From IMG/VR virus record IMGVR_UViG_3300027914_001343, positions 85,167 through 149,166 of that record: a DNA stretch of 64,000 nt, one strand, 5' to 3'. Below the pieces are notes generated by a model. That model was not told the DNA's origin. It saw only the letters and a list, made by a program, of their open reading frames with translations, and searched no databases. Below, piece after piece: positions 1-64,000 of the stretch. Numbering within the stretch: position 1 is the first letter of the stretch; the number at the start of each line of letters is the position of its first letter. Position numbers and translations under genes: made by a program. The DNA comes from a virus (Duplodnaviria > Caudoviricetes).

Positions 1-336
1 GGCCGAGCTGATCACGATGTTCAGGTTACCAGGCTTGAAACGTTGCAGGATCGCCTTATCGGCAGCGGCGATGTCAGTAAAGACGTCACGACGGATCTTG
101 CCGGCGCCTTCTTTTTCATCGCCAGTGTTGATGTCCTTGATCTGGTAGAAACGATCTTCCGGGATCACCTTGCGGTTACTGTCAGAGGTGTCGACAAAGC
201 AAACATCGATGCCTGCAAAGCCTGGATTGACAGTATTGCGGTATTTGTCGAGACGAGCACCGATGCTTGTACCAGCGCCCCCGCAGGCGTAGATACGAAC
301 AACGTTTTCGGATGTCCCATTGTTGCTTTCAATCAT
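1..336 (-). CDS. phuZ: PhuZ phage tubulin, N-terminal part (runs off the window edge)
   Basis: Manual translation from ATG 336: MIESNNGTSENVVRIYACGGAGTSIG...CFVDTSDSN...EGAGKIRR...PGNLNIVISSA. These are tubulin/FtsZ GTP-binding loops (GGAG, DTS, GAG), ending just before the expected GGSGS signature. AAGGA RBS upstream. Confidence 0.93.
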   Translation of the reverse strand, partial: MIESNNGTSENVVRIYACGGAGTSIGARLDKYRNTVNPGFAGIDVCFVDTSDSNRKVIPEDRFYQIKDINTGDEKEGAGKIRRDVFTDIAAADKAILQRFKPGNLNIVISSA

Positions 337-419
337 TTTGCTTTTCCTTGTTTATGTTGGTGTTGAAAAGATACTCACACACAAGATCTACAGTGCTGAG
401 TAAAATTTAACCGTTTGTT

Positions 420-800
420 TTACAGCTTGTTTAACCACGTTGGTGTTTTACCAAAGATATTCGTTGGTGCTGATTTCTTTTTAGGAATTTCCCCTCTACC
501 ATACAGAAGAAAGTTTCTATGTATGGAAATAAACCTAAGGGGTGTTTCATAGTCCAACATAGCTGGAACTAGGAAAGGGTGACGCTCACGAATATAAGTT
601 TCAGCATAATGCAAAATCTCATCTCGTGTCAGATTTAACTTCTTCTTTTGGTTTCCTTGTACAATGATTTCTTGTGCATTAAACCCAGCCAAAAGACTAA
701 GCATGACAAGAAATTCTTTTTCAAAAGACTTACTAAAGATTGCTCTTAATGTAGACCTCGTTGTTAAGCAATCAGCAGGACTTGGGCAACTTTCAAACAT
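420..800 (-). CDS. hypothetical protein
   Basis: 126-aa ORF with AAGGAG RBS; fills the gap upstream of phuZ. Confidence 0.65.
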   Translation of the reverse strand: MFESCPSPADCLTTRSTLRAIFSKSFEKEFLVMLSLLAGFNAQEIIVQGNQKKKLNLTRDEILHYAETYIRERHPFLVPAMLDYETPLRFISIHRNFLLYGRGEIPKKKSAPTNIFGKTPTWLNKL

Positions 801-932
801 TTTTTTCTCCTTTAGAAGGATAGAAACTTTTTAATCTATAAGTTTACTCCTAACAATAAAAAAATTACTCAGATAAACTCAAGAAGATGATATGTGACTG
901 AATGTTTTTTGACTATCTCTTAGGAGGTCTTT

Positions 933-1736
933 ATGGGACCGATCGATCGAGCCATAACTGAACTCCGTTTCAGGATTCCACCAAGAGTACTTGATGCGGT
1001 GTTTGTTCGGAAACAAGTAAGGTGGCGTGCTGTTCCGCAAAGTTTTGAGCAATCTGTGCTCGAAGCTGTCGTACGTCCGCGCGTTCTTGTTGATTGCAAT
1101 CTTGTAGGTGGTACGCATGCGACTATTTCTTTGGAAGGTCTTGCGTGTGACACAATTGACATAGGTACTTATGTGTATCGTATCCCTAAGGATCGTACAC
1201 AAGGGCGTTCTATTATCAGTGTCCTCAACCTCAGCTTTGCTTCACCAATGAACCCACTTGCGTACGGTGGCGTGCAATACGGTAATATTTCTACGGCGCT
1301 TACAGCTGGTCAGGCAGTTATGGATGTTCATGCTGCTGCGCCATATACCTCTACGGCACGTTGTAATCTTATTGGTGAAAACGTTGTTTTGATTCGTGAT
1401 GCTGCTCAACCAACTGCACTTTCTTGCTTGCGTGTTATTCTCGGAAATGATGAGAATCTCTCGCACATCAAGATGCGCTCCTACCGGCATTTCAGTAAGC
1501 TTGTAGAACTCGCTGTGAAGTCTTATATCTACAACGAGTACATACTTGAAATGGATATGGCAGAATTGGTTGGCGGTCAGGCGCTTGGGCGATTCAAAGA
1601 AGTAATTGATGGTTATGCTGATTCGGAAGAACTCTATCAAGAGTACATCAATACCACTTGGACTAAAGTGGCGTTCATGAATGATGATGAGTCATACGGT
1701 CGTTTCATCAACACAATCATTGGTGGTTATCGTTAA
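933..1736 (+). CDS. conserved phiKZ-like protein, probably virion (gp42/gp62-like family)
   Basis: 267 aa, AGGAGG RBS; N-terminus 'PIDRAITELRFRIPPRVL' resembles a conserved phiKZ-like family found near phuZ (recalled). Confidence 0.65.
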   Translation: MGPIDRAITELRFRIPPRVLDAVFVRKQVRWRAVPQSFEQSVLEAVVRPRVLVDCNLVGGTHATISLEGLACDTIDIGTYVYRIPKDRTQGRSIISVLNLSFASPMNPLAYGGVQYGNISTALTAGQAVMDVHAAAPYTSTARCNLIGENVVLIRDAAQPTALSCLRVILGNDENLSHIKMRSYRHFSKLVELAVKSYIYNEYILEMDMAELVGGQALGRFKEVIDGYADSEELYQEYINTTWTKVAFMNDDESYGRFINTIIGGYR

Positions 1737-1743
1737 ACCGCGT

Positions 1744-1775
1744 CATATTGGCCAGGCTTGTGCCTGGCCTTTATG
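1744..1775. terminator. two-sided CATA-hairpin-TATG element
   Basis: CATA tt GGCCAGGC ttgt GCCTGGCC tt TATG between convergent genes. Confidence 0.8.
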
Positions 1776-1779
1776 CTGC

Positions 1780-2352
1780 TTAGCGTTTTCTTTCTGGCGG
1801 AAACTTAACAGCCAGTCGCATCGCACAATTCGCGTCTACGCATTTGAAACAGAAAACAACGCCATCCTTAGTAGAATCATAACTGACTGCGAATGGTTTT
1901 GTATTATAGTCAAGCGAAGACACAAACTTAATTAATTCGTTGACTACCAGCTCGAAGGGTAGTTCACCACCTTCGATTCTGTTAAAGAAAGATTCGTTAT
2001 AAGCCTTTACTTTAAGCGCATCGAGACGCTTAATGAGGTCAGTGTAAGTAATGACATTCGACAAGATGATGCTATCACTAATCTGAGCATCAACCACTGC
2101 TTCTCTTCCGAATGACAAACCGTATTGTTCAACGATGTCACGACGGCTGCCGTGTATCGTATCGCCATCTACGCAGATGTTTAAGCTAGTATTAAGCGCA
2201 TGAATTGCTTTTATCATGTCTCGCAACCTCTTAACCATCTCGAGTGCCCTAAAGTTCCTATATTGATCAACCGTCTCAATTAAGAGCTGTAACTTACCGG
2301 AAGTAAGCTCGGTATCCCTGAAAAATAAACTCATTAAAAACTTCTGCTTCAT
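1780..2352 (-). CDS. hypothetical protein (start uncertain, 2352 or 2397)
   Basis: Long ORF that ends at the convergent hairpin; no motif recognised. Confidence 0.6.
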   Translation of the reverse strand: MKQKFLMSLFFRDTELTSGKLQLLIETVDQYRNFRALEMVKRLRDMIKAIHALNTSLNICVDGDTIHGSRRDIVEQYGLSFGREAVVDAQISDSIILSNVITYTDLIKRLDALKVKAYNESFFNRIEGGELPFELVVNELIKFVSSLDYNTKPFAVSYDSTKDGVVFCFKCVDANCAMRLAVKFPPERKR

Positions 2353-2397
2353 TTGGAAAGTCCGTTGTATGGTTGTTTGTGTTCTGAATACAGACAA

Positions 2398-2844
2398 TCA
2401 CAACAAAGACATAAAAAAGAAAATTTTCTAAAAAATAAAAAAATATTTTTATATCAGTGTTATGATTAAGGAGTATTTTCCTAGTATCTATTAAAGGGGG
2501 CCCCCTCCGGGCCCCCTCCCTAGATAGAGTTCTAGGTTCAGTTCGTCACGCCCCCGCGTTCCTCACAGGTTTTAGTTGCATACGATAAGTATGCTAGTAA
2601 AAAAATATTTTTGAAGTAATGTTTTAGAACGAACTATGGGGCCTTTACGGGCCCCTTATAGTGAGAAGAGTGTATAAAACCTATAAAGTAAGGGAATAAT
2701 AGAGGCAGGCTTTTACGGCCTGCCAATAATCTACTTTATGTAAGAAAAAAATAAAAGAGAAAATATTCCATAGTTTAACGGGACCGGTCGGCGCAGCTGC
2801 CGGGCTGATACTATGAGACTTTGAATAACCGCAAGGAGATCAAC
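2398..2844. other. AT-rich non-coding block with multiple nested hairpins (candidate ori, pac site or ncRNA)
   Basis: No ORF. Hairpins GGGGGCCC/GGGCCCCC, GCATAC/GTATGC, GGGGCC/GGCCCC and GGCAGGC/GCCTGCC with outer complementary arms. Confidence 0.5.
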
Positions 2845-3339
2845 ATGCGTAGACTGTTAAGCCGATCCCTCGAGGATCGCAGTGAAGGCGGTAGTAGCCG
2901 TGTTGCTATCGATGACAAGACAGTGGTGCTGAAAGGCCCGTTGTCCGACGCTTACACAAAAGCACTAGACATTGCTTTTGCTAAGAATGAAGAAGGTGTA
3001 GCAACTGAGAACTTTGATCAACAAGAAGCCGCTCAAGAACTGGCAAAAGTAATCTACGCTACTGCCAATGATGCCGACGCCACCAATGAGATCACAGTGT
3101 TTGCATCTGATACAGAAACACTGTCTCCAGATGACGTTGTTGATATCACAATGGACCTTGTCAACGCTGATAAGACTGATGTTGCTAGCGACTACGTTAT
3201 TATTATTGATGACGTAATTGAAACAGGTGCTTCTGGCGCAACTGGTTCTGTTGGGACCAATGTGGAAAGCAGAAATGTTGCAGCAGTTGAAGCTTTGGCA
3301 AGTAAGTTTAATGCCAAATTTATCCGTCGTTCCAAGTAA
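2845..3339 (+). CDS. putative head/virion protein
   Basis: ATG 2845 after AAGGAG; acidic; SLE and ATE motifs typical of prohead-protease substrates. Confidence 0.6.
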   Translation: MRRLLSRSLEDRSEGGSSRVAIDDKTVVLKGPLSDAYTKALDIAFAKNEEGVATENFDQQEAAQELAKVIYATANDADATNEITVFASDTETLSPDDVVDITMDLVNADKTDVASDYVIIIDDVIETGASGATGSVGTNVESRNVAAVEALASKFNAKFIRRSK

Positions 3340-3345
3340 ACATTT

Positions 3346-3372
3346 TGGCTAGGTAAAGTCCTAGCCATTATG
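3346..3372 (+). terminator. hairpin-TATG element
   Basis: TGGCTAGG taaagt CCTAGCCA t TATG(CC) just after the stop at 3339. Confidence 0.7.
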
Positions 3373-3413
3373 CCGCCACATTTTGTGTATAAATACAGTT
3401 AGAGGATCTAGCG

Positions 3414-4649
3414 ATGGGTAAGTCCATTAAAGGGGTCTTTGAGTCCGAATGTTCAGATTTCGTCGCTGATGCTTCGTTCGCAAAGAGGCTTCGGCTTTAC
3501 GTTGTAGGTTTTACTAATAAGAACCAAGACCATATTGCGTTCTTCGGAGGTAACCTGCTTGGCGTACAGGTAGTGAGGTTTACTGATCACGATCGTGATA
3601 CATTCTTTAACGAGATTGTAGAGGTAGATGACGGTCCTCTTGAGGATCGCCTACTCGACCTTCCGACCGTGAATGAGAACTTCAGCGTTTCTAGCGACAC
3701 CATGAACCTTACGTGTGCGTGGTTGCTGAACAAAATTTACGAAAGCAAGGTTCTTACTAAAGAGGCACAACACCAAGCAATGATTGATATTGCCTTGGTC
3801 TTGCAATTCAAGTTTTTGACAAGCCGTCTGTATCGACACTTCAGATACCCAGCAGAAAAAAGTGTGGCTGAAGCCACCTATGCTGAGCTGTCCAATAAGT
3901 ACGATATCAAACGTTACGGTAACTGGCTGGCGCTGTTTATTGCCAGAGCCGAAGCACTTATTTCGTCGGACAGTATCCACTATCGCGCTATCACGAAAAT
4001 GGATGATGATGGAGACGTTATTTACTTGTTGAACGATACTCAAGGTCGTATCCGAGACATGTTGAAAAACATTTACGATGTTTTCCTGCGCGTCCATCAT
4101 CAAGGAAGCAGGATTGTTTCAGAAGCAGCCGTTATTGACCATGATGGCGAACAAATTCTGAAAGACAAGACTCGTAGCCTTCCTCAGTACGAACGTTACA
4201 TCAACAGTATCGTAACGGATAAGAATTCTTTTATCCGCGAAGAATTGACAAAGATTATTGAGAAATTAGTACATACACTGCCGCCTCGGCTGTTCAGACA
4301 TTCGTTGGAATGGATGTCCGATAACTATCGGCAACGCGGCGCAACAGAAGTAGAAGAAGTGCTTGGTGCGACTCTCGTACATGCGTTTGAGTATTTTTCT
4401 GACAACCGCACGTTCGTTAAGAACACCAAAAACCTTCCAGAACTTCTTGGGAGACTCAAGGGAGTCTACATGAGTTCTCGTTCAACAGATCCATCGTTGC
4501 TTGAACTTCGTGAAAAAGTAGAGAAGATTGTGAAAACAGCAACAGGAAACAAAAACCCTAGCACAATTGCGGCAGTTAGAACAGGCGTGCTGTTGTATGT
4601 GGTTTTGCGTTCCATCACCATGCATCATTACGCTTCTATTGCCGCTTAA
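3414..4649 (+). CDS. conserved phiKZ-like virion protein (gp32-like)
   Basis: 411 aa, GAGG RBS, 'HIAFFGGNLLGV' block; located next to the terminase cluster. Confidence 0.7.
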   Translation: MGKSIKGVFESECSDFVADASFAKRLRLYVVGFTNKNQDHIAFFGGNLLGVQVVRFTDHDRDTFFNEIVEVDDGPLEDRLLDLPTVNENFSVSSDTMNLTCAWLLNKIYESKVLTKEAQHQAMIDIALVLQFKFLTSRLYRHFRYPAEKSVAEATYAELSNKYDIKRYGNWLALFIARAEALISSDSIHYRAITKMDDDGDVIYLLNDTQGRIRDMLKNIYDVFLRVHHQGSRIVSEAAVIDHDGEQILKDKTRSLPQYERYINSIVTDKNSFIREELTKIIEKLVHTLPPRLFRHSLEWMSDNYRQRGATEVEEVLGATLVHAFEYFSDNRTFVKNTKNLPELLGRLKGVYMSSRSTDPSLLELREKVEKIVKTATGNKNPSTIAAVRTGVLLYVVLRSITMHHYASIAA

Positions 4650-4666
4650 CAAAGTGGTTAATAAAA

Positions 4667-5062
4667 ATGCTTGGACTTTTAAAACGATTTCTATCGTTTG
4701 GGTATTCTCGTTTAGAAAACTTGAAGGGTAAAAGGGTTTTCGAAAAGCAACACAGTCTGAGTGTTAGTAATAGCGTCAAAGTGATTTCGGTAGACGAAAC
4801 GAGTGTCACAATCTTTGTCACTAGGACGGATTGGTTTTATCGGTACTCGTTGTGGTTACTACCTAAGAAAAAATTCTCAACGTTTAAGGTCTCTTCGTTT
4901 GCAAGTCACAACGCAAGCCAAAGACTTATTGATGTGTGTGAATTGGAAATCACTATCCCTGCACTTCTACCATGGTTTTTTAGTGATGAAATGCAGGCAG
5001 ACGCTGTTGTGATGGCGTACGTAGACGTGTTGTTTGAGCGAATGAAGAAAGCCGGTCTTTAA
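4667..5062 (+). CDS. hypothetical protein
   Basis: 131-aa ORF ending at the convergent hairpin. Confidence 0.6.
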   Translation: MLGLLKRFLSFGYSRLENLKGKRVFEKQHSLSVSNSVKVISVDETSVTIFVTRTDWFYRYSLWLLPKKKFSTFKVSSFASHNASQRLIDVCELEITIPALLPWFFSDEMQADAVVMAYVDVLFERMKKAGL

Positions 5063-5069
5063 TAGGCAG

Positions 5070-5101
5070 CATATCGGCCAGGCGAAAGCCTGGCCTTTAT
5101 G
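5070..5101. terminator. two-sided CATA-hairpin-TATG element
   Basis: CATA tc GGCCAGGC gaaa GCCTGGCC tt TATG. Confidence 0.8.
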
Positions 5102-5103
5102 CC

Positions 5104-7338
5104 TTACCCGTACGTACGACGATCACTAAAGAGACCTTCACTAAACGAAATACGTTCCACTGCATGTCTAGGCGCAGTAAGACTTACTTCGTTATTCCCC
5201 CACTGGCGCTCGTAAGCGTCGTAGTTTCTACCACGACCACGACGTGCCTCAGATGCTTTTCTAATAAGCTCATCGACACTGAACATTTCTCCATCCTCAA
5301 GAATAATTTTCCTTTCAAGAGAACGAAGCTCGTGTTCAATTCGAGCACAGAGGAAAGTATCACGTTCGCCAATCAGTTCCTTCTGAAGATCTTCAATACG
5401 TTCACGAAGATATTTCTGCTCAGCAGCTATTTCAAGTTCTTCGTAACTAAGTTCCTTTTGTGTTCGAATAGCTGAACCAATTTTGGTAATATCAATACCA
5501 TAGAAGGACAGATTCTTACCTTGAGTAAGGAACCAATGTGTAAGCAACCAAGCGATCACCATATCGTCGTGTTCACCAACCTCATGGTCAATACGACCGT
5601 TTCTGATAACAAGGCCAAGGATCTGATCTACAAGTGTCTTATCCTTTACCTTAGTACCAGCACGTTTCATAGCTGCCATCAAAACGCTCGAATACAATTC
5701 GCCGCGACTGTAACTACCAGAACCAGATGTAGCAAAACCAAAAGTCTTCTTGTAACGAACGTAGATGTCTGTAGGACGACGATTCATCGGTTGCTTGATT
5801 TCACGATAACGTTCCGGGAATTCATCGTATTCATTCACAACGCGATTGAACAGACGCTTGAACGGATCAATCCCGTAGCTAGGAAGCATGAGCAAGAGAT
5901 AGTCAAGCAACATACCACCAGTAGAACGACGTTCAATAATGCCAGTTACGTTTTCGAAACGAACAAGTAACGAGCAGACCCATTTAGCGAGCACGATAAG
6001 GTTAGTTTCGTTATACGTACCAGCGCCAATAGTTTCTAGTGTCTCGACATCAGTAATCAGAAGCGAGATATCGTCACCGCCAGACGCTTCACTAGTATCC
6101 ATTGTCATCAAGTATTTACCATTAGCCATCCGTTCTTCAACTTCATCTTCCGGAATATACCAGCGAATAACGTAACCATCAGGTTTGCTGAACTCATTAA
6201 AGAGAATACTCTCTACACTCGCCGCAACCATGTCAGCCATATGTGCAGGAAACGGACTCTTCTCAGTACCGGATGTCCAAATGTTGAAATAATCTCGGTT
6301 AGCGTCCTCACCAGTCTGGAGAGATTCTTCAAGTTTACGAGCAAGCCATTCGTCAGTCTTACCTAGTTGACGATGGTTAAACGTACCGTTAATCATCAGC
6401 TTCTTGGCACGAGATGCACCACGAACACGCTTAGCGAGCTCTTCAGCATTCTTGGAATCAAGAAACGCCTCATCCCAAACAGCAGCATCAGAAACAAGTC
6501 CATAAACGAACTTGCCGTCCTTGTCGTCCTTCTTACCAGCGGTAGTAGTAAGGATAACACCATACGGGGATTTGTTCTTAATAGCTGCTTCAATAGCAGC
6601 ACCAGTAGCCGCCAAAGCAGCAGGAAGAGCAATAGCGATATTTGGCTGGAATGGTGCTTCGTCAATATGCATGATTGGACTAGTCAGACCGCGACCAAGC
6701 AGCAGAGCACGCTTCGGGGACATTTGCGGTACGTGAGTCTTGTACGTGTTCTTGAACGTGTTGACGGTAATTTCTTCACCGTTATTCGCATCATCATGTC
6801 GCCTAAACTGCAAATAGAACGGAAGTTCTTCAGCGATGTCTTTAAGACGCTGGATGTTGGCACGCCGAAGCGTATCGTCCTTAGTCAAAAGGTTGATTTG
6901 TGTGGACTGACAGAGAACATTCATCAGCAACCGCATCAACACGTCAGTACTGAAAGACTTACCAGTCTGACGAGGTTGAATCAGAATAAAGAAAATGTGA
7001 TTAAAGAAAGACCAGTACAGTGCGATGTTGGCACGATTAGCCTCCATCATTACTGGGTCAGTACCAGCAAGTGCCGGCGCTCTAGCAATCTCTCGGAAGA
7101 AATACCAGGGGTTGATTTTGCACTCAACAGAGATGGCAGTGATTTGTTCTTCAGTGAGGTCCGGATCGTAAGGATCTACGCCTTGGAGAGACGGGTTAAT
7201 AAGCGCCAAAAGAAATGCGTGGTTTTTGATACCCATTGACTTGTAAACAGCAGCTAAGCGAACAAAGCTTTTGTTTTTAGTATTGATATCGATTATTGCG
7301 GACGGGTATTTTGCCCAATCCTCTTCGAATAAGATCAT
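5104..7338 (-). CDS. terL: terminase large subunit (phiKZ gp25-like)
   Basis: Walker A QPRQTGKS, Walker B HIDE, nuclease motifs DTSEASGGD and HDDMVIAW; ATG 7338 with GGAGG RBS. Confidence 0.95.
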   Translation of the reverse strand: MILFEEDWAKYPSAIIDINTKNKSFVRLAAVYKSMGIKNHAFLLALINPSLQGVDPYDPDLTEEQITAISVECKINPWYFFREIARAPALAGTDPVMMEANRANIALYWSFFNHIFFILIQPRQTGKSFSTDVLMRLLMNVLCQSTQINLLTKDDTLRRANIQRLKDIAEELPFYLQFRRHDDANNGEEITVNTFKNTYKTHVPQMSPKRALLLGRGLTSPIMHIDEAPFQPNIAIALPAALAATGAAIEAAIKNKSPYGVILTTTAGKKDDKDGKFVYGLVSDAAVWDEAFLDSKNAEELAKRVRGASRAKKLMINGTFNHRQLGKTDEWLARKLEESLQTGEDANRDYFNIWTSGTEKSPFPAHMADMVAASVESILFNEFSKPDGYVIRWYIPEDEVEERMANGKYLMTMDTSEASGGDDISLLITDVETLETIGAGTYNETNLIVLAKWVCSLLVRFENVTGIIERRSTGGMLLDYLLLMLPSYGIDPFKRLFNRVVNEYDEFPERYREIKQPMNRRPTDIYVRYKKTFGFATSGSGSYSRGELYSSVLMAAMKRAGTKVKDKTLVDQILGLVIRNGRIDHEVGEHDDMVIAWLLTHWFLTQGKNLSFYGIDITKIGSAIRTQKELSYEELEIAAEQKYLRERIEDLQKELIGERDTFLCARIEHELRSLERKIILEDGEMFSVDELIRKASEARRGRGRNYDAYERQWGNNEVSLTAPRHAVERISFSEGLFSDRRTYG

Positions 7339-7399
7339 AAGTGCCTCCAATGACCGAAATAAAAATATATAGTCATAGAGTGTATGTTTTTTACAACAG

Positions 7400-7429
7400 C
7401 ATAGTGGCTGGGTTTTACCCCAGCCACTA
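7400..7429 (-). terminator. hairpin-TATG element
   Basis: Minus strand: TAGTGGCTGGG...CCCAGCCAC TATGC after the stop at 7436. Confidence 0.7.
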
Positions 7430-7435
7430 GTAGGA

Positions 7436-9133
7436 TTACAACGGCGGCATTTCGAGAGCCTCCCAAACATTCATACCCGCCACAGAAAGAATCAAATCTG
7501 TTTCGGTAGTACGTTTGAAGAACTTAATGAAAACAGAATCGGTATTAGCCAATGCCACGTTTTCGATGGTCAGATCTTGATTCCACTGACTGATGTGGAA
7601 CTCAAATTCGTTACTGCCAATGATAATAGAAAACATGTTTGGAACAGGTGCTTCTGTTTCATAGTCAGTATCGAAGAGTGGTTTAGTGCGATACATCACT
7701 TTGTCAAGCCATGCCTCAAACACAGTCTCATTTTGACTGATATTGAGATACTTGAGGTTAGCATTAACGAAAGTCATTAATGCAAATGTATCGCGTCCGT
7801 ATTGCGGGTTCTGATTACTTTCGAAGCCAACACCCCAATTACTACCTGACTGATCGTCAGCTGGACGAAGCAACATGATTTCCAGCGTTTGCGTATGAAC
7901 GTACTTCTTGTAAATACCGTTCACGTCATTCAGATCAATAGACACAGACACCTTTTGGTTTGCGCCGTAATTGATAGGATTGAAAGCCGCCGTATTTTCA
8001 TTGAACTTGACATACGGAGTAGCACGATAGAAAACATTACGATCGAGATTAAGCAGGAACCATTCCAGACGATAACCATTCACGGCGTCGATCCAGACCG
8101 GATACCCAAAGAGCTTGACACTGTAAGCGCCATCTGCTTTCTGTGTAATTGCTTGATACGACTTAGTGATGAACTTCTCGTTGGTGACGGTAGCACCATA
8201 GACGATTTCATTATCAGCCAAGTTGTACTTGAGAACAAGCGGCGTCTTCTGACCGACGATAGTGGAAACATAGTTGTCGAGACCAAAGATCTGGAACTTG
8301 CTGCCGTCTACCGGATACCGTTTCTTGGTGCCATCGCTATAATGTACAACGCCATACAGACTGAACGATGATTTCGGAACGTTGATCGGGTACTGAATGA
8401 GTTGCTGGTTCGATTCAGACAGGAAAGGTGTTTCGAGTGTGATGTCCTTGATGTACTTCTCGCTTGCGTCAGCAGCGCGAATAAAGGACGTTTCCTTCAC
8501 AATCACCTGTGTGATGCTTACAGGTGCGCCAGTGTCAGAATAGAAGATAACTTCCAACACTTCGCCATCGACCAAATCCTGCGCGGTATTACAAACCTTG
8601 ACAACCTTCACCAGATCGGCTTCATCAGCAGAAACTTTTTCCAATGGCACGTTCTGACCAATGAGAACACCATTGGAATCATAGAACGCGCTTACAACAG
8701 TCCCAGTGCCGGCGATCGTGCTTTCGCGGAAGATCTTGGCAAACGAACAGAGATTACCAGAAACAGTCAGGCGAGCATCGATAGCGAGTGTATTCGGGAT
8801 AACACTCTTATCGACATAGGCGCGGAAAGTAGTTGCTGGGGTTGCTGTAGCTGGACCAATAAGGCGGTCGTACTTCGACAACGTATCTGTTTTCACAGCA
8901 CCAGTAATTTCTTCGAGTACAGGAATCAAAGTGGTGATGTCAATCGAAGTAACCTTGAACCACTGTTGCGTGTCAGTATCGACCACGTAATCGCGCACCT
9001 TAGGCACGTACTTACCACTACCAATTCCGCCGAGAAAGATCTCGAACATGGCCCAAATGTGCCATACCCCATCGGGTTCATAGTTGGGGACGATACCGTC
9101 GGTCCCCGCTACCAAAGACAGAGTGTCAGCCAT
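7436..9133 (-). CDS. virion structural protein, probably baseplate (gp26-like)
   Basis: 565 aa, beta-rich; synteny between terL and sheath as in phiKZ. Confidence 0.75.
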   Translation of the reverse strand: MADTLSLVAGTDGIVPNYEPDGVWHIWAMFEIFLGGIGSGKYVPKVRDYVVDTDTQQWFKVTSIDITTLIPVLEEITGAVKTDTLSKYDRLIGPATATPATTFRAYVDKSVIPNTLAIDARLTVSGNLCSFAKIFRESTIAGTGTVVSAFYDSNGVLIGQNVPLEKVSADEADLVKVVKVCNTAQDLVDGEVLEVIFYSDTGAPVSITQVIVKETSFIRAADASEKYIKDITLETPFLSESNQQLIQYPINVPKSSFSLYGVVHYSDGTKKRYPVDGSKFQIFGLDNYVSTIVGQKTPLVLKYNLADNEIVYGATVTNEKFITKSYQAITQKADGAYSVKLFGYPVWIDAVNGYRLEWFLLNLDRNVFYRATPYVKFNENTAAFNPINYGANQKVSVSIDLNDVNGIYKKYVHTQTLEIMLLRPADDQSGSNWGVGFESNQNPQYGRDTFALMTFVNANLKYLNISQNETVFEAWLDKVMYRTKPLFDTDYETEAPVPNMFSIIIGSNEFEFHISQWNQDLTIENVALANTDSVFIKFFKRTTETDLILSVAGMNVWEALEMPPL

Positions 9134-9136
9134 TGG

Positions 9137-11725
9137 TTAATCCTCCAAGCCATAGTTTTTAATACGCAGATACATGGACGTATCAACCTTTCCCTTCATG
9201 TAGTAATCCACTACTCGCAGAATAAACTTCATGTGGTAAATGTCCAGCTCTACAACAGTAAAGAGATTGTGTGGGTGTACCACTACGTACCGATCGTCAA
9301 TTTGGTTAGCTTCTTGAGTAGGATCAAACTCAAGCAACCATTCGTAACTAGCACACAACTCAGCAACAAGTGAGTCGTTATAGTGTTGCAACAAACGATT
9401 GTCAGACAAGTAACCGTTATTCAGGTCACTAATGATCTTATTCAAGAATGGGCTATAAACCTTGTAACGATCAGTGATGGTAAAGTTCTCAGGCTTCGCC
9501 GGGATATCTGAATACATCGTCATGTAGTCAGAAACAGCAGCATCAATTACCTTAGCCTTATCGCGCAGCACAAACGTATCAGTAACACCAAATTCCTTAG
9601 TAGGAATGATAACGTCACGAATGCAGTAAGGCGCGCCATTAGCAGCATCAATCTGGACGCCGGTGTCTGTTTCTGCGAACTTCAGAGCATCGCGCGTTTT
9701 GATAGCGCCATCAACGACAATACGAATGACGCGGTCGTCACGAATGTCGAAGCGATCATTATTAGACAACAGACCAAATTGAATAAACCCTACTTCTTCT
9801 GGCACCTCGTGCTTAAGGTCAGAATCACAAAGACCAGAAACGCGAACCACTACAGCCTGTGCTTTAGTAGATGGGTTATTGAGATATTCCTTATTGAAGA
9901 TGACCACTTTAGGGAAATCAATTTTGTAATCGATACCTTCAATGATCGGGCGACCCTCGAGGAACAAATCAATGTGGCGACCAGGAATTTGCATAAGCTG
10001 AGAATGGACGTTTTCATCACGATAAACATCATGCGCCAGCGTGAATGTCAAAACACCGTCATTAGCCATCAAGCTGAGTTTATAAGAGAGCACATTATAA
10101 TCAGAACGAACCAACGTAGCTTTCTTAGTGAAGTCAACAGCCCACTTAACGGTATTATCATCAATCAAATACATCCCGCCGTGTTCAGTCACGTCTTCCC
10201 ATTCGTTTGTTGGTAAACCATCAACAATGTCACACACATAGAAACGATAATTCCTTTTCGGATCGATCGTTTGATCCTGGACACTGTAGTTTTCATCAAA
10301 ACTGGTAGACGAAACACCAGGGATGATTTCAACATAAGCAGCACCAATATTCCTACATGCGTAAATACTACTCTCGATGTGGTTGTACCAACCAAGAAGT
10401 TTCCCAGCCGAATCATACTCGTAACCGGTAGAATTCTTCCAAAGTCCATATGGGACATCAACGATTTTCTGACCAGAGCTGAGATAAACTTTACACGGTC
10501 CGTCACCAAGTACCTTAGCCATGGCGTTGTAACCAAGAGCGCTTTCAACTAACGCAGGCGTAATTACACGCGCGTCACTGCGCACAACTTCCGCATAAGC
10601 AGATGATTCCAACACATTTGCGCGCCACACTTCGTTGGTAGAATTAACACCAACCATAGCGTTGAGACGTTTCGCGTACGGAAGTTTCATCAATTCAGCA
10701 ATACGGTTGTTCTCGTAAACCAACGTTTGTGAACGACCGCCTTTACGAACAAAGACTTTGAGTTTAAGAAGATCAGCTTCTGGCCAAGCGTTAGCTACTG
10801 TGAGAGCATCGATATACGAGATACCGATGGAATATGCCTGATGCGTAACATTCCTCACGGTGTTGCCAGCATTCCTGTGCAGATAAACACCTTTCGGTTT
10901 TGCCAGCGTGCCATTTACCAGATAGAAATCAATGTCATCGTGATAATACGCGTTTTCAGAACCTTCGTCCCAAAGTAACAAGTATTTGCGAATCAAATCA
11001 AGATCAGAATCGAACGTCGGAAGTTCGCTGATAGAGATATCCAGTACCTTTTTGATGGAAGCATCAAAGATTACCTCCACGATATCGTCCGTAGCGACAT
11101 TGAGGAGATTAATGGTTTCGACAAGAAGACCATTAATGAAAGCGAAAACAGCGCCACCAAACTGAGCACCAAAGTTCTGATAATACTCGAAAGTATTCTG
11201 CAGAGCCAAAATTTCTGCGTTTGTTTTTGGAGCGCCGTATTGGATCTTAACGTCGTAAATGTCGCCGCCACTCGCAGTAGATCCAAAATACGCATTGGAA
11301 TAAAAACGAAAATACAGATCGTCAGTACCAAGTGCCTCAGAGATCTTTGGCTGATCTTGTACTGCGATGATAACGTTCTTGTCCTTCGTTACCATGTACC
11401 AGACCGTGGACTTAGGAAACATACGGCCGTTAGACAGATACGTATCAATCAACATGTTTGTTTCTTCGCAACACGTTGCCGTACTTACCCATTGCTGGTC
11501 AATATTCAAAATACCCAAAAGAGCAGGATGAAGCTGTCCAATTTGGTAAACATGGAATCTAGTTTTGGTCATGGGAAGGTCGTAAGTCTCCCACATAACA
11601 CGAACTCTGTTAAAAGCACCAGTTACGCCGGTTAAGCGTTTCGGCTTAATAATGGACTGCATATCCTGCCGAGGCGCTGCCCAGATTTTCCTTAGAGCAT
11701 AACTGACAATATGGTTGTAACTCAT
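9137..11725 (-). CDS. virion structural protein (gp27-like)
   Basis: ~860 aa from ATG 11725 (AAGGGG RBS); synteny. Confidence 0.75.
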   Translation of the reverse strand: MSYNHIVSYALRKIWAAPRQDMQSIIKPKRLTGVTGAFNRVRVMWETYDLPMTKTRFHVYQIGQLHPALLGILNIDQQWVSTATCCEETNMLIDTYLSNGRMFPKSTVWYMVTKDKNVIIAVQDQPKISEALGTDDLYFRFYSNAYFGSTASGGDIYDVKIQYGAPKTNAEILALQNTFEYYQNFGAQFGGAVFAFINGLLVETINLLNVATDDIVEVIFDASIKKVLDISISELPTFDSDLDLIRKYLLLWDEGSENAYYHDDIDFYLVNGTLAKPKGVYLHRNAGNTVRNVTHQAYSIGISYIDALTVANAWPEADLLKLKVFVRKGGRSQTLVYENNRIAELMKLPYAKRLNAMVGVNSTNEVWRANVLESSAYAEVVRSDARVITPALVESALGYNAMAKVLGDGPCKVYLSSGQKIVDVPYGLWKNSTGYEYDSAGKLLGWYNHIESSIYACRNIGAAYVEIIPGVSSTSFDENYSVQDQTIDPKRNYRFYVCDIVDGLPTNEWEDVTEHGGMYLIDDNTVKWAVDFTKKATLVRSDYNVLSYKLSLMANDGVLTFTLAHDVYRDENVHSQLMQIPGRHIDLFLEGRPIIEGIDYKIDFPKVVIFNKEYLNNPSTKAQAVVVRVSGLCDSDLKHEVPEEVGFIQFGLLSNNDRFDIRDDRVIRIVVDGAIKTRDALKFAETDTGVQIDAANGAPYCIRDVIIPTKEFGVTDTFVLRDKAKVIDAAVSDYMTMYSDIPAKPENFTITDRYKVYSPFLNKIISDLNNGYLSDNRLLQHYNDSLVAELCASYEWLLEFDPTQEANQIDDRYVVVHPHNLFTVVELDIYHMKFILRVVDYYMKGKVDTSMYLRIKNYGLED

Positions 11726-11742
11726 GTCAACCCCTTTGTGAA

Positions 11743-11773
11743 CATAAATAAGTCCGGACATTACTGTCCGGAC
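11743..11773 (-). terminator. hairpin-TATG element
   Basis: Minus strand: GTCCGGACA gtaa TGTCCGGAC ttatt TATG after the stop at 11785. Confidence 0.6.
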
Positions 11774-11784
11774 CTATTAATAGA

Positions 11785-12717
11785 TCAATTCATGAAACCA
11801 GCGCGGTTATCTTTCAGATCCACGAAATCATGGCATAGATGCACTACCGACGCCGTGAAGGTTTTCTTCAGTTGATCTTGAGAACGCTCAAGAATCCTGG
11901 AAACACCGGAGTTCTTGTAAGTGCGTTCATTGATAGCAGTGAAGATAACAGCAAGCCAGGTCGGCGGATGTTCGATACCGACAGCCAGAATTTCTTGTGC
12001 GTTGTAGCCGTACCAGGTATTTTTCAGAATCGAGAACAAAACACCTTGATTGAAGTTCTCGAGCCGAACAGTCCCGACCACAATAGTTGCTGCTGCGCAG
12101 AAATCAGCAAGCGTGGTCAGAGGAGCTTCGAGTTGATCAACAACAGCATAAACATCTTCGACAGACGAACGCGTAGCTTTTGCTACAGTAGCGGCAATCT
12201 TGTCGCGTTCTTGAGGGCCGAACTTGTTGTCTGCATCGAAAAGCGTGTAGTAGAAAATACCAGCCAGGATGGAGAGGTTTTGTTGTTCGCCAGGATTCAG
12301 TGCGTAACGTGTACGGACATTTTCACTGATCCAGGAAGCAAACGTAGCGACGGCCAGCGGAGAAACATCACGCAGATATTCGACGCGCTCAGTACGCCAG
12401 ATGTATTCGAGTGCCGCGCGCATCCTCAACATATCGCCTTCGATCGTGTTAGAAACGATAATTTCGTTGTTTTGGTTGAGGCGCGTAAAGGGCCGCATAT
12501 CAACAAAAACCTTCAGATTCCCATCTACGACAAAAGAAATCGGATGGAGAAAAGCAGGTACGTTGTTGTTGTCGTTAACGACCCAAAGGACGTTAGCAAA
12601 ACGATCGTCAGGACGGAGTCCGCCACGCACCATCGCTTCTTCGAGCGCATGTGTAATTTTGCCAATAACGAAACCAGTACACGCTGTAGTTTCGTATGCG
12701 GATGTAAACACGGACAT
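11785..12717 (-). CDS. virion structural protein (gp28-like)
   Basis: 310 aa, 'EHPPTWLA' block; divergent from the sheath gene. Confidence 0.75.
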   Translation of the reverse strand: MSVFTSAYETTACTGFVIGKITHALEEAMVRGGLRPDDRFANVLWVVNDNNNVPAFLHPISFVVDGNLKVFVDMRPFTRLNQNNEIIVSNTIEGDMLRMRAALEYIWRTERVEYLRDVSPLAVATFASWISENVRTRYALNPGEQQNLSILAGIFYYTLFDADNKFGPQERDKIAATVAKATRSSVEDVYAVVDQLEAPLTTLADFCAAATIVVGTVRLENFNQGVLFSILKNTWYGYNAQEILAVGIEHPPTWLAVIFTAINERTYKNSGVSRILERSQDQLKKTFTASVVHLCHDFVDLKDNRAGFMN

Positions 12718-12978
12718 CGCAGATCCTTTCTAATTAAATTAATATCGGGCTGACTAATGCAACCCCCATCCTATGGTAAAAAAATATTACATTGCCACTC
12801 TATAACAGGGAAAAAAGTTCCAGCTCTGTAAGATAAATAAGGAAACGTAATACTTTTTTCAAAATAGTTATGACTGAAAAACTGTTATATAGGTAGTTCA
12901 GCATATGGAGGACGAGGTTTTTAGTCTCATAGCATCGTCTTCGAGTAACCATACCATTCACCATAAAGGAATGACACG

Positions 12979-15063
12979 ATGAATGCAATCGTAAACGGTG
13001 CACCGATGACCGTGTTCCAGGGGACGAATGACAAGAGCAACCGGGCCGAGGTAGCTGAAGCCGAGGTTCTCCCGTCGCATCTCCCTTGGGTGTATCTTTA
13101 CACCCAAGATGGTCCTACCACTCCGCAACTGGTTGCTGGTAGTTCCCGGAACATCATGTACGGTGCCGACTCTTTCGATCCCCGTAAGGCCTACGCTACC
13201 CACGCTACGGTCCTCTCGAACGTTTTCCAGGCTGCGGGCAATGCCCAGATCATCCAGCGCCTGATTCCGGCAGACGCTGCCCCGCGTGCAAACCTGCGTC
13301 TGGCGCTGGATGTTCTTAGCACCAAACTGCCCGTCTACGAGCGTAATACCGATGGCTCGATCAAGACGGATGCAGCTGGTAAGCCGGTAGCCACCTCCAC
13401 CACCGTCGACGGTTACCTTGTCAAGTGGGTGAAAACCCACATTGCACTCGGCTCCGAAGGCGAAGATAAGTTTGGCCAAGGCACTGAAGTCGCTGGCGAT
13501 CAGACTGACACTGATACCGGCACGCAATCGCGCCGTATCCCTATCCTTGATCTCGAAGTCTCGCACATCGGTAGCAAGGGTAACAACCTCGGCGTTCGTC
13601 TGTTTGCGCCGACAGCTAAGTCGTCCGTGCCTGTTTCTGCCAAGACCATTTCCAAGGAAAAGGTTTATCCGTTCCGTGTCGCATTCGTTTCGCGCACTGA
13701 TGAACTCTCGACGGCCAAAGTCATTGAGACTCAGTCCGGCGAACAAACCGTGAACGTTACCTGGCAAGACATCTTCGACCGTAGCAGCGAGCAAGAACTT
13801 GGCATTACTGACAACCTGCTCAGCAAGTACCAGAACCTGGCTCCGAATGATGGTTCCATGCCGGTGTTCGGTCCGTTCGGCCGCATCAGCGTTTACAGCG
13901 AAAATATCGCTGCGCTGCAGACTCTGTTCTATGCGGCAGAAAAAGCCTTCATCGATGCGTTCTCTGATTTCACTGGCGCTTCCGGTGAAGAAGGTTTGTT
14001 CAACTTCATCAGCGGTGTTTCTTCGAACAACGTTCCTTACACCTCGTTCCGTTTGACAACCGGTGGTTCGGAAACCGTTAAACCTACTGAAGCTACCACT
14101 CTGTGGGCTACCGGTGGTTCTGACGGCACGATGTCGAACGCTGCTTTCGATCTGTTGGTGCGTGACGCTGTCGCTGATTTCGCCAATGCGAACAACAGTG
14201 TCCAAGACACTGCGTACTTCCCGACTTCCTGCCTGTATGACTCCGGCTTCGGCCTGGATGTCAAGAAAGCGCTCCCGCAGTTTATTTCGCTGCGCAAGGA
14301 CACTTTCGTGGTGCTTGCCACGCACGCAGTCGGTGAAAGCCTGACGGCTACTGAAGAATCGTCTATCGCTGTGGCACTGAAGACGGCTCTGCAGATGTAT
14401 CCGGAATCCGATTACTTCGGCACCGAAACGATGCGCGGTGTTGTTGTTGCTCGTTCCGGCAAGCTGTTGAACTCGACCTTCAAGAAACGTCTGCCTCTTT
14501 CGATCGAACTGGCCAACAAGGCTGCCAAGTACATGGGTGCTGGTAACGGCATCTGGAACAGCGTCTACTCGTTCGATGAATACCCGGCCAATGAAGTCGA
14601 GCTCTTCGGCGACATCAATTGCGCATGGACTCCCGCTACCGCCCGTAACAAGGACTGGGACAACGGGATGATCTGGGTTGAGAACTATGGGCGCAACAGC
14701 GTCTACTTCCCGGCTATCCGCACCGTTTACGGCGATGACACCAGCGTTCTGACTTCGTTCCTGACCATGGCAGCAATCGTGGAACTGGAAAAGGTCGGCG
14801 ATCGCGCTCGTCGTCGTTTCAGCGGTAACTCCAAGCTCACTACTGCTCAGCTGATCGAGCGTGTGAACCAGTTTGTGGAAGAAAACACTGTGGGTCGTTT
14901 TGATGAGCGCTTCACGATCGTGCCGGAAACTTACATCACTTCTGGTGATGAAGCTCGCGGTTACTCGTGGACGCTGAAGATCAAGATCTACGCTGCGAAC
15001 ATGAAGACTGTTCAGACCCTCGTCATCGAAGCCTATCGCGCTGACGACCTGGCTGCGGCATAA
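12979..15063 (+). CDS. tail sheath protein (gp29-like)
   Basis: 694 aa, N-terminal NGAP..QGTNDKS, YDSGF motif, strong codon bias of an abundant protein; followed by the tube gene. Confidence 0.9.
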   Translation: MNAIVNGAPMTVFQGTNDKSNRAEVAEAEVLPSHLPWVYLYTQDGPTTPQLVAGSSRNIMYGADSFDPRKAYATHATVLSNVFQAAGNAQIIQRLIPADAAPRANLRLALDVLSTKLPVYERNTDGSIKTDAAGKPVATSTTVDGYLVKWVKTHIALGSEGEDKFGQGTEVAGDQTDTDTGTQSRRIPILDLEVSHIGSKGNNLGVRLFAPTAKSSVPVSAKTISKEKVYPFRVAFVSRTDELSTAKVIETQSGEQTVNVTWQDIFDRSSEQELGITDNLLSKYQNLAPNDGSMPVFGPFGRISVYSENIAALQTLFYAAEKAFIDAFSDFTGASGEEGLFNFISGVSSNNVPYTSFRLTTGGSETVKPTEATTLWATGGSDGTMSNAAFDLLVRDAVADFANANNSVQDTAYFPTSCLYDSGFGLDVKKALPQFISLRKDTFVVLATHAVGESLTATEESSIAVALKTALQMYPESDYFGTETMRGVVVARSGKLLNSTFKKRLPLSIELANKAAKYMGAGNGIWNSVYSFDEYPANEVELFGDINCAWTPATARNKDWDNGMIWVENYGRNSVYFPAIRTVYGDDTSVLTSFLTMAAIVELEKVGDRARRRFSGNSKLTTAQLIERVNQFVEENTVGRFDERFTIVPETYITSGDEARGYSWTLKIKIYAANMKTVQTLVIEAYRADDLAAA

Positions 15064-15117
15064 AACACGGAGGGTATTTGATTATACCCTCCATCTATTC
15101 ATCGAATGGAGATCGAC

Positions 15118-15990
15118 ATGGCTCGAATCACTAATGCTCTCATGGGCGACAATGCGTACGGGAAAGGCACTCAAGGTGCTGTCCTGGACCTGCGCTATGG
15201 CGGGCAAATGGGCTTCGCTCCCAACTTGAGCGAATGGGTGAGCAACCAGCAGTACGTTAGCCGTAACGTCATCTGTCTTCTGGTTGAAGCACCTACTGGT
15301 TTCCAGCTGTTGCAAAATCCGGATTACTGGGTCGGCACGCTGCGTTCTCTCGTGGAACTGCATGCCATCAGCATTACTGGCCTCAACGCAACTCTGGAAG
15401 TTGAATACGCCGAAACTCCGGTTGGTGGCGGCGGCGAAATGCATGAAGACGTTACTGACGTCAAGCGCACTCGCACGCAAGTTACCTTCAGTTGGAACGA
15501 AAAGTATGGCATGCCCGTACAACGTTTCCTGTCCGGCTGGATTCGTTATCTGATCATGGACCCGGATGCTAAGGTTGCTCTGATCAACACTCTCAGCAGC
15601 GATGCTTCCAAGCGCGTTACTGACATGCTGTCTGATCGTTCGGCTGCCTCGATGATTTTCATCGAACCCGATCCGACCCATACGAAGGTAATGAAAGCAT
15701 GGCTCGGCACCAACATGATGCCGCGCACTTCTGGCGAAATCGAAGCGCAGCGTGACCTCACTGCTGCCGGCGAAGCCAAGAAGTACGACGTGCAATTTAC
15801 CGGTATCTTCCAATACGGTCTTGGTGTGGATACGTTGGCTCAGAAACTTCTGAACGCTATCAACATCACTGGTGCCAATCCGTACACCCGCGCAGCTTTC
15901 ATTAGCGACATCGCGGCTGACGTGAAGAAGCAAGACCAAGGCAGCTATGGTTCTAACGTGGTTGCAACTGGCGGTAGCAAGACAGCCTAA
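15118..15990 (+). CDS. tail tube protein (gp30-like)
   Basis: ~290 aa directly after sheath; 'DLRYGGQMG', 'WNEKYGMP' and 'FIEPDPT' blocks; GGAG RBS. Confidence 0.88.
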   Translation: MARITNALMGDNAYGKGTQGAVLDLRYGGQMGFAPNLSEWVSNQQYVSRNVICLLVEAPTGFQLLQNPDYWVGTLRSLVELHAISITGLNATLEVEYAETPVGGGGEMHEDVTDVKRTRTQVTFSWNEKYGMPVQRFLSGWIRYLIMDPDAKVALINTLSSDASKRVTDMLSDRSAASMIFIEPDPTHTKVMKAWLGTNMMPRTSGEIEAQRDLTAAGEAKKYDVQFTGIFQYGLGVDTLAQKLLNAINITGANPYTRAAFISDIAADVKKQDQGSYGSNVVATGGSKTA

Positions 15991-15998
15991 CAAGGCGG

Positions 15999-16033
15999 CA
16001 TATTCGGGGACCCGCAATGGTCCCCGATTTATG
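15999..16033. terminator. two-sided CATA-hairpin-TATG element
   Basis: CATA tt CGGGGACC cgcaat GGTCCCCG att TATG. Confidence 0.8.
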
Positions 16034-16040
16034 CCGTTAG

Positions 16041-17114
16041 TTAATATATACAAGCACCATGCCCTGCGCCAGGGTAAGGATAAGGCGATAGAGCAAACTG
16101 ATTTTTTAACGTAAAAGTATCGCCATTGCGTTCAAGAACAAAAACGTGATTTCCAGTTGTTGCTGAAATACCAATATAAAGATAGGTATTGTCCGGACTG
16201 AATCTGGTCCAACATACCGTACCAGAAGATGTTGGAATATTGACAGTAAGTTTACTGATACTGGAGCCGACTCGTTTCAACAAATAGAACTTGTAAGTTC
16301 CTGAAGACGGTATGTAAATGTAAGTGCCGTCAGAACTAATAGCCAAACCATGAAAATATCGAGTGGCAAGAGAAGTCACACCTGCTGTAACAAATGCTGC
16401 TTTGTTAACTATGTTGGTGAAAATACCGTTACTATAACTGTAGAGAATTGGTTGATCTGTATGTGATGTAGAAGAAGCAAGGAGGAAATTACCATCATCA
16501 CTAAAAACTACCCTACCAACATGTGAACCTGTATTACCGGCAGCAATACTAATTCTAGTGTTTGTTACAAAATCGTAACAATATAAATTAGCAGCGATGT
16601 TCCAAAGAAGACATCGATTGTCTTTGGAAAAAGCTATGACGGCACCGGTCGCCGTCGAGACAGCACTTACCAAAGTAGGTAAACTATCCCTAGTAACAAT
16701 ATCACCAGAAATATTGAAAATAGCGATATACGGCGCAGCATTCATCCTAATAGCTAGCTTAGTGCCTTCCGACGTAAAATCCAAAGAACTTACGCTGTCC
16801 CAGTCTAACGTCGGTAAGGCGAGCTCAACAAATACATTTGCTTTCCTACGAAGTATCTTTAAACCCCTTGTTGTATTTGATGCTCCACCACCCCACCAAC
16901 CATAGGCTGTGTATTCCCCATTTTTAGAAGACACAACTGTTTGGCCAGGTGCGGTAGTACTGAATGTAGCAGGTAAAACAACTTCAGTTAGACCGCCACC
17001 AGAATAATTAAAAGCCCGGAATTGTTTACCAGCAGCAAACGCACCAATCAATAAATGTGCAAATGCACCACCTGGTTTATTATTAAAGTGGCGTGTGAAT
17101 AATGAGAAACGCAT
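16041..17114 (-). CDS. WD40/lactonase-like beta-propeller protein
   Basis: Repeated blade motifs SSKNGEY, FTSEGTKL, FSKDNRCL, FSDDGNFL, ISSDGTYI, FSPDNTYL; GGAGG RBS. Confidence 0.8.
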   Translation of the reverse strand: MRFSLFTRHFNNKPGGAFAHLLIGAFAAGKQFRAFNYSGGGLTEVVLPATFSTTAPGQTVVSSKNGEYTAYGWWGGGASNTTRGLKILRRKANVFVELALPTLDWDSVSSLDFTSEGTKLAIRMNAAPYIAIFNISGDIVTRDSLPTLVSAVSTATGAVIAFSKDNRCLLWNIAANLYCYDFVTNTRISIAAGNTGSHVGRVVFSDDGNFLLASSTSHTDQPILYSYSNGIFTNIVNKAAFVTAGVTSLATRYFHGLAISSDGTYIYIPSSGTYKFYLLKRVGSSISKLTVNIPTSSGTVCWTRFSPDNTYLYIGISATTGNHVFVLERNGDTFTLKNQFALSPYPYPGAGHGACIY

Positions 17115-17133
17115 TTTAATAAACCTCCAAAAG

Positions 17134-17817
17134 TTACCTATAAAAACTAGCAGTACCTTCTGCAGTATTAGCTAATCTCACCGAATAAAGCTTACCTTTA
17201 ATACCGCGACCTATAAAAAGGTATGGGGTGCCACTTCCTATGGAAGTGTTTTTAACACCCATGTATTTTGACACAATACCAGATGGCGTAGAAATAGCTG
17301 AATAAACCTTCCCAGATGTTCTAACATAAGCCACCGAACGTCGTAAGTTGAAACCCATAGAAACCAACCATTGATTTCCTATATCGACATAAATGCTTTC
17401 GCTGCTAAGCATAAGAAGGACACCGTCCGGACCGTTATAGTAACCACCACCTTGTTGAGAAATAAGATAGCTGCCCGGACTGTCTGGGTCTAAGGACAGC
17501 TCAACAACAATAGCAAAATCTGAACCATTGTTCCTAAATTCAGCAGGTTGAGCACTCAGAGAAATGACAAGACAACAGTTCCCGTCTAGCTTTACATACT
17601 CGCGCCCGTCTGGGTCCTTACCATAAGTACCGCCAGGAAAGTCACCGTTTATAATCGAGGTGCCGGTAGCGTAATAGTACCAGTAGCCGCGTAAGTTACC
17701 CTTTAATTGCTTAAGTTTTTTATCATGCACATAAAAGTCAGCAAAAGCTCTTGGGTCAGCGACAGGACCGGCTGGTTTTCTTTTTAATATGGTTTGTGCA
17801 AGAACGAATGGTCTCAT
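17134..17817 (-). CDS. concanavalin A/LamG-like lectin-domain protein
   Basis: Beta-rich; C-terminal 'LFIGRGIKGKLYSVRL' resembles the LamG terminus; AAGGA RBS. Confidence 0.55.
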   Translation of the reverse strand: MRPFVLAQTILKRKPAGPVADPRAFADFYVHDKKLKQLKGNLRGYWYYYATGTSIINGDFPGGTYGKDPDGREYVKLDGNCCLVISLSAQPAEFRNNGSDFAIVVELSLDPDSPGSYLISQQGGGYYNGPDGVLLMLSSESIYVDIGNQWLVSMGFNLRRSVAYVRTSGKVYSAISTPSGIVSKYMGVKNTSIGSGTPYLFIGRGIKGKLYSVRLANTAEGTASFYR

Positions 17818-17870
17818 GATTTATTCCTTATAATGGTTTGTTGTTAAAAATTACTGTTACACTCACATAG

Positions 17871-17897
17871 CATAAAAGCCGGGCCATCAGGCCCGGC
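17871..17897 (-). terminator. hairpin-TATG element
   Basis: Minus strand: GCCGGGCC tgat GGCCCGGC ttt TATGC, overlapping the stop at 17887. Confidence 0.65.
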
Positions 17898-18258
17898 GTA
17901 GTTCACCTTTATACACAGCTTCGATACCAAGGGCCTTTAAATGCTCTATAACGAGATTCAGAAACAAATGCCTATGGCAGAACGTATTCGGAGCACAATA
18001 GCAAGCAAGGGCCATTCTAGGGTACTTAGCGAGTGTATCCCAGTACAATTTAAATTCTTCTTTACTTCTAACCATCTTAGCTAGATAAATCTCAGAGTAT
18101 TCTTCTTCAGAAACCTTACCAGATTTGTAATCCATGACCAGACTGTAGTCTGGAGCAAAAGCCTGAATTCCGTTCTTAGCAGTAATGTTGAGCAGTTTTA
18201 TACCTTGTGCTTCTGCTAAGCGCCATTGTCCCATTTGGATTGTCCAGATCTCATGCAT
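17887..18258 (-). CDS. DUF488-like protein
   Basis: 'FAPDYSLV', 'EEYSEIY' and 'ALACYCAPNTFCHRHL' (LxC...CHR signature); start at 18258 or 18294. Confidence 0.7.
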   Translation of the reverse strand: MHEIWTIQMGQWRLAEAQGIKLLNITAKNGIQAFAPDYSLVMDYKSGKVSEEEYSEIYLAKMVRSKEEFKLYWDTLAKYPRMALACYCAPNTFCHRHLFLNLVIEHLKALGIEAVYKGELRRA

Positions 18259-18484
18259 GTAACGAAATCGCTTTGAGCTGTCTATAGAGACCACAACCTT
18301 TACGACCTTCGGTGAAACCCCTAGCGCGCAAAAGCAATTTTATTTGTAATCCGAAGTAATTATAAACAGTCACAGATTTGCCTAGTGACCTAGCCTTAAA
18401 AAATGTTACTTCCGGTGGGCAGTTGTTAAACTTCGCCCTTAGTTCCATTTTCAAAGCGTTTCTATTTTTACGATTGTTTACCAT
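18251..18484 (-). CDS. hypothetical basic protein
   Basis: Short ORF whose stop overlaps the next start (ATGCATGA); start uncertain. Confidence 0.4.
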   Translation of the reverse strand: MVNNRKNRNALKMELRAKFNNCPPEVTFFKARSLGKSVTVYNYFGLQIKLLLRARGFTEGRKGCGLYRQLKAISLHA

Positions 18485-18501
18485 GAACGCCACCAAAGAA
18501 T

Positions 18502-18547
18502 AAAAAAAAAAATAAAGCAGGGGGAAAATCCCCCTGCTCATTATGCC
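18502..18547 (-). terminator. intrinsic terminator with U-tract (GGCATA on its 5' side)
   Basis: Minus strand: GGCATA atg AGCAGGGGG atttt CCCCCTGCT tta + T11. Confidence 0.75.
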
Positions 18548-18556
18548 TTAAGCTGT

Positions 18557-19465
18557 TTAAGCTTCAGACGGGTTTTGCGCGTCAGCACCGACATTGCTTT
18601 CACATTCAGGTTCGACTTGCTCAGTCGGTTCATCGTTTTCAGCTTCCAGACGCGCTGCGTTTTCGGCGATCTGTTGCATCAGTTCCGGAGAGAACATGTT
18701 TTCCGGCAGAACTTGACGACGATTGTAGTTGGCGAGATCATATTCGAATTCACCAGCTTCATTCTTCGTCACGATAACACCAATACAACCAGTACCAGCA
18801 GAGATCTGTTTCAGGTTTTCCACATCCTGTTCGGTCTTGGCAAGGATACAGAACGTGTTCCACTGGATCCCGTTCTGATTTTCAGTGGCGTACAGTTCCG
18901 GGTTGGCATCGACCTTGGAAGTGATTTCGGCAGAGACATGGTTGAAGTTTTGATCAATATCATCAGTAAGTTCCGGATTGATACTGACAACCTGTTCCAC
19001 AGCATGACCGCAGGTCGCCAAAATTTCAGCGATCTTTACAGCGTGCACGTCAACGTTTTCGTCACCAAAACCACAGAAGACGAGATTGTTGACGGCGGCT
19101 GGGAAGCCGGCACCGACCAGGACGGTAGCGATTTCAGCGAACGACATTTCTTCGATCTTGGCAAACTTTGTAGCGAAAAGCTCGAGGCGACCCTTGGCTG
19201 CCGTGGCGTTTTCGTGGATCTTGGCAATGGCGACGTCAATGAATTCCTGGCTGGATTCCGCAGTTGCCTTTTCAGTAAGGCGCGCAACGAATTCACGGAT
19301 CTGATTCAAGCCAGCGTCGGTTTCATGGATAGCCAGTTGTTCTTCGAAACCGTGACGGACGATGATCATTTCGTCGGCGGCGCCTTCACCAGCTTGGTCT
19401 TCCATGCCCAGTTCTGCGGTTTGGTCCAGAGTTTCTTGAGCGATTGCTTGCTCTTGGGTAGTCAT
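18557..19465 (-). CDS. hypothetical acidic protein
   Basis: 302 aa, E/D-rich, strong codon bias, AAGGA RBS. Confidence 0.8.
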   Translation of the reverse strand: MTTQEQAIAQETLDQTAELGMEDQAGEGAADEMIIVRHGFEEQLAIHETDAGLNQIREFVARLTEKATAESSQEFIDVAIAKIHENATAAKGRLELFATKFAKIEEMSFAEIATVLVGAGFPAAVNNLVFCGFGDENVDVHAVKIAEILATCGHAVEQVVSINPELTDDIDQNFNHVSAEITSKVDANPELYATENQNGIQWNTFCILAKTEQDVENLKQISAGTGCIGVIVTKNEAGEFEYDLANYNRRQVLPENMFSPELMQQIAENAARLEAENDEPTEQVEPECESNVGADAQNPSEA

Positions 19466-19541
19466 TTTTTAATGCTTTCCTTGTTTGGAGTGTTAAAGGA
19501 CAGGGCACCGAATAGTGCCCTGGTACTACAAAGCCGGCAGA

Positions 19542-20000
19542 TTAATCAGCCAGCAGGGTTGCTGCACGAGCCTTGGCGTCTTTCAGGATTTCATTGAACT
19601 CGCCGCGTTTGGCAACGGCGGCACTACGAACTTTCATGACGATGCTGCCGTGCGAGACGACTTGTTCGCCGGGCTTGGCGGGATTTTGACTGACGGTCTT
19701 GCGGTTGTACACACCTTCGTACTTGTCACCACCAGTGCCGTTGATGGTGACGCTGAAAGTGTTCAGTTTGCCGTTCTTTTTCATTTCGTCCGGCGCGACC
19801 GTGTCAAGTGCCAAAGCGGCAGCAGCCACGATACTGGCACGGTAGTTATTCGATAGAGCTTCGGACTCAGCAGTCAGGCCTTCCGGCAGATTGCGGACGT
19901 AGAAGTCCTTATCGGCAACGATCGTGCCTGCAGTTTTGTCGATGGTGCCGTTCTTGATCAGGTCTTCAGCGAGTTTTTTGGTTTCGGGAGAAACTGCCAT
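19542..20000 (-). CDS. hypothetical protein, likely abundant
   Basis: 152 aa, strong codon bias, AAGGA RBS. Confidence 0.8.
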   Translation of the reverse strand: MAVSPETKKLAEDLIKNGTIDKTAGTIVADKDFYVRNLPEGLTAESEALSNNYRASIVAAAALALDTVAPDEMKKNGKLNTFSVTINGTGGDKYEGVYNRKTVSQNPAKPGEQVVSHGSIVMKVRSAAVAKRGEFNEILKDAKARAATLLAD

Positions 20001-20003
20001 GAT

Positions 20004-20411
20004 TCATTTCCTTGTTTTAGAGTTGCGATTATTTCGGTCACCATCCCAGCGATTCCGCACGGAATAGAAACCAGTTGTTTCTGCCGCTGGCGCAGCAGGA
20101 GTTGTTACGATCCTGGCTTTCTTAAGAACAACACTAGAAACCAGGTAACCTTGCACTGCTGCTGCGCCATTATTCACGGCTTGTGCAACAGCTGACTGCC
20201 CTACAAGAACAGTCATCTTTCCTTCGCGCTTATAAAACATCACGAGGCCTTCCGGATTAATTTCTGAGTCCTTGAAACCAGTGACGTAACCAGTACTGAG
20301 GTCGTTAAGCTCAGAAACACTCACTTCAATCTTGGGCATCGTCGGAACAAGACCGATGAGCTTCTTGTAGTCATGTACGACATCAGCAAAATACAGTACT
20401 TTACCAGACAT
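20004..20411 (-). CDS. hypothetical protein
   Basis: ATG 20411 with AAGGAG RBS. Confidence 0.7.
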   Translation of the reverse strand: MSGKVLYFADVVHDYKKLIGLVPTMPKIEVSVSELNDLSTGYVTGFKDSEINPEGLVMFYKREGKMTVLVGQSAVAQAVNNGAAAVQGYLVSSVVLKKARIVTTPAAPAAETTGFYSVRNRWDGDRNNRNSKTRK

Positions 20412-20456
20412 CCGATTCTCCTTATTCTGCATAGCTTAGCTATGTGCTGTAAGAAA

Positions 20457-21122
20457 TTACTCGGTGTCGTCTTCGCCGAAAACTTCACGAGTCTCATCTT
20501 CGATCTGGTCTTCCATCTCGATAGGACCAGGGAAGTAGCTTGAAACCAAGCAGCTGTCCTCACTGTAAGTGAAGTTAATAATGCTCACATTGTTGTCGAG
20601 CGATAAAAGCCTGATTGTTTCCAGTTCGTGGTCGTCGAAGGAACCCACGAGAACAACAGCGTTTTCACCGTCGTTATGCGATGCAGCCATCAGATCAAAA
20701 GCTTCCTTCAAACGACCGGCTGTCTCAGGAACAAAAGGATACAGACAACCAAGACTGATCTCGGCAAAATCAGCGTCGCTGGCCTTGATACCGATCCAAC
20801 CGAGTTCGCGCCGGATACTGTCGAAAATCATCGCACGTTCTTCGGTCGGCATTTCTTTCCAGGCCAGGAATGATTCGACGGCTATGAAGACTTTTGCGTC
20901 ACCGAGTTCATGACCCATTGCAACGAGATCCGACAGCAGTTCACACATATCGCGGTTCTCTTCTGGAAGCTTGCCAGTGGAAGCACAAGCTTCGTTATAG
21001 CGCGCAAGCAAGTCATTGCGGCTATCGTCGCAATTGTCGAGTGCAACCGCGATCTCAGCAGCACTGTAATGACGCATCAGCAACGCACCGTCTTGCGGCA
21101 AAATAGTTTGTTCAGATACCAT
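20457..21122 (-). CDS. hypothetical early protein
   Basis: ATG 21122 with GAGG RBS; first gene after the early promoter. Confidence 0.7.
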   Translation of the reverse strand: MVSEQTILPQDGALLMRHYSAAEIAVALDNCDDSRNDLLARYNEACASTGKLPEENRDMCELLSDLVAMGHELGDAKVFIAVESFLAWKEMPTEERAMIFDSIRRELGWIGIKASDADFAEISLGCLYPFVPETAGRLKEAFDLMAASHNDGENAVVLVGSFDDHELETIRLLSLDNNVSIINFTYSEDSCLVSSYFPGPIEMEDQIEDETREVFGEDDTE

Positions 21123-21186
21123 TTCTTTAACCCTCTTGTTTAGTAAATGAAGGAACATTAAGAATCTACAGTTCCAACCCAAGTTT

Positions 21187-21210
21187 GTGATATAGGTCTG
21201 AAATATTTTT
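21187..21210 (-). promoter_or_regulatory. phiKZ-type early promoter
   Basis: Minus strand AAAAATATTTCAGACCTATATCAC; one mismatch to the phiKZ early consensus TATATTAC; near-identical to the 43088 copy. Confidence 0.7.
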
Positions 21211-21218
21211 CATTAGGG

Positions 21219-21246
21219 CATATAGGCTAGGCCGAAGCCTAGCCTA
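21219..21246 (-). terminator. hairpin-TATG element
   Basis: Minus strand: TAGGCTAGGC ttcg GCCTAGCCTA TATGCC (cUUCGg loop) after the protease stop. Confidence 0.75.
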
Positions 21247-21251
21247 GTAGA

Positions 21252-22013
21252 TTACCACTTAGTCCATGCAGGGGTTGCCGAAGCCGGCTTGTTCCACCCC
21301 ATGGTGTTTACAAGTTCTTTAGCGAGACCAATACCTGCGTCCTCAGCAGCATACCCATGCGGAAGCTTAGTTTCAGCAACACGCTGGATTACGCTACGAG
21401 AAATCTGGCGATCGACATAGCATTCGAGCTTAGGCGACTTGTATTTCTCAGCAACAGAAATACCAGGCTCAGTTACAACGTCCCAGGTGATAATCTGGCG
21501 CAGAACACGTTTCGTGATGCCGTGCTCGCGATAGTCGTCAGTAAAAGCCCGAATCGAGAAACAAACATTTTCATGCTTGTTGTCGAGAGACTTTTCGAAG
21601 TGTCCACCATGTGGACCACTGCCCTTAACCTTGGCCAGCATTGCAATCACAGGTTTGCCTTGCTCGTCCTTGACGCTGTCAAAATCGAGCCAGATTTCCT
21701 TATAATGACACGCCACGTTATCTTCGTAGATGTTCATCACGCGATTAACGAATTGGTCTTCAGTCATACCTGGCATGAACTTCGGATGACCGAGCTCACC
21801 CTTCAGTTTGCCACCCTTCACACGACGCTGGAAAGAGCTACTGCCTTCAAAGAGCTTGACAGCTTCTTGATGTTCATAGAACTGACCAGCAGAATTGTAG
21901 ACACCCAAGGCACCAAGCACGACCGTGTAGTAACCATCATCATCCTTATTTAGGATTCCTTGCTTACCAGTATTGTCGAGAGCAGTACAGGTAAAACGCA
22001 CAGTAGCAGCCAT
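21252..22013 (-). CDS. prohead protease (gp175-like)
   Basis: GELGHP, CFSIRA and WDVVTEPG catalytic motifs; GGAG RBS. Confidence 0.9.
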   Translation of the reverse strand: MAATVRFTCTALDNTGKQGILNKDDDGYYTVVLGALGVYNSAGQFYEHQEAVKLFEGSSSFQRRVKGGKLKGELGHPKFMPGMTEDQFVNRVMNIYEDNVACHYKEIWLDFDSVKDEQGKPVIAMLAKVKGSGPHGGHFEKSLDNKHENVCFSIRAFTDDYREHGITKRVLRQIITWDVVTEPGISVAEKYKSPKLECYVDRQISRSVIQRVAETKLPHGYAAEDAGIGLAKELVNTMGWNKPASATPAWTKW

Positions 22014-22029
22014 TTTCTAGCTCCCTTTA

Positions 22030-22755
22030 TTAACGACGCAAAATTGATTCAATACGTTCAGTACGATCAGCAGGAGTAACAAGCGCACTTACCAAACCAT
22101 CGTGGAAAAAAGCACCAGCCAGTTTATTGGTGGTGTTAGTTGCACCGAACTGAACGCTCTTCAGAGGAATAAAAGCTGGAGGATTCTTGGAAAGATCCGT
22201 CATGTCTTTTACAACCTGTCTGTAATACTTAGTGCGATCATTAGGATCACGACTGATCATCGAAACAATCAGTTCTGTTACTTCTTGGTTAGCACCAATA
22301 TTTGCACCAGCATGTTCTTTAGCTGTGTCAAAGATCTTACCCATTTCGGTATAACCAAGATACCAAGGCACACGACCCTTCGAAATAATCTCATCGTAAA
22401 TACGGTAAGTGAGGGTGTCAGTCATAACCAGATCGAGGCTGGAAATGACGGTGCTGCCTGGTTCAAAAACAAATTCATAGTACTCATCGCCAAGAACGTT
22501 AATCACGTTTGTGGATGTAGGCTCGATACGCATCATCGCATTAACGACTGAAACCGCGTAGAACGTATCGTCAACAATAATGGCATAAATACCAACGATG
22601 GTTGTTTCAATACCAATGGAGGCGAGATTGCGTTCCTCAAACCGAACCGGGATTTGAATCTTGCAGCCTTTGGTAGTAATCAACCGACCATCAGGAAGTT
22701 CTTTGAGAACACTATGGATTCTCCCGGCATCACGCACCAGTTGCTTTGGATTCAT
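22030..22755 (-). CDS. conserved phiKZ-like protein (gp176-like)
   Basis: ATG 22755 (MNPKQLVRD); synteny between protease and vRNAP. Confidence 0.75.
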   Translation of the reverse strand: MNPKQLVRDAGRIHSVLKELPDGRLITTKGCKIQIPVRFEERNLASIGIETTIVGIYAIIVDDTFYAVSVVNAMMRIEPTSTNVINVLGDEYYEFVFEPGSTVISSLDLVMTDTLTYRIYDEIISKGRVPWYLGYTEMGKIFDTAKEHAGANIGANQEVTELIVSMISRDPNDRTKYYRQVVKDMTDLSKNPPAFIPLKSVQFGATNTTNKLAGAFFHDGLVSALVTPADRTERIESILRR

Positions 22756-22921
22756 CTTCCGTACCCCGTTTGTTTTTGATAATCTCAATGAAACGCATAA
22801 ACTCTTCTTTATACTTACGTTCTTCTTCCAACGTAAGTTTCGGTGGTTTAAATCCGATACAGGCATGAATACCAGAACAACCACAGCGAGGACATGCTGC
22901 AAAACTAAGTTTGTTTTTCAT
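22730..22921 (-). CDS. small Cys/His-motif protein
   Basis: 63 aa, CPRC...HAC; fills the gap between gp177-like and gp176-like genes. Confidence 0.45.
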   Translation of the reverse strand: MKNKLSFAACPRCGCSGIHACIGFKPPKLTLEEERKYKEEFMRFIEIIKNKRGTEDESKATGA

Positions 22922-22968
22922 TACGAGTCCCGACGGATAAAGCGAGCTCCGTCGGGAGCTCGCTATGG

Positions 22969-24408
22969 TTAGGCAACGACCTTCACAACCATCTGAGTAG
23001 CCACCCAGTCAGCGATGTATTCGAGAATAGCAATAGCCGCCGCTTCACGAATTTCGATTTCAGGATTTGCTTTCTTGGCGTTTTCAATGCCGGTCAGAAT
23101 ACGCTCCGCGCCAGAGTTCGGGAATCGGGCGTAACAAACCAACTTCAGACAAAGAGCGTAAAGATCGACCAGTTCCGATTCAGTAACATACTGAAGCATC
23201 TCGTTGAACTTATTCAGAACCTTGTCAATATTGCCAATAGTTCCGAGTTCTTCCTGGGTGATTTCCTTGAGCTGCAGTTGGAAGTGCATCGCAAGGAACT
23301 CTTTGATGCGGTTGTAACGACGATTGCGTTCAACGCTTTGCACCAGACCACAATGGTGATCCCAGACAGCCTTCAATTCAGCTGCTTTCTCAAGCAGCGC
23401 CAGGTTGCTGGTGAGCATCGGACCCTTGACCAAGCTACCGAAGAGCACCTCGTTCGAACCACCGGCTTCAATGAAACGCTTGTAGTTAGGACCATCCACA
23501 GTCACAGTGTTGTCGGTGTAACTGAGTACAAGCAGAGCAGTCTTTTCAGTGCGTTCCATCTTGGACAGATGGTAAGCAACCACGTTGCCTGCGTTGTTAC
23601 GGAAATCCGCCATCAAGTTTTCGTAGTCGCTTGCGGCCATTTCGGTGCCGTTCGGAACATCATCAATAAGACGGCGAGCCAGTAGGAAAACAGCGAGAGC
23701 GCGATCTTTACCGAGTTCAGCGTCATTCAGCAGATCACGGAACGTAACGATCTTGGTGTCGGTGAGATCAGCTTGTTTCTGTTGGAAGAAGGTTTCCCAG
23801 ACAGAGATAAAGAAATCGATACCGATAGCCGCAGCCCATTGGCGAATGTCGTTGTCGAGAATAATGTTGCCAGTCATCATGTTTTCAATGACGTCGCTAA
23901 CCGCCATGGAAGGCAGGCGCATGCGAAGAGCGGGGTTCTGGTAAGCAAGGCTTTCGAAGTCTTCAACCATGCGTTTGATAGCTGGGTTGAGCAACGGTGC
24001 CGGTTCGTCCTTGACGATGACTTCCATACCAAGCAGTTCGGATGCAGACATACCGCCAATGCTTTCCGAAACCTTGTGAACAAGTTCGGAAACGACAGGC
24101 GCAACAACAGTGCGAGCAAAGTTGATTTGACCTTGAACGGACTTAGCGGCAACAGCTGTAATTTCGTCCATGGTCTTGTCGTGATCGGAAGTACCGAAAC
24201 ATGGATTGACGGTGTTTGCGATATAAAGCATGTCGTCGACACTCGGCGCAATATTCTCGCCGTTGATAACAACAAACTTTTCATCAGCACGAGCAGCCAT
24301 GACCAGTTCCTTCAGCGGAGAGATCTCCAGAGGAACAATAATCATGGAACGCGCATCAGCCACTTCCATCAACGAATAGGCCGAATCAATGGCGGACTTG
24401 TTAAGCAT
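22969..24408 (-). CDS. conserved phiKZ-like protein (gp177-like)
   Basis: ~480 aa from ATG 24408; synteny. Confidence 0.75.
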   Translation of the reverse strand: MLNKSAIDSAYSLMEVADARSMIIVPLEISPLKELVMAARADEKFVVINGENIAPSVDDMLYIANTVNPCFGTSDHDKTMDEITAVAAKSVQGQINFARTVVAPVVSELVHKVSESIGGMSASELLGMEVIVKDEPAPLLNPAIKRMVEDFESLAYQNPALRMRLPSMAVSDVIENMMTGNIILDNDIRQWAAAIGIDFFISVWETFFQQKQADLTDTKIVTFRDLLNDAELGKDRALAVFLLARRLIDDVPNGTEMAASDYENLMADFRNNAGNVVAYHLSKMERTEKTALLVLSYTDNTVTVDGPNYKRFIEAGGSNEVLFGSLVKGPMLTSNLALLEKAAELKAVWDHHCGLVQSVERNRRYNRIKEFLAMHFQLQLKEITQEELGTIGNIDKVLNKFNEMLQYVTESELVDLYALCLKLVCYARFPNSGAERILTGIENAKKANPEIEIREAAAIAILEYIADWVATQMVVKVVA

Positions 24409-24607
24409 TGTGAGCCCCATTCAGCTTGGCGCTCAGGCTTGCTTGGAAGCGGGTCTGGGCGAGGTTGTAAACGACGCTACGGGTGATGGGCGAACCATTC
24501 AGGGTATCAGCCACTTCATTACCGAGCACTTCAAACGCGATAGCTGCTACCAGCTCGGCACCATTGGCCAGAGTAGCGAGCGTCTCGACGGATTTCTGGT
24601 GTCTCAT
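24401..24607 (-). CDS. small hypothetical protein
   Basis: GGAG/AGGA RBS; stop overlaps the next gene's 5' end. Confidence 0.55.
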   Translation of the reverse strand: MRHQKSVETLATLANGAELVAAIAFEVLGNEVADTLNGSPITRSVVYNLAQTRFQASLSAKLNGAHNA

Positions 24608-24627
24608 TTCCTGTCTCCGGTTTGACA

Positions 24628-24661
24628 AATAAATAAACTAGGGGAGCTTTGGCTCCCCTAG
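24628..24661 (-). terminator. intrinsic terminator
   Basis: Minus strand: CTAGGGGAGC caaa GCTCCCCTAG followed by TTTATTTATTT. Confidence 0.7.
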
Positions 24662-24664
24662 CGA

Positions 24665-27600
24665 TCACTTCCTGTAGATCTCCACAGCTTTCTTGGCGAC
24701 TACCTTCAGCAGAGTCGTGGTCGTACCAATAACGAAGGGGCTCGTTACAATACGATCGTAAATAGACTTCTGACCAAAGATACCATCAACGATAATACCT
24801 GATTCCGTTCGAATCTCGAACGGTTGTACCTTACCGAAAACGGTTTTGAGCTGGTTACAGAACACGCCCTTGTCACCGATACCGGCAGGTGCATCACCAG
24901 TGATGTAAATGCGAATCGCCATGGAGTCCAATGCAAGGGGTTCGCCCTCGACACGGAAACTCTCATCGACTTGCCCAGTAAAGGATTTCTTGCCGAGCTC
25001 ACGACTTCTACGCATCAGCTCCTTGTCAGAAGCATTAACAATAGAGCGGAGTGTTTCGGACATGTCTTCCTTTTCGCCGTGATAGAAAACCTCGATACGT
25101 TCAACAACGCCCTTGGATTTCGCCATAGGGGTTTGTGCGCCGAGAACGCGGAGTGCTTCAATGGATTCCTCATCAAACATGCCGGCCCTGGAGGTCACAG
25201 CATCTTCGATTATGCATAAAATGTCTTCGGATTCCACAACATCGCCAACTTTGATCAGTTTTCTTACACTCTGATCAAACGTAACGACAATGGTTCGTAC
25301 CTTAGTTGTCTTGGTTTTCAACAACTCAGCCACTCTCTTAGAGATAGTAGAAGAGTCTTCCAGCGTATCTGTGCTTTCGAACAGAGCCGTCTTTACAAGA
25401 GTAGCTGTCTTCCAAACGACAGTACCGGGACAAAGAGGATCTTTTTCAAAGAACCCAGGGTTGTAAGTGAGGATATCGCCTTCCTTCACTTTTTGTCCGA
25501 TCTTAACATTCGCAACGACTTCTTGCGGAATTGTCAGACCGCCGGAGTTACCATAGCGTCGGCCGATTTCGATATATCGACGTTCACCGTCTACGTACTC
25601 AACGCAGACAGCATTTTCGGTAACATCAACAATCTTACCGTCCTTCTTGGCAGCAAATGCAAACATGTCGCCAGTGCGCTTAGCTATGACTTGTTCATAA
25701 CCTGTCCGAACGAGAGCTGGTCTATAGCCATTACACGGAACTGTGTGTTCGTGCTGAATTGACACAAAGTTGACGCGTTTCCCATCGTCACGATCAGATG
25801 CTGGTGAAACAAGTGCCGACGAAGAGAGAAGACTTGACGGATCAGGATTCTTCAGATCAAACCTACGCGAAGTTCCGCGCAGAGAAGTGAACATCGGGTC
25901 TGCACTGGTGTAAATGTTGATACCGGTGTCAGAGCTATCCTTAGTTGCTTCAGAAATAGTACCCATGTCGTTAGGATGATAAGCGCGCGTGCGCTTCACC
26001 ATAGAGCGAGAACTACGACCGCCAGCACCGTTGTACGTAACAGACTCTTGGGCCTTCAAGTTTTCAATTGGGTTGATGTCAGACACCAAAGCAATCGACG
26101 GGTCTTGAGTGATAGTTTTCCAAACAGCAAAAGGATTCAAATCAATCTGTGCTTTTGCTTTACCTGGACGCCCAGCGTGGCCTCGGATGGAACGAACGAT
26201 TTCAGTATAAACAGCACCAGCCATACGTTCATAACCACGGAGCCGCATGTAAGCCGGATCAAGTTCATCTGGGTGTTGATCAATAAGAAGCATCTTGCAA
26301 GAACGAATAAGCAAGCCACGGAAATCAGTCGGCTCATTCATCCCAATCAGAAGTTCCTTAGTGATCGGGTCAATAAACATCCGATACATCAAATCGATCT
26401 CGCGCAGATAACGCGCGCCAAGACCAGCGCTTTCAAGCACATTCAGATAAACACCAGGACGATCAAATTCATGGCTGTTGAAGCTCTTGATAGCGCGATG
26501 ATACTCGTTGAAACCACCGAACACCATTGCGGCCAAACGATCGTCACGATTGAATACCAGGGTTTCATCACTGAAGACAACGCTGAATTCGTCTTCCGTA
26601 ACGTTTGCTCGTTGCCCAGCCATAACTCGACGTGGCGTTACCTTCAAGTACCTGAGCAAACGTTCCAACCCCATCTCGTAAGCCAGAACAACACCAACAG
26701 GAATTGGCTTACCCTGAACTTTAAGCACGGCAAATTCAACAGGCTTCTTGTTCAGGTCGAGTTCAATGCATTCTTCGAACGGCAAGAGGAGTTCGTAAAC
26801 GCCTTTGCTATTGACAACGTAAAGTGCGTCATCTTGATCGATCAATACATCGCGACCATCAGAAGTCTTACCGCAGGGTTTGAACTTCTGACTGGAACGA
26901 CCGTGAGAATAACTGTTGAACTTATCGCCGTAGACTTTCTCAAGTTTTACGTGATCCAGATACAGAGTAACGCTTACTGGTTTGGAATTAGCTTCCACGA
27001 ACTTACCAACGAAGGTGATTTCGCGGAAACCCATAGCGAGCGTGCTGTAAAGCCTTGGGGCATCGTAAGCTGAATCAAAAACGTTACTTGGTTGAATAAC
27101 CTCGATGGTTTTATCATCAGGGTCCATGCCCTTAGCCATGACAGAGTTACGCAACCAGACACCGTAGTTATCCACGCGTTTTTCGCTACGACTAACAAAC
27201 GTTTTGCCGTAGTAGCTAGTCAAAGCAACCTTGTCGAAAGAGATCTTCCGAATCGGCATATCACCACGCTGTTTACGCATGCGGTACTTAATACCGTTAG
27301 CGGAATAGACACCCTCATCATCAATAACTGGAAGCTTGAAACGAAGCGTGCTTGGCGTACCTTCAACAGGTGTAACACGAACGCTGTGAATGTCGTAACT
27401 GCCAAGAATATCCTCGACACGTTCCACTTCGTAACCAGTTACACAAAGACCTGCGTTTTGAACACCCATGACCATGCCTGCTACGTCTTTGTGGAATACC
27501 TCTTTGAGATAAACCGAATCAAAGTCCTGCAGTGTTGACTTCAGCATGGTTTTGTCAAACACAGACGGGATGTCGGGAATCTTTTTGGATTCCTTAATCT

Positions 27601-29116
27601 GTACGACTTCAGGGTTTACTTTCATGAAAGTCTCAAGCGTACCAGTACCGTAAGGTGCAGGGATTTGCTTATAAGACTTAGAAAGTTCCTGATAGCGACG
27701 ATACTCAGCTGCCGTCATCCCGCCATCGTCAGCCAGACGATTGCAAATTTCCATGACAGCTTCGTCAGGAGCTTTGTCGGCAGCAACCATATCGAACGTA
27801 TCGACAGCAGCCATTTCTGCTTCATGATTCTCTTTCTGAATTGCGTCAAGAGCTTCAAGGTCTTTTTCGATCTGGTTTTCAATTTCCTGATCTACCTTGA
27901 TATCATCAACAGTATCGATTGTCCCGACAACATTATCCGCCACAACAGCACTGACGTCAACTTCTTCAGTAGGGGTTTTTACGGAACCATCAGAATGAAT
28001 CCGGCTGTGCGCATGTTGATGGGTTTCTTTGTGAACCAGAGGTTCAACCGGAGTAGCGCTTTTCACAATAGTAGTTGCTTCACCGGTATCTTTACCAGTA
28101 TCTTCATCTTCAGAACCAGCTGCTTCTACAACGTCGTTAGTTACTACACCATTCCGAATCTGGAGCATGGCCATGACAAAACGCAAGACACGATACTGCA
28201 GTTGTTTAGGTTCAAGCCCTTTAGTTGCTGCCCTTTCATCCAGTTGACCTTTGAAATCACCATCGTTCTCAGAAGGTTTTCTCCAACTGTCAATAACACC
28301 AAGGTTAAGCACCGTCCAACGGCCAGATTCTTGGAAGATGAGGTTGACCTTCTTCAGCTGTTCCTTGTCGATCTTAGAGATCATGGACTTAGAACGCCCT
28401 TCACCACACCACTTCCAGATTTCAAGCAAGAAGAGTGATTCAGGACTGTTAAAGATCGCAAGCGTCCGTTGCGTCATTGCTTCCATAGAAACATTAAGCG
28501 CTTCAGCGAACCCTTCCATAACGAAGTTAAATCGGTCCTCGCTTTCGAAAGCTACGGTCATAGCTTCTGCAGCCATCTTCAGTTCGAACAAAGAAGGCAG
28601 GCTCTTAGGAAGAGTAACGTCGATGAAGTGATTCCGTTCACTTTCAGTAACCGTTTTACTGATGTTGTCCCAAACAGTAGCGTTGATGTTGTGCCACTTG
28701 TTGTATTCGCTATAAAGCGAACGGACGTACCGATAAGTGCGGTGCAAAAAACTGTAGTTGTAAACAAGCGGAACGTTCACATCACGCAAACCAGTCTTCG
28801 AATCAGTTACCGAAAGATAACGACGGTTCTTGATGAAGTACTGTCGAATCACAGTGGAGAACTGTATAGGAACAATCCGTGGATTGCCTTCGAGCTCAGC
28901 CAGCTGAGTGACTTGCATGACCGGAATTCGTCGTCTAATATTCCTGAAAAGGAATTCATCAGGAGCAGGACCATCGTCAAGCGGACCGTCACCTGGATGA
29001 TGAAAGATAGAAAGACGCGGAAGCTCCAGAAGCTCGATAGGTGCAGTAATCGGACTCAGCAACATCTCGAGTTTCCGAATACCAAACTTCCTGAAAAAGA
29101 CATCGTAGTGAATCAT
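24665..29116 (-). CDS. virion RNA polymerase beta-like subunit, large part (gp178-like)
   Basis: 1483 aa; beta-like motifs GTISEATKDSSDTG, DDGKRVNF, TGYEQ, EDS, GDK...NQLKTV. Confidence 0.92.
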   Translation of the reverse strand: MIHYDVFFRKFGIRKLEMLLSPITAPIELLELPRLSIFHHPGDGPLDDGPAPDEFLFRNIRRRIPVMQVTQLAELEGNPRIVPIQFSTVIRQYFIKNRRYLSVTDSKTGLRDVNVPLVYNYSFLHRTYRYVRSLYSEYNKWHNINATVWDNISKTVTESERNHFIDVTLPKSLPSLFELKMAAEAMTVAFESEDRFNFVMEGFAEALNVSMEAMTQRTLAIFNSPESLFLLEIWKWCGEGRSKSMISKIDKEQLKKVNLIFQESGRWTVLNLGVIDSWRKPSENDGDFKGQLDERAATKGLEPKQLQYRVLRFVMAMLQIRNGVVTNDVVEAAGSEDEDTGKDTGEATTIVKSATPVEPLVHKETHQHAHSRIHSDGSVKTPTEEVDVSAVVADNVVGTIDTVDDIKVDQEIENQIEKDLEALDAIQKENHEAEMAAVDTFDMVAADKAPDEAVMEICNRLADDGGMTAAEYRRYQELSKSYKQIPAPYGTGTLETFMKVNPEVVQIKESKKIPDIPSVFDKTMLKSTLQDFDSVYLKEVFHKDVAGMVMGVQNAGLCVTGYEVERVEDILGSYDIHSVRVTPVEGTPSTLRFKLPVIDDEGVYSANGIKYRMRKQRGDMPIRKISFDKVALTSYYGKTFVSRSEKRVDNYGVWLRNSVMAKGMDPDDKTIEVIQPSNVFDSAYDAPRLYSTLAMGFREITFVGKFVEANSKPVSVTLYLDHVKLEKVYGDKFNSYSHGRSSQKFKPCGKTSDGRDVLIDQDDALYVVNSKGVYELLLPFEECIELDLNKKPVEFAVLKVQGKPIPVGVVLAYEMGLERLLRYLKVTPRRVMAGQRANVTEDEFSVVFSDETLVFNRDDRLAAMVFGGFNEYHRAIKSFNSHEFDRPGVYLNVLESAGLGARYLREIDLMYRMFIDPITKELLIGMNEPTDFRGLLIRSCKMLLIDQHPDELDPAYMRLRGYERMAGAVYTEIVRSIRGHAGRPGKAKAQIDLNPFAVWKTITQDPSIALVSDINPIENLKAQESVTYNGAGGRSSRSMVKRTRAYHPNDMGTISEATKDSSDTGINIYTSADPMFTSLRGTSRRFDLKNPDPSSLLSSSALVSPASDRDDGKRVNFVSIQHEHTVPCNGYRPALVRTGYEQVIAKRTGDMFAFAAKKDGKIVDVTENAVCVEYVDGERRYIEIGRRYGNSGGLTIPQEVVANVKIGQKVKEGDILTYNPGFFEKDPLCPGTVVWKTATLVKTALFESTDTLEDSSTISKRVAELLKTKTTKVRTIVVTFDQSVRKLIKVGDVVESEDILCIIEDAVTSRAGMFDEESIEALRVLGAQTPMAKSKGVVERIEVFYHGEKEDMSETLRSIVNASDKELMRRSRELGKKSFTGQVDESFRVEGEPLALDSMAIRIYITGDAPAGIGDKGVFCNQLKTVFGKVQPFEIRTESGIIVDGIFGQKSIYDRIVTSPFVIGTTTTLLKVVAKKAVEIYRK

Positions 29117-29118
29117 CG

Positions 29119-30738
29119 TTAGTCACCTGTCAAATTGTGTAAAACGAGCTTGACTGTATCGATCCCACAGCTAGAGACCAAACTACCATCGACATCGACA
29201 TAAGCACGTTTCTGTTTAAAGAACGCATTTACTTCAGCTACGGATTCGTCGCTATAAACGAAGTTACCTGACGCCGTATCACCGTCGAAGTCAGCTTCAA
29301 GACCCTTAAGTTTGGACGGATGCGGAACAAGTGTGTTAAGGAAGTCACTGTCACGAACAGGGAACTGATAAGCGATATCGTCATCCGGACAAGGCGCCCA
29401 TTGATCATCAAGAGGCCTGCGCTTCTCAGAAACAACAGTAGTTTTTACGTAAGTCTTACTTGGGTAAATACTACCACTACCTGCAACAGGGTAGCGCGTA
29501 ACGAAAAGCGGATAGTTGTTGATCACCTTGTAGACCGAGAGGTACAGAAGTTCACAAAGAGTTATTGGACGTACGTGCCGAATATCCCGTGATTCAGGAA
29601 CTTCGCCGATATCGTGGATCAGTTTGAAGGTATTGTCAGGACCGAGATAAATCAGACCGATGTAATAACCATCAACCTCAACGTAGCGATGACGCATTTC
29701 TTCATCACCAAACTGCGTAATTGTCTTCTCGATACCTTCATTCGTCATCCAGCGATCGTAATAGTACGGCTTCAGACGAACCAGCTCAGCTTTCAGAGTC
29801 TTCTTATTGACCAGCTTAGCAGGTGCTTCAGGACTAGTAAAAACACTAGCAATAAAACCATTACGAATCTGGTAACAGGAGACAGGTAAAATACCTTTCA
29901 TAGCTTGGTACAAACCAACCAGAGTGGTATTCATCGTAATCGCGTCAGGAGCATCCAGAAATGGCGTGGAAGTGTCCATGGCAGTAATAACGTTACGAGT
30001 ACCATTAAAGATACGGCGCGATGCCCACTTACCGAGGAAGAGTTTCTTCTTGCCCTCTACCATTGATTCGATAAAAGCATAAAGCTCATTGAACCGCATC
30101 TGGAGGTTATATCGCGCCACATTCAGAACTTCCGGACTTGAGTTCACTGCTGACTCAGAAACAGTATTCGCAATCGAAAGAATCTGACGGTAGAACTTGT
30201 TGATATCGCCTTCCGTGATACGACCGTTCTTGACTTCAAGATCTCGATAACCAGCCGGCATAACGACGATTTTGTCAGTCATCGCTGTCGACTTGTACTT
30301 TTCCAAAAGAGCAATGCTTTGCTGACGTGTAATGCTCTTCGTTTCCTCGAACTTGATGTCCTTCCATTTAGAAACAAAGAACGCAAAGCCGGTCTTACCA
30401 TCAATGCTGTTAGAGCGTTCGAAATCATTGGTTTCGGTATTCCAGATGGCGTATTCTGCGCCAGACATGATGCCAGAATAAAGACCTTTCATGTCAACCA
30501 GTGTTTTGTAAATGATCGGGTGGAAAATAGGAACACGGATGTCGATGTAGGAGAAACGCTTATCGCGCATTTCAGTTCCTACCTTACCAAACGTGCTAAC
30601 AGAAAACAAACCATCTTCGTGGAACTGATTAGCTCCATCAAAGAAATCAAGAGCCTTAACTGGCTTCAAACCTTGCAGCTTTCTTTGATCGAGTTCAAGC
30701 AACGAAACGTTGAAAGGAACGCTAATTGGAGAGCCCAT
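29119..30738 (-). CDS. virion RNA polymerase beta'-like catalytic subunit (gp180-like)
   Basis: Catalytic ADFDGD, TRYP, EDGLFS and NGTRNVI motifs. Confidence 0.95.
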   Translation of the reverse strand: MGSPISVPFNVSLLELDQRKLQGLKPVKALDFFDGANQFHEDGLFSVSTFGKVGTEMRDKRFSYIDIRVPIFHPIIYKTLVDMKGLYSGIMSGAEYAIWNTETNDFERSNSIDGKTGFAFFVSKWKDIKFEETKSITRQQSIALLEKYKSTAMTDKIVVMPAGYRDLEVKNGRITEGDINKFYRQILSIANTVSESAVNSSPEVLNVARYNLQMRFNELYAFIESMVEGKKKLFLGKWASRRIFNGTRNVITAMDTSTPFLDAPDAITMNTTLVGLYQAMKGILPVSCYQIRNGFIASVFTSPEAPAKLVNKKTLKAELVRLKPYYYDRWMTNEGIEKTITQFGDEEMRHRYVEVDGYYIGLIYLGPDNTFKLIHDIGEVPESRDIRHVRPITLCELLYLSVYKVINNYPLFVTRYPVAGSGSIYPSKTYVKTTVVSEKRRPLDDQWAPCPDDDIAYQFPVRDSDFLNTLVPHPSKLKGLEADFDGDTASGNFVYSDESVAEVNAFFKQKRAYVDVDGSLVSSCGIDTVKLVLHNLTGD

Positions 30739-30801
30739 TTCTCACTCCTTTAGGCTAAACTTATGAGGTCTTAGGACTATTCTTATAAACGGAGCCAAAT
30801 T

Positions 30802-33800
30802 ATGGCCAGTAAAGATCAATTCGTAGTCGATGATTTTAACTTCGATAATGAGTTAGCTTTCCCTGATTTTGGTGGCGAAGGTAACGGGTTTACGGTCAAA
30901 GATGATCGATCCCCTGTTACCAAATTTGCCTCTGGATTTGGCGAAGGCATGAAGGACGCGCTGACGAGTGAAGCTTTCATTCGTACTGCGGTTAAGACGG
31001 CGCTGCCACGCGGTTATGGTCAAGCTCTTGACATGACTGGTGAGGTTACCAGCTCCGTTAAGGATCTATACAATAGTACGGCTCAAGAACTTAAGCCGGT
31101 TATTAAAGATCTCAGACGGATCACTGGGCGTGTTTTGCCTGACGCAGAAAAATTTCTACCTAAGTCAGTAGCGGATAAACTGCGTGAGTTTTCGAAAGAT
31201 CCTGACGAACGCTCTGGTAGTGATTTCGATCCACGAGAAGCTTCCATTCAAGGCTCTCTCGGCGAAGTCTTCCAGATGCAGGCAGAGACTGAAGCCAAGA
31301 AAGAAAAGACTGACGATACCAAGGATAAACTGCGTGAAGGTGTACAGCAGCTTCGTTTCCGCTCCGAGATGCATGAACTGGACGCCATTCGTATCGGTGT
31401 ACAGCAACTCGCGTCGTATCAGGATAAAGTAGGCGTTAACTTCCAGCGTAAGTCACTGGAATTGCAATACCGCCAATACTTCGTTGCAATGGATGCATTG
31501 CAAGAAGCGAAGACCCAAGGTGAACTCTTCAAGGAAGCACTTCCTGTCATTGCCAAGAACACCGGCCTTCCTGACTATGTCAAGAAGACACCGATGGAAA
31601 GCATGAAGGAAATAATGCGTAACAAGTTTATCGAATCCATGAACGATGGGATTTTCGATAAGCGTCGAAACTTCGTGAGGAACTTTACCCGTAACCTTAC
31701 CAAGACAATCAAGAACAAAGTAGCACAGTCTGCGTCTGATTTCCAGATGGCGTTGGCTGGCGGTGAAATGATGCTTGACGCTGCAGAGATGCAGAAGGAA
31801 ATGGGTGGGGAGTTCGACGGTTATGGCATGGCTGGTAATATGGCTGCCAACACTGTCGTTGATAGTTTTGGTGCCAAATACGGTAAGAAGCTTCGTGAGT
31901 ACATCGAAGAATCCAATGCCGGTAAACCGATTGTAGGTCTTGGAAACAAGCTTATCTACGGAGCCACTAACCTTGCTCAAGAAGCTGGGATGTGGGCTAA
32001 GTCCGATAAGAACAGCAATATCCCATTTGTTGACCTTATCAAGGAAACTATCAACAGTACACTTGGGCGTCAAGATAACAGTCTCGATGTTGATGATCTC
32101 GGTAATCTGCAAGAACCTATGCCGTTTAATCGCAGAACGGCTAAGTCAATCAACGAAATCATTCCTGGATTGCTTGCACGAATTCACCGAGAAATTAAGA
32201 TCCTCCGCACTGGTGATGAAAATGCAGAACTAGTGTCGTATGACTTTAGCTCGAACAAGTTCAGTACTGAAGAGAAAGTCCAGAAGAAGATTTTCACTGA
32301 AGTAATCAAACAGGAAAACAAAGCTTCTATTGAACGCGATGTCCGTGAAATTGTTGATCTTGTCGATAAGGACAAAAAGCTTAGTCCAGAAGAGCGTAAA
32401 ATCCTTGGTGAGTTTATGCTCAAGGATAACGTCGAAGGTCATGGGGTTTCTCATTCCCGTCGCCTGACAGACGTGACTTCGTACGAAGGCAAGTTCTCTA
32501 AAGATGCTGAAATGCTTGCAGAAGCATTCAAGCGATACTTTGAAAAGGACGAAGTCGGCAATAAACAGATTGCGTTGTCTAGCAAGTACGCGCAGCTCGG
32601 CGATCGTATTAGTGATAGCCGTAAGAAGATTCAGGAATTTAGTCTAGCTGGCCAGCAAGAATTGCTTGGTCGTCTTGGTTTGATTACTGAAGATTTCGAT
32701 GCTGTTGCGCAGAAGAACATCAACAACATGCATTACGAAAATCTTGGTAAAACTTCGGAAGAAGAATATCAAGAGCTTCAAGCAAAGAACGTTGAGTCAG
32801 TCTCTTCTGAAGGTGACGCTATTTCCAAGAAAGCTGGAAAGCCTTATAGTCGTAAAGCCAGAGGTCGCACTCCTATCGAGGAAGAAAAGCAAAAACCAGA
32901 ATTCAACGCAGGCATTAAGCAAGAACCAATCAAGCTTAATGTCAAGGATCTTAAGTTGGATCTTGGTGAAGTAGTGGGTGCGCTTGGCGAAAATCGTTCT
33001 GTTGAAGAGAAGCAATTGGCTATGCTCGAGAAAATCGAGGAACGCCTGAATGCTGGTATTAAGTTCATCAACATGAACGGCATTAGCGAAGCCATGGGTG
33101 ACGGCATGACCAGTCTTAAGGAAGGCCTTAAGAAGGGTAAGCGGTGGTGGAATGAGTCCGTCCTCGAGAACATGAAGTCTCTTGGCTCTGGTGCTTGGAA
33201 TCTTGGCGGTAAAGCCGTAGGCGCGGTTAGCGAAGGTTTCAATAGAACTAAGAAATGGGGTGGTAAGGGGATTGAGAAAGTCAAAGAGTGGTGGGCTGAC
33301 GATCTCTGGTTACCTGGCGAAACAGTCCCTCGTTTGCTTGCTTGGAAGATGGAAGCAGGTCACTATATCGACGAAGCTAGCGGTAAGGTGATCAAATCTG
33401 CCAAGGACATTACCAGTAACGTTATTGATACCACCTTGCCTGCTGGCCAACAAATTGTTCTGCAGGCAACAGATCGTTTTAAGATCGAAGCCAGAACCAT
33501 TGGTGGAAAGATCAAGAACATCGCTAAAGCACTCGGTGGCGGTTTCCTTAAGAAAGGTAAGGAACTCTACGATAAGCTCCCTGCGGCCTATGCTACCGCG
33601 CTTGGTATCGGCAAGAAGATCGTTCAGAAGGTTTGGGGTGTTCTTGATGGTCCTGTAGACGTTTACGTTAAAGGTCGACTCGAACAACCTGCACTTACTG
33701 CTCTTGGGATGCGTTCCGGGTATTACCGTTCCAAAATGACTGGTAAAGCAATCGAAAAGGTAAGTGATATCGACGGCCCAGTCATCGCGGCGGATAGCGG

Positions 33801-36800
33801 TGATGTGTTGCTTACCCACGACGATATTGCGAAGGGCCTTGTCGATAAGAACGGCAAGCCAATTCGACACGGTCTTGGTAAGCTTTTCGGCATGGGTAAA
33901 GATTTGGTCAAAGGTGCTGTTCGTAGCGTCATGAAAGCTGGTTCCGCTGTTGCTGGTTGGCTTCGCAATAGTCTTGGCAGTGTTCGTGAATTCTTCGCCG
34001 GTATGCTTGGTCCTGACGGGTTGCTGTTTGGTGGTGCTGGACAGATGGTTGATCACTTAGCAGCTATTCGACAGATCTTGGACGATCGCCTCCCAGGCGG
34101 TTCTAAAAAGGTTGAAGGCGATGCCGATGGCGATGGTGTGCGCGATGGTTCTGCTGCAGACCAGCGTCGCAAACGTAAGCCTAAAGGTAAGACAGAGTCA
34201 GTTGCACGACCTGATGAGAAGCCCGGTGTTTTTGGAAAAATGCAGGGTTTCTTTGATCGTATTGCTAAACGGTTTGAAGATAAAGACGAAGATTCTGATG
34301 AAGGTGGGATTGATGTCGATATTGATACCGATGGCGGTAGCGATCGTAGGAAGAGCCGTAAGCAACGTCTGAAGGACAAGGCTCGCCATGCCAAGGACCG
34401 CACTGTTGAAAAACTCAAGGAACTTCGTGAGAAAACTAAACCTCATTTGGACGAAGCCAAAGAAAAGGCTAAGGACAAGATTCAAGAGGCTCGCGAGAAA
34501 GGCAAAATCAAAGCTGAAGAAGCCAGGGAAAAAGCCAAAACCAAATACGCTGAAGGCAAAGCAAAGGCCAAGGGTTACTGGGAAACTACCCGTGAAAAAC
34601 TCAAGGAAAAAGCTGACGCTAGAAAAGCACTGAAGGCAGAAAAAGCAGCAGCTAAGGCCGCAGCTAAAAAACCTTCCTTTGGTGGTCGTATGGCGCGCGC
34701 AGGTATGCGTGGTCTTGGTAAAGGCGCATGGGGTCTCGCTAAGGGTGTTGGAAGCGTCGGAATGGGCGCTGCTCGTGTTGTTGGTGCTACAGGTAGTCTT
34801 CTTAATGCGGGCATCAGTGGCGGAGCTAGTCTGCTCGGTCGCGGTCTCATGATGGGAGCTAGCGCTTTAGCGCCAGTTGCTGGCGCAGCTGTAAGTGCTG
34901 TTGGTAGTGCCGTCGGTGCAGGTCTTGGATTAGCAGGCAGTGCCCTCGCCGGAGTTGGTGCTATTTTGGCATCACCAGTTGTACTTGGTGCTCTTGCGGT
35001 CGGCGCTGTAGCTGCCGGTGGATACTTCGCTTACAAATACTTTACACGTAATAAACTCGACGATTGGTCAAAACTCCGCTACATTCAGTACGGTTTTGCG
35101 GCTGATAAAAACGACTGGGTTAGTAAGGTGTTTGAACTTGAAGATCTTCTGCTTCCGTACATCACCTACGACCAACAAGGTAATGCAGCGTTCCATGTAT
35201 CCAGCCTTGATGATAAAGTCAAGGAAAAGCTTAAGGATAACATCAAAGCCTTTGGTGTAAGTTTTGATAAGCAGGACCAGGTGGAGAATTGGTTGCATTG
35301 GTTTGACGCACGTTTCAGACCAGTTTACCTTACTCACTTGACTGCTTTGAAGAAAACCAAAGACAAGGTTCCGCTTAGTGATGTCGGAGATAAGCTTTCT
35401 GCGGTTGAACGCAAGAAGTACTTCGATCTAGCCAAGTTCCCTGATGGTCCTTATGGTGCTGCGTACTCGCCTACACCTGAATTGAAATCTCTCCCGTCTG
35501 GAGCAAAAGAAGTTAAGGCCTACGTCGATCAAATGCAACCAAAGATCGACAAAGAAGCGGCGGACGAAGAGAAGAAAGGAAAGGATGGTGGTAAGAGCAA
35601 GAATGCTGCTACTAGAGCAGCAATTGCTGCCTCTGATTCAGTAAGTGATCCTGTTGCGCAGAAAGCCCAAGCCAGCAAGCCAGGTGAAAAAGACGCTAAG
35701 CCAGGAACACCGGGTGCTAAGCCAGCTACGCCTAAAGCAGGAGCGCCAGCGGCAGCAGCTGTCGCAGCAGCAGTTGCTGGTGGTGGTAAAGATACTGGTG
35801 CTATCAAGGTGGAGGCTACAGCTAAGCCAATTGGGGGCGTTATTGGTGGTATTGTTAGTGGTGTCGACGCGGTCCGCTACAAGGCTTACGGTATCAAGGA
35901 AATGGAAGCCGACAAGCTTTCAGTAATTACAACCCTTGAAGCTGAAGTGGTTTCGTTTATAAAGATTGACGGCAAGAAGGTCGTTAGTTGGAACGGTAGT
36001 CCTGAGGCTATGTTTAACAAACATGGCGCTGCTTTCGGAGTTGATTTGTCCGACAGTAATCACAAGGCTTCCTGGATGAGTTGGTTTACTGAACGATTCC
36101 TCCCGACTTACCTCAACTACTTGACGTTGCTTTTCAGCGCTACCAATAAGTCAGATGTAAATGCAGCGCGTGTTGCTTTGAAGGATCAAGCTGCTGTTGA
36201 TGTGGCTATGGGTGTACTTAATACGAGCGTAGCTGGGAAATCTGTCTGGCTCAACGGTCGTAGTCCATGGCCTGGGTATGAACTTAACGGAAACGTTAAC
36301 AGTACTGACAAAAACATCGCTGGGTTGAAAGACCAAGCAAAACAAGCAGTTCTTAATGAGCAACAATCAGTTGACCGTAAAGGCACTAAGGATGGCTCTG
36401 ATAAAAAGAGCGCTAATGGTGCTAATCAGGATGGTAACAAGAATCAAGACGCTGACAAAACCAAAGACCAAGGCTTCTTCAAAGACATGGTTTCTGGCGC
36501 TAAGGATGCCCTCAGTAGCGTTAAGTCCGGTTATGGAAAAGCAATGGATGCATTGGGTTTCAGCAACCATTCTGAAGAGTACGGCCAAGGCACAGTTGTT
36601 AACATGCCTACTAAAGGCACTGGCGGTAAGTATGATGAGGTTCCAGTACCTACTGGCGATGGGAACGCACCTGCTCTGGCTCCGACAATTAATGCTGCTG
36701 CAAAGATTGTCGGTGTAGACCCGTCACTGATGATGCGAATCGCAGCTATCGAATCTGGGTTTAGAGCAGGTGTGGTAGCCAAGGGAACTAACGCAACTGG

Positions 36801-37992
36801 TTTGTTCCAATTCTTGCCGAGTACGTGGAAAGAATACACTTCCAGATTCAGTAAGAAGTTTGGAATTATGCCAGGAACACCAGCGACAGACCCAAGAGCT
36901 AACGCGCTGTTAGGCGCGGCTTTCCTTAGAGAAAACGCTGATTACATCTCCAAAACCAAGGATAAGATTACTGACACTGATCTTTACATGGCGCACTTCC
37001 TTGGTAAAGGTGGCGCAGCGAAGTTCTTTAAAGCTAATCCGTCTATTTCTGGCCCTGCGTTTATGCCTAAGGAAGCACGGGCAAATCCAGACATTTTCTA
37101 CAACAAAGGCACGCCTAGAACACTGAGCGAGATTTATCAATTGCTTAATGGTCGGATGCATGATGTTGTTAAACGTTTTGGTTTGTCTGGTGGCGGTGGT
37201 TCTGAAGCAATGTTGACTTCTGCGCCTACTCCACAAGCAGCTGCTGCTCCTACAGCGCCTGCTGCGGCTGCAGCTCAGCCAGCTAAACCTGCCGCGGCCG
37301 CAGCTGCGGCAGCTGCGACGACAGCTAAACCTGCCGCGGCCGCAGCTGCGGCAGCTGCGACGACAGCTATGCCTAAATCAACAGCAACGGCAGATACGCC
37401 AATGATGCCAAATGAAGGCAAAACAGCAAAACCACAAGGGAAGAAAGCGCAAGCAAGAATTCCTATTAGTGATCAAGCACCTGGTCTTACCGGTGTGGCT
37501 GAAGCTAGTCTGAGTATTGGTGGGGTTGGTTCTGGTTATGCGTCTAGTGCTAATGAAGCCAAAAAGCGGACTAAGCCTGTCGCGCCTGTTGAGACACCTA
37601 AAGCTGAAATTCCCACAAGTCCAGCAGAAGATCCAGCAGTTAAGGTCATTGGCGAAGGGTTCAATCCTAAACCAATTACACCTAAAGTGCCGGACATTCA
37701 GGTTCAGCAGAAGGTTCAGCAGGAGGCACTGCAAAAGACGTTTGGTTCTGTCGATGAAGTACTTAAGAAGTCACATGTTGAATTGGTTAAACAATCCAGC
37801 ACGCTTGACAACATTCTGAAGGCTCTCATCAATATGAAAGCGCTTGCGCAACCAGCCGTTAGTAAAGAAGCTGAGGTAAAGGATAGTTCACCTACGGCTG
37901 CGGCAAAACAAAAGCAGCCACAGACCATCAGAAGCACTTCTACTGGTGGAAAACTTCCGACGCCGCCAGTTTCAATGGCAAGGCCTGTTTGA
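30802..37992 (+). CDS. tail tape measure protein with lytic transglycosylase domain (gp181-like)
   Basis: 2396 aa; SLT motifs IESGF, ATGLFQF, YMAHFLG; Gly/Ala-rich hydrophobic segment; divergent from vRNAP as in phiKZ. Confidence 0.9.
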   Translation: MASKDQFVVDDFNFDNELAFPDFGGEGNGFTVKDDRSPVTKFASGFGEGMKDALTSEAFIRTAVKTALPRGYGQALDMTGEVTSSVKDLYNSTAQELKPVIKDLRRITGRVLPDAEKFLPKSVADKLREFSKDPDERSGSDFDPREASIQGSLGEVFQMQAETEAKKEKTDDTKDKLREGVQQLRFRSEMHELDAIRIGVQQLASYQDKVGVNFQRKSLELQYRQYFVAMDALQEAKTQGELFKEALPVIAKNTGLPDYVKKTPMESMKEIMRNKFIESMNDGIFDKRRNFVRNFTRNLTKTIKNKVAQSASDFQMALAGGEMMLDAAEMQKEMGGEFDGYGMAGNMAANTVVDSFGAKYGKKLREYIEESNAGKPIVGLGNKLIYGATNLAQEAGMWAKSDKNSNIPFVDLIKETINSTLGRQDNSLDVDDLGNLQEPMPFNRRTAKSINEIIPGLLARIHREIKILRTGDENAELVSYDFSSNKFSTEEKVQKKIFTEVIKQENKASIERDVREIVDLVDKDKKLSPEERKILGEFMLKDNVEGHGVSHSRRLTDVTSYEGKFSKDAEMLAEAFKRYFEKDEVGNKQIALSSKYAQLGDRISDSRKKIQEFSLAGQQELLGRLGLITEDFDAVAQKNINNMHYENLGKTSEEEYQELQAKNVESVSSEGDAISKKAGKPYSRKARGRTPIEEEKQKPEFNAGIKQEPIKLNVKDLKLDLGEVVGALGENRSVEEKQLAMLEKIEERLNAGIKFINMNGISEAMGDGMTSLKEGLKKGKRWWNESVLENMKSLGSGAWNLGGKAVGAVSEGFNRTKKWGGKGIEKVKEWWADDLWLPGETVPRLLAWKMEAGHYIDEASGKVIKSAKDITSNVIDTTLPAGQQIVLQATDRFKIEARTIGGKIKNIAKALGGGFLKKGKELYDKLPAAYATALGIGKKIVQKVWGVLDGPVDVYVKGRLEQPALTALGMRSGYYRSKMTGKAIEKVSDIDGPVIAADSGDVLLTHDDIAKGLVDKNGKPIRHGLGKLFGMGKDLVKGAVRSVMKAGSAVAGWLRNSLGSVREFFAGMLGPDGLLFGGAGQMVDHLAAIRQILDDRLPGGSKKVEGDADGDGVRDGSAADQRRKRKPKGKTESVARPDEKPGVFGKMQGFFDRIAKRFEDKDEDSDEGGIDVDIDTDGGSDRRKSRKQRLKDKARHAKDRTVEKLKELREKTKPHLDEAKEKAKDKIQEAREKGKIKAEEAREKAKTKYAEGKAKAKGYWETTREKLKEKADARKALKAEKAAAKAAAKKPSFGGRMARAGMRGLGKGAWGLAKGVGSVGMGAARVVGATGSLLNAGISGGASLLGRGLMMGASALAPVAGAAVSAVGSAVGAGLGLAGSALAGVGAILASPVVLGALAVGAVAAGGYFAYKYFTRNKLDDWSKLRYIQYGFAADKNDWVSKVFELEDLLLPYITYDQQGNAAFHVSSLDDKVKEKLKDNIKAFGVSFDKQDQVENWLHWFDARFRPVYLTHLTALKKTKDKVPLSDVGDKLSAVERKKYFDLAKFPDGPYGAAYSPTPELKSLPSGAKEVKAYVDQMQPKIDKEAADEEKKGKDGGKSKNAATRAAIAASDSVSDPVAQKAQASKPGEKDAKPGTPGAKPATPKAGAPAAAAVAAAVAGGGKDTGAIKVEATAKPIGGVIGGIVSGVDAVRYKAYGIKEMEADKLSVITTLEAEVVSFIKIDGKKVVSWNGSPEAMFNKHGAAFGVDLSDSNHKASWMSWFTERFLPTYLNYLTLLFSATNKSDVNAARVALKDQAAVDVAMGVLNTSVAGKSVWLNGRSPWPGYELNGNVNSTDKNIAGLKDQAKQAVLNEQQSVDRKGTKDGSDKKSANGANQDGNKNQDADKTKDQGFFKDMVSGAKDALSSVKSGYGKAMDALGFSNHSEEYGQGTVVNMPTKGTGGKYDEVPVPTGDGNAPALAPTINAAAKIVGVDPSLMMRIAAIESGFRAGVVAKGTNATGLFQFLPSTWKEYTSRFSKKFGIMPGTPATDPRANALLGAAFLRENADYISKTKDKITDTDLYMAHFLGKGGAAKFFKANPSISGPAFMPKEARANPDIFYNKGTPRTLSEIYQLLNGRMHDVVKRFGLSGGGGSEAMLTSAPTPQAAAAPTAPAAAAAQPAKPAAAAAAAAATTAKPAAAAAAAAATTAMPKSTATADTPMMPNEGKTAKPQGKKAQARIPISDQAPGLTGVAEASLSIGGVGSGYASSANEAKKRTKPVAPVETPKAEIPTSPAEDPAVKVIGEGFNPKPITPKVPDIQVQQKVQQEALQKTFGSVDEVLKKSHVELVKQSSTLDNILKALINMKALAQPAVSKEAEVKDSSPTAAAKQKQPQTIRSTSTGGKLPTPPVSMARPV
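37280..37369 (+). repeat. perfect 42-bp tandem duplication
   Basis: CAGCTAAACCTGCCGCGGCCGCAGCTGCGGCAGCTGCGACGA x2 plus CAGCTA; encodes AKPAAAAAAAAATT. Confidence 0.95.
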
Positions 37993-37998
37993 GATAAG

Positions 37999-38031
37999 CC
38001 TGGGGAGGGAAACTTCCCCAGGTTTTATTTT
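37999..38031 (+). terminator. intrinsic terminator
   Basis: CCTGGGGAG ggaaa CTTCCCCAGG followed by TTTTATTTT. Confidence 0.65.
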
Positions 38032-38053
38032 GCTTTATTTTGGAGTAAAAGAA

Positions 38054-40174
38054 ATGGCTAGTCCAAGAATTAAGAACAGTCACTGGATTCGACAGTCGTT
38101 TCTTGTTGAGTCAAAACAACTGGAGACGGTTGATAAACAAAACAGATTCTTCAGTACAGTTTCATTGAAGTTTACCGACACTACGCCCGGCGGTAGCATT
38201 GCTATTAATCCGCCACCACAGTTTACGCGCTATGCTGACTTACGCCCTGTAAATGGCGGCACAGCTAACCCAAGAACAAAAGCAGGTATTTTGGCTAATG
38301 GTAGTATGGGGATGGGTCGTTACTATAGCGAAGCTATTGACGACAATTCCCAAATCATCAGCATGCGTTTCGGTGTACCCGAATACAACAGCATGACTAC
38401 TTTCTTTACTGGCTTCTATAATTCAGGCGCTGGTAAACTTGCACGCACTGGTCGCGCACCAGGTATCTTTTATACGCTCGGGCGAGCAGCTGGTTTTGTG
38501 GTTAGTATCTGCGCATGGAAACTCCTGGCAGTCCATATGCTCGGTGTTGGGTACAAATTCGTTACTGAAAAACCGACCACGAAATACTATTACTTAAAAC
38601 CAACTATGGCGCTTTACTGGAACGCAGTACAGACGATTGTTAACCAGATCGCAGTTAACCGCGGCATGGTTCCTCGTGTTGGTGATCCGGACGTCGTTAG
38701 AAAGATTGGCGGCGACTATCAATTCGATAAAGAAGCACGGGCAAAAATGCACAGTATTCTGCCGGAGATTTTTACCGAAGGCGGCAGTATTAATGTTTAC
38801 GCAGTAGCTAACAGGGCTCAACGTTTGGCTAGAGCATACGAAAAACTGCTTGAACAGCGACTCAATGGTGATAACTTCGATGTAGGTAAAGCTATTGTCG
38901 AAGTGCAAAAAGAAATTCAGCAAAATAAGCTTTCTCCAACCGGTAAAGGCGTTTGGTCTAACAGTACGACAAACGACACTGGCGAAATCACTAAATGCGG
39001 TGATGGTTATTTGGAAAAATGGTTTAATTCATCTCTAGGTGAAGAGGGTGCCGCTGCCACTGGTAAAACAAACGGCGAAAGTGCCATAACTCTTAGTACT
39101 GATGATACTGAAAATAAGATCACTATCAATAGCAAGAAACAGGCTTGGTACAGCCGCTTAAAGGATTTTGCCGATGCAGAACTCGACGATGGTTCTATGT
39201 TTGCTACTTTCAGAGTGAACGCTACTGGCTCCATTAACGAAAGCTTCAGTAACTCTGTGACTGATTCTGACATCCAAAGCAAAATTAATGGGATGTCTAG
39301 TTCAGCTAGAGAGACAAACTTTAGTTTCGCTAATGGTAATCTAGCCAGCGGCGTTATTGGCGACATGATCGGCGGTGTCTTCAACACGTTCAAAGACTTT
39401 GCAAGTGGTGTTGCTGACAGCCTTAAAATTAGCGGTTTGGCTTCTCTTGGCGGTGCGGCTTTTGTTGATATTCCAAAACACTGGCAAGATTCCTCAGCTA
39501 GTCTGCCAAGAATGAACTACACCATTAATTTGGTAACGCCTTATGGTAACCCAATGTCGCAGCTGATGAATATTTATATTCCTCTCGCTATGTTGCTTGC
39601 TGGTGCTCTTCCTCTTTCCACTGGTCGTCATTCCTACACAAGTCCATTTATTTGCGAACTCTTTGATAAGGGTCGTTGCCAAACCCGTTTGGGTATGATT
39701 GATAGCCTTTCCATTACTCGCGGTACTGGCAATACTGGCTTCACTCGCGATGGACATGCTTTAGGGGTGGAAGTAAGCTTCTCAGTTGTGGATTTGTCTT
39801 CAATCATGCACATGCCTATTTCGATGGGTTTCACTACTTCTGACATTATCAGTATTACTGGTGGCGCAGCACTGGGCGCTGCTGGAGGTATGTCTATCGC
39901 TGGTGCTATCGGTGGTCTTTTAGGTGCTGGTTTCGGCGCAGCTATTGGTGCTGGTGCTTTTGATGACGGAACTGTGTTTTCTGACTACTTGGCTGTTCTT
40001 GCTGGGATGGGGCTTGCTGATCAGATTTATCCGCTCAACAAGATCCAAATGAACCTAACAAGAAAAGCCGCGCAGTTTGATACATGGGCAAGCATTCCGC
40101 ACTTTGCATCATGGGCTGGTGATACAATTCCAGGCAGAGTTATGAGTGCGTTCTACAAGGGCGTTAAACGATAG
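38054..40174 (+). CDS. tail/baseplate protein (gp182-like)
   Basis: ATG 38054 with GGAG RBS; 'INPPPQFTRYAD' and 'GMGRYYSEAIDDN' blocks; follows the tape measure gene. Confidence 0.8.
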   Translation: MASPRIKNSHWIRQSFLVESKQLETVDKQNRFFSTVSLKFTDTTPGGSIAINPPPQFTRYADLRPVNGGTANPRTKAGILANGSMGMGRYYSEAIDDNSQIISMRFGVPEYNSMTTFFTGFYNSGAGKLARTGRAPGIFYTLGRAAGFVVSICAWKLLAVHMLGVGYKFVTEKPTTKYYYLKPTMALYWNAVQTIVNQIAVNRGMVPRVGDPDVVRKIGGDYQFDKEARAKMHSILPEIFTEGGSINVYAVANRAQRLARAYEKLLEQRLNGDNFDVGKAIVEVQKEIQQNKLSPTGKGVWSNSTTNDTGEITKCGDGYLEKWFNSSLGEEGAAATGKTNGESAITLSTDDTENKITINSKKQAWYSRLKDFADAELDDGSMFATFRVNATGSINESFSNSVTDSDIQSKINGMSSSARETNFSFANGNLASGVIGDMIGGVFNTFKDFASGVADSLKISGLASLGGAAFVDIPKHWQDSSASLPRMNYTINLVTPYGNPMSQLMNIYIPLAMLLAGALPLSTGRHSYTSPFICELFDKGRCQTRLGMIDSLSITRGTGNTGFTRDGHALGVEVSFSVVDLSSIMHMPISMGFTTSDIISITGGAALGAAGGMSIAGAIGGLLGAGFGAAIGAGAFDDGTVFSDYLAVLAGMGLADQIYPLNKIQMNLTRKAAQFDTWASIPHFASWAGDTIPGRVMSAFYKGVKR

Positions 40175-40176
40175 GG

Positions 40177-40211
40177 CATAGAGGGCGGGAATTTCCCGCC
40201 CTCGTTTTATG
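40177..40211. terminator. two-sided CATA-hairpin-TATG element
   Basis: CATA GAGGGCGGGA att TCCCGCCCTC gttt TATG. Confidence 0.8.
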
Positions 40212-41304
40212 ACGCAGTAACCGCCACTACGTTGGATTTCGGAGATACTTCCGGGAAAGCACTAGCGAGATTTGTTAGAACTTCTTCCGTCTGAAACAGC
40301 GTCGCTACAGCAAGAATCTTCCTACTGTCTTCATCTTCAATCCTACAACCAGAAATCATGATTGTCTTAAAATCAGCGCTACCATAAGCAAACGGAATAG
40401 CATTAATGTATTCGACCGTTTCTAGTGAAGTACGTTTGATTGAGGTGGTCCGCCAGTTCGGATCAATTATGTCAAACACAGTGTAAATTTCTGCAGCAAG
40501 CGTTGTGTAGCTGTCCGTGGTTTTTGGGATGCTGTAAGCTTTTGCTAACTCTCTAATGATAACTGGATTAAGCTTAAGTATGCCGCCAGTTCCGAGAGTA
40601 GAACAAATATCCTTAATGGTTAAAAGATCAGAGCATTTAATCACCGTAGGTAAAACAAGAACAGTAATCTTCTTTATGCTTTCGTCGTCACCACTGAATT
40701 GCTTAATGATGTCAAGATAAGTACCATGAACGCCAGCATTTACAGCTGTAATGATCGTCGAGGCAGCTACTGCAATCCTGGTTTGCAGATCATAGACTGC
40801 AGTTTTGCTAGATCCAAGAAAGGCCGAGATCTGTCCAATGATTTTTCTTACTTGTTCTACTTGACCGTGAATCTTCTTTTCAACACCATTAATCTGGACA
40901 CGGACGTCACTTACTTTCTGGTAGCCAGATTGTGCTGTCTCTACGAGCTTGGTTACGTTAGTAACTACCTCAGATTCAATACCTAGATTCTTAAGACCAG
41001 ACTTAAGAGCATCAGTAGAAGCAAGAATTCGAGCAGCACCAGTGGCTTTGTCAATCTTAGCTTTCGAATCAAGAACAAAATTCTTAGCATTCTGAACTTT
41101 ATCGATCTGTGCTTGTGATTGTTTGATATAACTCTCAGTAGTGGCTGTAATGTTGCTGCGCCAAGATTCTACTGTGTTTACTGTTTTGTTAGCTGCAGTA
41201 GTGATCGTTTCCGTGTAAACATCAACTGGAGCCAGTGCGTCCTTAGCAGTGGAAACCCATGTTGGTTTCGCCAGTCCTGGTTTGTCTTTCTCATTAGTGG
41301 CCAT
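40207..41304 (-). CDS. hypothetical, possibly virion protein
   Basis: 365 aa with a coiled-coil-like N-terminal half. Confidence 0.65.
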   Translation of the reverse strand: MATNEKDKPGLAKPTWVSTAKDALAPVDVYTETITTAANKTVNTVESWRSNITATTESYIKQSQAQIDKVQNAKNFVLDSKAKIDKATGAARILASTDALKSGLKNLGIESEVVTNVTKLVETAQSGYQKVSDVRVQINGVEKKIHGQVEQVRKIIGQISAFLGSSKTAVYDLQTRIAVAASTIITAVNAGVHGTYLDIIKQFSGDDESIKKITVLVLPTVIKCSDLLTIKDICSTLGTGGILKLNPVIIRELAKAYSIPKTTDSYTTLAAEIYTVFDIIDPNWRTTSIKRTSLETVEYINAIPFAYGSADFKTIMISGCRIEDEDSRKILAVATLFQTEEVLTNLASAFPEVSPKSNVVAVTAS

Positions 41305-41321
41305 TATGTAAGTTCCAATGC

Positions 41322-41359
41322 AAAAAAAAAAAGAGGGAGCCCTAAGGCCCCTCTTTTTT
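41322..41359 (-). terminator. intrinsic terminator ending the early island
   Basis: A11-GAGGGAGCCCTAAGGCCCCTC-T6; imperfect stem with a long U-tract on the minus strand. Confidence 0.7.
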
Positions 41360-41888
41360 AATCAAATAACACCCCCTCGTAATTTGGGGTCTTAGGCGCA
41401 ATACCGTTCTTTAACTGAGTACGAAGCTCAGTAAGACCGGAAACAAGCCAGCCGCTAATTTGCGGACGAACTTGTACACCGATCACAGGAACAGTCTTGC
41501 TGATCTCGATGTAATAGTGATCAAACGGCAAATCACTATTTACGAACATTTCATAAAGATGTTCGTGCTGAACTATCTTCAGATAAGTCGCTTCGATGAT
41601 CAGTGCTCGGAAATCTTTAATCTTCCGACCGCCTTGATAGTTGCTTGCTTTCTTCGCTTTCATACCGTGCAAAAAGCGGAAGCGTTCCCGATCTTGTGGA
41701 AACGGGTAGCGCAGCCATGCCCAATAAGCTTCGACACTTCCGAATGGCCCAAAGACAGGATGTCTGAAACCAATCGCTGCGATGTGACATAAGTCACGCC
41801 CGAGCTCCGTTTGACCTCGCAAGTCAATGTTGATGTGATCAACACCATCGCGTGTCACTACTTCCGGGAGTTCTGCGATTGCGTTCAT
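41358..41888 (-). CDS. NADAR/YbiA-like protein (T4 30.3-like)
   Basis: ATG 41888 with AAGGA RBS; 'LCHIAAIGFRHPVFGPFGSVEAYWAWLR...LHGMKAKK' fits the NADAR pattern. Confidence 0.55.
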   Translation of the reverse strand: MNAIAELPEVVTRDGVDHINIDLRGQTELGRDLCHIAAIGFRHPVFGPFGSVEAYWAWLRYPFPQDRERFRFLHGMKAKKASNYQGGRKIKDFRALIIEATYLKIVQHEHLYEMFVNSDLPFDHYYIEISKTVPVIGVQVRPQISGWLVSGLTELRTQLKNGIAPKTPNYEGVLFD

Positions 41889-41889
41889 T

Positions 41890-42477
41890 CTATTTCCTTT
41901 CTGATCCGGTTTCGTCCCAGGGCGCGGTTTCATCCCCAGGTAGCCGTGTCGTTGTTGGCGGGGGATCTCCGATAGCCCCGCTGGTTGTAGGTGGTCCGGC
42001 ATCGTTGGTATTACGCCGGTTAGAAAGATTGTTACTGCTCTTGCGGCTCTTTTGAGATTCATTACGAAATCCTCCAAACTGTATAGTTGGTTCGTCGCTC
42101 CCAAAGTTCACTGTTTCGGTATGGATACTGGTTCGGCCGTCCTGATAATACGCCTTAATCGAGAACTCGAACTTAACTACACCGAAAAATCTCAAGGAAT
42201 TCAAAAAGACTTTCCACGTCATCTGATATTTTGTAAATTCCTTGATCAGGTTTCCCCTTCTGGATGTCCTATCCTTGGGGGTATTCGGGACGCAATTTTT
42301 CGGGTCCGCGAGATATTTCTCCATCAGCAAATTCCACCGATGGAGAGAGTGTTGAGATGCAATTCCCAGGTCCGCCATCATAGTGACGAACATACGGAAG
42401 AGAGCCGCACCTGGCCCTCGTGCCCTTCGTTTCGCGGCGTCTGGGTCACCGAGAATAGGACTTAACTGTTTTGACAT
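41890..42477 (-). CDS. hypothetical early protein
   Basis: 195 aa, AAGGAG RBS, disordered C-terminus. Confidence 0.75.
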   Translation of the reverse strand: MSKQLSPILGDPDAAKRRARGPGAALFRMFVTMMADLGIASQHSLHRWNLLMEKYLADPKNCVPNTPKDRTSRRGNLIKEFTKYQMTWKVFLNSLRFFGVVKFEFSIKAYYQDGRTSIHTETVNFGSDEPTIQFGGFRNESQKSRKSSNNLSNRRNTNDAGPPTTSGAIGDPPPTTTRLPGDETAPWDETGSERK

Positions 42478-42538
42478 TCTTTGCTCCTTGTTTAGAATTG
42501 TTCACCAGTTATTGAACTGTGCCGTACACACACTGAAG

Positions 42539-43051
42539 TCACATTGCTGATTTGAGCAATGTGTTTGAGATCATCTCAAGGTCTCGCAGAAACTTTTGAC
42601 ATACGCGATAGTTATATCCGCCAACACCCACTTGTTCAGCCGATAGCAGCTGCATTAACTCACAGAAGCGGAGCGCCTGCATTTTAAACGTCGCGCCAGT
42701 TTTAATTGGGTCGACGTAATAACCATCATTGTTTACACAGATAAATGTATCCAACGTACTGCTAATGTAATCGGTCGGAATAAGGCTTTTATCGACCTTG
42801 GTATTGGATTCAAGGAATTTACAGATCTGCTTCAGCGAATTTCCGTACTGAGACATAGTACCGAAATATGTTGAGAGCAGCATTTTCGAGTAGTCTGCTT
42901 TGGGGTTATATGTTACAAATAATTCCTCCGGTATCAGTTTGATCAGAGCGATCACGCGAGTTGGCTGATCGATGTGTTTATGAAACATGTTGATAATGTT
43001 GTTAACGAACAACGCCAGTTTAAAACGAAATTGCCACATCATTGTCTCCAT
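42539..43051 (-). CDS. hypothetical early protein
   Basis: 170 aa directly after the early promoter. Confidence 0.7.
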   Translation of the reverse strand: METMMWQFRFKLALFVNNIINMFHKHIDQPTRVIALIKLIPEELFVTYNPKADYSKMLLSTYFGTMSQYGNSLKQICKFLESNTKVDKSLIPTDYISSTLDTFICVNNDGYYVDPIKTGATFKMQALRFCELMQLLSAEQVGVGGYNYRVCQKFLRDLEMISNTLLKSAM

Positions 43052-43087
43052 TTTGTGACAGGCATAGATTAGTCTGTGCCCACGTAT

Positions 43088-43110
43088 GTAATATAGGTCT
43101 GAAACTTTTT
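43088..43110 (-). promoter_or_regulatory. phiKZ-type early promoter
   Basis: Minus strand AAAAAGTTTCAGACCTATATTAC; exact TATATTAC. Confidence 0.78.
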
Positions 43111-43129
43111 AACTTAGAGGTATGTCGCC

Positions 43130-43561
43130 ATGAGCGCAGATGAAGTGAACGTTGTTGAGATTGCTCCTTGCACGATGAGTGATGACGAAGTCCTCAAGTA
43201 CACACAAGGCGTACGAAAAGAACTTGTCAAAGATCTTACGTTTGGCGGAATGCCAACCGCAGAAGAAAACAGAAAGCTCCTTCTTGCAACATTGAAGGAC
43301 ATGGACTCTAATGCGCTTGGCAACAAGAAGATCAAGGTAGAAGAGAAGGTTGGCATGAGTCAGGCTAACGCTAATGCGCTTGTCGCCGAAGTCCTCAGAG
43401 TGGTCGGTAATGGCGATGCATTTGTTATTGAAGGCAGTGCAAGAACAGCCCCTTCTTTACCTGACACGATTGGCTTGCCGAATCTCGTACCAGGCGAAAC
43501 CGACATCAATGCAAAGCCAATCTCTTACGAGAACTTTGCGCCAGCACAAGAAGAAGACTGA
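43130..43561 (+). CDS. hypothetical protein
   Basis: 143 aa, GAGG RBS; lone plus-strand gene. Confidence 0.75.
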   Translation: MSADEVNVVEIAPCTMSDDEVLKYTQGVRKELVKDLTFGGMPTAEENRKLLLATLKDMDSNALGNKKIKVEEKVGMSQANANALVAEVLRVVGNGDAFVIEGSARTAPSLPDTIGLPNLVPGETDINAKPISYENFAPAQEED

Positions 43562-43595
43562 TCATACTGGCCAGGCTTCCGCCTGGCCAGTATGA
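43562..43595. terminator. two-sided CATA-hairpin-TATG element
   Basis: Perfect inverted repeat TCATACTGGCCAGGC ttcc GCCTGGCCAGTATGA. Confidence 0.82.
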
Positions 43596-43597
43596 CG

Positions 43598-44323
43598 CTA
43601 AATAAAGTCCTTAGGCTCAATGATGCTGAAATACTTGACATCAATAAGTTGCAGCTTAACCAATGGAGAAGCAAGCATCTCAAAACCCTGGAATGTACTT
43701 TCGAACAGAGCACTTATTTCCGCGTCCTCTTCAGCACTAGGTTGAACAGCATAGAGCGCAGGTGCAAACAAGAACATGTCAGATAGGTAACTACCACCCT
43801 TGCACATGAACTTATCAGCATGCATATTCATCCAGGTTTCGTGATCGTACATCACCATCATGCAATAGTTAAACTTGCAATACGACGGTAGCAGTTCCTC
43901 AATTGGACGCCTAACGATATCGATATCGGCAAGACCGAATAACCACTTGTCAAGAACAAAAGCAAGTTCTTCCCGTTCTTCATCGTCCAGCGTGTACGGA
44001 TACGTGTTGACTTCGACAACAACCCCATCATGGAAAGGTTGTGTTACTGCCTGCTTGCTCAATTCGGTAACGAAACCAGCCACCACAGTCATGATGTTAG
44101 TCATCATGGAGTTGGAGAGAATTACCTCATCTCGATTACTGTAGGCTTCCTTAAATACATCGTTAGGTATTTTACCAAACGTGTCAGAAGTACGCTTCTT
44201 GTAAGACTCAGAAACTGACAGTTCTTCCGCCAGTTCAGGATCAATAGAGGCAATCGTAGAAAGCCGAGTATCGAGCAGAGAATCCAGGTCAATATAGATC
44301 CGTTCTTTTCTTCCTGCGTGCAT
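43598..44323 (-). CDS. conserved phiKZ-like protein (gp147-like) with HAD-like DxD motif
   Basis: 'IYIDLDSLLDTRL'; synteny with the vRNAP fragment. Confidence 0.65.
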   Translation of the reverse strand: MHAGRKERIYIDLDSLLDTRLSTIASIDPELAEELSVSESYKKRTSDTFGKIPNDVFKEAYSNRDEVILSNSMMTNIMTVVAGFVTELSKQAVTQPFHDGVVVEVNTYPYTLDDEEREELAFVLDKWLFGLADIDIVRRPIEELLPSYCKFNYCMMVMYDHETWMNMHADKFMCKGGSYLSDMFLFAPALYAVQPSAEEDAEISALFESTFQGFEMLASPLVKLQLIDVKYFSIIEPKDFI

Positions 44324-44331
44324 ATCTCACC

Positions 44332-44826
44332 TCAAGCCGTAACTGTGTTACCAGCATGCTGCTTCTGCTTAGCAGGACGAACAAAGAGCTTAAGTGTGAG
44401 CAGAGTAACAAGCCATTTGTTGTTCAAAAGAACAGAACTCACTTCATCGCTCTTCATCCCACGCATCGAAAGCTCGTTAGGTACATAGCTGTTGCCTCTG
44501 TCGGTATCCACAGCGATAGCAGTAGACAACGTCTGGCAATAAGCCTTGAACGAGATGTCAGTAAGTTCTGCTCGTGAAAAGAAAGAGAACGTCAGCATAC
44601 TGACAAAGTTGTAAATAACAACGTCACGAAATACCTGACCAGAGAGTACTTCAATATTGTTGCTACTCATCAACACGTTAGGGATGAAATTATCCCCATC
44701 AAGGAAAAAGTTTACCCATGCTTGGATCTTGTCTGTCGATTCCTTCTGTGTGAAGGACTGGGAGACATGATCAAAAGCAGAACGCATAGCGTCACCAATT
44801 TCAGAAATTTGCGTATCGTTAGCCAT
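44332..44826 (-). CDS. hypothetical protein
   Basis: 164 aa, tightly packed in the operon. Confidence 0.7.
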   Translation of the reverse strand: MANDTQISEIGDAMRSAFDHVSQSFTQKESTDKIQAWVNFFLDGDNFIPNVLMSSNNIEVLSGQVFRDVVIYNFVSMLTFSFFSRAELTDISFKAYCQTLSTAIAVDTDRGNSYVPNELSMRGMKSDEVSSVLLNNKWLVTLLTLKLFVRPAKQKQHAGNTVTA

Positions 44827-44835
44827 TGCTTATTC

Positions 44836-45504
44836 TCACAGCGTGTTGGAAAGGTGCATGCAAGTAAGGAAAACATGCAATGTATCGGTCGACTTAACAG
44901 TAGAACCAAGAGCAGCGATACTCTCTTGTTTCACAGCACCTGTCTTAGAAATTGAGTCGTTCATCGCGTTGAAGCCCTTAAGGTCACCGCCGCGATACTT
45001 CATGAACTCAGTAAGACAGTTGTCAAGATTCTTAGCAGCAAGAATCTGGAGTTCAGGATAGGAAATCTTACTGCCCTTGGACGCCCCAGTAGGTTGACCG
45101 CTCATGTCATCAATAGACTTGTTGTTTTCAGGAATGCTGATCTTTTTTGTGAGAAGCTGCGCTTGTCGACGCAGAGGAAGATCAACAATCAAATACTTAA
45201 TCGGTGAGAGATACGGCGGTGTATCGTCACCAGCGCGCAACCAGATGCGTTCAAAGAACTCATGACCAAGCTCTTCTGCAATCTTCAGATTACGACTGAC
45301 TTCAAGCTGTGTCTTACCGAAGTTAGGAGCGATCAAAGAAAGCTCCTGCTCGCCAGTTTCCAGACGTGTCATGAAGTCATCGAATTCTTTATCCGACAAC
45401 TTACTCATGTAATCGTCCCAGAGTTTAGTGTTGTCGCTACCAGGTAAAAGCTTCTCGATATATTCGAGAATGAAAGCTTCTGCTTTCTTTCTATTTCCTG
45501 CCAT
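44836..45504 (-). CDS. virion RNA polymerase beta-like subunit, C-terminal part (gp149-like)
   Basis: 'SGQPTGASKGSKISYPE' and 'EFMKYRGGD' match the RpoB C-terminal QP..G...GG.R.GEME and E.L..KSDD region. Confidence 0.85.
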   Translation of the reverse strand: MAGNRKKAEAFILEYIEKLLPGSDNTKLWDDYMSKLSDKEFDDFMTRLETGEQELSLIAPNFGKTQLEVSRNLKIAEELGHEFFERIWLRAGDDTPPYLSPIKYLIVDLPLRRQAQLLTKKISIPENNKSIDDMSGQPTGASKGSKISYPELQILAAKNLDNCLTEFMKYRGGDLKGFNAMNDSISKTGAVKQESIAALGSTVKSTDTLHVFLTCMHLSNTL

Positions 45505-45526
45505 TTTTTACTTTCCTCTTAGGGGA

Positions 45527-45550
45527 CATAAGTCCGCAACTAGTGCGGAC
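45527..45550 (-). terminator. hairpin-TATG element
   Basis: Minus strand: GTCCGCA ctagt TGCGGAC t TATGTC. Confidence 0.6.
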
Positions 45551-45561
45551 CTACGTGAAGT

Positions 45562-45900
45562 TTATTCAGCCGGAGTTTCAGCATGCTCCATGATCTTCGG
45601 AATCACGCCGTCTTCGAGCAGACGATACCAGTCATGGATGGTGCCTTGTTCAACCAGACAGAAACGAGCGTCCTTGGTATCGGAAGGCATACCAGCAATA
45701 ACAAGACGCAATTGGCGGTTCACGAGGAAACGCTGGATGTCCTGATTGGTGTCTTCTTTCAGGGCATCTTCGTTGAGCTTGGAATACTTGCTTTCACGCC
45801 AGAACGAAGGATTCGGATGACCTGCATTCTTCAGTGCCTCATCGACGAGGTCAGCAACACATTCGTTATCAGCAATGACACGTTGTACTTTTTGATTCAT
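45562..45900 (-). CDS. hypothetical protein
   Basis: 112 aa with RBS. Confidence 0.7.
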   Translation of the reverse strand: MNQKVQRVIADNECVADLVDEALKNAGHPNPSFWRESKYSKLNEDALKEDTNQDIQRFLVNRQLRLVIAGMPSDTKDARFCLVEQGTIHDWYRLLEDGVIPKIMEHAETPAE

Positions 45901-46009
45901 TTTGTTTTCCCCACAGGAGTTGTTACTAAGTTACACCCCGAGCACTGGGGTTCGTAATATGGATATACGCAGTAAAAACTGCAAACTTATTCAAAAGATT
46001 AGTTTCCAG

Positions 46010-46036
46010 CATAGTGGGAGGTCCGAAGACCTCCCA
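46010..46036 (-). terminator. hairpin-TATG element
   Basis: Minus strand: TGGGAGGTC ttcg GACCTCCCA c TATGC. Confidence 0.72.
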
Positions 46037-46040
46037 AATA

Positions 46041-46286
46041 TTACGCTTTCTTGTCAGCAGCTTTTGTGGGAGAAGAGGTTGCCTTAGCTTGTGTTTCATA
46101 CTTTTCAAGCTTCTCCTGCAAGCGCCTGATTTCGTCTTGCAGCTGAGACAACTGAATTTCAGCAATTCGCAACATCCCGCTTTGCTGAGCGACAGTATCG
46201 AGCAGACGACCATTTTCCTGACGATACGACGCCATCATTGCCCTGGAAGCTTCTTCTTCGATATTGAACTGTTTCTGGTCTTGCAT
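46041..46286 (-). CDS. small coiled-coil protein
   Basis: 81 aa, heptad pattern, AGGGG RBS. Confidence 0.65.
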   Translation of the reverse strand: MQDQKQFNIEEEASRAMMASYRQENGRLLDTVAQQSGMLRIAEIQLSQLQDEIRRLQEKLEKYETQAKATSSPTKAADKKA

Positions 46287-46354
46287 CTTAATATTCCCCT
46301 GTTAGGTTACTAGCCAATTACAAAAAATGTAAAAAGACTAGTAACTTTTTACAG

Positions 46355-46696
46355 TTATTCCACAGTCGCAGTATTCGCAGCGGCCAGACGTTCGTCGCGT
46401 TGTTTTGCTGCGAAGATATAATGACTGTGGAGCAAAACATAGACGTCACGCATTTTGGCGGTTTCACCAGTAGCTTCGCCTGTTTCAGGGTTCAGGATAG
46501 GAAATTCCTGATCAGGATCAAATTCAGTAGAAAGCATGCCGACATCACGAACAACTTTGTCCGAACTATCGATAAGAACAATTTCTTGCTCAGCATACGA
46601 CACATACGGAGTGCGGCCGTAAGGATTTTCCACAATTACGCGCTGGGCGCGCCACCAGCGACTACCCGAAACTGTTGATGCTTTATAATCAGACAT
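46355..46696 (-). CDS. tail-fibre-associated protein (chaperone-like)
   Basis: 113 aa directly downstream of the fibre gene; AGGAG RBS. Confidence 0.6.
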   Translation of the reverse strand: MSDYKASTVSGSRWWRAQRVIVENPYGRTPYVSYAEQEIVLIDSSDKVVRDVGMLSTEFDPDQEFPILNPETGEATGETAKMRDVYVLLHSHYIFAAKQRDERLAAANTATVE

Positions 46697-46713
46697 AACT
46701 AAACTCCTGTGAA

Positions 46714-48813
46714 TTAAAGTCGAAGCAGTGTGGTGGTTCGGACGTTAAGACCGAGTCCACTAGTATTTACACATTTACAACCAATACTTCCGCCACCCTT
46801 GTTATATGTTCGCGTAATTGTTCCGCCGCCATAAACTTGCTGACCTGAGATAACGAATGGTTGACCATTGAAAGCTACGCAGAGGATATCTACAAATCCT
46901 TCATACCCGTTATCACCATTAACCATGATGAACGCCGATTGAGAATCCCCTACAACATTTTCAATGATGCCCCATGTGTCGTTTTCCAAATAAACAGAAC
47001 CAGACTGTAGTCTGGCAGCATTACTAAAACGAATAGAGGTATCTGATTGAATACCAGATACACCATCATCGCTTACTGAATCACCAAACAAAACCCTGTT
47101 GTTAAATTGCAGAACGCCATCTGGTTTCAGTTCAGCAGCCTTTATTTTGTTAGTTGAATTACCGACGAAAATCCGGATACCTGCACTAACTGTATTGTCA
47201 AGATTAATGGGAGCCGAAATATCCAGGTAGTCAATGTTTTTATTGGCGTCGTAATCACCGCTTAAGACATTAGACCTTCTGCCGTTCCAGATACCCAGTT
47301 CACTAATTTGTGTTTTAGCCAAAGTCCAGTAAAAACCATTTGGTGCATCAGGATTCATCTTACCAAAACTAGCGAAGTTGTTTAGGTTATCCCTTGCGCC
47401 AAAATCAAGATAACGATTCGAAATACCAGCGTCCCACCTACCTTTGATCATTGGACCAAACCCAGGACCAGAAAGAACATCTATTTCTTTTTGATGCGCA
47501 TCGTAATAGATACCATGCTTCGTTACCAGATGTTTGAAAGCCCCACTGGATGTAACTTCTAATGCACCGTGCACATACTTACGATTTGACATCCCATTAA
47601 GATTGTTCCCAAGATACAGCAAAGGAGATAACGTTGGTTGCGAACCTTCAGCGACTACAGTTAGTTGATGATCAATAAAACCCATCCCTGAACCTGATGT
47701 GCTAAGAGTCACAGAAAACTCATTAGCAACAACATTTAGCCAAATGTATTTGTGAGTCCCGCCGGCAGAACAGAAGCTACCAACAAAGTTGACTTTAGTG
47801 TTGTAAGACTGATGAATAACGTCAAGAACACCCTGGTCGCTAAACCAAGTCGCAGCTGATCTGATAAGAAGAACTTCTTCGTGATTTTGAGACGTAAGGG
47901 TAACATTTATTTCACAGTTGTGAATAACGTCAAGTTTCCCGACACAGACCCAATAATTGCCAATAGGTACTGTGGTTTCTCCGGACGCATGTAAACCTAG
48001 ATTAAATCGCCCTTCATGTGCATTAGGTAGAGAGAAAGCTGTTGTTGCGCGAACTCCGTTAGAGCTTTGGATATTGTTAACTCCGTCGTCCGCATAAACC
48101 CACGGACCAGCAATCAAACGACCGGCCCGTGTTATCCTTACCTTAGTATTGTTGAAACCAACCGCTGTGTCGCCTGTCTCAAAACAAATACCGTTGGAAT
48201 GGAAAAGAGTAAGGTACTTGAAGTTACCGTTGTCCCCAGTAATCCCGCCGGCCTGACTTTCTTCCATCGGGAAGAGTAATTTACAATAAGCTGAAGTTAA
48301 GCTTAAGTCACCACCCGCGCTAACAATCAATTTATTGTGGTTAGGGAGGTTGAATATTGTATTTAAGTCATTAGAATTGGCGCTGTTCAGAATACTGGCT
48401 CCGAACTCATTTACGTCCTTACCGTGTACTTTGAAACCGTTTTCAAAATTCACATGTTTCTTGAAATCGATCTCGTTACTCGTGCTTAATTTCATCACGA
48501 GATCATTATTTACGAAGAATTCCAGTGGGGATTCGCTTGTGGTGCCTAACTGAAATGGAGCATTCGCGCCATTACGCACTCTTCGCATAAAAGCTTTCAG
48601 TACGCCAGAATCAATAATACCAAAACCAGCGATAGTGTTTTCGCTTACATCACCATCGTTCTGTGCGTAAATATACGTGGCTTCTGTTTGGTCTTTGTGT
48701 ACAAGTGCAAGACCGCTATGCGCCCAAAGACCACTAGTGCTGGGATTAGCATTGTTTGTTTTTGATTGCTTAATATCAGCCAAGATAAGTTTCAGTTCCG
48801 CGAGCTTACTCAT
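46714..48813 (-). CDS. tail fibre / receptor-binding protein
   Basis: 699 aa, G/N/S-rich; 'RITRAGRLIAG...DDGVNNIQ' and 'RVLFG..SDDGVSGIQ' fibre motifs; AGGAG RBS. Confidence 0.75.
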   Translation of the reverse strand: MSKLAELKLILADIKQSKTNNANPSTSGLWAHSGLALVHKDQTEATYIYAQNDGDVSENTIAGFGIIDSGVLKAFMRRVRNGANAPFQLGTTSESPLEFFVNNDLVMKLSTSNEIDFKKHVNFENGFKVHGKDVNEFGASILNSANSNDLNTIFNLPNHNKLIVSAGGDLSLTSAYCKLLFPMEESQAGGITGDNGNFKYLTLFHSNGICFETGDTAVGFNNTKVRITRAGRLIAGPWVYADDGVNNIQSSNGVRATTAFSLPNAHEGRFNLGLHASGETTVPIGNYWVCVGKLDVIHNCEINVTLTSQNHEEVLLIRSAATWFSDQGVLDVIHQSYNTKVNFVGSFCSAGGTHKYIWLNVVANEFSVTLSTSGSGMGFIDHQLTVVAEGSQPTLSPLLYLGNNLNGMSNRKYVHGALEVTSSGAFKHLVTKHGIYYDAHQKEIDVLSGPGFGPMIKGRWDAGISNRYLDFGARDNLNNFASFGKMNPDAPNGFYWTLAKTQISELGIWNGRRSNVLSGDYDANKNIDYLDISAPINLDNTVSAGIRIFVGNSTNKIKAAELKPDGVLQFNNRVLFGDSVSDDGVSGIQSDTSIRFSNAARLQSGSVYLENDTWGIIENVVGDSQSAFIMVNGDNGYEGFVDILCVAFNGQPFVISGQQVYGGGTITRTYNKGGGSIGCKCVNTSGLGLNVRTTTLLRL

Positions 48814-48883
48814 AGCGGTCTCCTAATAAAAAATTAAACCAGTCAGATAATTCGTCTTCCTATTAATAAAAAATACTTTACGG

Positions 48884-48917
48884 CAAAAATGGGAGGCCGA
48901 AGCCTCCCATTTTTTTG
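48884..48917 (-). terminator. intrinsic terminator (possibly bidirectional)
   Basis: AAAAATGGGAGGC cgaa GCCTCCCATTTTT. Confidence 0.8.
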
Positions 48918-48936
48918 TTGTGGCGTAAACCGAAGT

Positions 48937-49863
48937 TTACAGAGCTTGCCACCAAGCAACCAGGTCTTCGTTGGTGTCGCCCAGGTTGAGGTATTGCTGC
49001 ATTGCTGCAACAGTACCACCGATGAGCATCCACTGACCCCAGACCGGGCCGAGGGCCGATTGCTGACGCATCACGATACCGGCCGGCGTAGCGATCAGTT
49101 GGTAGAAGAGGCCGGTGTCAGCGTACGGCAGAACCAGGATCGAGCCAGTGGTGGCCGAAATACCAGTCGTACCGAAGGTAACGTTGGCATTCAGGAAATG
49201 CACGCCCTTGGTCAGCAGAGCATCCAGAGCAGCAGAAGAATCAACACTACCGTTGACCAGCAGTGCCTTGGACAGGTCGGCGCTGTTGTTACCAATCAAA
49301 GTCAGCAGGTTGTCGAGCTGAGTCTGGTCACCAGCCAGTTCATCTTGCAGTTCTTTCAGCGTGTCGTAAGCGGCCGAAGCGCCACCCAGGATTTCATCCT
49401 TGGTAGCTTGAGCAGTTGCTTGGATCACAGACTGGGTCTTGCTCGAAGACCAGACGCTGGTGGTGGAGATTTCGGTATCTTTGATCAGGCCGTCTGCGTA
49501 ATCTTGAGCGGCTTCAGCGGCAGCCATAGCTGCATCAATGCCTGCTTGCAGAGTGGTGGCCTTGCCATCAACATACGTGCGCAGTGCGGTATCAGCGGCC
49601 GACAGCAAACCTTCGATCTTGGTAGACGAGTAGGTGGTTTCCAGACTTGCAGCTGCGTCGTCGATGACGTCGGTCGAAGCAGCATCAATTGCTTCTTGCT
49701 TGGCAGCGGCGATCAGGTCAGCGATTTTGGTGCTCGAATACGTAGTCGTAGCCGAAACAGATGCGTCATCGATCGTAGCCTTAGCTTGGATAAGAGTGGC
49801 CAGATTGCGGATACTTGTTTTGATATCCGACAGAATGACCTTAAGTTGGTCTTGATGAAACAT
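48937..49863 (-). CDS. fibre-like virion protein with internal repeats
   Basis: ATG 49863; three I-D/K-D...Y/W-SS-x-K repeats; 'ILGGASAAYDTLKEL' tail-fibre motif. Confidence 0.7.
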   Translation of the reverse strand: MFHQDQLKVILSDIKTSIRNLATLIQAKATIDDASVSATTTYSSTKIADLIAAAKQEAIDAASTDVIDDAAASLETTYSSTKIEGLLSAADTALRTYVDGKATTLQAGIDAAMAAAEAAQDYADGLIKDTEISTTSVWSSSKTQSVIQATAQATKDEILGGASAAYDTLKELQDELAGDQTQLDNLLTLIGNNSADLSKALLVNGSVDSSAALDALLTKGVHFLNANVTFGTTGISATTGSILVLPYADTGLFYQLIATPAGIVMRQQSALGPVWGQWMLIGGTVAAMQQYLNLGDTNEDLVAWWQAL

Positions 49864-49962
49864 GGTTATCCCCTTGTAGGAGTTAATTATGGAAAGAGCA
49901 GCACTTTCACAGGGACTATGCTCATCTGATATGGTAAAAAAAAATACTGTAAACACTTACGG

Positions 49963-49994
49963 CATAAATGGGTGGTCTAAACCACCCATTTATG
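49963..49994. terminator. two-sided CATA-hairpin-TATG element
   Basis: Perfect CATAAATGGGTGGT ctaa ACCACCCATTTATG. Confidence 0.78.
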
Positions 49995-50003
49995 TTTTCT
50001 TAC

Positions 50004-50225
50004 TTACCAAGCTTTAGAGAACCTACCGGACTCAACGAACGACTTTGGCAACATTCGATTCTTGCCGTTACGTTCCAGACGATAGTAGGACTTATAGGGA
50101 TCAACACCAAAAGTGATTATTGGGTCTTTACTCATAAAGTCGATTTCGCCAAGATACTTAACTACAAAAACTTCGCCAGACGCCAAATGCGCGATCTTTT
50201 CACCATCTTGAAATGACCGTCGCAT
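50004..50225 (-). CDS. small hypothetical protein
   Basis: 73 aa starting 2 nt after the uvsX stop. Confidence 0.55.
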   Translation of the reverse strand: MRRSFQDGEKIAHLASGEVFVVKYLGEIDFMSKDPIITFGVDPYKSYYRLERNGKNRMLPKSFVESGRFSKAW

Positions 50226-50227
50226 GT

Positions 50228-51658
50228 TTATTGCTCGATTTGAACTGGCGGATTCTTCATCCAGAACGGAACGTAAAGTTTCTTACGCATCCGGAGAAGG
50301 TCCATAGTACTGAGGAAAGGAGGCAAGCCTTCTTCATCAGTGGTCCACCAACCGCGTGTATCGAGTAGTTCGTCCCAATTGTAACCAAGTGCTTTCAGAT
50401 CATCATACAGCTCCTTAGGAGAGCAGAGCAGATTGCTACAATCCTCATCATGCCAGAGATAAGACATTTGACACATTTCAGATGTGATGTTCAGTGCGCG
50501 CCGCAAACGAGCATCTTCGTCAATCTTCGATCGAATAGTTGTCCGACTGAGTTTGACATCAGGATAGATCGCCAGACTATAGTTGATGTTGTTACCTTCA
50601 AACCCATAGGCTTGGTGTTCACGGAGGTGATGGAACTCAGTGAGACTTGGAAGAACACCTTCTGACTGCGACACGATCAAAGTAAAGTCCATGCCGGAAG
50701 GACCAGACTTACCACGCAACAAACGAACCTTCACTTCGTTTAGGTCAGTGTCAAGTCTGAGCTTGTCATTGCTGTCACGAGGATAGAGCGGACCATTCTT
50801 ATCGGCAGCCATCAGCGGTGTGGCGTTGAAAGCGTGCCAGCAGTTGTGAGTAACAAACGTGAATTTATCAGTCACGCCCTTGATCTTGTCACCATTCTTC
50901 AAATGCTTGAGTTTGGTAATCGGTACACTGCCGGCAGGACCTGCGTTCTGCATTGTGCTTTCTTTACCGATGTGAGCAGTCATCAGCATGAAGTTCGACG
51001 AACCACCGTTCAAGCCAGGGGCTTCCATAAGCAAACGAGTCTTAGCAAGACCTTGACGCATGTGGATAGTATTGCCGCCAGATTCGCCGAGTTCATTGTC
51101 ACCCTGCATTTCTGCAACATCATCAGTTTCAAATTCAGTGAAGCTATCGACTTCAGAGAAAGTAGGTACAAGAATCTGAAGAGGTCCGCTGCGAGTACGA
51201 TTCCAGAAGGGAGTATCGACCGTCAACGACTTAGCGTTCTTTTGCTTATTACGCAGGAACTCACGGAATTCTTCGTACCACTTATTGCCGCTATAAATAG
51301 TCTTGTCAGTAATAACCCAGCGACCAGAAGCAATGATGTCTTCGCCACCAAATTCACGAATATTAGCGACCATCTTCTTCAAGTGGAATTCTTGCATGTT
51401 CACTTCAGTATCGTAAGTGCCGCCAGTCGAATATTTGATACGCGACATAGCTGTCAAAAACATGAAGTGCAAAATAGTGGACTTAAAGTTATTACCGATG
51501 CCGACCACACCAGTAAAGTAAGCAAGCCCGCCATTCAGAATTCGTTCACCGCGACGACCTTCAAGAAAAGTACCAGTCGGAATATCGAAAAGAGCGCCGA
51601 TATTGATCATTACTTTTACAGGAGGTGCTGCAGTGAGTGTTTGTCTCAGAAGTTCCAT
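50228..51658 (-). CDS. uvsX: RecA/UvsX-like recombinase (gp152-like)
   Basis: Walker A GIGNNFKS, DTE, VDSF Walker B, RGKSGPSG; GAGG RBS. Confidence 0.9.
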   Translation of the reverse strand: MELLRQTLTAAPPVKVMINIGALFDIPTGTFLEGRRGERILNGGLAYFTGVVGIGNNFKSTILHFMFLTAMSRIKYSTGGTYDTEVNMQEFHLKKMVANIREFGGEDIIASGRWVITDKTIYSGNKWYEEFREFLRNKQKNAKSLTVDTPFWNRTRSGPLQILVPTFSEVDSFTEFETDDVAEMQGDNELGESGGNTIHMRQGLAKTRLLMEAPGLNGGSSNFMLMTAHIGKESTMQNAGPAGSVPITKLKHLKNGDKIKGVTDKFTFVTHNCWHAFNATPLMAADKNGPLYPRDSNDKLRLDTDLNEVKVRLLRGKSGPSGMDFTLIVSQSEGVLPSLTEFHHLREHQAYGFEGNNINYSLAIYPDVKLSRTTIRSKIDEDARLRRALNITSEMCQMSYLWHDEDCSNLLCSPKELYDDLKALGYNWDELLDTRGWWTTDEEGLPPFLSTMDLLRMRKKLYVPFWMKNPPVQIEQ

Positions 51659-51745
51659 GTTATCCTCGTTTATGGAGTAGTCATGTTATGTTAAGCACTA
51701 GTAAATTTTTTCTAGTTATTTTTCTGTCAAATAAAGGATTTCAAA

Positions 51746-52564
51746 ATGGACCCGATTAACGAGCTCAGACTTCATAACGAGATCGTGGCTTTGGAGGCTT
51801 TCGCTCTCCCGAATATTCGTGATCTCGTTAGCCGTATCCTGCCGGGTATTGTTAACAACTTCAACAGTTTTGTTGGTGGGTTATCTGCTTCTGATACCGG
51901 CATTCCTCTTTCCAGTAAGAACCGCGACTTCTTGAAGTTTATCGATAAGCATCGCTACGTCGATCTCGCGCCGATTACGTCTTATGTGCCGGAAGGCCTG
52001 AACGTTCCGTACCTCGATTTCGCTGTGCATCTGAATGGTGCTGTCGATTACGTGCTTCCTCTTCCTGAAACCCTCAACAAGTTCTCTACGTTCTTGGCTG
52101 TTCTGCTCACCAATCGCGATGAGCAAATGAGCACTAAGGACAAGCACGCTGAGTACCAGAAATACGAACAAGACCGCCTGCTTCTTATCAAGGACATTGG
52201 TCGTTGTTTCAAGCCAGGCAGTACGGTAGCAGAAGTTTCTTATGGTGCCGTGGTAAAGCGCAATAGTGACTGGGAGCATGTGCTTGGTTACACCGAGTAC
52301 TTTGCAGCCAAGATCAATGAAATTAACCGTAAACAATTGAATGACAAGGTCAAGGAAATCGCTGGTTACCTTGATAAACTTCTCGAACAGCATAAGAAGG
52401 GTAATCTTTCGAATGTTACTCCGGAAGTCTTTACTGAGCTTTCTTACGGTACGTACCAAATGGCGCGGGCGTTGGAATTCTTCTCTGTTGTTTACTTCCG
52501 CGTTCTCGGTTTTAACGAGAGCGTGAACAAGACCATCGCAAACGTGATGACTGTAATGGAATAA
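51746..52564 (+). CDS. head/virion protein (gp153-like)
   Basis: 272 aa with N-terminal ALE protease motif; divergent from uvsX. Confidence 0.7.
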   Translation: MDPINELRLHNEIVALEAFALPNIRDLVSRILPGIVNNFNSFVGGLSASDTGIPLSSKNRDFLKFIDKHRYVDLAPITSYVPEGLNVPYLDFAVHLNGAVDYVLPLPETLNKFSTFLAVLLTNRDEQMSTKDKHAEYQKYEQDRLLLIKDIGRCFKPGSTVAEVSYGAVVKRNSDWEHVLGYTEYFAAKINEINRKQLNDKVKEIAGYLDKLLEQHKKGNLSNVTPEVFTELSYGTYQMARALEFFSVVYFRVLGFNESVNKTIANVMTVME

Positions 52565-52572
52565 TCCAGCGT

Positions 52573-52605
52573 CATAATTGGCCAGGCAAGAGCCTGGCCA
52601 ATATG
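52573..52605. terminator. two-sided CATA-hairpin-TATG element
   Basis: CATA a TTGGCCAGGC aaga GCCTGGCCAA TATG. Confidence 0.8.
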
Positions 52606-52613
52606 CTCGTATT

Positions 52614-53027
52614 TCAAATCCCGAAAACATCTTGACGATGATGGATAAGCTTAGAAAGATCAGCCCGCAAGGAAGTCTCGTCGTACCGCATCCAGCGTGG
52701 GGCGCAATCAAGGATGCGCTGACTAAAAGACTCAACAGCCTTCTCGGGAAATCTTTCTTTTCTAACAAGGCACACAGCGATCTGGTTAAGTGATTGATCC
52801 TGCCAAATCACTTTATTGAGCATCATCGGAACTTGAGCCGCACCAGGCGTGGAAGATAGCCCAAGTAATTCATTCAGTTTCCGAATTGTCTCAACGTCCA
52901 GCTCGCGTGTTTCTTTTATCCTGGTAGACAAAGAAACCATGAACAGCAGTCTCTTCGTGTGCACCGGCAATACATTTTCAAGGATTCGTGAACCGAGATC
53001 CTTAAGACGTTTAAAAAGTGTGCTCAT
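52614..53027 (-). CDS. hypothetical protein
   Basis: 137 aa, GAGG RBS. Confidence 0.7.
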   Translation of the reverse strand: MSTLFKRLKDLGSRILENVLPVHTKRLLFMVSLSTRIKETRELDVETIRKLNELLGLSSTPGAAQVPMMLNKVIWQDQSLNQIAVCLVRKERFPEKAVESFSQRILDCAPRWMRYDETSLRADLSKLIHHRQDVFGI

Positions 53028-53092
53028 CAGAAAAGTCCTCTGTACAACTAAATGGGAAGTGTTACCTCCCCATGCTAGTTAATTAACATCTG

Positions 53093-54619
53093 TTAGGTAT
53101 TTGTAACAACACGCAGGTTGGAGTAAACACCAGCCCAGATACCAACACCGCTATCTGTTTGAACAACTGTGGCATAACGGAAGATCGTCTCAGATTCCAT
53201 CCAACTAATCAAACTTACCTTGGGATTGTCTTCTTCGATACGCTTAAAGGAATTACGATCCAATGAGTCGATACCGAGTGTGATGGTCACCTTGGCTTGC
53301 TTGGTAGCATCGCCGGCCTTATAATTAGCTAGGACATCCATAGCTGCAAACCCTACGTTGTATTCGGGCTTGAGTTTGGTGATACTTGTGGTCACACCTG
53401 CTTTAGATGTTTTCGCAGTAGTCTCATACAAGATAGGTGTCAGATCGGTAACTGCGATCAGAGAACTATTCTCGAGGAACAAATCCAGCTTTCGAGAAAG
53501 TTCAATAAGTGAATCCACCGCCCTCATTGCGATTCTTGCCGGACGAAGTTCGCGTACCATCGGCTCGTCATCAATGCAGATCATGTCGAGTCGATAAGGA
53601 TTAGGACGCCGGATAGCGCCTTCACCATAGCTAGTTAAACTAGCATAAGTATCGCCTCGATAAATCTTGTCAACCAAGATCATTGCGAGGCTGTCTTCGC
53701 CCTTGGCTTCTTTGCAAACAAAGTTCCGAATTGTTTCGACAACTGGGTCTGGTTTCTTAAGACGAATAACAGAATATCCACCATCGGAAATACGTTTACC
53801 AAGATGTTCATCGTCAGTACCGTGTTCACCGAGATGATAATTACCCGGACTACAATGCTCAGGAAGCGTATTGAAGTACATCCGACGATTCATCATGAAT
53901 GGATGTCTTTCAACATCCTTCTTCCAGTAACCGTCAGCTGCGCTGATATTCACTTCGTTTCGGAACTCACCCTTAGAAGACAAGATTACGCCGATGGTAG
54001 CTAATCTGTCAGCCAATTCGTTACCGAGATGATCGTTGTGGCCCTTGATCCATTCGATGCGAACGATTACACCGCGTTCCAGCAAGCGACGACGTGCTTC
54101 AATAAGTCGTTTCCATTCGCTGACATTCGCAACGTTCTGTCCATCGGATTTGATCCAGTTGTTACGTTGCCAGGATTCTACCCAGCCGTTGATACCATCA
54201 ACAACGTATTTACTGTCGGCCCAAATCTGAACCACCTTGACATCGTAATTGAAAGCCGTTTCCAGTGCCGAAGCAGCACCAAGCAATTCAGCAATGTTGT
54301 TGGTGTTTGCACCAGGCAGAGAACCATTACCATCAAAGTAGAGTTCCGGCGTGACTTCGAACGGCTTGTTATTGGCGTTCTTTGCGTTGCTGGTGTAGAC
54401 CTGCCATTCCTTTTCAGAAATTTCAACACCCTTACCTTTAAAGGCAGAAGCAAGAACATAGCCGGCGGTGGTTACAACGTGGTCTGGTTTTCCAGTACCG
54501 CGCTTTGGTGCTGCCAAATTGAACAGGTAGCCATGAAAACCCCAACCAGAAGGACCCGGATTAGGTTTGCTGCCGCCGTCGGTATAAAAAATAATACCAC
54601 GAGTTTCTTTTGTGTCCAT
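53093..54619 (-). CDS. rnh: RNase H with long C-terminal extension (gp155-like)
   Basis: YTDGGSKPNPG, TNNIAEL, ADSKYVVDG, WIKGHNDHLGNELADRLA. Confidence 0.93.
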   Translation of the reverse strand: MDTKETRGIIFYTDGGSKPNPGPSGWGFHGYLFNLAAPKRGTGKPDHVVTTAGYVLASAFKGKGVEISEKEWQVYTSNAKNANNKPFEVTPELYFDGNGSLPGANTNNIAELLGAASALETAFNYDVKVVQIWADSKYVVDGINGWVESWQRNNWIKSDGQNVANVSEWKRLIEARRRLLERGVIVRIEWIKGHNDHLGNELADRLATIGVILSSKGEFRNEVNISAADGYWKKDVERHPFMMNRRMYFNTLPEHCSPGNYHLGEHGTDDEHLGKRISDGGYSVIRLKKPDPVVETIRNFVCKEAKGEDSLAMILVDKIYRGDTYASLTSYGEGAIRRPNPYRLDMICIDDEPMVRELRPARIAMRAVDSLIELSRKLDLFLENSSLIAVTDLTPILYETTAKTSKAGVTTSITKLKPEYNVGFAAMDVLANYKAGDATKQAKVTITLGIDSLDRNSFKRIEEDNPKVSLISWMESETIFRYATVVQTDSGVGIWAGVYSNLRVVTNT

Positions 54620-54682
54620 GATACATCCTTGTAGTGTCTACAAAGAATTCTGCTAGTGAATAAAAAAAAAATGCCATCGGAT

Positions 54683-55087
54683 TTATTTGGACGTACTTGG
54701 ACGACATCCTGCAAGAATTGCGTTCCGTGTTTTAATCATTTCAGTCCGTAGGCGTTCAGCGTATAAGCGGTGTTCTCTGATAATCTTCAGTTCGAGTGCG
54801 TCCATTGCTTCGTAATCGTGCGGCTTAATGGCTTCAAAATCCTTCAATCGCATGTCAGGCAATGGTGGAGGGACTGGGAAAACGAAATTAGAGCATAAAT
54901 CTTTCTTCTGGTCTTTCTTTGTATTCGGAAGAGAAGCTTGTTGTAGCTCTTGTTTTTCATTTGTTTTTTGTTCACTACTAATCACTGTCGTTTCATTAAC
55001 AACAGTATGGTTGACATTCGTAGTGTTAACTGTATTGCAAGATGTAAGCGCCCAGATTACAGGCAGTATCAATAAACGATTTTTCAT
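54683..55087 (-). CDS. outer-membrane lipoprotein, putative o-spanin
   Basis: MKNRLLILPVIWALTS-C lipobox, Pro-rich FPVPPPLP, extra cysteines; ATGA overlap with the upstream gene. Confidence 0.7.
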   Translation of the reverse strand: MKNRLLILPVIWALTSCNTVNTTNVNHTVVNETTVISSEQKTNEKQELQQASLPNTKKDQKKDLCSNFVFPVPPPLPDMRLKDFEAIKPHDYEAMDALELKIIREHRLYAERLRTEMIKTRNAILAGCRPSTSK

Positions 55088-55440
55088 TTGGTCTCCTCCT
55101 TTACAGACTCAATTTTACGTAGCTCTCGTTTTAAAATTTCAAGCCTGTTCGTTGGTTTGGTCTCTTCAATAACAGGAGACGGAACCGGAGAACTAGCTTT
55201 GATACAAAGAGTTTCTACTTCTCGAAGTTTCTTTTCTACCTTAACTTTATCGGTAGTCACAGTAAAGAGCAACCAACCAAGCGTAAAGGACAACGTAGAT
55301 GTGAAGGTAAGCAGTCCAATAAGGACAACGAGCTTAGGGTTTCTCTTCCAAGCAGACGCAATAGTGGCGTCCTTACCAAAAAACATATCGAACAGAAAAG
55401 GCCAGAAATAGAAAATAAATCTAAAAATAGCTGCTATCAT
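55084..55440 (-). CDS. inner-membrane protein, putative i-spanin
   Basis: Hydrophobic/TM segments followed by two helices separated by a Pro-rich hinge; one Cys. Confidence 0.6.
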   Translation of the reverse strand: MIAAIFRFIFYFWPFLFDMFFGKDATIASAWKRNPKLVVLIGLLTFTSTLSFTLGWLLFTVTTDKVKVEKKLREVETLCIKASSPVPSPVIEETKPTNRLEILKRELRKIESVKEETK

Positions 55441-55538
55441 GAAGGTCCTCTCTTAATTTTATAGTCATATCCAGTTTCATCTTGACAGATCTCTTAAGAA
55501 AAGTCAAGTATTTTTATTAACATCTTTGCGAGGTCGTC

Positions 55539-56831
55539 ATGTACGTTTTGAAAGGTTTCGCCAGCCATGATCTGCTGGTAAATAACGCATACGGCGCTGT
55601 GAACACAATTGGCCAGTTGTCTTTGATGGGTCTTACTTATGCCAAAGACACCGGCGAATACACTCACAGCAGTTCAGCCAATACCAAACTCACGACTTTC
55701 TTGAGCGCGGATTCTGGTGTCTTTAAAGCGCCTTCTGTCGATACGCTCGATAGCGTGTTTTCGATCATCAACTGGATCTATACAAAATCGCTTAATGTGT
55801 CTGGTCAGCTTTATGGTGATGAACTGGCAGAAGAAATCATCAAGGCTTTCCAATCCTCAGCAAAAAACATCGAACTGGGTGAAATTGTTACGGATGGCGT
55901 TTACTACATCCCTGAGTGGGTGTCTTTTGAACTGAATGCTATTTCCGGTAGTTATTTCAGGATTTGGTTTGCTGACGCAAGTTTCCGAGCACAGTACGAT
56001 GAATTTGAAATCACTGTTGTTCCGCCAATTGAAAATCTCGACACGTTCTTCATGTCGCTTTCGAAAGTAAAGGCAGCGGTTGACGCAGTCGGGTTTGCAG
56101 ACAGTCTTACCAAGATCGAAGTAGCGCGCGGCGAATGTCCTGAAACAGTTCTTCGTTCCATGACGTACAACTACATCTATCCTGCCAATACGGCGGAGAC
56201 TGTCGCTACGAACTGGGCGGTCTTGGTGTACGGTGTTGCCGGCAATAATATCGACAGCATTAAGGATGCTATTATTGAATACATCCTCGCTAATTCAACG
56301 TACACTCGTGAACAATGGATCACAATTCTTCCTGATATTTTCCGCAGGACTGAATTCGTGGTTGCGCCGAACTGGACGAGTTATGCGATTGAGAACCGCG
56401 AAATTGCTGCTGGGATCTATAGTCCAGCGATCAAAACCAATGAAGTTCTTTCGTTGATTAAGAAAGCGGCGCCAGCTTACAGTGATACCCATATCAATAG
56501 CTATTCGGAAATTATCGCGCACCATTATAAATGCCTTGGTTTGGCTGTTGTTGGTGGCGCAGAAAACCGTGATTCTCTGTATTCCCTTACGGATGTTTAT
56601 CCTGATTATCTGGCAGTTGCAAGTACTAGCCAGGACTTTAATCGAATGTCCGAAGCTAGTCGTGACTTCTGTGAAGATCTTGAAAACATGATCATCATTG
56701 CAGAAAAGATGACGAAATACAGTGATATCCCGAGTGGATACACCAGACTCATTCGTGACGGCGTTCTTTACATCGTTAAGAGTATTGGGAATATCCATTA
56801 CCTTGTCGCAGCAAAAAGCAACAATAGCTAA
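55539..56831 (+). CDS. virion structural protein (gp157-like)
   Basis: 430 aa starting MYVLKGF; synteny. Confidence 0.72.
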   Translation: MYVLKGFASHDLLVNNAYGAVNTIGQLSLMGLTYAKDTGEYTHSSSANTKLTTFLSADSGVFKAPSVDTLDSVFSIINWIYTKSLNVSGQLYGDELAEEIIKAFQSSAKNIELGEIVTDGVYYIPEWVSFELNAISGSYFRIWFADASFRAQYDEFEITVVPPIENLDTFFMSLSKVKAAVDAVGFADSLTKIEVARGECPETVLRSMTYNYIYPANTAETVATNWAVLVYGVAGNNIDSIKDAIIEYILANSTYTREQWITILPDIFRRTEFVVAPNWTSYAIENREIAAGIYSPAIKTNEVLSLIKKAAPAYSDTHINSYSEIIAHHYKCLGLAVVGGAENRDSLYSLTDVYPDYLAVASTSQDFNRMSEASRDFCEDLENMIIIAEKMTKYSDIPSGYTRLIRDGVLYIVKSIGNIHYLVAAKSNNS

Positions 56832-56841
56832 GGAGGGCTAA

Positions 56842-57459
56842 ATGTCCACTAGCATCATTCCGGATATTTCAGCCAGCGGTTTGTGGGTTCTTAAGGAACC
56901 TTTCAATACACTTCTGCTGACAGAAACTCCTTATACATGCGTTGCCGTCAGAAAGACCTCTGACCTTCTTAAGATCGGTGAAGACCCAAAGAAGTTTTAT
57001 ACTGATAAGGGACTTGCGGATACTGTTTACGCTGAAGATCTCAAGGTAGATGTCTGTATCATCAGCCTTCAGTGTAATAGTACTGGCGATATTGTTTATG
57101 TACCATCGACCTATATCCTCAGTTATCCTAAAGGCAGTGGTGTTCCGTACAGCATGATGGGTCTGGCTATTTCTCTTGGCGCAATGCCTGAATCTACTGA
57201 CCTTACTTATCTGAAACAACGGATGAAAGATATCGTCACTGAAACTGTCGGTGTCGAAGGCACTGTCCATCAGCTCTCAATCAGTACTATGCAATTGATG
57301 GACCAAGATTCACACAAGCGTCTTGAAGTTGCAAGGATGGCAAAGATTACGATTAATAAGACTGATCGTGAGCTCTATTTGGAAGAGCAAGCTAAGAACG
57401 AGGCTCTTACCACAAGAGTGGCTGAGTTGGAAGCATACATCCTTAGTTTGAATCCATAA
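56842..57459 (+). CDS. conserved phiKZ-like protein (gp161-like)
   Basis: 205 aa, AGGAGG RBS, C-terminal coiled coil. Confidence 0.68.
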   Translation: MSTSIIPDISASGLWVLKEPFNTLLLTETPYTCVAVRKTSDLLKIGEDPKKFYTDKGLADTVYAEDLKVDVCIISLQCNSTGDIVYVPSTYILSYPKGSGVPYSMMGLAISLGAMPESTDLTYLKQRMKDIVTETVGVEGTVHQLSISTMQLMDQDSHKRLEVARMAKITINKTDRELYLEEQAKNEALTTRVAELEAYILSLNP

Positions 57460-57461
57460 GG

Positions 57462-57495
57462 CATAAATACCGGGAGCCAGAGCTCCCGGTATATG
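57462..57495. terminator. two-sided CATA-hairpin-TATG element
   Basis: CATA aa TACCGGGAGC caga GCTCCCGGTA TATG. Confidence 0.8.
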
Positions 57496-57503
57496 CTGTT
57501 CAT

Positions 57504-58544
57504 TTACGCGTAACGAATGTTGTTCGCAAAGATTTGCTGGGCTTTAAGAACGGTGGCGATTTCAGCAGTTCCAGCATTAAGACTCGGTGTCGTAAGACTC
57601 GTCTCTGCTGTAACAGCTCCTTCCATCGTAACTGTGTTCTTGACCTTAAGCGGTGATTCAAAACTACACTCACCCCCACCTCCTCCACCGCCACCACCTG
57701 TTTGTGACAAAGCCCCAGCCAAACCAATGTTACCTTTGTGTGTGGTTTGTGAGGTCATATCGGTAATCGGCGAAACAATAGTAGTTGAAGTACTTGCTGT
57801 GTACTCCATCGTATCTGTCTTTACTTGAATATCCGAAGCTTCGACAGTAAGGTTGGTAGTTTTGATTTTACCGCTATCACCAGTGAACAACTCAAACACT
57901 GATTTGGTAATATCGAAGTAACTACCGTCTTTGTTTTCGTAGCGCATAGTTCTCGCAGCGCTGTCAAACAAAAAGAAATTGCTATCAGTATCCCGAATAC
58001 TGAAGTTGCCAAGATCAAGATCAAGCAGAATGTCATAGCCAAAAGGTTCGCCATTGGCTTGAGACGTATGCAGTCTGATCTGTTTCGTGTGAGACGATAC
58101 CTCGAATACATAGCAGTTATCCTCAGTGATGTTGACGTCTTCTTTTGATGTAGCACTAAAAGCAAAAACAACTGTTTCAAGTTTACGGAACCGCAGGTCA
58201 TTGCGGAGTGTGTTCCAATAGATGCGTTCTGCATCGCCAAATTTATAAAGCACTACTTGTTCACCGCGCCGCACGTTAGGTGGCGTTTGACGATTTGGTT
58301 GCCCAATAGGTAACCATGTAGCAGTTACTGAATTACTGCTATTAAGTTTTACATCTGTTTTCTTACCACTACTGTCTGCTGCAGAAACAGTTTCTTCGAA
58401 AATATGTTCAGAGATCTCACCGTCCACCATTGAAAGTTCTTCAAGTGGTGTTACTTCAATTTCAAGCGAGCTAAGGAGCTTGTTGGAGGCAACTAGCCCG
58501 TACGAATAGACGTGTAACTCACTTACTTTATACTTGGGTTTCAT
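57504..58544 (-). CDS. baseplate central spike (gpV/gp5-like; gp164-like)
   Basis: OB-fold motif 'ATWLP...TPPNVRRGEQV' followed by beta-helix-like repeats. Confidence 0.75.
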   Translation of the reverse strand: MKPKYKVSELHVYSYGLVASNKLLSSLEIEVTPLEELSMVDGEISEHIFEETVSAADSSGKKTDVKLNSSNSVTATWLPIGQPNRQTPPNVRRGEQVVLYKFGDAERIYWNTLRNDLRFRKLETVVFAFSATSKEDVNITEDNCYVFEVSSHTKQIRLHTSQANGEPFGYDILLDLDLGNFSIRDTDSNFFLFDSAARTMRYENKDGSYFDITKSVFELFTGDSGKIKTTNLTVEASDIQVKTDTMEYTASTSTTIVSPITDMTSQTTHKGNIGLAGALSQTGGGGGGGGGECSFESPLKVKNTVTMEGAVTAETSLTTPSLNAGTAEIATVLKAQQIFANNIRYA

Positions 58545-58609
58545 TGCAAACTCCAGTTAAAATTTCTATATAGTCTTCATATTTTGAGAAACATGCCTAG
58601 GAGCATTAG

Positions 58610-61099
58610 ATGCTTTACGAAAGTCTTGAACTCAAAGGCTATAAACGAATGGCTTTGGGTGGTGTAAATCATTTCATCATCAAACCAACCAAACGTGTCC
58701 AGCTTATTCTCGGTACTAACGGTAGCGGTAAGAGCTCTCTGATCAGTGTGCTGAATCCACTACCTGCCGATAAAGCAGACTTCACAAAAGAAGGCTGTAA
58801 GATAATTAAAATCCGTCACAATGGAAGATCGTATGTTTTGTCTTCCGTATTCTCGCCTAAGGTCTTTCATAGTTTCCTTAAGGATGGTGTAGAACTGAAT
58901 GATGGCGGAACAATGACTGTCCAGACAGAACTAGTCAAAAAAGAATTCGGTTATGACAAAGACGTTCATGGCATCCTGAATGGAAATGAACGTTTTACCA
59001 CCATGTCACCCTCAAAACGCCGTGAATGGTTTACTCGTCTTTCTGATGTGAACTATGACTACGCTATTGGTGTTTACGGGCGTATGAAAGATCTACTTCG
59101 TGACGTTAGCGGTGCAATGAAGATGGCTAACAAGCATCTAGTTGCCGAAACAGCGAAGCTTATGTCTCCAGAAGAAATGGAGCTTTTGGAAAAAGAAGTA
59201 ACTGGTCTTGAGGCTGATCTAGCTATCCTTCAGAAACTTCGTTCGGCACCAGAAACAGATTACGAAACCGCGTATCAGATCGCTGAGTCATCTGCCAGAC
59301 AGCTGGCGCAGCTTAGTGTTGGTTACAACAAAGTGCGAGCAGTTATCGAGAGCAGTTCTGACTTTGTCAGCATGCAGGAGCTTGATAACAGGATTGAAGA
59401 AACCAAGCGCGGTCTCACGGTTGTCGAAACACAGATTAGTGCGCTGACGGAGGAGTTCGAGAAACTTCAGCAAACACAGCAGTTGTTGGTTCGAACAGGC
59501 AATGAAAATGAACGTACCATCATTGAAAAAATCAACTACCATACGGCAGAAAGAAATAAGTTCCTTGCCAAGATGAGGTCGGGTGTCCCTATCCCTGATC
59601 CAGAGCGCTCAGCAGACGCGCTTAAGTATGGTTTTGATATTCTCGAGAATGTGTTTGACAACATTCCGAGCAATGAAGATAAACGTTTCTCGCAGCGTAC
59701 TGCTGCTGAGCTAGAAGAGAAGATTATCAATGTCAAGTCTTCTATCAATCAAACTGAAACAAAGATAGCAGGTTTGATTGCTAAGAAGAATCATCTCGAG
59801 CAGCACCTCTCAAAGGGCGAAGTAAGTTGTCCGAAATGCGCCCATCGTTTCCATCCTGGATTCAGTGCTGACGACGTAAGGTTAGTTGATGAACAGATCC
59901 AGAAAGAAACAGAGCAGTTAGCAGCACTAAATGTTCGTTTGAATGAACTACGCGAAACAGAAGAAGAGTTTACAAAATACCGTACGCTTTTCAGCGAGTA
60001 TTCTCGTTTTGTACGTTCTGCTCCTCAGCTTAACCTGCTCTGGGATACAATTAACGAAAAAGAGCTCTTAATTCGTTCACCAAGGGCATGTAAAACGCTT
60101 CTGATGAGTTTCCATAGCGATCATGAATTCGCGTTAGCTGCTGAAACAGAAACGCGTGAAATCGCGCGTTTGACGGCTTTAAAAGCAGATGCAGAACAAG
60201 TGAGTGAAGTGAACGTTTTGGATATCGACCGTAAACTTTCTGACGCTGAATCTAAACTGGGAATATTTTCTGTAACGCGTTCACACCTGAATCGACAGCT
60301 GATCGAACTTTCTACAGTGCGAAAAGACATTGTTGATTTGGAACGTCTGGCTGAGCGCATTAAAGAGCAGATAGCCGACCTAACTGTAAAGACGCAGTAC
60401 GCTGTAGAAACTAAACGGCGTGAAATGTTAGCTGGTGTAATTACAAAGGTGCAGGTTATTCTGGCTAGGAAAGCAGAAGCACTTAATGCAGCTAGCATGC
60501 AGAAGGGCATTGTCGACGATCTGAAGTCTCAAATCTCTCGTTATGAGAAAGACGAGGCTGTACTAAAGAGCGTCATGCGTGAACTCTCTCCTACCGAAGG
60601 TCTTATTGCTGAAGGTATGCTTGGGTTCATTAGAAACTTTGTAGGACAGATGAATATTCTTATTCGTAAGGTCTGGACCTACCCACTCGTTATTAAGGAA
60701 TGCGGTAGCACTACTGACGAAGGCACTGAACTTGACTACGTTTTCCCTTTGATGGTTCAGACTAAAGACAACGTAGCGCCAGATATCAGTAAAGGTAGTA
60801 CTGGGATGCGAGAAATTGTGGATATGGCTTTCAAGCTTGTTGCAATGATCTATCTTGGTCTTTCTGATGCGCCGTTATTTCTTGATGAGTTCTCTGCTAG
60901 TTTCGATGATGCTCATCGTGACTCAGCAATGGAAATGCTGAAGACTGTATTAGAGCAGCAGTCTTTCAGTCAGCTGTACATGGTTTCGCATTATCAAGCT
61001 TCTTACGGGAAGTTGTCTAATGTGGAAACATGCGTTCTTTGCCCTAACAACATCACGGTTCCTGATCAGGACTATAACAAACACGTTTATATAAACTAG
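58610..61099 (+). CDS. sbcC: SbcC/Rad50-like SMC ATPase (gp165-like)
   Basis: Walker A GTNGSGKS, coiled coils, CPKC zinc hook, SKGSTG signature, LFLDE Walker B, VSH. Confidence 0.93.
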   Translation: MLYESLELKGYKRMALGGVNHFIIKPTKRVQLILGTNGSGKSSLISVLNPLPADKADFTKEGCKIIKIRHNGRSYVLSSVFSPKVFHSFLKDGVELNDGGTMTVQTELVKKEFGYDKDVHGILNGNERFTTMSPSKRREWFTRLSDVNYDYAIGVYGRMKDLLRDVSGAMKMANKHLVAETAKLMSPEEMELLEKEVTGLEADLAILQKLRSAPETDYETAYQIAESSARQLAQLSVGYNKVRAVIESSSDFVSMQELDNRIEETKRGLTVVETQISALTEEFEKLQQTQQLLVRTGNENERTIIEKINYHTAERNKFLAKMRSGVPIPDPERSADALKYGFDILENVFDNIPSNEDKRFSQRTAAELEEKIINVKSSINQTETKIAGLIAKKNHLEQHLSKGEVSCPKCAHRFHPGFSADDVRLVDEQIQKETEQLAALNVRLNELRETEEEFTKYRTLFSEYSRFVRSAPQLNLLWDTINEKELLIRSPRACKTLLMSFHSDHEFALAAETETREIARLTALKADAEQVSEVNVLDIDRKLSDAESKLGIFSVTRSHLNRQLIELSTVRKDIVDLERLAERIKEQIADLTVKTQYAVETKRREMLAGVITKVQVILARKAEALNAASMQKGIVDDLKSQISRYEKDEAVLKSVMRELSPTEGLIAEGMLGFIRNFVGQMNILIRKVWTYPLVIKECGSTTDEGTELDYVFPLMVQTKDNVAPDISKGSTGMREIVDMAFKLVAMIYLGLSDAPLFLDEFSASFDDAHRDSAMEMLKTVLEQQSFSQLYMVSHYQASYGKLSNVETCVLCPNNITVPDQDYNKHVYIN

Positions 61100-61111
61100 G
61101 AGTTTGAAAAA

Positions 61112-61933
61112 ATGCAAGACACCAATTTGCAAGCTTTGAAAGAACTGGAAGACGTAACTGCTCGTCTGAATCAACATAGCGTCCTGCTTCGGCAGGATTT
61201 GCAGCACATTGTTGCTGCTCTCAAGGATATCGAGTTCTGCCAGAACTTCTTTACAGGCCTGGTAAAGCAAGCGCGTTCCAACGTTGCCGCTAATACTGAA
61301 GCCGCCAACCGCGAAGTACTTGCGGAAGAAAAGCCCGACGAACCGATTAAGGCTGAAGAAGTAAAGGAACCAGCTAGCGGCGAAACGCCAGTGATTGCGC
61401 ATACCGACGAAGCGGCCGTCTATCATCACCCGGTGGAAGAAGCCAGTCCTGAAAAAATGCCGACTTCTGAAGTCGAAGAAGTGGCTGCTATTCTGGAAGA
61501 AGCAATCGATGTTCCGGAAGAAGAAATCGGACCGATTCAGAAAGCGATCTATAGCAACTACTTCAACTCACTCGTAAAAGCTGGCAAGGGTGAAGTGATC
61601 ACTGACCAGAAAGGTAAGTGGAAACTTAAAGCGCCTTTCAAGACTTACACTCAAGATGTTCGTGGTGTTGAAAAGAAAACGCTGTCTGGCTGGCCTTCGG
61701 GCTTCTATCGCAATTCCAACAACAACAGCAAGATGCTGATGTTCCGTCTCGACAATCTCGCAGTTCTCTTCGAAGATATCGAGAACATCAATATTGACAA
61801 TATCAGCATCTGTCATCTTACGTCGGATGTTGTCAGTCCGTGGACGCCGGCTTCCAAGATCAGCGCAACGAACCAAGAACTTTTGGTTGCGGCCATCGGA
61901 ACTTGGCAGATGGCGAACTGCATTGAAGTCTAA
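61112..61933 (+). CDS. hypothetical protein
   Basis: 273 aa: coiled coil, acidic linker, globular C-terminus; AGGAG RBS. Confidence 0.75.
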   Translation: MQDTNLQALKELEDVTARLNQHSVLLRQDLQHIVAALKDIEFCQNFFTGLVKQARSNVAANTEAANREVLAEEKPDEPIKAEEVKEPASGETPVIAHTDEAAVYHHPVEEASPEKMPTSEVEEVAAILEEAIDVPEEEIGPIQKAIYSNYFNSLVKAGKGEVITDQKGKWKLKAPFKTYTQDVRGVEKKTLSGWPSGFYRNSNNNSKMLMFRLDNLAVLFEDIENINIDNISICHLTSDVVSPWTPASKISATNQELLVAAIGTWQMANCIEV

Positions 61934-61947
61934 GTAGTAAAATGCGG

Positions 61948-61979
61948 CATATCGGCCAGGCTTTCGCCTGGCCTTTATG
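61948..61979. terminator. two-sided CATA-hairpin-TATG element
   Basis: CATA tc GGCCAGGC tttc GCCTGGCC tt TATG. Confidence 0.8.
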
Positions 61980-61982
61980 CTG

Positions 61983-63209
61983 TTAAATATCAGAACCGAT
62001 TTTGAGGAAATATGCCGGTCCTTGTTGTGTGAGTTTCCTTGGTTCACGGGCATCGTTGAGAACAGCAAGATTTAGCGGATTAGTTGTATCGTACATCCGG
62101 TTCTTGTAGCTATTGTCACGCGAGCGAACAAGCCATTGGCCACAATCAGACAAAGCAATGTATTCGCTAACTCGACCAAGCCCAACAATCAAAGGCCAAA
62201 GAGGCTCAACGCTTGAAAGCATCTGACAAGATTGCTTAGTAACCTCAATGTTTTCTTTTTCAACAAATAGATTATTCGATTCAACAATCACAAGGAAAGA
62301 TTGTGAGAGTGTGAAGTAAGCAGTCAGGTTCTCATCGGACAAAAAGTCATTTACGACGAGGGTGGAGTCGTTCGTGTCAATGCGCTGAATAGGAAGACTA
62401 GTCAGATCAAGAGTATGCATTGATTCGTGGTAACGTTCAATGATCGGAATATTCTCAACCGACACACAGAGCATTTGATCGCTGACAAGAAAGACATCCT
62501 TCTTATCCATGACATGCATGTAACCACCTAGCACAAGAATCACAGTTTTATCAGAAACATCTTCACCGATGTTAATGAAGGTACGATGTCTGAATTCCTG
62601 GCTAGATGAGGTCTTGTGCAGCATGTCGGCAGTAATTGCTTTGTACTTGATGTCAGCAATTTCACCGAAGCTATGAATACCTAGCTGGTTCTCGCCAGAA
62701 TGGTAACAAGTCTTCATGCCTTCATGCACCCAAGCACCAAGATTTGAAGAATCAACATAATGGAAATAACCATTGACGCTAACCATACAGCGCTTACCGA
62801 AGAGATTGAAATCAACTCCTTCCTTAGACAAGAAAAGAGTAGTGGCGTCAGCTGCAGGTAAATCGAAGTCAGGAGACGATAGAAGTCCTGTTGGTTTGAT
62901 ATCGTAGCCAGCAGCAAAACCATCGACATACTTGACAAATTTTGGATTTAGCACAGGAAGTTCAGTGCTAGTAGAAAGAGCCTTATTACCAAGGCTAGCT
63001 AGCCATTCGTTAAACGTAGATGTCATCCCGGCTAGAGTTGTTCTATAACCGCTGAGAGTGAGACAAACGTTACCAGTAATAAATGGGTTAGAAAGAATAG
63101 CTTTCACTTCCTGGTAGTCAGAAAAGAGTTTATTTAACGGTTGGCTACCGATCTCTACAGAAGCCCAACGACCACTGGTTTTTCCAATGGCAGAAACAAG
63201 TGAGTACAT
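61983..63209 (-). CDS. putative virion structural protein
   Basis: ATG 63209 with GGAGG RBS; 'VSVNGYFH' and 'YFTLSQSFLV' blocks recalled from phiKZ-like virion proteins. Confidence 0.65.
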   Translation of the reverse strand: MYSLVSAIGKTSGRWASVEIGSQPLNKLFSDYQEVKAILSNPFITGNVCLTLSGYRTTLAGMTSTFNEWLASLGNKALSTSTELPVLNPKFVKYVDGFAAGYDIKPTGLLSSPDFDLPAADATTLFLSKEGVDFNLFGKRCMVSVNGYFHYVDSSNLGAWVHEGMKTCYHSGENQLGIHSFGEIADIKYKAITADMLHKTSSSQEFRHRTFINIGEDVSDKTVILVLGGYMHVMDKKDVFLVSDQMLCVSVENIPIIERYHESMHTLDLTSLPIQRIDTNDSTLVVNDFLSDENLTAYFTLSQSFLVIVESNNLFVEKENIEVTKQSCQMLSSVEPLWPLIVGLGRVSEYIALSDCGQWLVRSRDNSYKNRMYDTTNPLNLAVLNDAREPRKLTQQGPAYFLKIGSDI

Positions 63210-63338
63210 GGGAGCCCTCCGGGCAAAAAAGGATTTCAAATACTATGGTCTTGATATTTGTTCTATAAAATGGAATAGCTTTTTCTTATTAGTGGCACCA
63301 GTATTAAGGTGTCGTTATGTGTAAACCAGGAGTAGACG

Positions 63339-64000
63339 ATGAGTTACCCATTTGATCCTACCGGCAAACTGGTGTCGAATAAAATCGAAAACGAGCAGCA
63401 CATTATCACCAGCAACAACTGGCGTGATTATCACTTCATCGTGCCTACGTGTGCTCCTTTTTTCGCATCAGGTCTGGTATTGAAGATCACTGAAATCAGT
63501 GGTCGTGTACGTTATCTCGAAGAAGGCGTGGATTGGTATCCTACGCATTGTTTCATCTCTGCATCTCGTGCTTGTGCTGCCCCGATTTACGGTTCTATTA
63601 GTTTCCTTGATACCAGCCTTGCTGGCGTAGTCACTATCGAAAAGTATCAAACAATCGGCGGTAAGTGGATTCTTGATCAAACAGCAGTTGAAAAGATTCT
63701 TGCTGATTCTATCCATAATCCACGCATCAGCACTTGGGAATCTGTAACGGAACTCCCTTATGGTTTCCCTGTTATCGATCATGAGTGGGATTTGGCTGAC
63801 ATGGTTGGGATGAAAGATGTCCTTGCTGTGTTGCAGCAGATCGAAGAACAGATTCGATTGAAAAGTCAAGACGGTTTGGCACAACACATTGCAGATATTG
63901 GAAACCCACACCAAGTCACGCAAGCTCAAGTTGGCTTGGGTAATCTCAAGAACTACGGTGTTGCAGACATCGACGCAGCTGTTGCTGGTGCGAGTAATGA
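63339..64000 (+). CDS. tail fibre-like protein (gp145/146-like), 3'-truncated by the window
   Basis: Manual translation: MSYPFDPTGKLVSNKIENEQH...GNPHQVTQAQVGLGNLKNY; AGGAG RBS; absent from the ORF track. Confidence 0.8.
   Translation, partial: MSYPFDPTGKLVSNKIENEQHIITSNNWRDYHFIVPTCAPFFASGLVLKITEISGRVRYLEEGVDWYPTHCFISASRACAAPIYGSISFLDTSLAGVVTIEKYQTIGGKWILDQTAVEKILADSIHNPRISTWESVTELPYGFPVIDHEWDLADMVGMKDVLAVLQQIEEQIRLKSQDGLAQHIADIGNPHQVTQAQVGLGNLKNYGVADIDAAVAGASN

Follow-up and report, generated by a model that had tools for sequence, protein, structure and literature searches.

Candidate intrinsic terminators with a conserved TATG tail at the gene ends of an uncultivated phiKZ-like jumbo phage

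Transcription termination in phiKZ-like jumbo phages has been mapped in phiKZ and in phage 201phi2-1. For phiKZ, 61 termination sites were mapped by ONT-cappable-seq and gave the terminator motif BCCYCCCCHWWDGGGRRGGBYTTATKYYGT; 6 regions were bidirectional (Putzeys et al. 2024, PMC10914365). Motif A of 201phi2-1, which comes with elongated A/B stems and was mapped from 3′-ends by the same method, 'strongly resembles' the phiKZ motif; 15 bidirectional terminators were described, and in a reporter trap in vivo eight terminators were able to stop the host polymerase (PMC11512511). The late promoter of the phiKZ non-virion RNA polymerase (nvRNAP) is 5′-TATG-3′, where G represents position +1 and the TATG is needed for initiation (Yakunina et al. 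2015, PMC4666361), in agreement with the initial annotation of the DNA studied here, which had named TATG as the late-promoter element of this enzyme. The promoter pocket of GP123, which in phiKZ includes the residues F151, K158, H185, K190, H331, Y399, and Y406, was described as 'incomplete in the transcribing complex' (PMC12809450).

The window, i.e., the whole stretch of 64,000 nucleotides analysed here, belongs to a metagenomic contig of 149 kb (56% complete) from an uncultivated phage. PHROG matches indicate that it encodes the terminase, the tail sheath, virion proteins, and split RNA polymerase subunits of the phiKZ type at 24665-29116 and 29119-30738, as expected for the phiKZ-like group. 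The gene calls were made by a heuristic of this analysis and checked with PHROGs, and do not represent a curated annotation. Since no near-identical DNA was found in the phage collection, the placement of the phage rests on protein similarity: Burkholderia phage FLC9 is the best relative (50% protein identity), and the relatives found by tblastn are exclusively jumbo phages. Moreover, phiKZ-type early promoters were found in this phage. Scanning the window for Rfam families and tRNAs revealed none.

Exactly eight convergent junctions were delimited by the gene calls in the window, and each of them carries a GC stem-loop flanked by CATA and TATG with a span of 32-35 nt (Table 1), as had been reported in the initial annotation; likewise, all 18 coordinates named there hold what was described. 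On either strand, the folding energies of these two-sided elements range from -19 to -28 kcal/mol. On the whole contig, 14/14 convergent junctions contain one GC hairpin, 11 of which are flanked by CATA…TATG. At the seven co-directional gene ends listed as one-sided in Table 1, TATG is present solely 3′ of the hairpin on the transcribed strand. The exceptions noted earlier were also recovered, namely the two-sided element at 49963 between co-directional genes and the sites at 15057 and 18547, where TATG is located on the non-transcribed side. Reading the 49963 element as a ninth convergent junction by means of the plus-strand ORF 48889-49929 was rejected, as only the minus-strand ORF 48937-49956 has a PHROG match. 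Near the 7400 terminator a second, bare TATG is located at 7377, 36 nt upstream of the terminase start.

Table 1. Hairpin elements and selected genes in the window (positions as in the window; ".", no single strand assigned).
Feature	Position	Strand	Context and sequence
Large terminase gene	5104-7338	-	PHROGs
Tail sheath gene	12979-15063	+	PHROGs
Virion structural gene	15118-15990	+	PHROGs
Virion RNA polymerase subunit gene	24665-29116	-	PHROGs
Two-sided terminator	1744-1775	.	Convergent junction 933-1736 (+) / 1780-2217 (-); stem GGCCAGGC/GCCTGGCC; tails TTTATGCTG (+), AATATGACG (-); -21.8 / -19.3 kcal/mol
Two-sided terminator	5070-5101	.	Small plus-strand ORF against large terminase gene; stem of the 1744 element
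Two-sided terminator	15999-16033	.	Convergent junction 3′ of virion structural gene
Two-sided terminator	40177-40211	.	Convergent junction 38054-40174 (+) / 40207-41304 (-)
Two-sided terminator	43563-43594	.	Perfect 14-bp palindrome extending through CATA/TATG; -27.6 / -28.5 kcal/mol
Two-sided terminator	49963-49994	.	Flanked by 50004-50225 and 48937-49956, both minus-strand genes; departs from the one-sided pattern
Two-sided terminator	52573-52605	.	Convergent junction 51746-52564 (+) / 52614-53027 (-)
Two-sided terminator	57462-57495	.	Convergent junction 56842-57459 (+) / 57504-58544 (-)
Two-sided terminator	61948-61979	.	Convergent junction 61112-61933 (+) / 61983-63209 (-); stem of the 1744 element
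One-sided terminator	3346-3372	+	3′ of 2845-3339 (+); hairpin, then TTATGCCG
One-sided terminator	7400-7429	-	3′ of 7436-9133 (-); tail TATGCTG
One-sided terminator	11743-11773	-	3′ of 11785-12717 (-); tail TTATTTATG
One-sided terminator	17871-17897	-	3′ of 17887-18234 (-); tail TTTTATGCT
One-sided terminator	21219-21246	-	3′ of 21252-22013 (-); tail TATATGCCC; early-type promoter next at 21186-21206
One-sided terminator	45527-45550	-	3′ of 45562-45900 (-); tail TTATGTCC
One-sided terminator	46010-46036	-	3′ of 46041-46286 (-); tail CTATGCTG
Reversed-polarity hairpin	15059-15092	-	Directly 3′ of tail sheath gene; full tail GTGTTTTATGCCG on minus (antisense) strand
Canonical terminator, T-run tail	18505-18545	-	3′ of 18557-19465; tail TTTATTTTTTT; TATGCC on opposite strand (TATG polarity reversed)
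U-rich-tail terminator	24626-24661	-	3′ of virion RNA polymerase subunit gene; tail GTTTATTTATTT
U-rich-tail terminator	37999-38033	+	3′ of tail fibre gene (2396 aa); tail GTTTTATTTTG
Canonical hairpin, A-run and T-run flanks	41316-41359	.	First terminator beyond early-type promoter 43087-43107
Canonical two-sided hairpin, A-run and T-run	48879-48922	.	AAAAATGGGAGGC…GCCTCCCATTTTT

Counting hairpins with a perfect stem of at least 7 bp in the window, we found 37, compared to 8.1 in first-order Markov simulations; nine of the hairpins carry TATG on two sides (0.017 expected) and nine on one side (0.33 expected). The bare pattern CATA-N22-30-TATG is not over-represented in its own right (10 found, 6.6 expected). 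The signal is the association of CATA/TATG with hairpins and gene ends rather than the bare pattern. The intergenic hairpins have GC-rich stems of 7-16 bp with folding energies from -11 to -28 kcal/mol, and the tetramer following them most often is TATG (52/110 sides, about 3 expected), while hairpins within genes carry it on 0/44 sides.

The placement of TATG depends on the direction of transcription. In the window it follows 24 of the 32 terminating sides and 3 of the 20 other sides (p=4e-5), and on the contig 44/67 terminating sides compared to 8/43 others, i.e., about one fifth of the non-terminating sides (p=1.7e-6). Extending the analysis to 52 relatives from metagenomes, with a terminase identity of 31-64% and a GC content of 26-59%, we observed TATG after 140/358 terminating and 41/238 other sides (p=8e-9), and pooling of five complete or large genomes by the Cochran-Mantel-Haenszel (CMH) procedure gave an odds ratio of 2.8 (p=4e-11). 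Hence, the polarity proposed in the initial annotation is non-random beyond the window as well, though weak in phiKZ taken alone (52/121 versus 30/90, p=0.2), where antisense-side TATG occurs at many co-directional junctions. The restriction of TATG to the transcribed strand is therefore not a family-wide rule.

The flanks had been described as conserved and the stems as different. The former applies to an even longer stretch than TATG, namely TATG-[C/A]-Y-G-[T/C], but the stems are not throughout distinct, as the 8-bp stem of the 1744 element is common to six terminators. This shared stem and the inverted repeat formed by the flanks would also be compatible with mobile repeats, or with operators for a dimeric DNA-binding protein recognizing GCATA…TATGC half-sites. 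We regard this explanation as most improbable, given that the elements occur at gene ends and never within genes, that the one-sided forms track the direction of transcription, that in the relatives the half-site spacing changes with the stem length (8 to 17 bp), and that the stems co-vary completely with pairing retained. The 3′-end of the orthologous terminase gene is followed in many relatives by GCATA-[unrelated stem, 8-17 bp]-TATGCYG.

The full tail on this contig reads (T)TTATG-[C/A]-Y-G-T, with T or C at the last position of the tail logo and a pyrimidine at position +5 in 52/52 TATG sites. Comparing the tail columns of phiKZ and this phage side by side, both read TAT[G/T]-Y-Y-G-T, in line with (Y)TTAT-K-Y-Y-G-T. 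The element had been termed U-tract-independent. This holds for the weaker sides of two-sided sites, where the tails AAUAUG, GAUAUG, AGUAUG, and CUAUG are truly U-poor; the dominant tail, however, is UUUAU(G), and five or more hairpins of the window, for example the last four of Table 1 and the one at 18505-18545, possess plain T-rich tails, which were omitted from the earlier list of sites. A canonical U-tract (approximately 7-9 nt, mostly U) is not the rule, since AATATG, GATATG, AGTATG, and CTATG comprise only 1-2 U before the G. On the contig, a T-run of at least five is found on 13/64 strong terminating sides and a TATG tail on 42/64.

We conclude with a probability of approximately 0.85 that the elements serve this jumbo phage of the phiKZ-like (Chimalliviridae) type as intrinsic transcription terminators, each comprising a GC-rich RNA hairpin and a short conserved tail. 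The directional signal at gene ends that had been postulated equals the mapped terminators of phiKZ and 201phi2-1 (PMC10914365, PMC11512511), as does its placement 3′ of genes on the transcribed strand and, in bidirectional form, between convergent genes. Judged by its sequence, the element is a member of the phiKZ / 201phi2-1 motif A kind of terminators; thus, it is already in the literature and not undescribed, as had been considered possible. By homology to these mapped motifs, transcripts would be expected to end at the sites reported here. At convergent genes, a single palindromic hairpin would serve both strands, and as each strand would need its own tail, the CATA…TATG symmetry would arise automatically, while at co-directional gene ends the tail would be kept only on the transcribed strand. 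The hairpin would form behind the polymerase while the weak U/A-rich hybrid (UUUAU) occupies the active centre. The invariant pyrimidine and the G after it, 8-9 nt past the stem, lie at the usual release distance and would fit a pyrimidine(-1)/G(+1) pause.

As TATG with G at +1 is required for initiation by the phiKZ nvRNAP (PMC4666361), the hairpin-adjacent TATG might alternatively be the late promoter of the downstream gene and form a terminator-promoter pair with the hairpin. At co-directional sites the G is indeed located 15-139 nt (mostly 23-110) upstream of the next start codon, which would leave a plausible 5′-UTR. Moreover, bare intergenic TATG copies point toward gene starts more often than away from them (41 versus 20) and cluster 19-40 nt upstream of the ATG; this orientation and clustering suggest that TATG itself is probably a promoter element in this phage, though across all genes its enrichment between positions -50 and -12 is weak (25/83 genes, rank 11th among tetramers). 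The distribution of the hairpin-linked copies nevertheless makes a promoter function unlikely for them. In every one of the five genomes, TATG tails are found on 60-89% of the terminating sides at convergent junctions and on 22-47% at co-directional ones (CMH odds ratio 6.1, p=3e-19, convergent-junction p-values being inflated because the two sides of a single palindrome are non-independent observations). On this contig, 25 of the 28 terminating sides at convergent junctions have a TATG directed at the 3′-end of the gene on the other strand. This approximately six-fold enrichment counts against a promoter role for a following gene, as promoters at these places would give rise to transcripts antisense to the opposing gene. 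In addition, a site of its own frequently lies beyond the hairpin-TATG, either an early-type promoter or a bare TATG located 24-49 nt upstream of the start codon, and the conserved YYGT of the tail is absent from phiKZ late promoters, exemplified by P119L, which has neither a GC hairpin nor YYGT after TATG. Hence, the hairpin-linked TATG is not situated as a late promoter upstream of the gene it transcribes, and the termination/re-initiation signal considered in the initial annotation does not agree with tails that are commoner where no gene follows and with the separate promoter-like site at several junctions. The hairpin-adjacent TATG is thus most likely part of the stop signal and does not act as the promoter of the gene downstream.

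A stable 3′-hairpin beside an A/U-rich single-stranded site is also the classic layout of processed and protected mRNA ends, and the mapping of 3′-ends in the relatives cannot by itself separate termination from processing. In such a scenario the polymerase would read through, an endonuclease would cleave the unpaired UAUG, and the new 3′-end would be shielded from exonucleases by the hairpin. We consider this very unlikely, as UAUG would be base-paired in the perfect palindromes (43563, 49963), and terminators of the same family shut off a downstream reporter in vivo (PMC11512511). Likewise, the motif is kept across Pseudomonas, Burkholderia, and Ralstonia hosts and a GC content of 26-59%, which is more easily reconciled with phage machinery than with a host RNase.

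Termination at the hairpin and tail leaves room for a refinement of the tail mechanism that would be specific for the phage polymerase. The elongating enzyme might pause at the TATG tail, whereupon the hairpin would bring about release without a long U-tract; on the available analysis we offer this as a tentative possibility, with the odds against it. The more specific proposal that the nvRNAP employs non-template TATG both to start and to stop, with the promoter pocket of its beta-like subunit capturing TATG and thereby causing a pause and U-tract-free termination, appears doubtful. In support, TATG is better conserved than U-richness and is kept on the U-poor sides named above and across the entire range of GC contents. 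Moreover, TATG within genes amounts to 0.70 and 0.67 of the synonymous-shuffle expectation on the two strands, and its one-letter neighbours to approximately 1.0 with the exception of TATA, although avoidance of spurious promoters explains this depletion equally well. In all five genomes, the first terminator after early-type (virion-polymerase) promoters is enriched in U-rich over TATG tails (CMH odds ratio 3.3, p=5e-4; without this phage 2.7, p=0.009), an exploratory result that is confounded by the clustering of early genes and local composition; TATG tails still end 16/44 classifiable early units.

Several further observations argue against a pause of this kind. The element had been assigned to the phage RNA polymerase, but the eight 201phi2-1 terminators that stopped the host polymerase are of the same family, the GP123 pocket is incomplete in the transcribing complex (PMC12809450), and T is permitted in place of G in the phiKZ consensus (TTATK). 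No homologue of GP123, the bearer of the TATG pocket in phiKZ, was matched on the 56%-complete contig. To look for co-variation of the tail with the promoter motif, we searched for an alternative tail in lineages without TATG tails (L037/L052, L026, L045-47, L051; 22-kb loci), where none was clear, and our literature search revealed no published link between terminator tail and promoter tetranucleotide. If the idea holds, the genome would use two dialects of terminator: units transcribed by the non-virion enzyme would end in TATG tails, and early units of the virion enzyme in U-rich ones.

What is new here is the concentration of TATG tails at convergent junctions and, as an exploratory observation, the U-rich tails after early-type promoters. 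Together with the avoidance of TATG within genes, both bear on the question of how non-canonical phage polymerases stop. In uncultivated jumbo phages, whose genes are mostly of unknown function, the element can in addition serve as a reliable marker of gene orientation and of the ends of transcription units.

The early genes of phage N4 are preceded by hairpin promoters of its virion RNA polymerase, in which the sequence and loop of the hairpin, located upstream of the start site, are conserved. The elements described here differ from them in that stems and loops are unrelated across sites and relatives and the sites are located at gene ends. With the late promoters of the nvRNAP they share the tetranucleotide, the bare copies of which face gene starts in this phage and which is avoided within genes; however, those promoters need no hairpin (P119L) and lack a conserved YYGT, and the hairpin-linked TATG concentrates where no gene follows. 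Canonical Rho-independent terminators likewise consist of a GC hairpin directly followed by a U/A-rich stretch, and a minority of the sites here are full T-run terminators. In contrast to the canonical type, the tail is otherwise short, with 2-4 U and an invariant A and G, thus representing a sequence motif rather than a composition, and many sides are essentially devoid of a U-tract.

In Bacillus subtilis, the motif for NusG-dependent pausing and termination is TTNTTT on the non-template strand. NusG acts in termination (PMC8060035), and Pol III termination involves non-template oligo-dT (bioRxiv 10.1101/2022.02.28.482286). By analogy, a short sequence of the non-template strand, read within the elongation complex, might aid a weak terminator; this is pure analogy, and unlike in the case of NusG the reader would be a core subunit and not an accessory factor. 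The phiKZ and 201phi2-1 terminators differ from the present ones in some respects: the stems of phiKZ are of the type CCYCCCC/GGGRRGG, whereas those found here are of the GCCAGG type, G is favoured over T at the K position of TTATK (41 versus 17), and the polarity of TATG is far stricter than in phiKZ (p=1e-5 versus 0.2). In common with both phages, the present one combines a two-polymerase transcription system with GC-rich stem-loops followed by (Y)TTAT-K-Y-Y-G-T, which are located 3′ of genes and are bidirectional where genes converge.

The GC stem-loops at gene ends that are flanked by CATA and TATG, or that carry TATG on one side, are real and belong to an already known kind of terminator. 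The described features were present at every coordinate of the initial annotation. According to our own gene calls, on which all junction classes are based, the window contains 8 convergent junctions with gaps of 32-50 nt, each occupied by one CATA-hairpin-TATG element. Throughout the contig, one hairpin is located at 14/14 convergent junctions, 11 being two-sided and 3 having TATG on a single side. Likewise, the seven co-directional sites carry TATG on the transcribed strand only, 3′ of the hairpin. The exceptions also stand: the two-sided element at 49963 lies between two minus-strand genes, because the family hit belongs to a minus-strand ORF, and TATG is on the antisense side at 15057 and 18547. 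The tail at 15059-15092 may serve to stop antisense transcripts that read through the convergent terminator at 15999.

The association of hairpins with TATG is not due to chance, as 9 two-sided and 9 one-sided elements compare with 0.017 and 0.33 per window in simulated sequence. When tetramers were counted over 15 nt at the 3′ boundary of the contig's intergenic hairpins, TATG was the commonest (52/110 sides, about 3 expected); hairpins within genes carried it on 0/44 sides. Moreover, TATG is present on 44/67 terminating sides (those downstream of the hairpin in the direction of transcription) versus 8/43 others (p=1.7e-6). Using one pipeline for five genomes (the contig, phiKZ, 201phi2-1, FLC9 and RSF1), the proposed polarity was strong in the contig (42/64 vs 8/38), FLC9, RSF1 and 201phi2-1, but not significant in phiKZ (52/121 vs 30/90, p=0.2). 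There, many co-directional junctions show a T-rich tail (TTTATTT) on the sense side and a complete TATGYYG tail on the antisense side, and the polarity is therefore non-significant. In 52 metagenomic loci located via terminase (terminase identity 31-64%, GC 26-59%), TATG was found on 140/358 terminating sides versus 41/238 others (p=8e-9), and was often the top tetramer regardless of GC content. Many relatives contain GCATA-[stem]-TATGCYG directly 3′ of the orthologous terminase gene, with stems of unrelated sequence and 8-17 bp in length; judged by sequence comparison, these elements show most clearly that the flanks are conserved while the stems co-vary freely.

Intergenic TATG without a hairpin points toward gene starts (41 vs 20) and is concentrated 19-40 nt upstream of start codons. 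Within genes of the whole contig, TATG is depleted on both strands (0.70 and 0.67 relative to synonymous-codon shuffles), as is TATA (0.63), other one-letter neighbours being near 1.0; in phiKZ the TATG depletion is weaker (0.90 and 0.93). As hairpin-less copies face gene starts and in-gene copies are avoided, these data suggest a promoter role for TATG as well in the contig's phage. The hairpin-linked TATG, however, does not act like a promoter of the next gene. TATG tails occupy 60-89% of terminating sides at convergent junctions, which have no following gene, and 22-47% at co-directional ones, the former exceeding the latter in 5/5 genomes (pooled Cochran-Mantel-Haenszel (CMH) odds ratio 6.1; p=3e-19, which is optimistic since the two sides of one palindrome are not independent). 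This comparison argues against re-initiation, proposed initially, as the main role. Some co-directional junctions contain a second, bare TATG 24-49 nt upstream of the start codon, others an early-type promoter 3′ of the hairpin-TATG, and the well-studied P119L promoter lacks both the GC hairpin and the YYGT extension.

The conserved flank exceeds four bases, reading (T)(T)TATG-[C/A]-Y-G-[T/C], with a pyrimidine at the fifth position after T in 52/52 sites. The initial statement that stems differ does not apply to six terminators with the common stem GGCCAGGC/GCCTGGCC, though their loops do differ. GCCAGG or CCTGG is present in many other stems; the genome as a whole shows no depletion of CCWGG (236 observed, 215 expected), and intergenic DNA, 7% of the contig, holds 35/236 copies. 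The reported lack of a proper U-tract applies chiefly to the weaker side of a two-sided element, whereas in most TATG tails T's precede (UUUAU-G). Terminators with ordinary T-rich tails, absent from the initial list, also occur in the window.

The early-type promoter-like motif ATATTTCAGACCTATATCACA is homologous to phiKZ early promoters (...ATTTAAacagTATATTAC), 13/18 regex hits on the contig being intergenic, and lies 47-87 nt upstream of gene starts; its core TATATTAC shows a strong strand bias in 201phi2-1, FLC9 and RSF1. It probably marks units of the virion polymerase (early genes). Taking the first strong hairpin downstream as the early-unit terminator, U-rich tails were commoner there than elsewhere in 5/5 genomes (CMH odds ratio 3.3, p=5e-4; 2.7, p=0.009 without the contig's phage), an association confounded by early-gene clustering, local base composition and this 'first hairpin' rule. 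The exploratory result fits U-rich tails serving virion-polymerase units and TATG tails non-virion-polymerase units; TATG tails end 16/44 classifiable early units.

The window forms the right-hand end (64 kb) of one virus contig of 149,166 bp (estimated completeness 56%, GC content about 45%), for which no near DNA match was found among sequenced phages. Besides split RNA polymerase subunits, it encodes a large terminase, tail sheath, virion proteins and a 2396-aa tail fibre, whose gene contains an identical 19-nt palindrome, CGCAGCTG-cgg-CAGCTGCG, twice with identical flanks, 42 nt apart. By the large polymerase subunit, Burkholderia phage FLC9 is the closest cultured relative (50% identity), with Ralstonia and Xanthomonas jumbo phages next. 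Polymerase subunits, gene content and relatives by protein similarity thus identify the source as an uncultivated phiKZ-like jumbo phage. Between divergent genes, the 627 nt at 2218-2844 contain no convincing ORF and gave no tRNA or Rfam match.

Features and their positions (window coordinates unless stated)
Feature	Position	Strand	Comment
Two GC hairpins without TATG tails	2495-2517, 2704-2724		within 2218-2844
Identical 8-bp stem GGCCAGGC/GCCTGGCC	1750, 5076, 43568, 52579, 61954; contig 78236
Hairpin with full terminator tail GTGTTTTATGCCG	15059-15092	antisense only	directly after tail sheath gene
T-rich-tail terminators	18505-18545, 24626-24661, 37999-38033, 41316-41359, 48879-48922
Early-type promoter-like motif ATATTTCAGACCTATATCACA	21186-21206, 43087-43107	-	AT-rich
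phiKZ-type split RNA polymerase subunits	24665-29116, 29119-30738
Duplicated 19-nt palindrome, tail fibre gene	37299-37317, 37341-37359		in-frame tandem duplication
phiKZ junctions, T-rich sense and TATGYYG antisense tails (examples)	phiKZ record 3735, 199169, 214096, 233278

Mechanistically, hairpin-driven intrinsic termination of the ordinary kind is best supported, in which a short, weak U/A hybrid would be combined with a pyrimidine followed by G at the distance where release usually occurs. The pocket of the beta-like subunit GP123 binds TATG in the non-template strand (PMC12809450), and the promoter pocket of the polymerase itself might instead capture the tail, which would then act as a sequence-specific pause. 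We consider this rather unlikely: in the transcribing complex this pocket is reported to be incomplete (PMC12809450), and the phiKZ terminator consensus, BCCYCCCCHWWDGGGRRGGBYTTATKYYGT (PMC10914365), accepts T for G. Moreover, eight 201phi2-1 terminators of like design, some multi-motif, halted transcription in Pseudomonas chlororaphis that was driven by a promoter of the host polymerase (PMC11512511). The hairpin-tail design thus works without the phage enzyme, which limits the initially proposed specificity for the phage RNA polymerase. Our literature search found no paper testing termination by the non-virion polymerase in vitro.

The element is useful for annotation, and its relatives are documented. 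ONT-cappable-seq of phiKZ yielded 133 termination regions, 61 of which share a common stem-loop followed by a TTAT region, and six are bidirectional between convergent genes (PMC10914365). The main 201phi2-1 motif 'strongly resembles' that of phiKZ, and 15 terminators are bidirectional, motif combination giving a longer stem (PMC11512511). Aligned by one script, the tail columns of phiKZ and the contig are identical, TAT[G/T]-Y-Y-G-T. Taken together, the hairpin and tail design of the contig elements is the one already published for the terminators of phiKZ and 201phi2-1.
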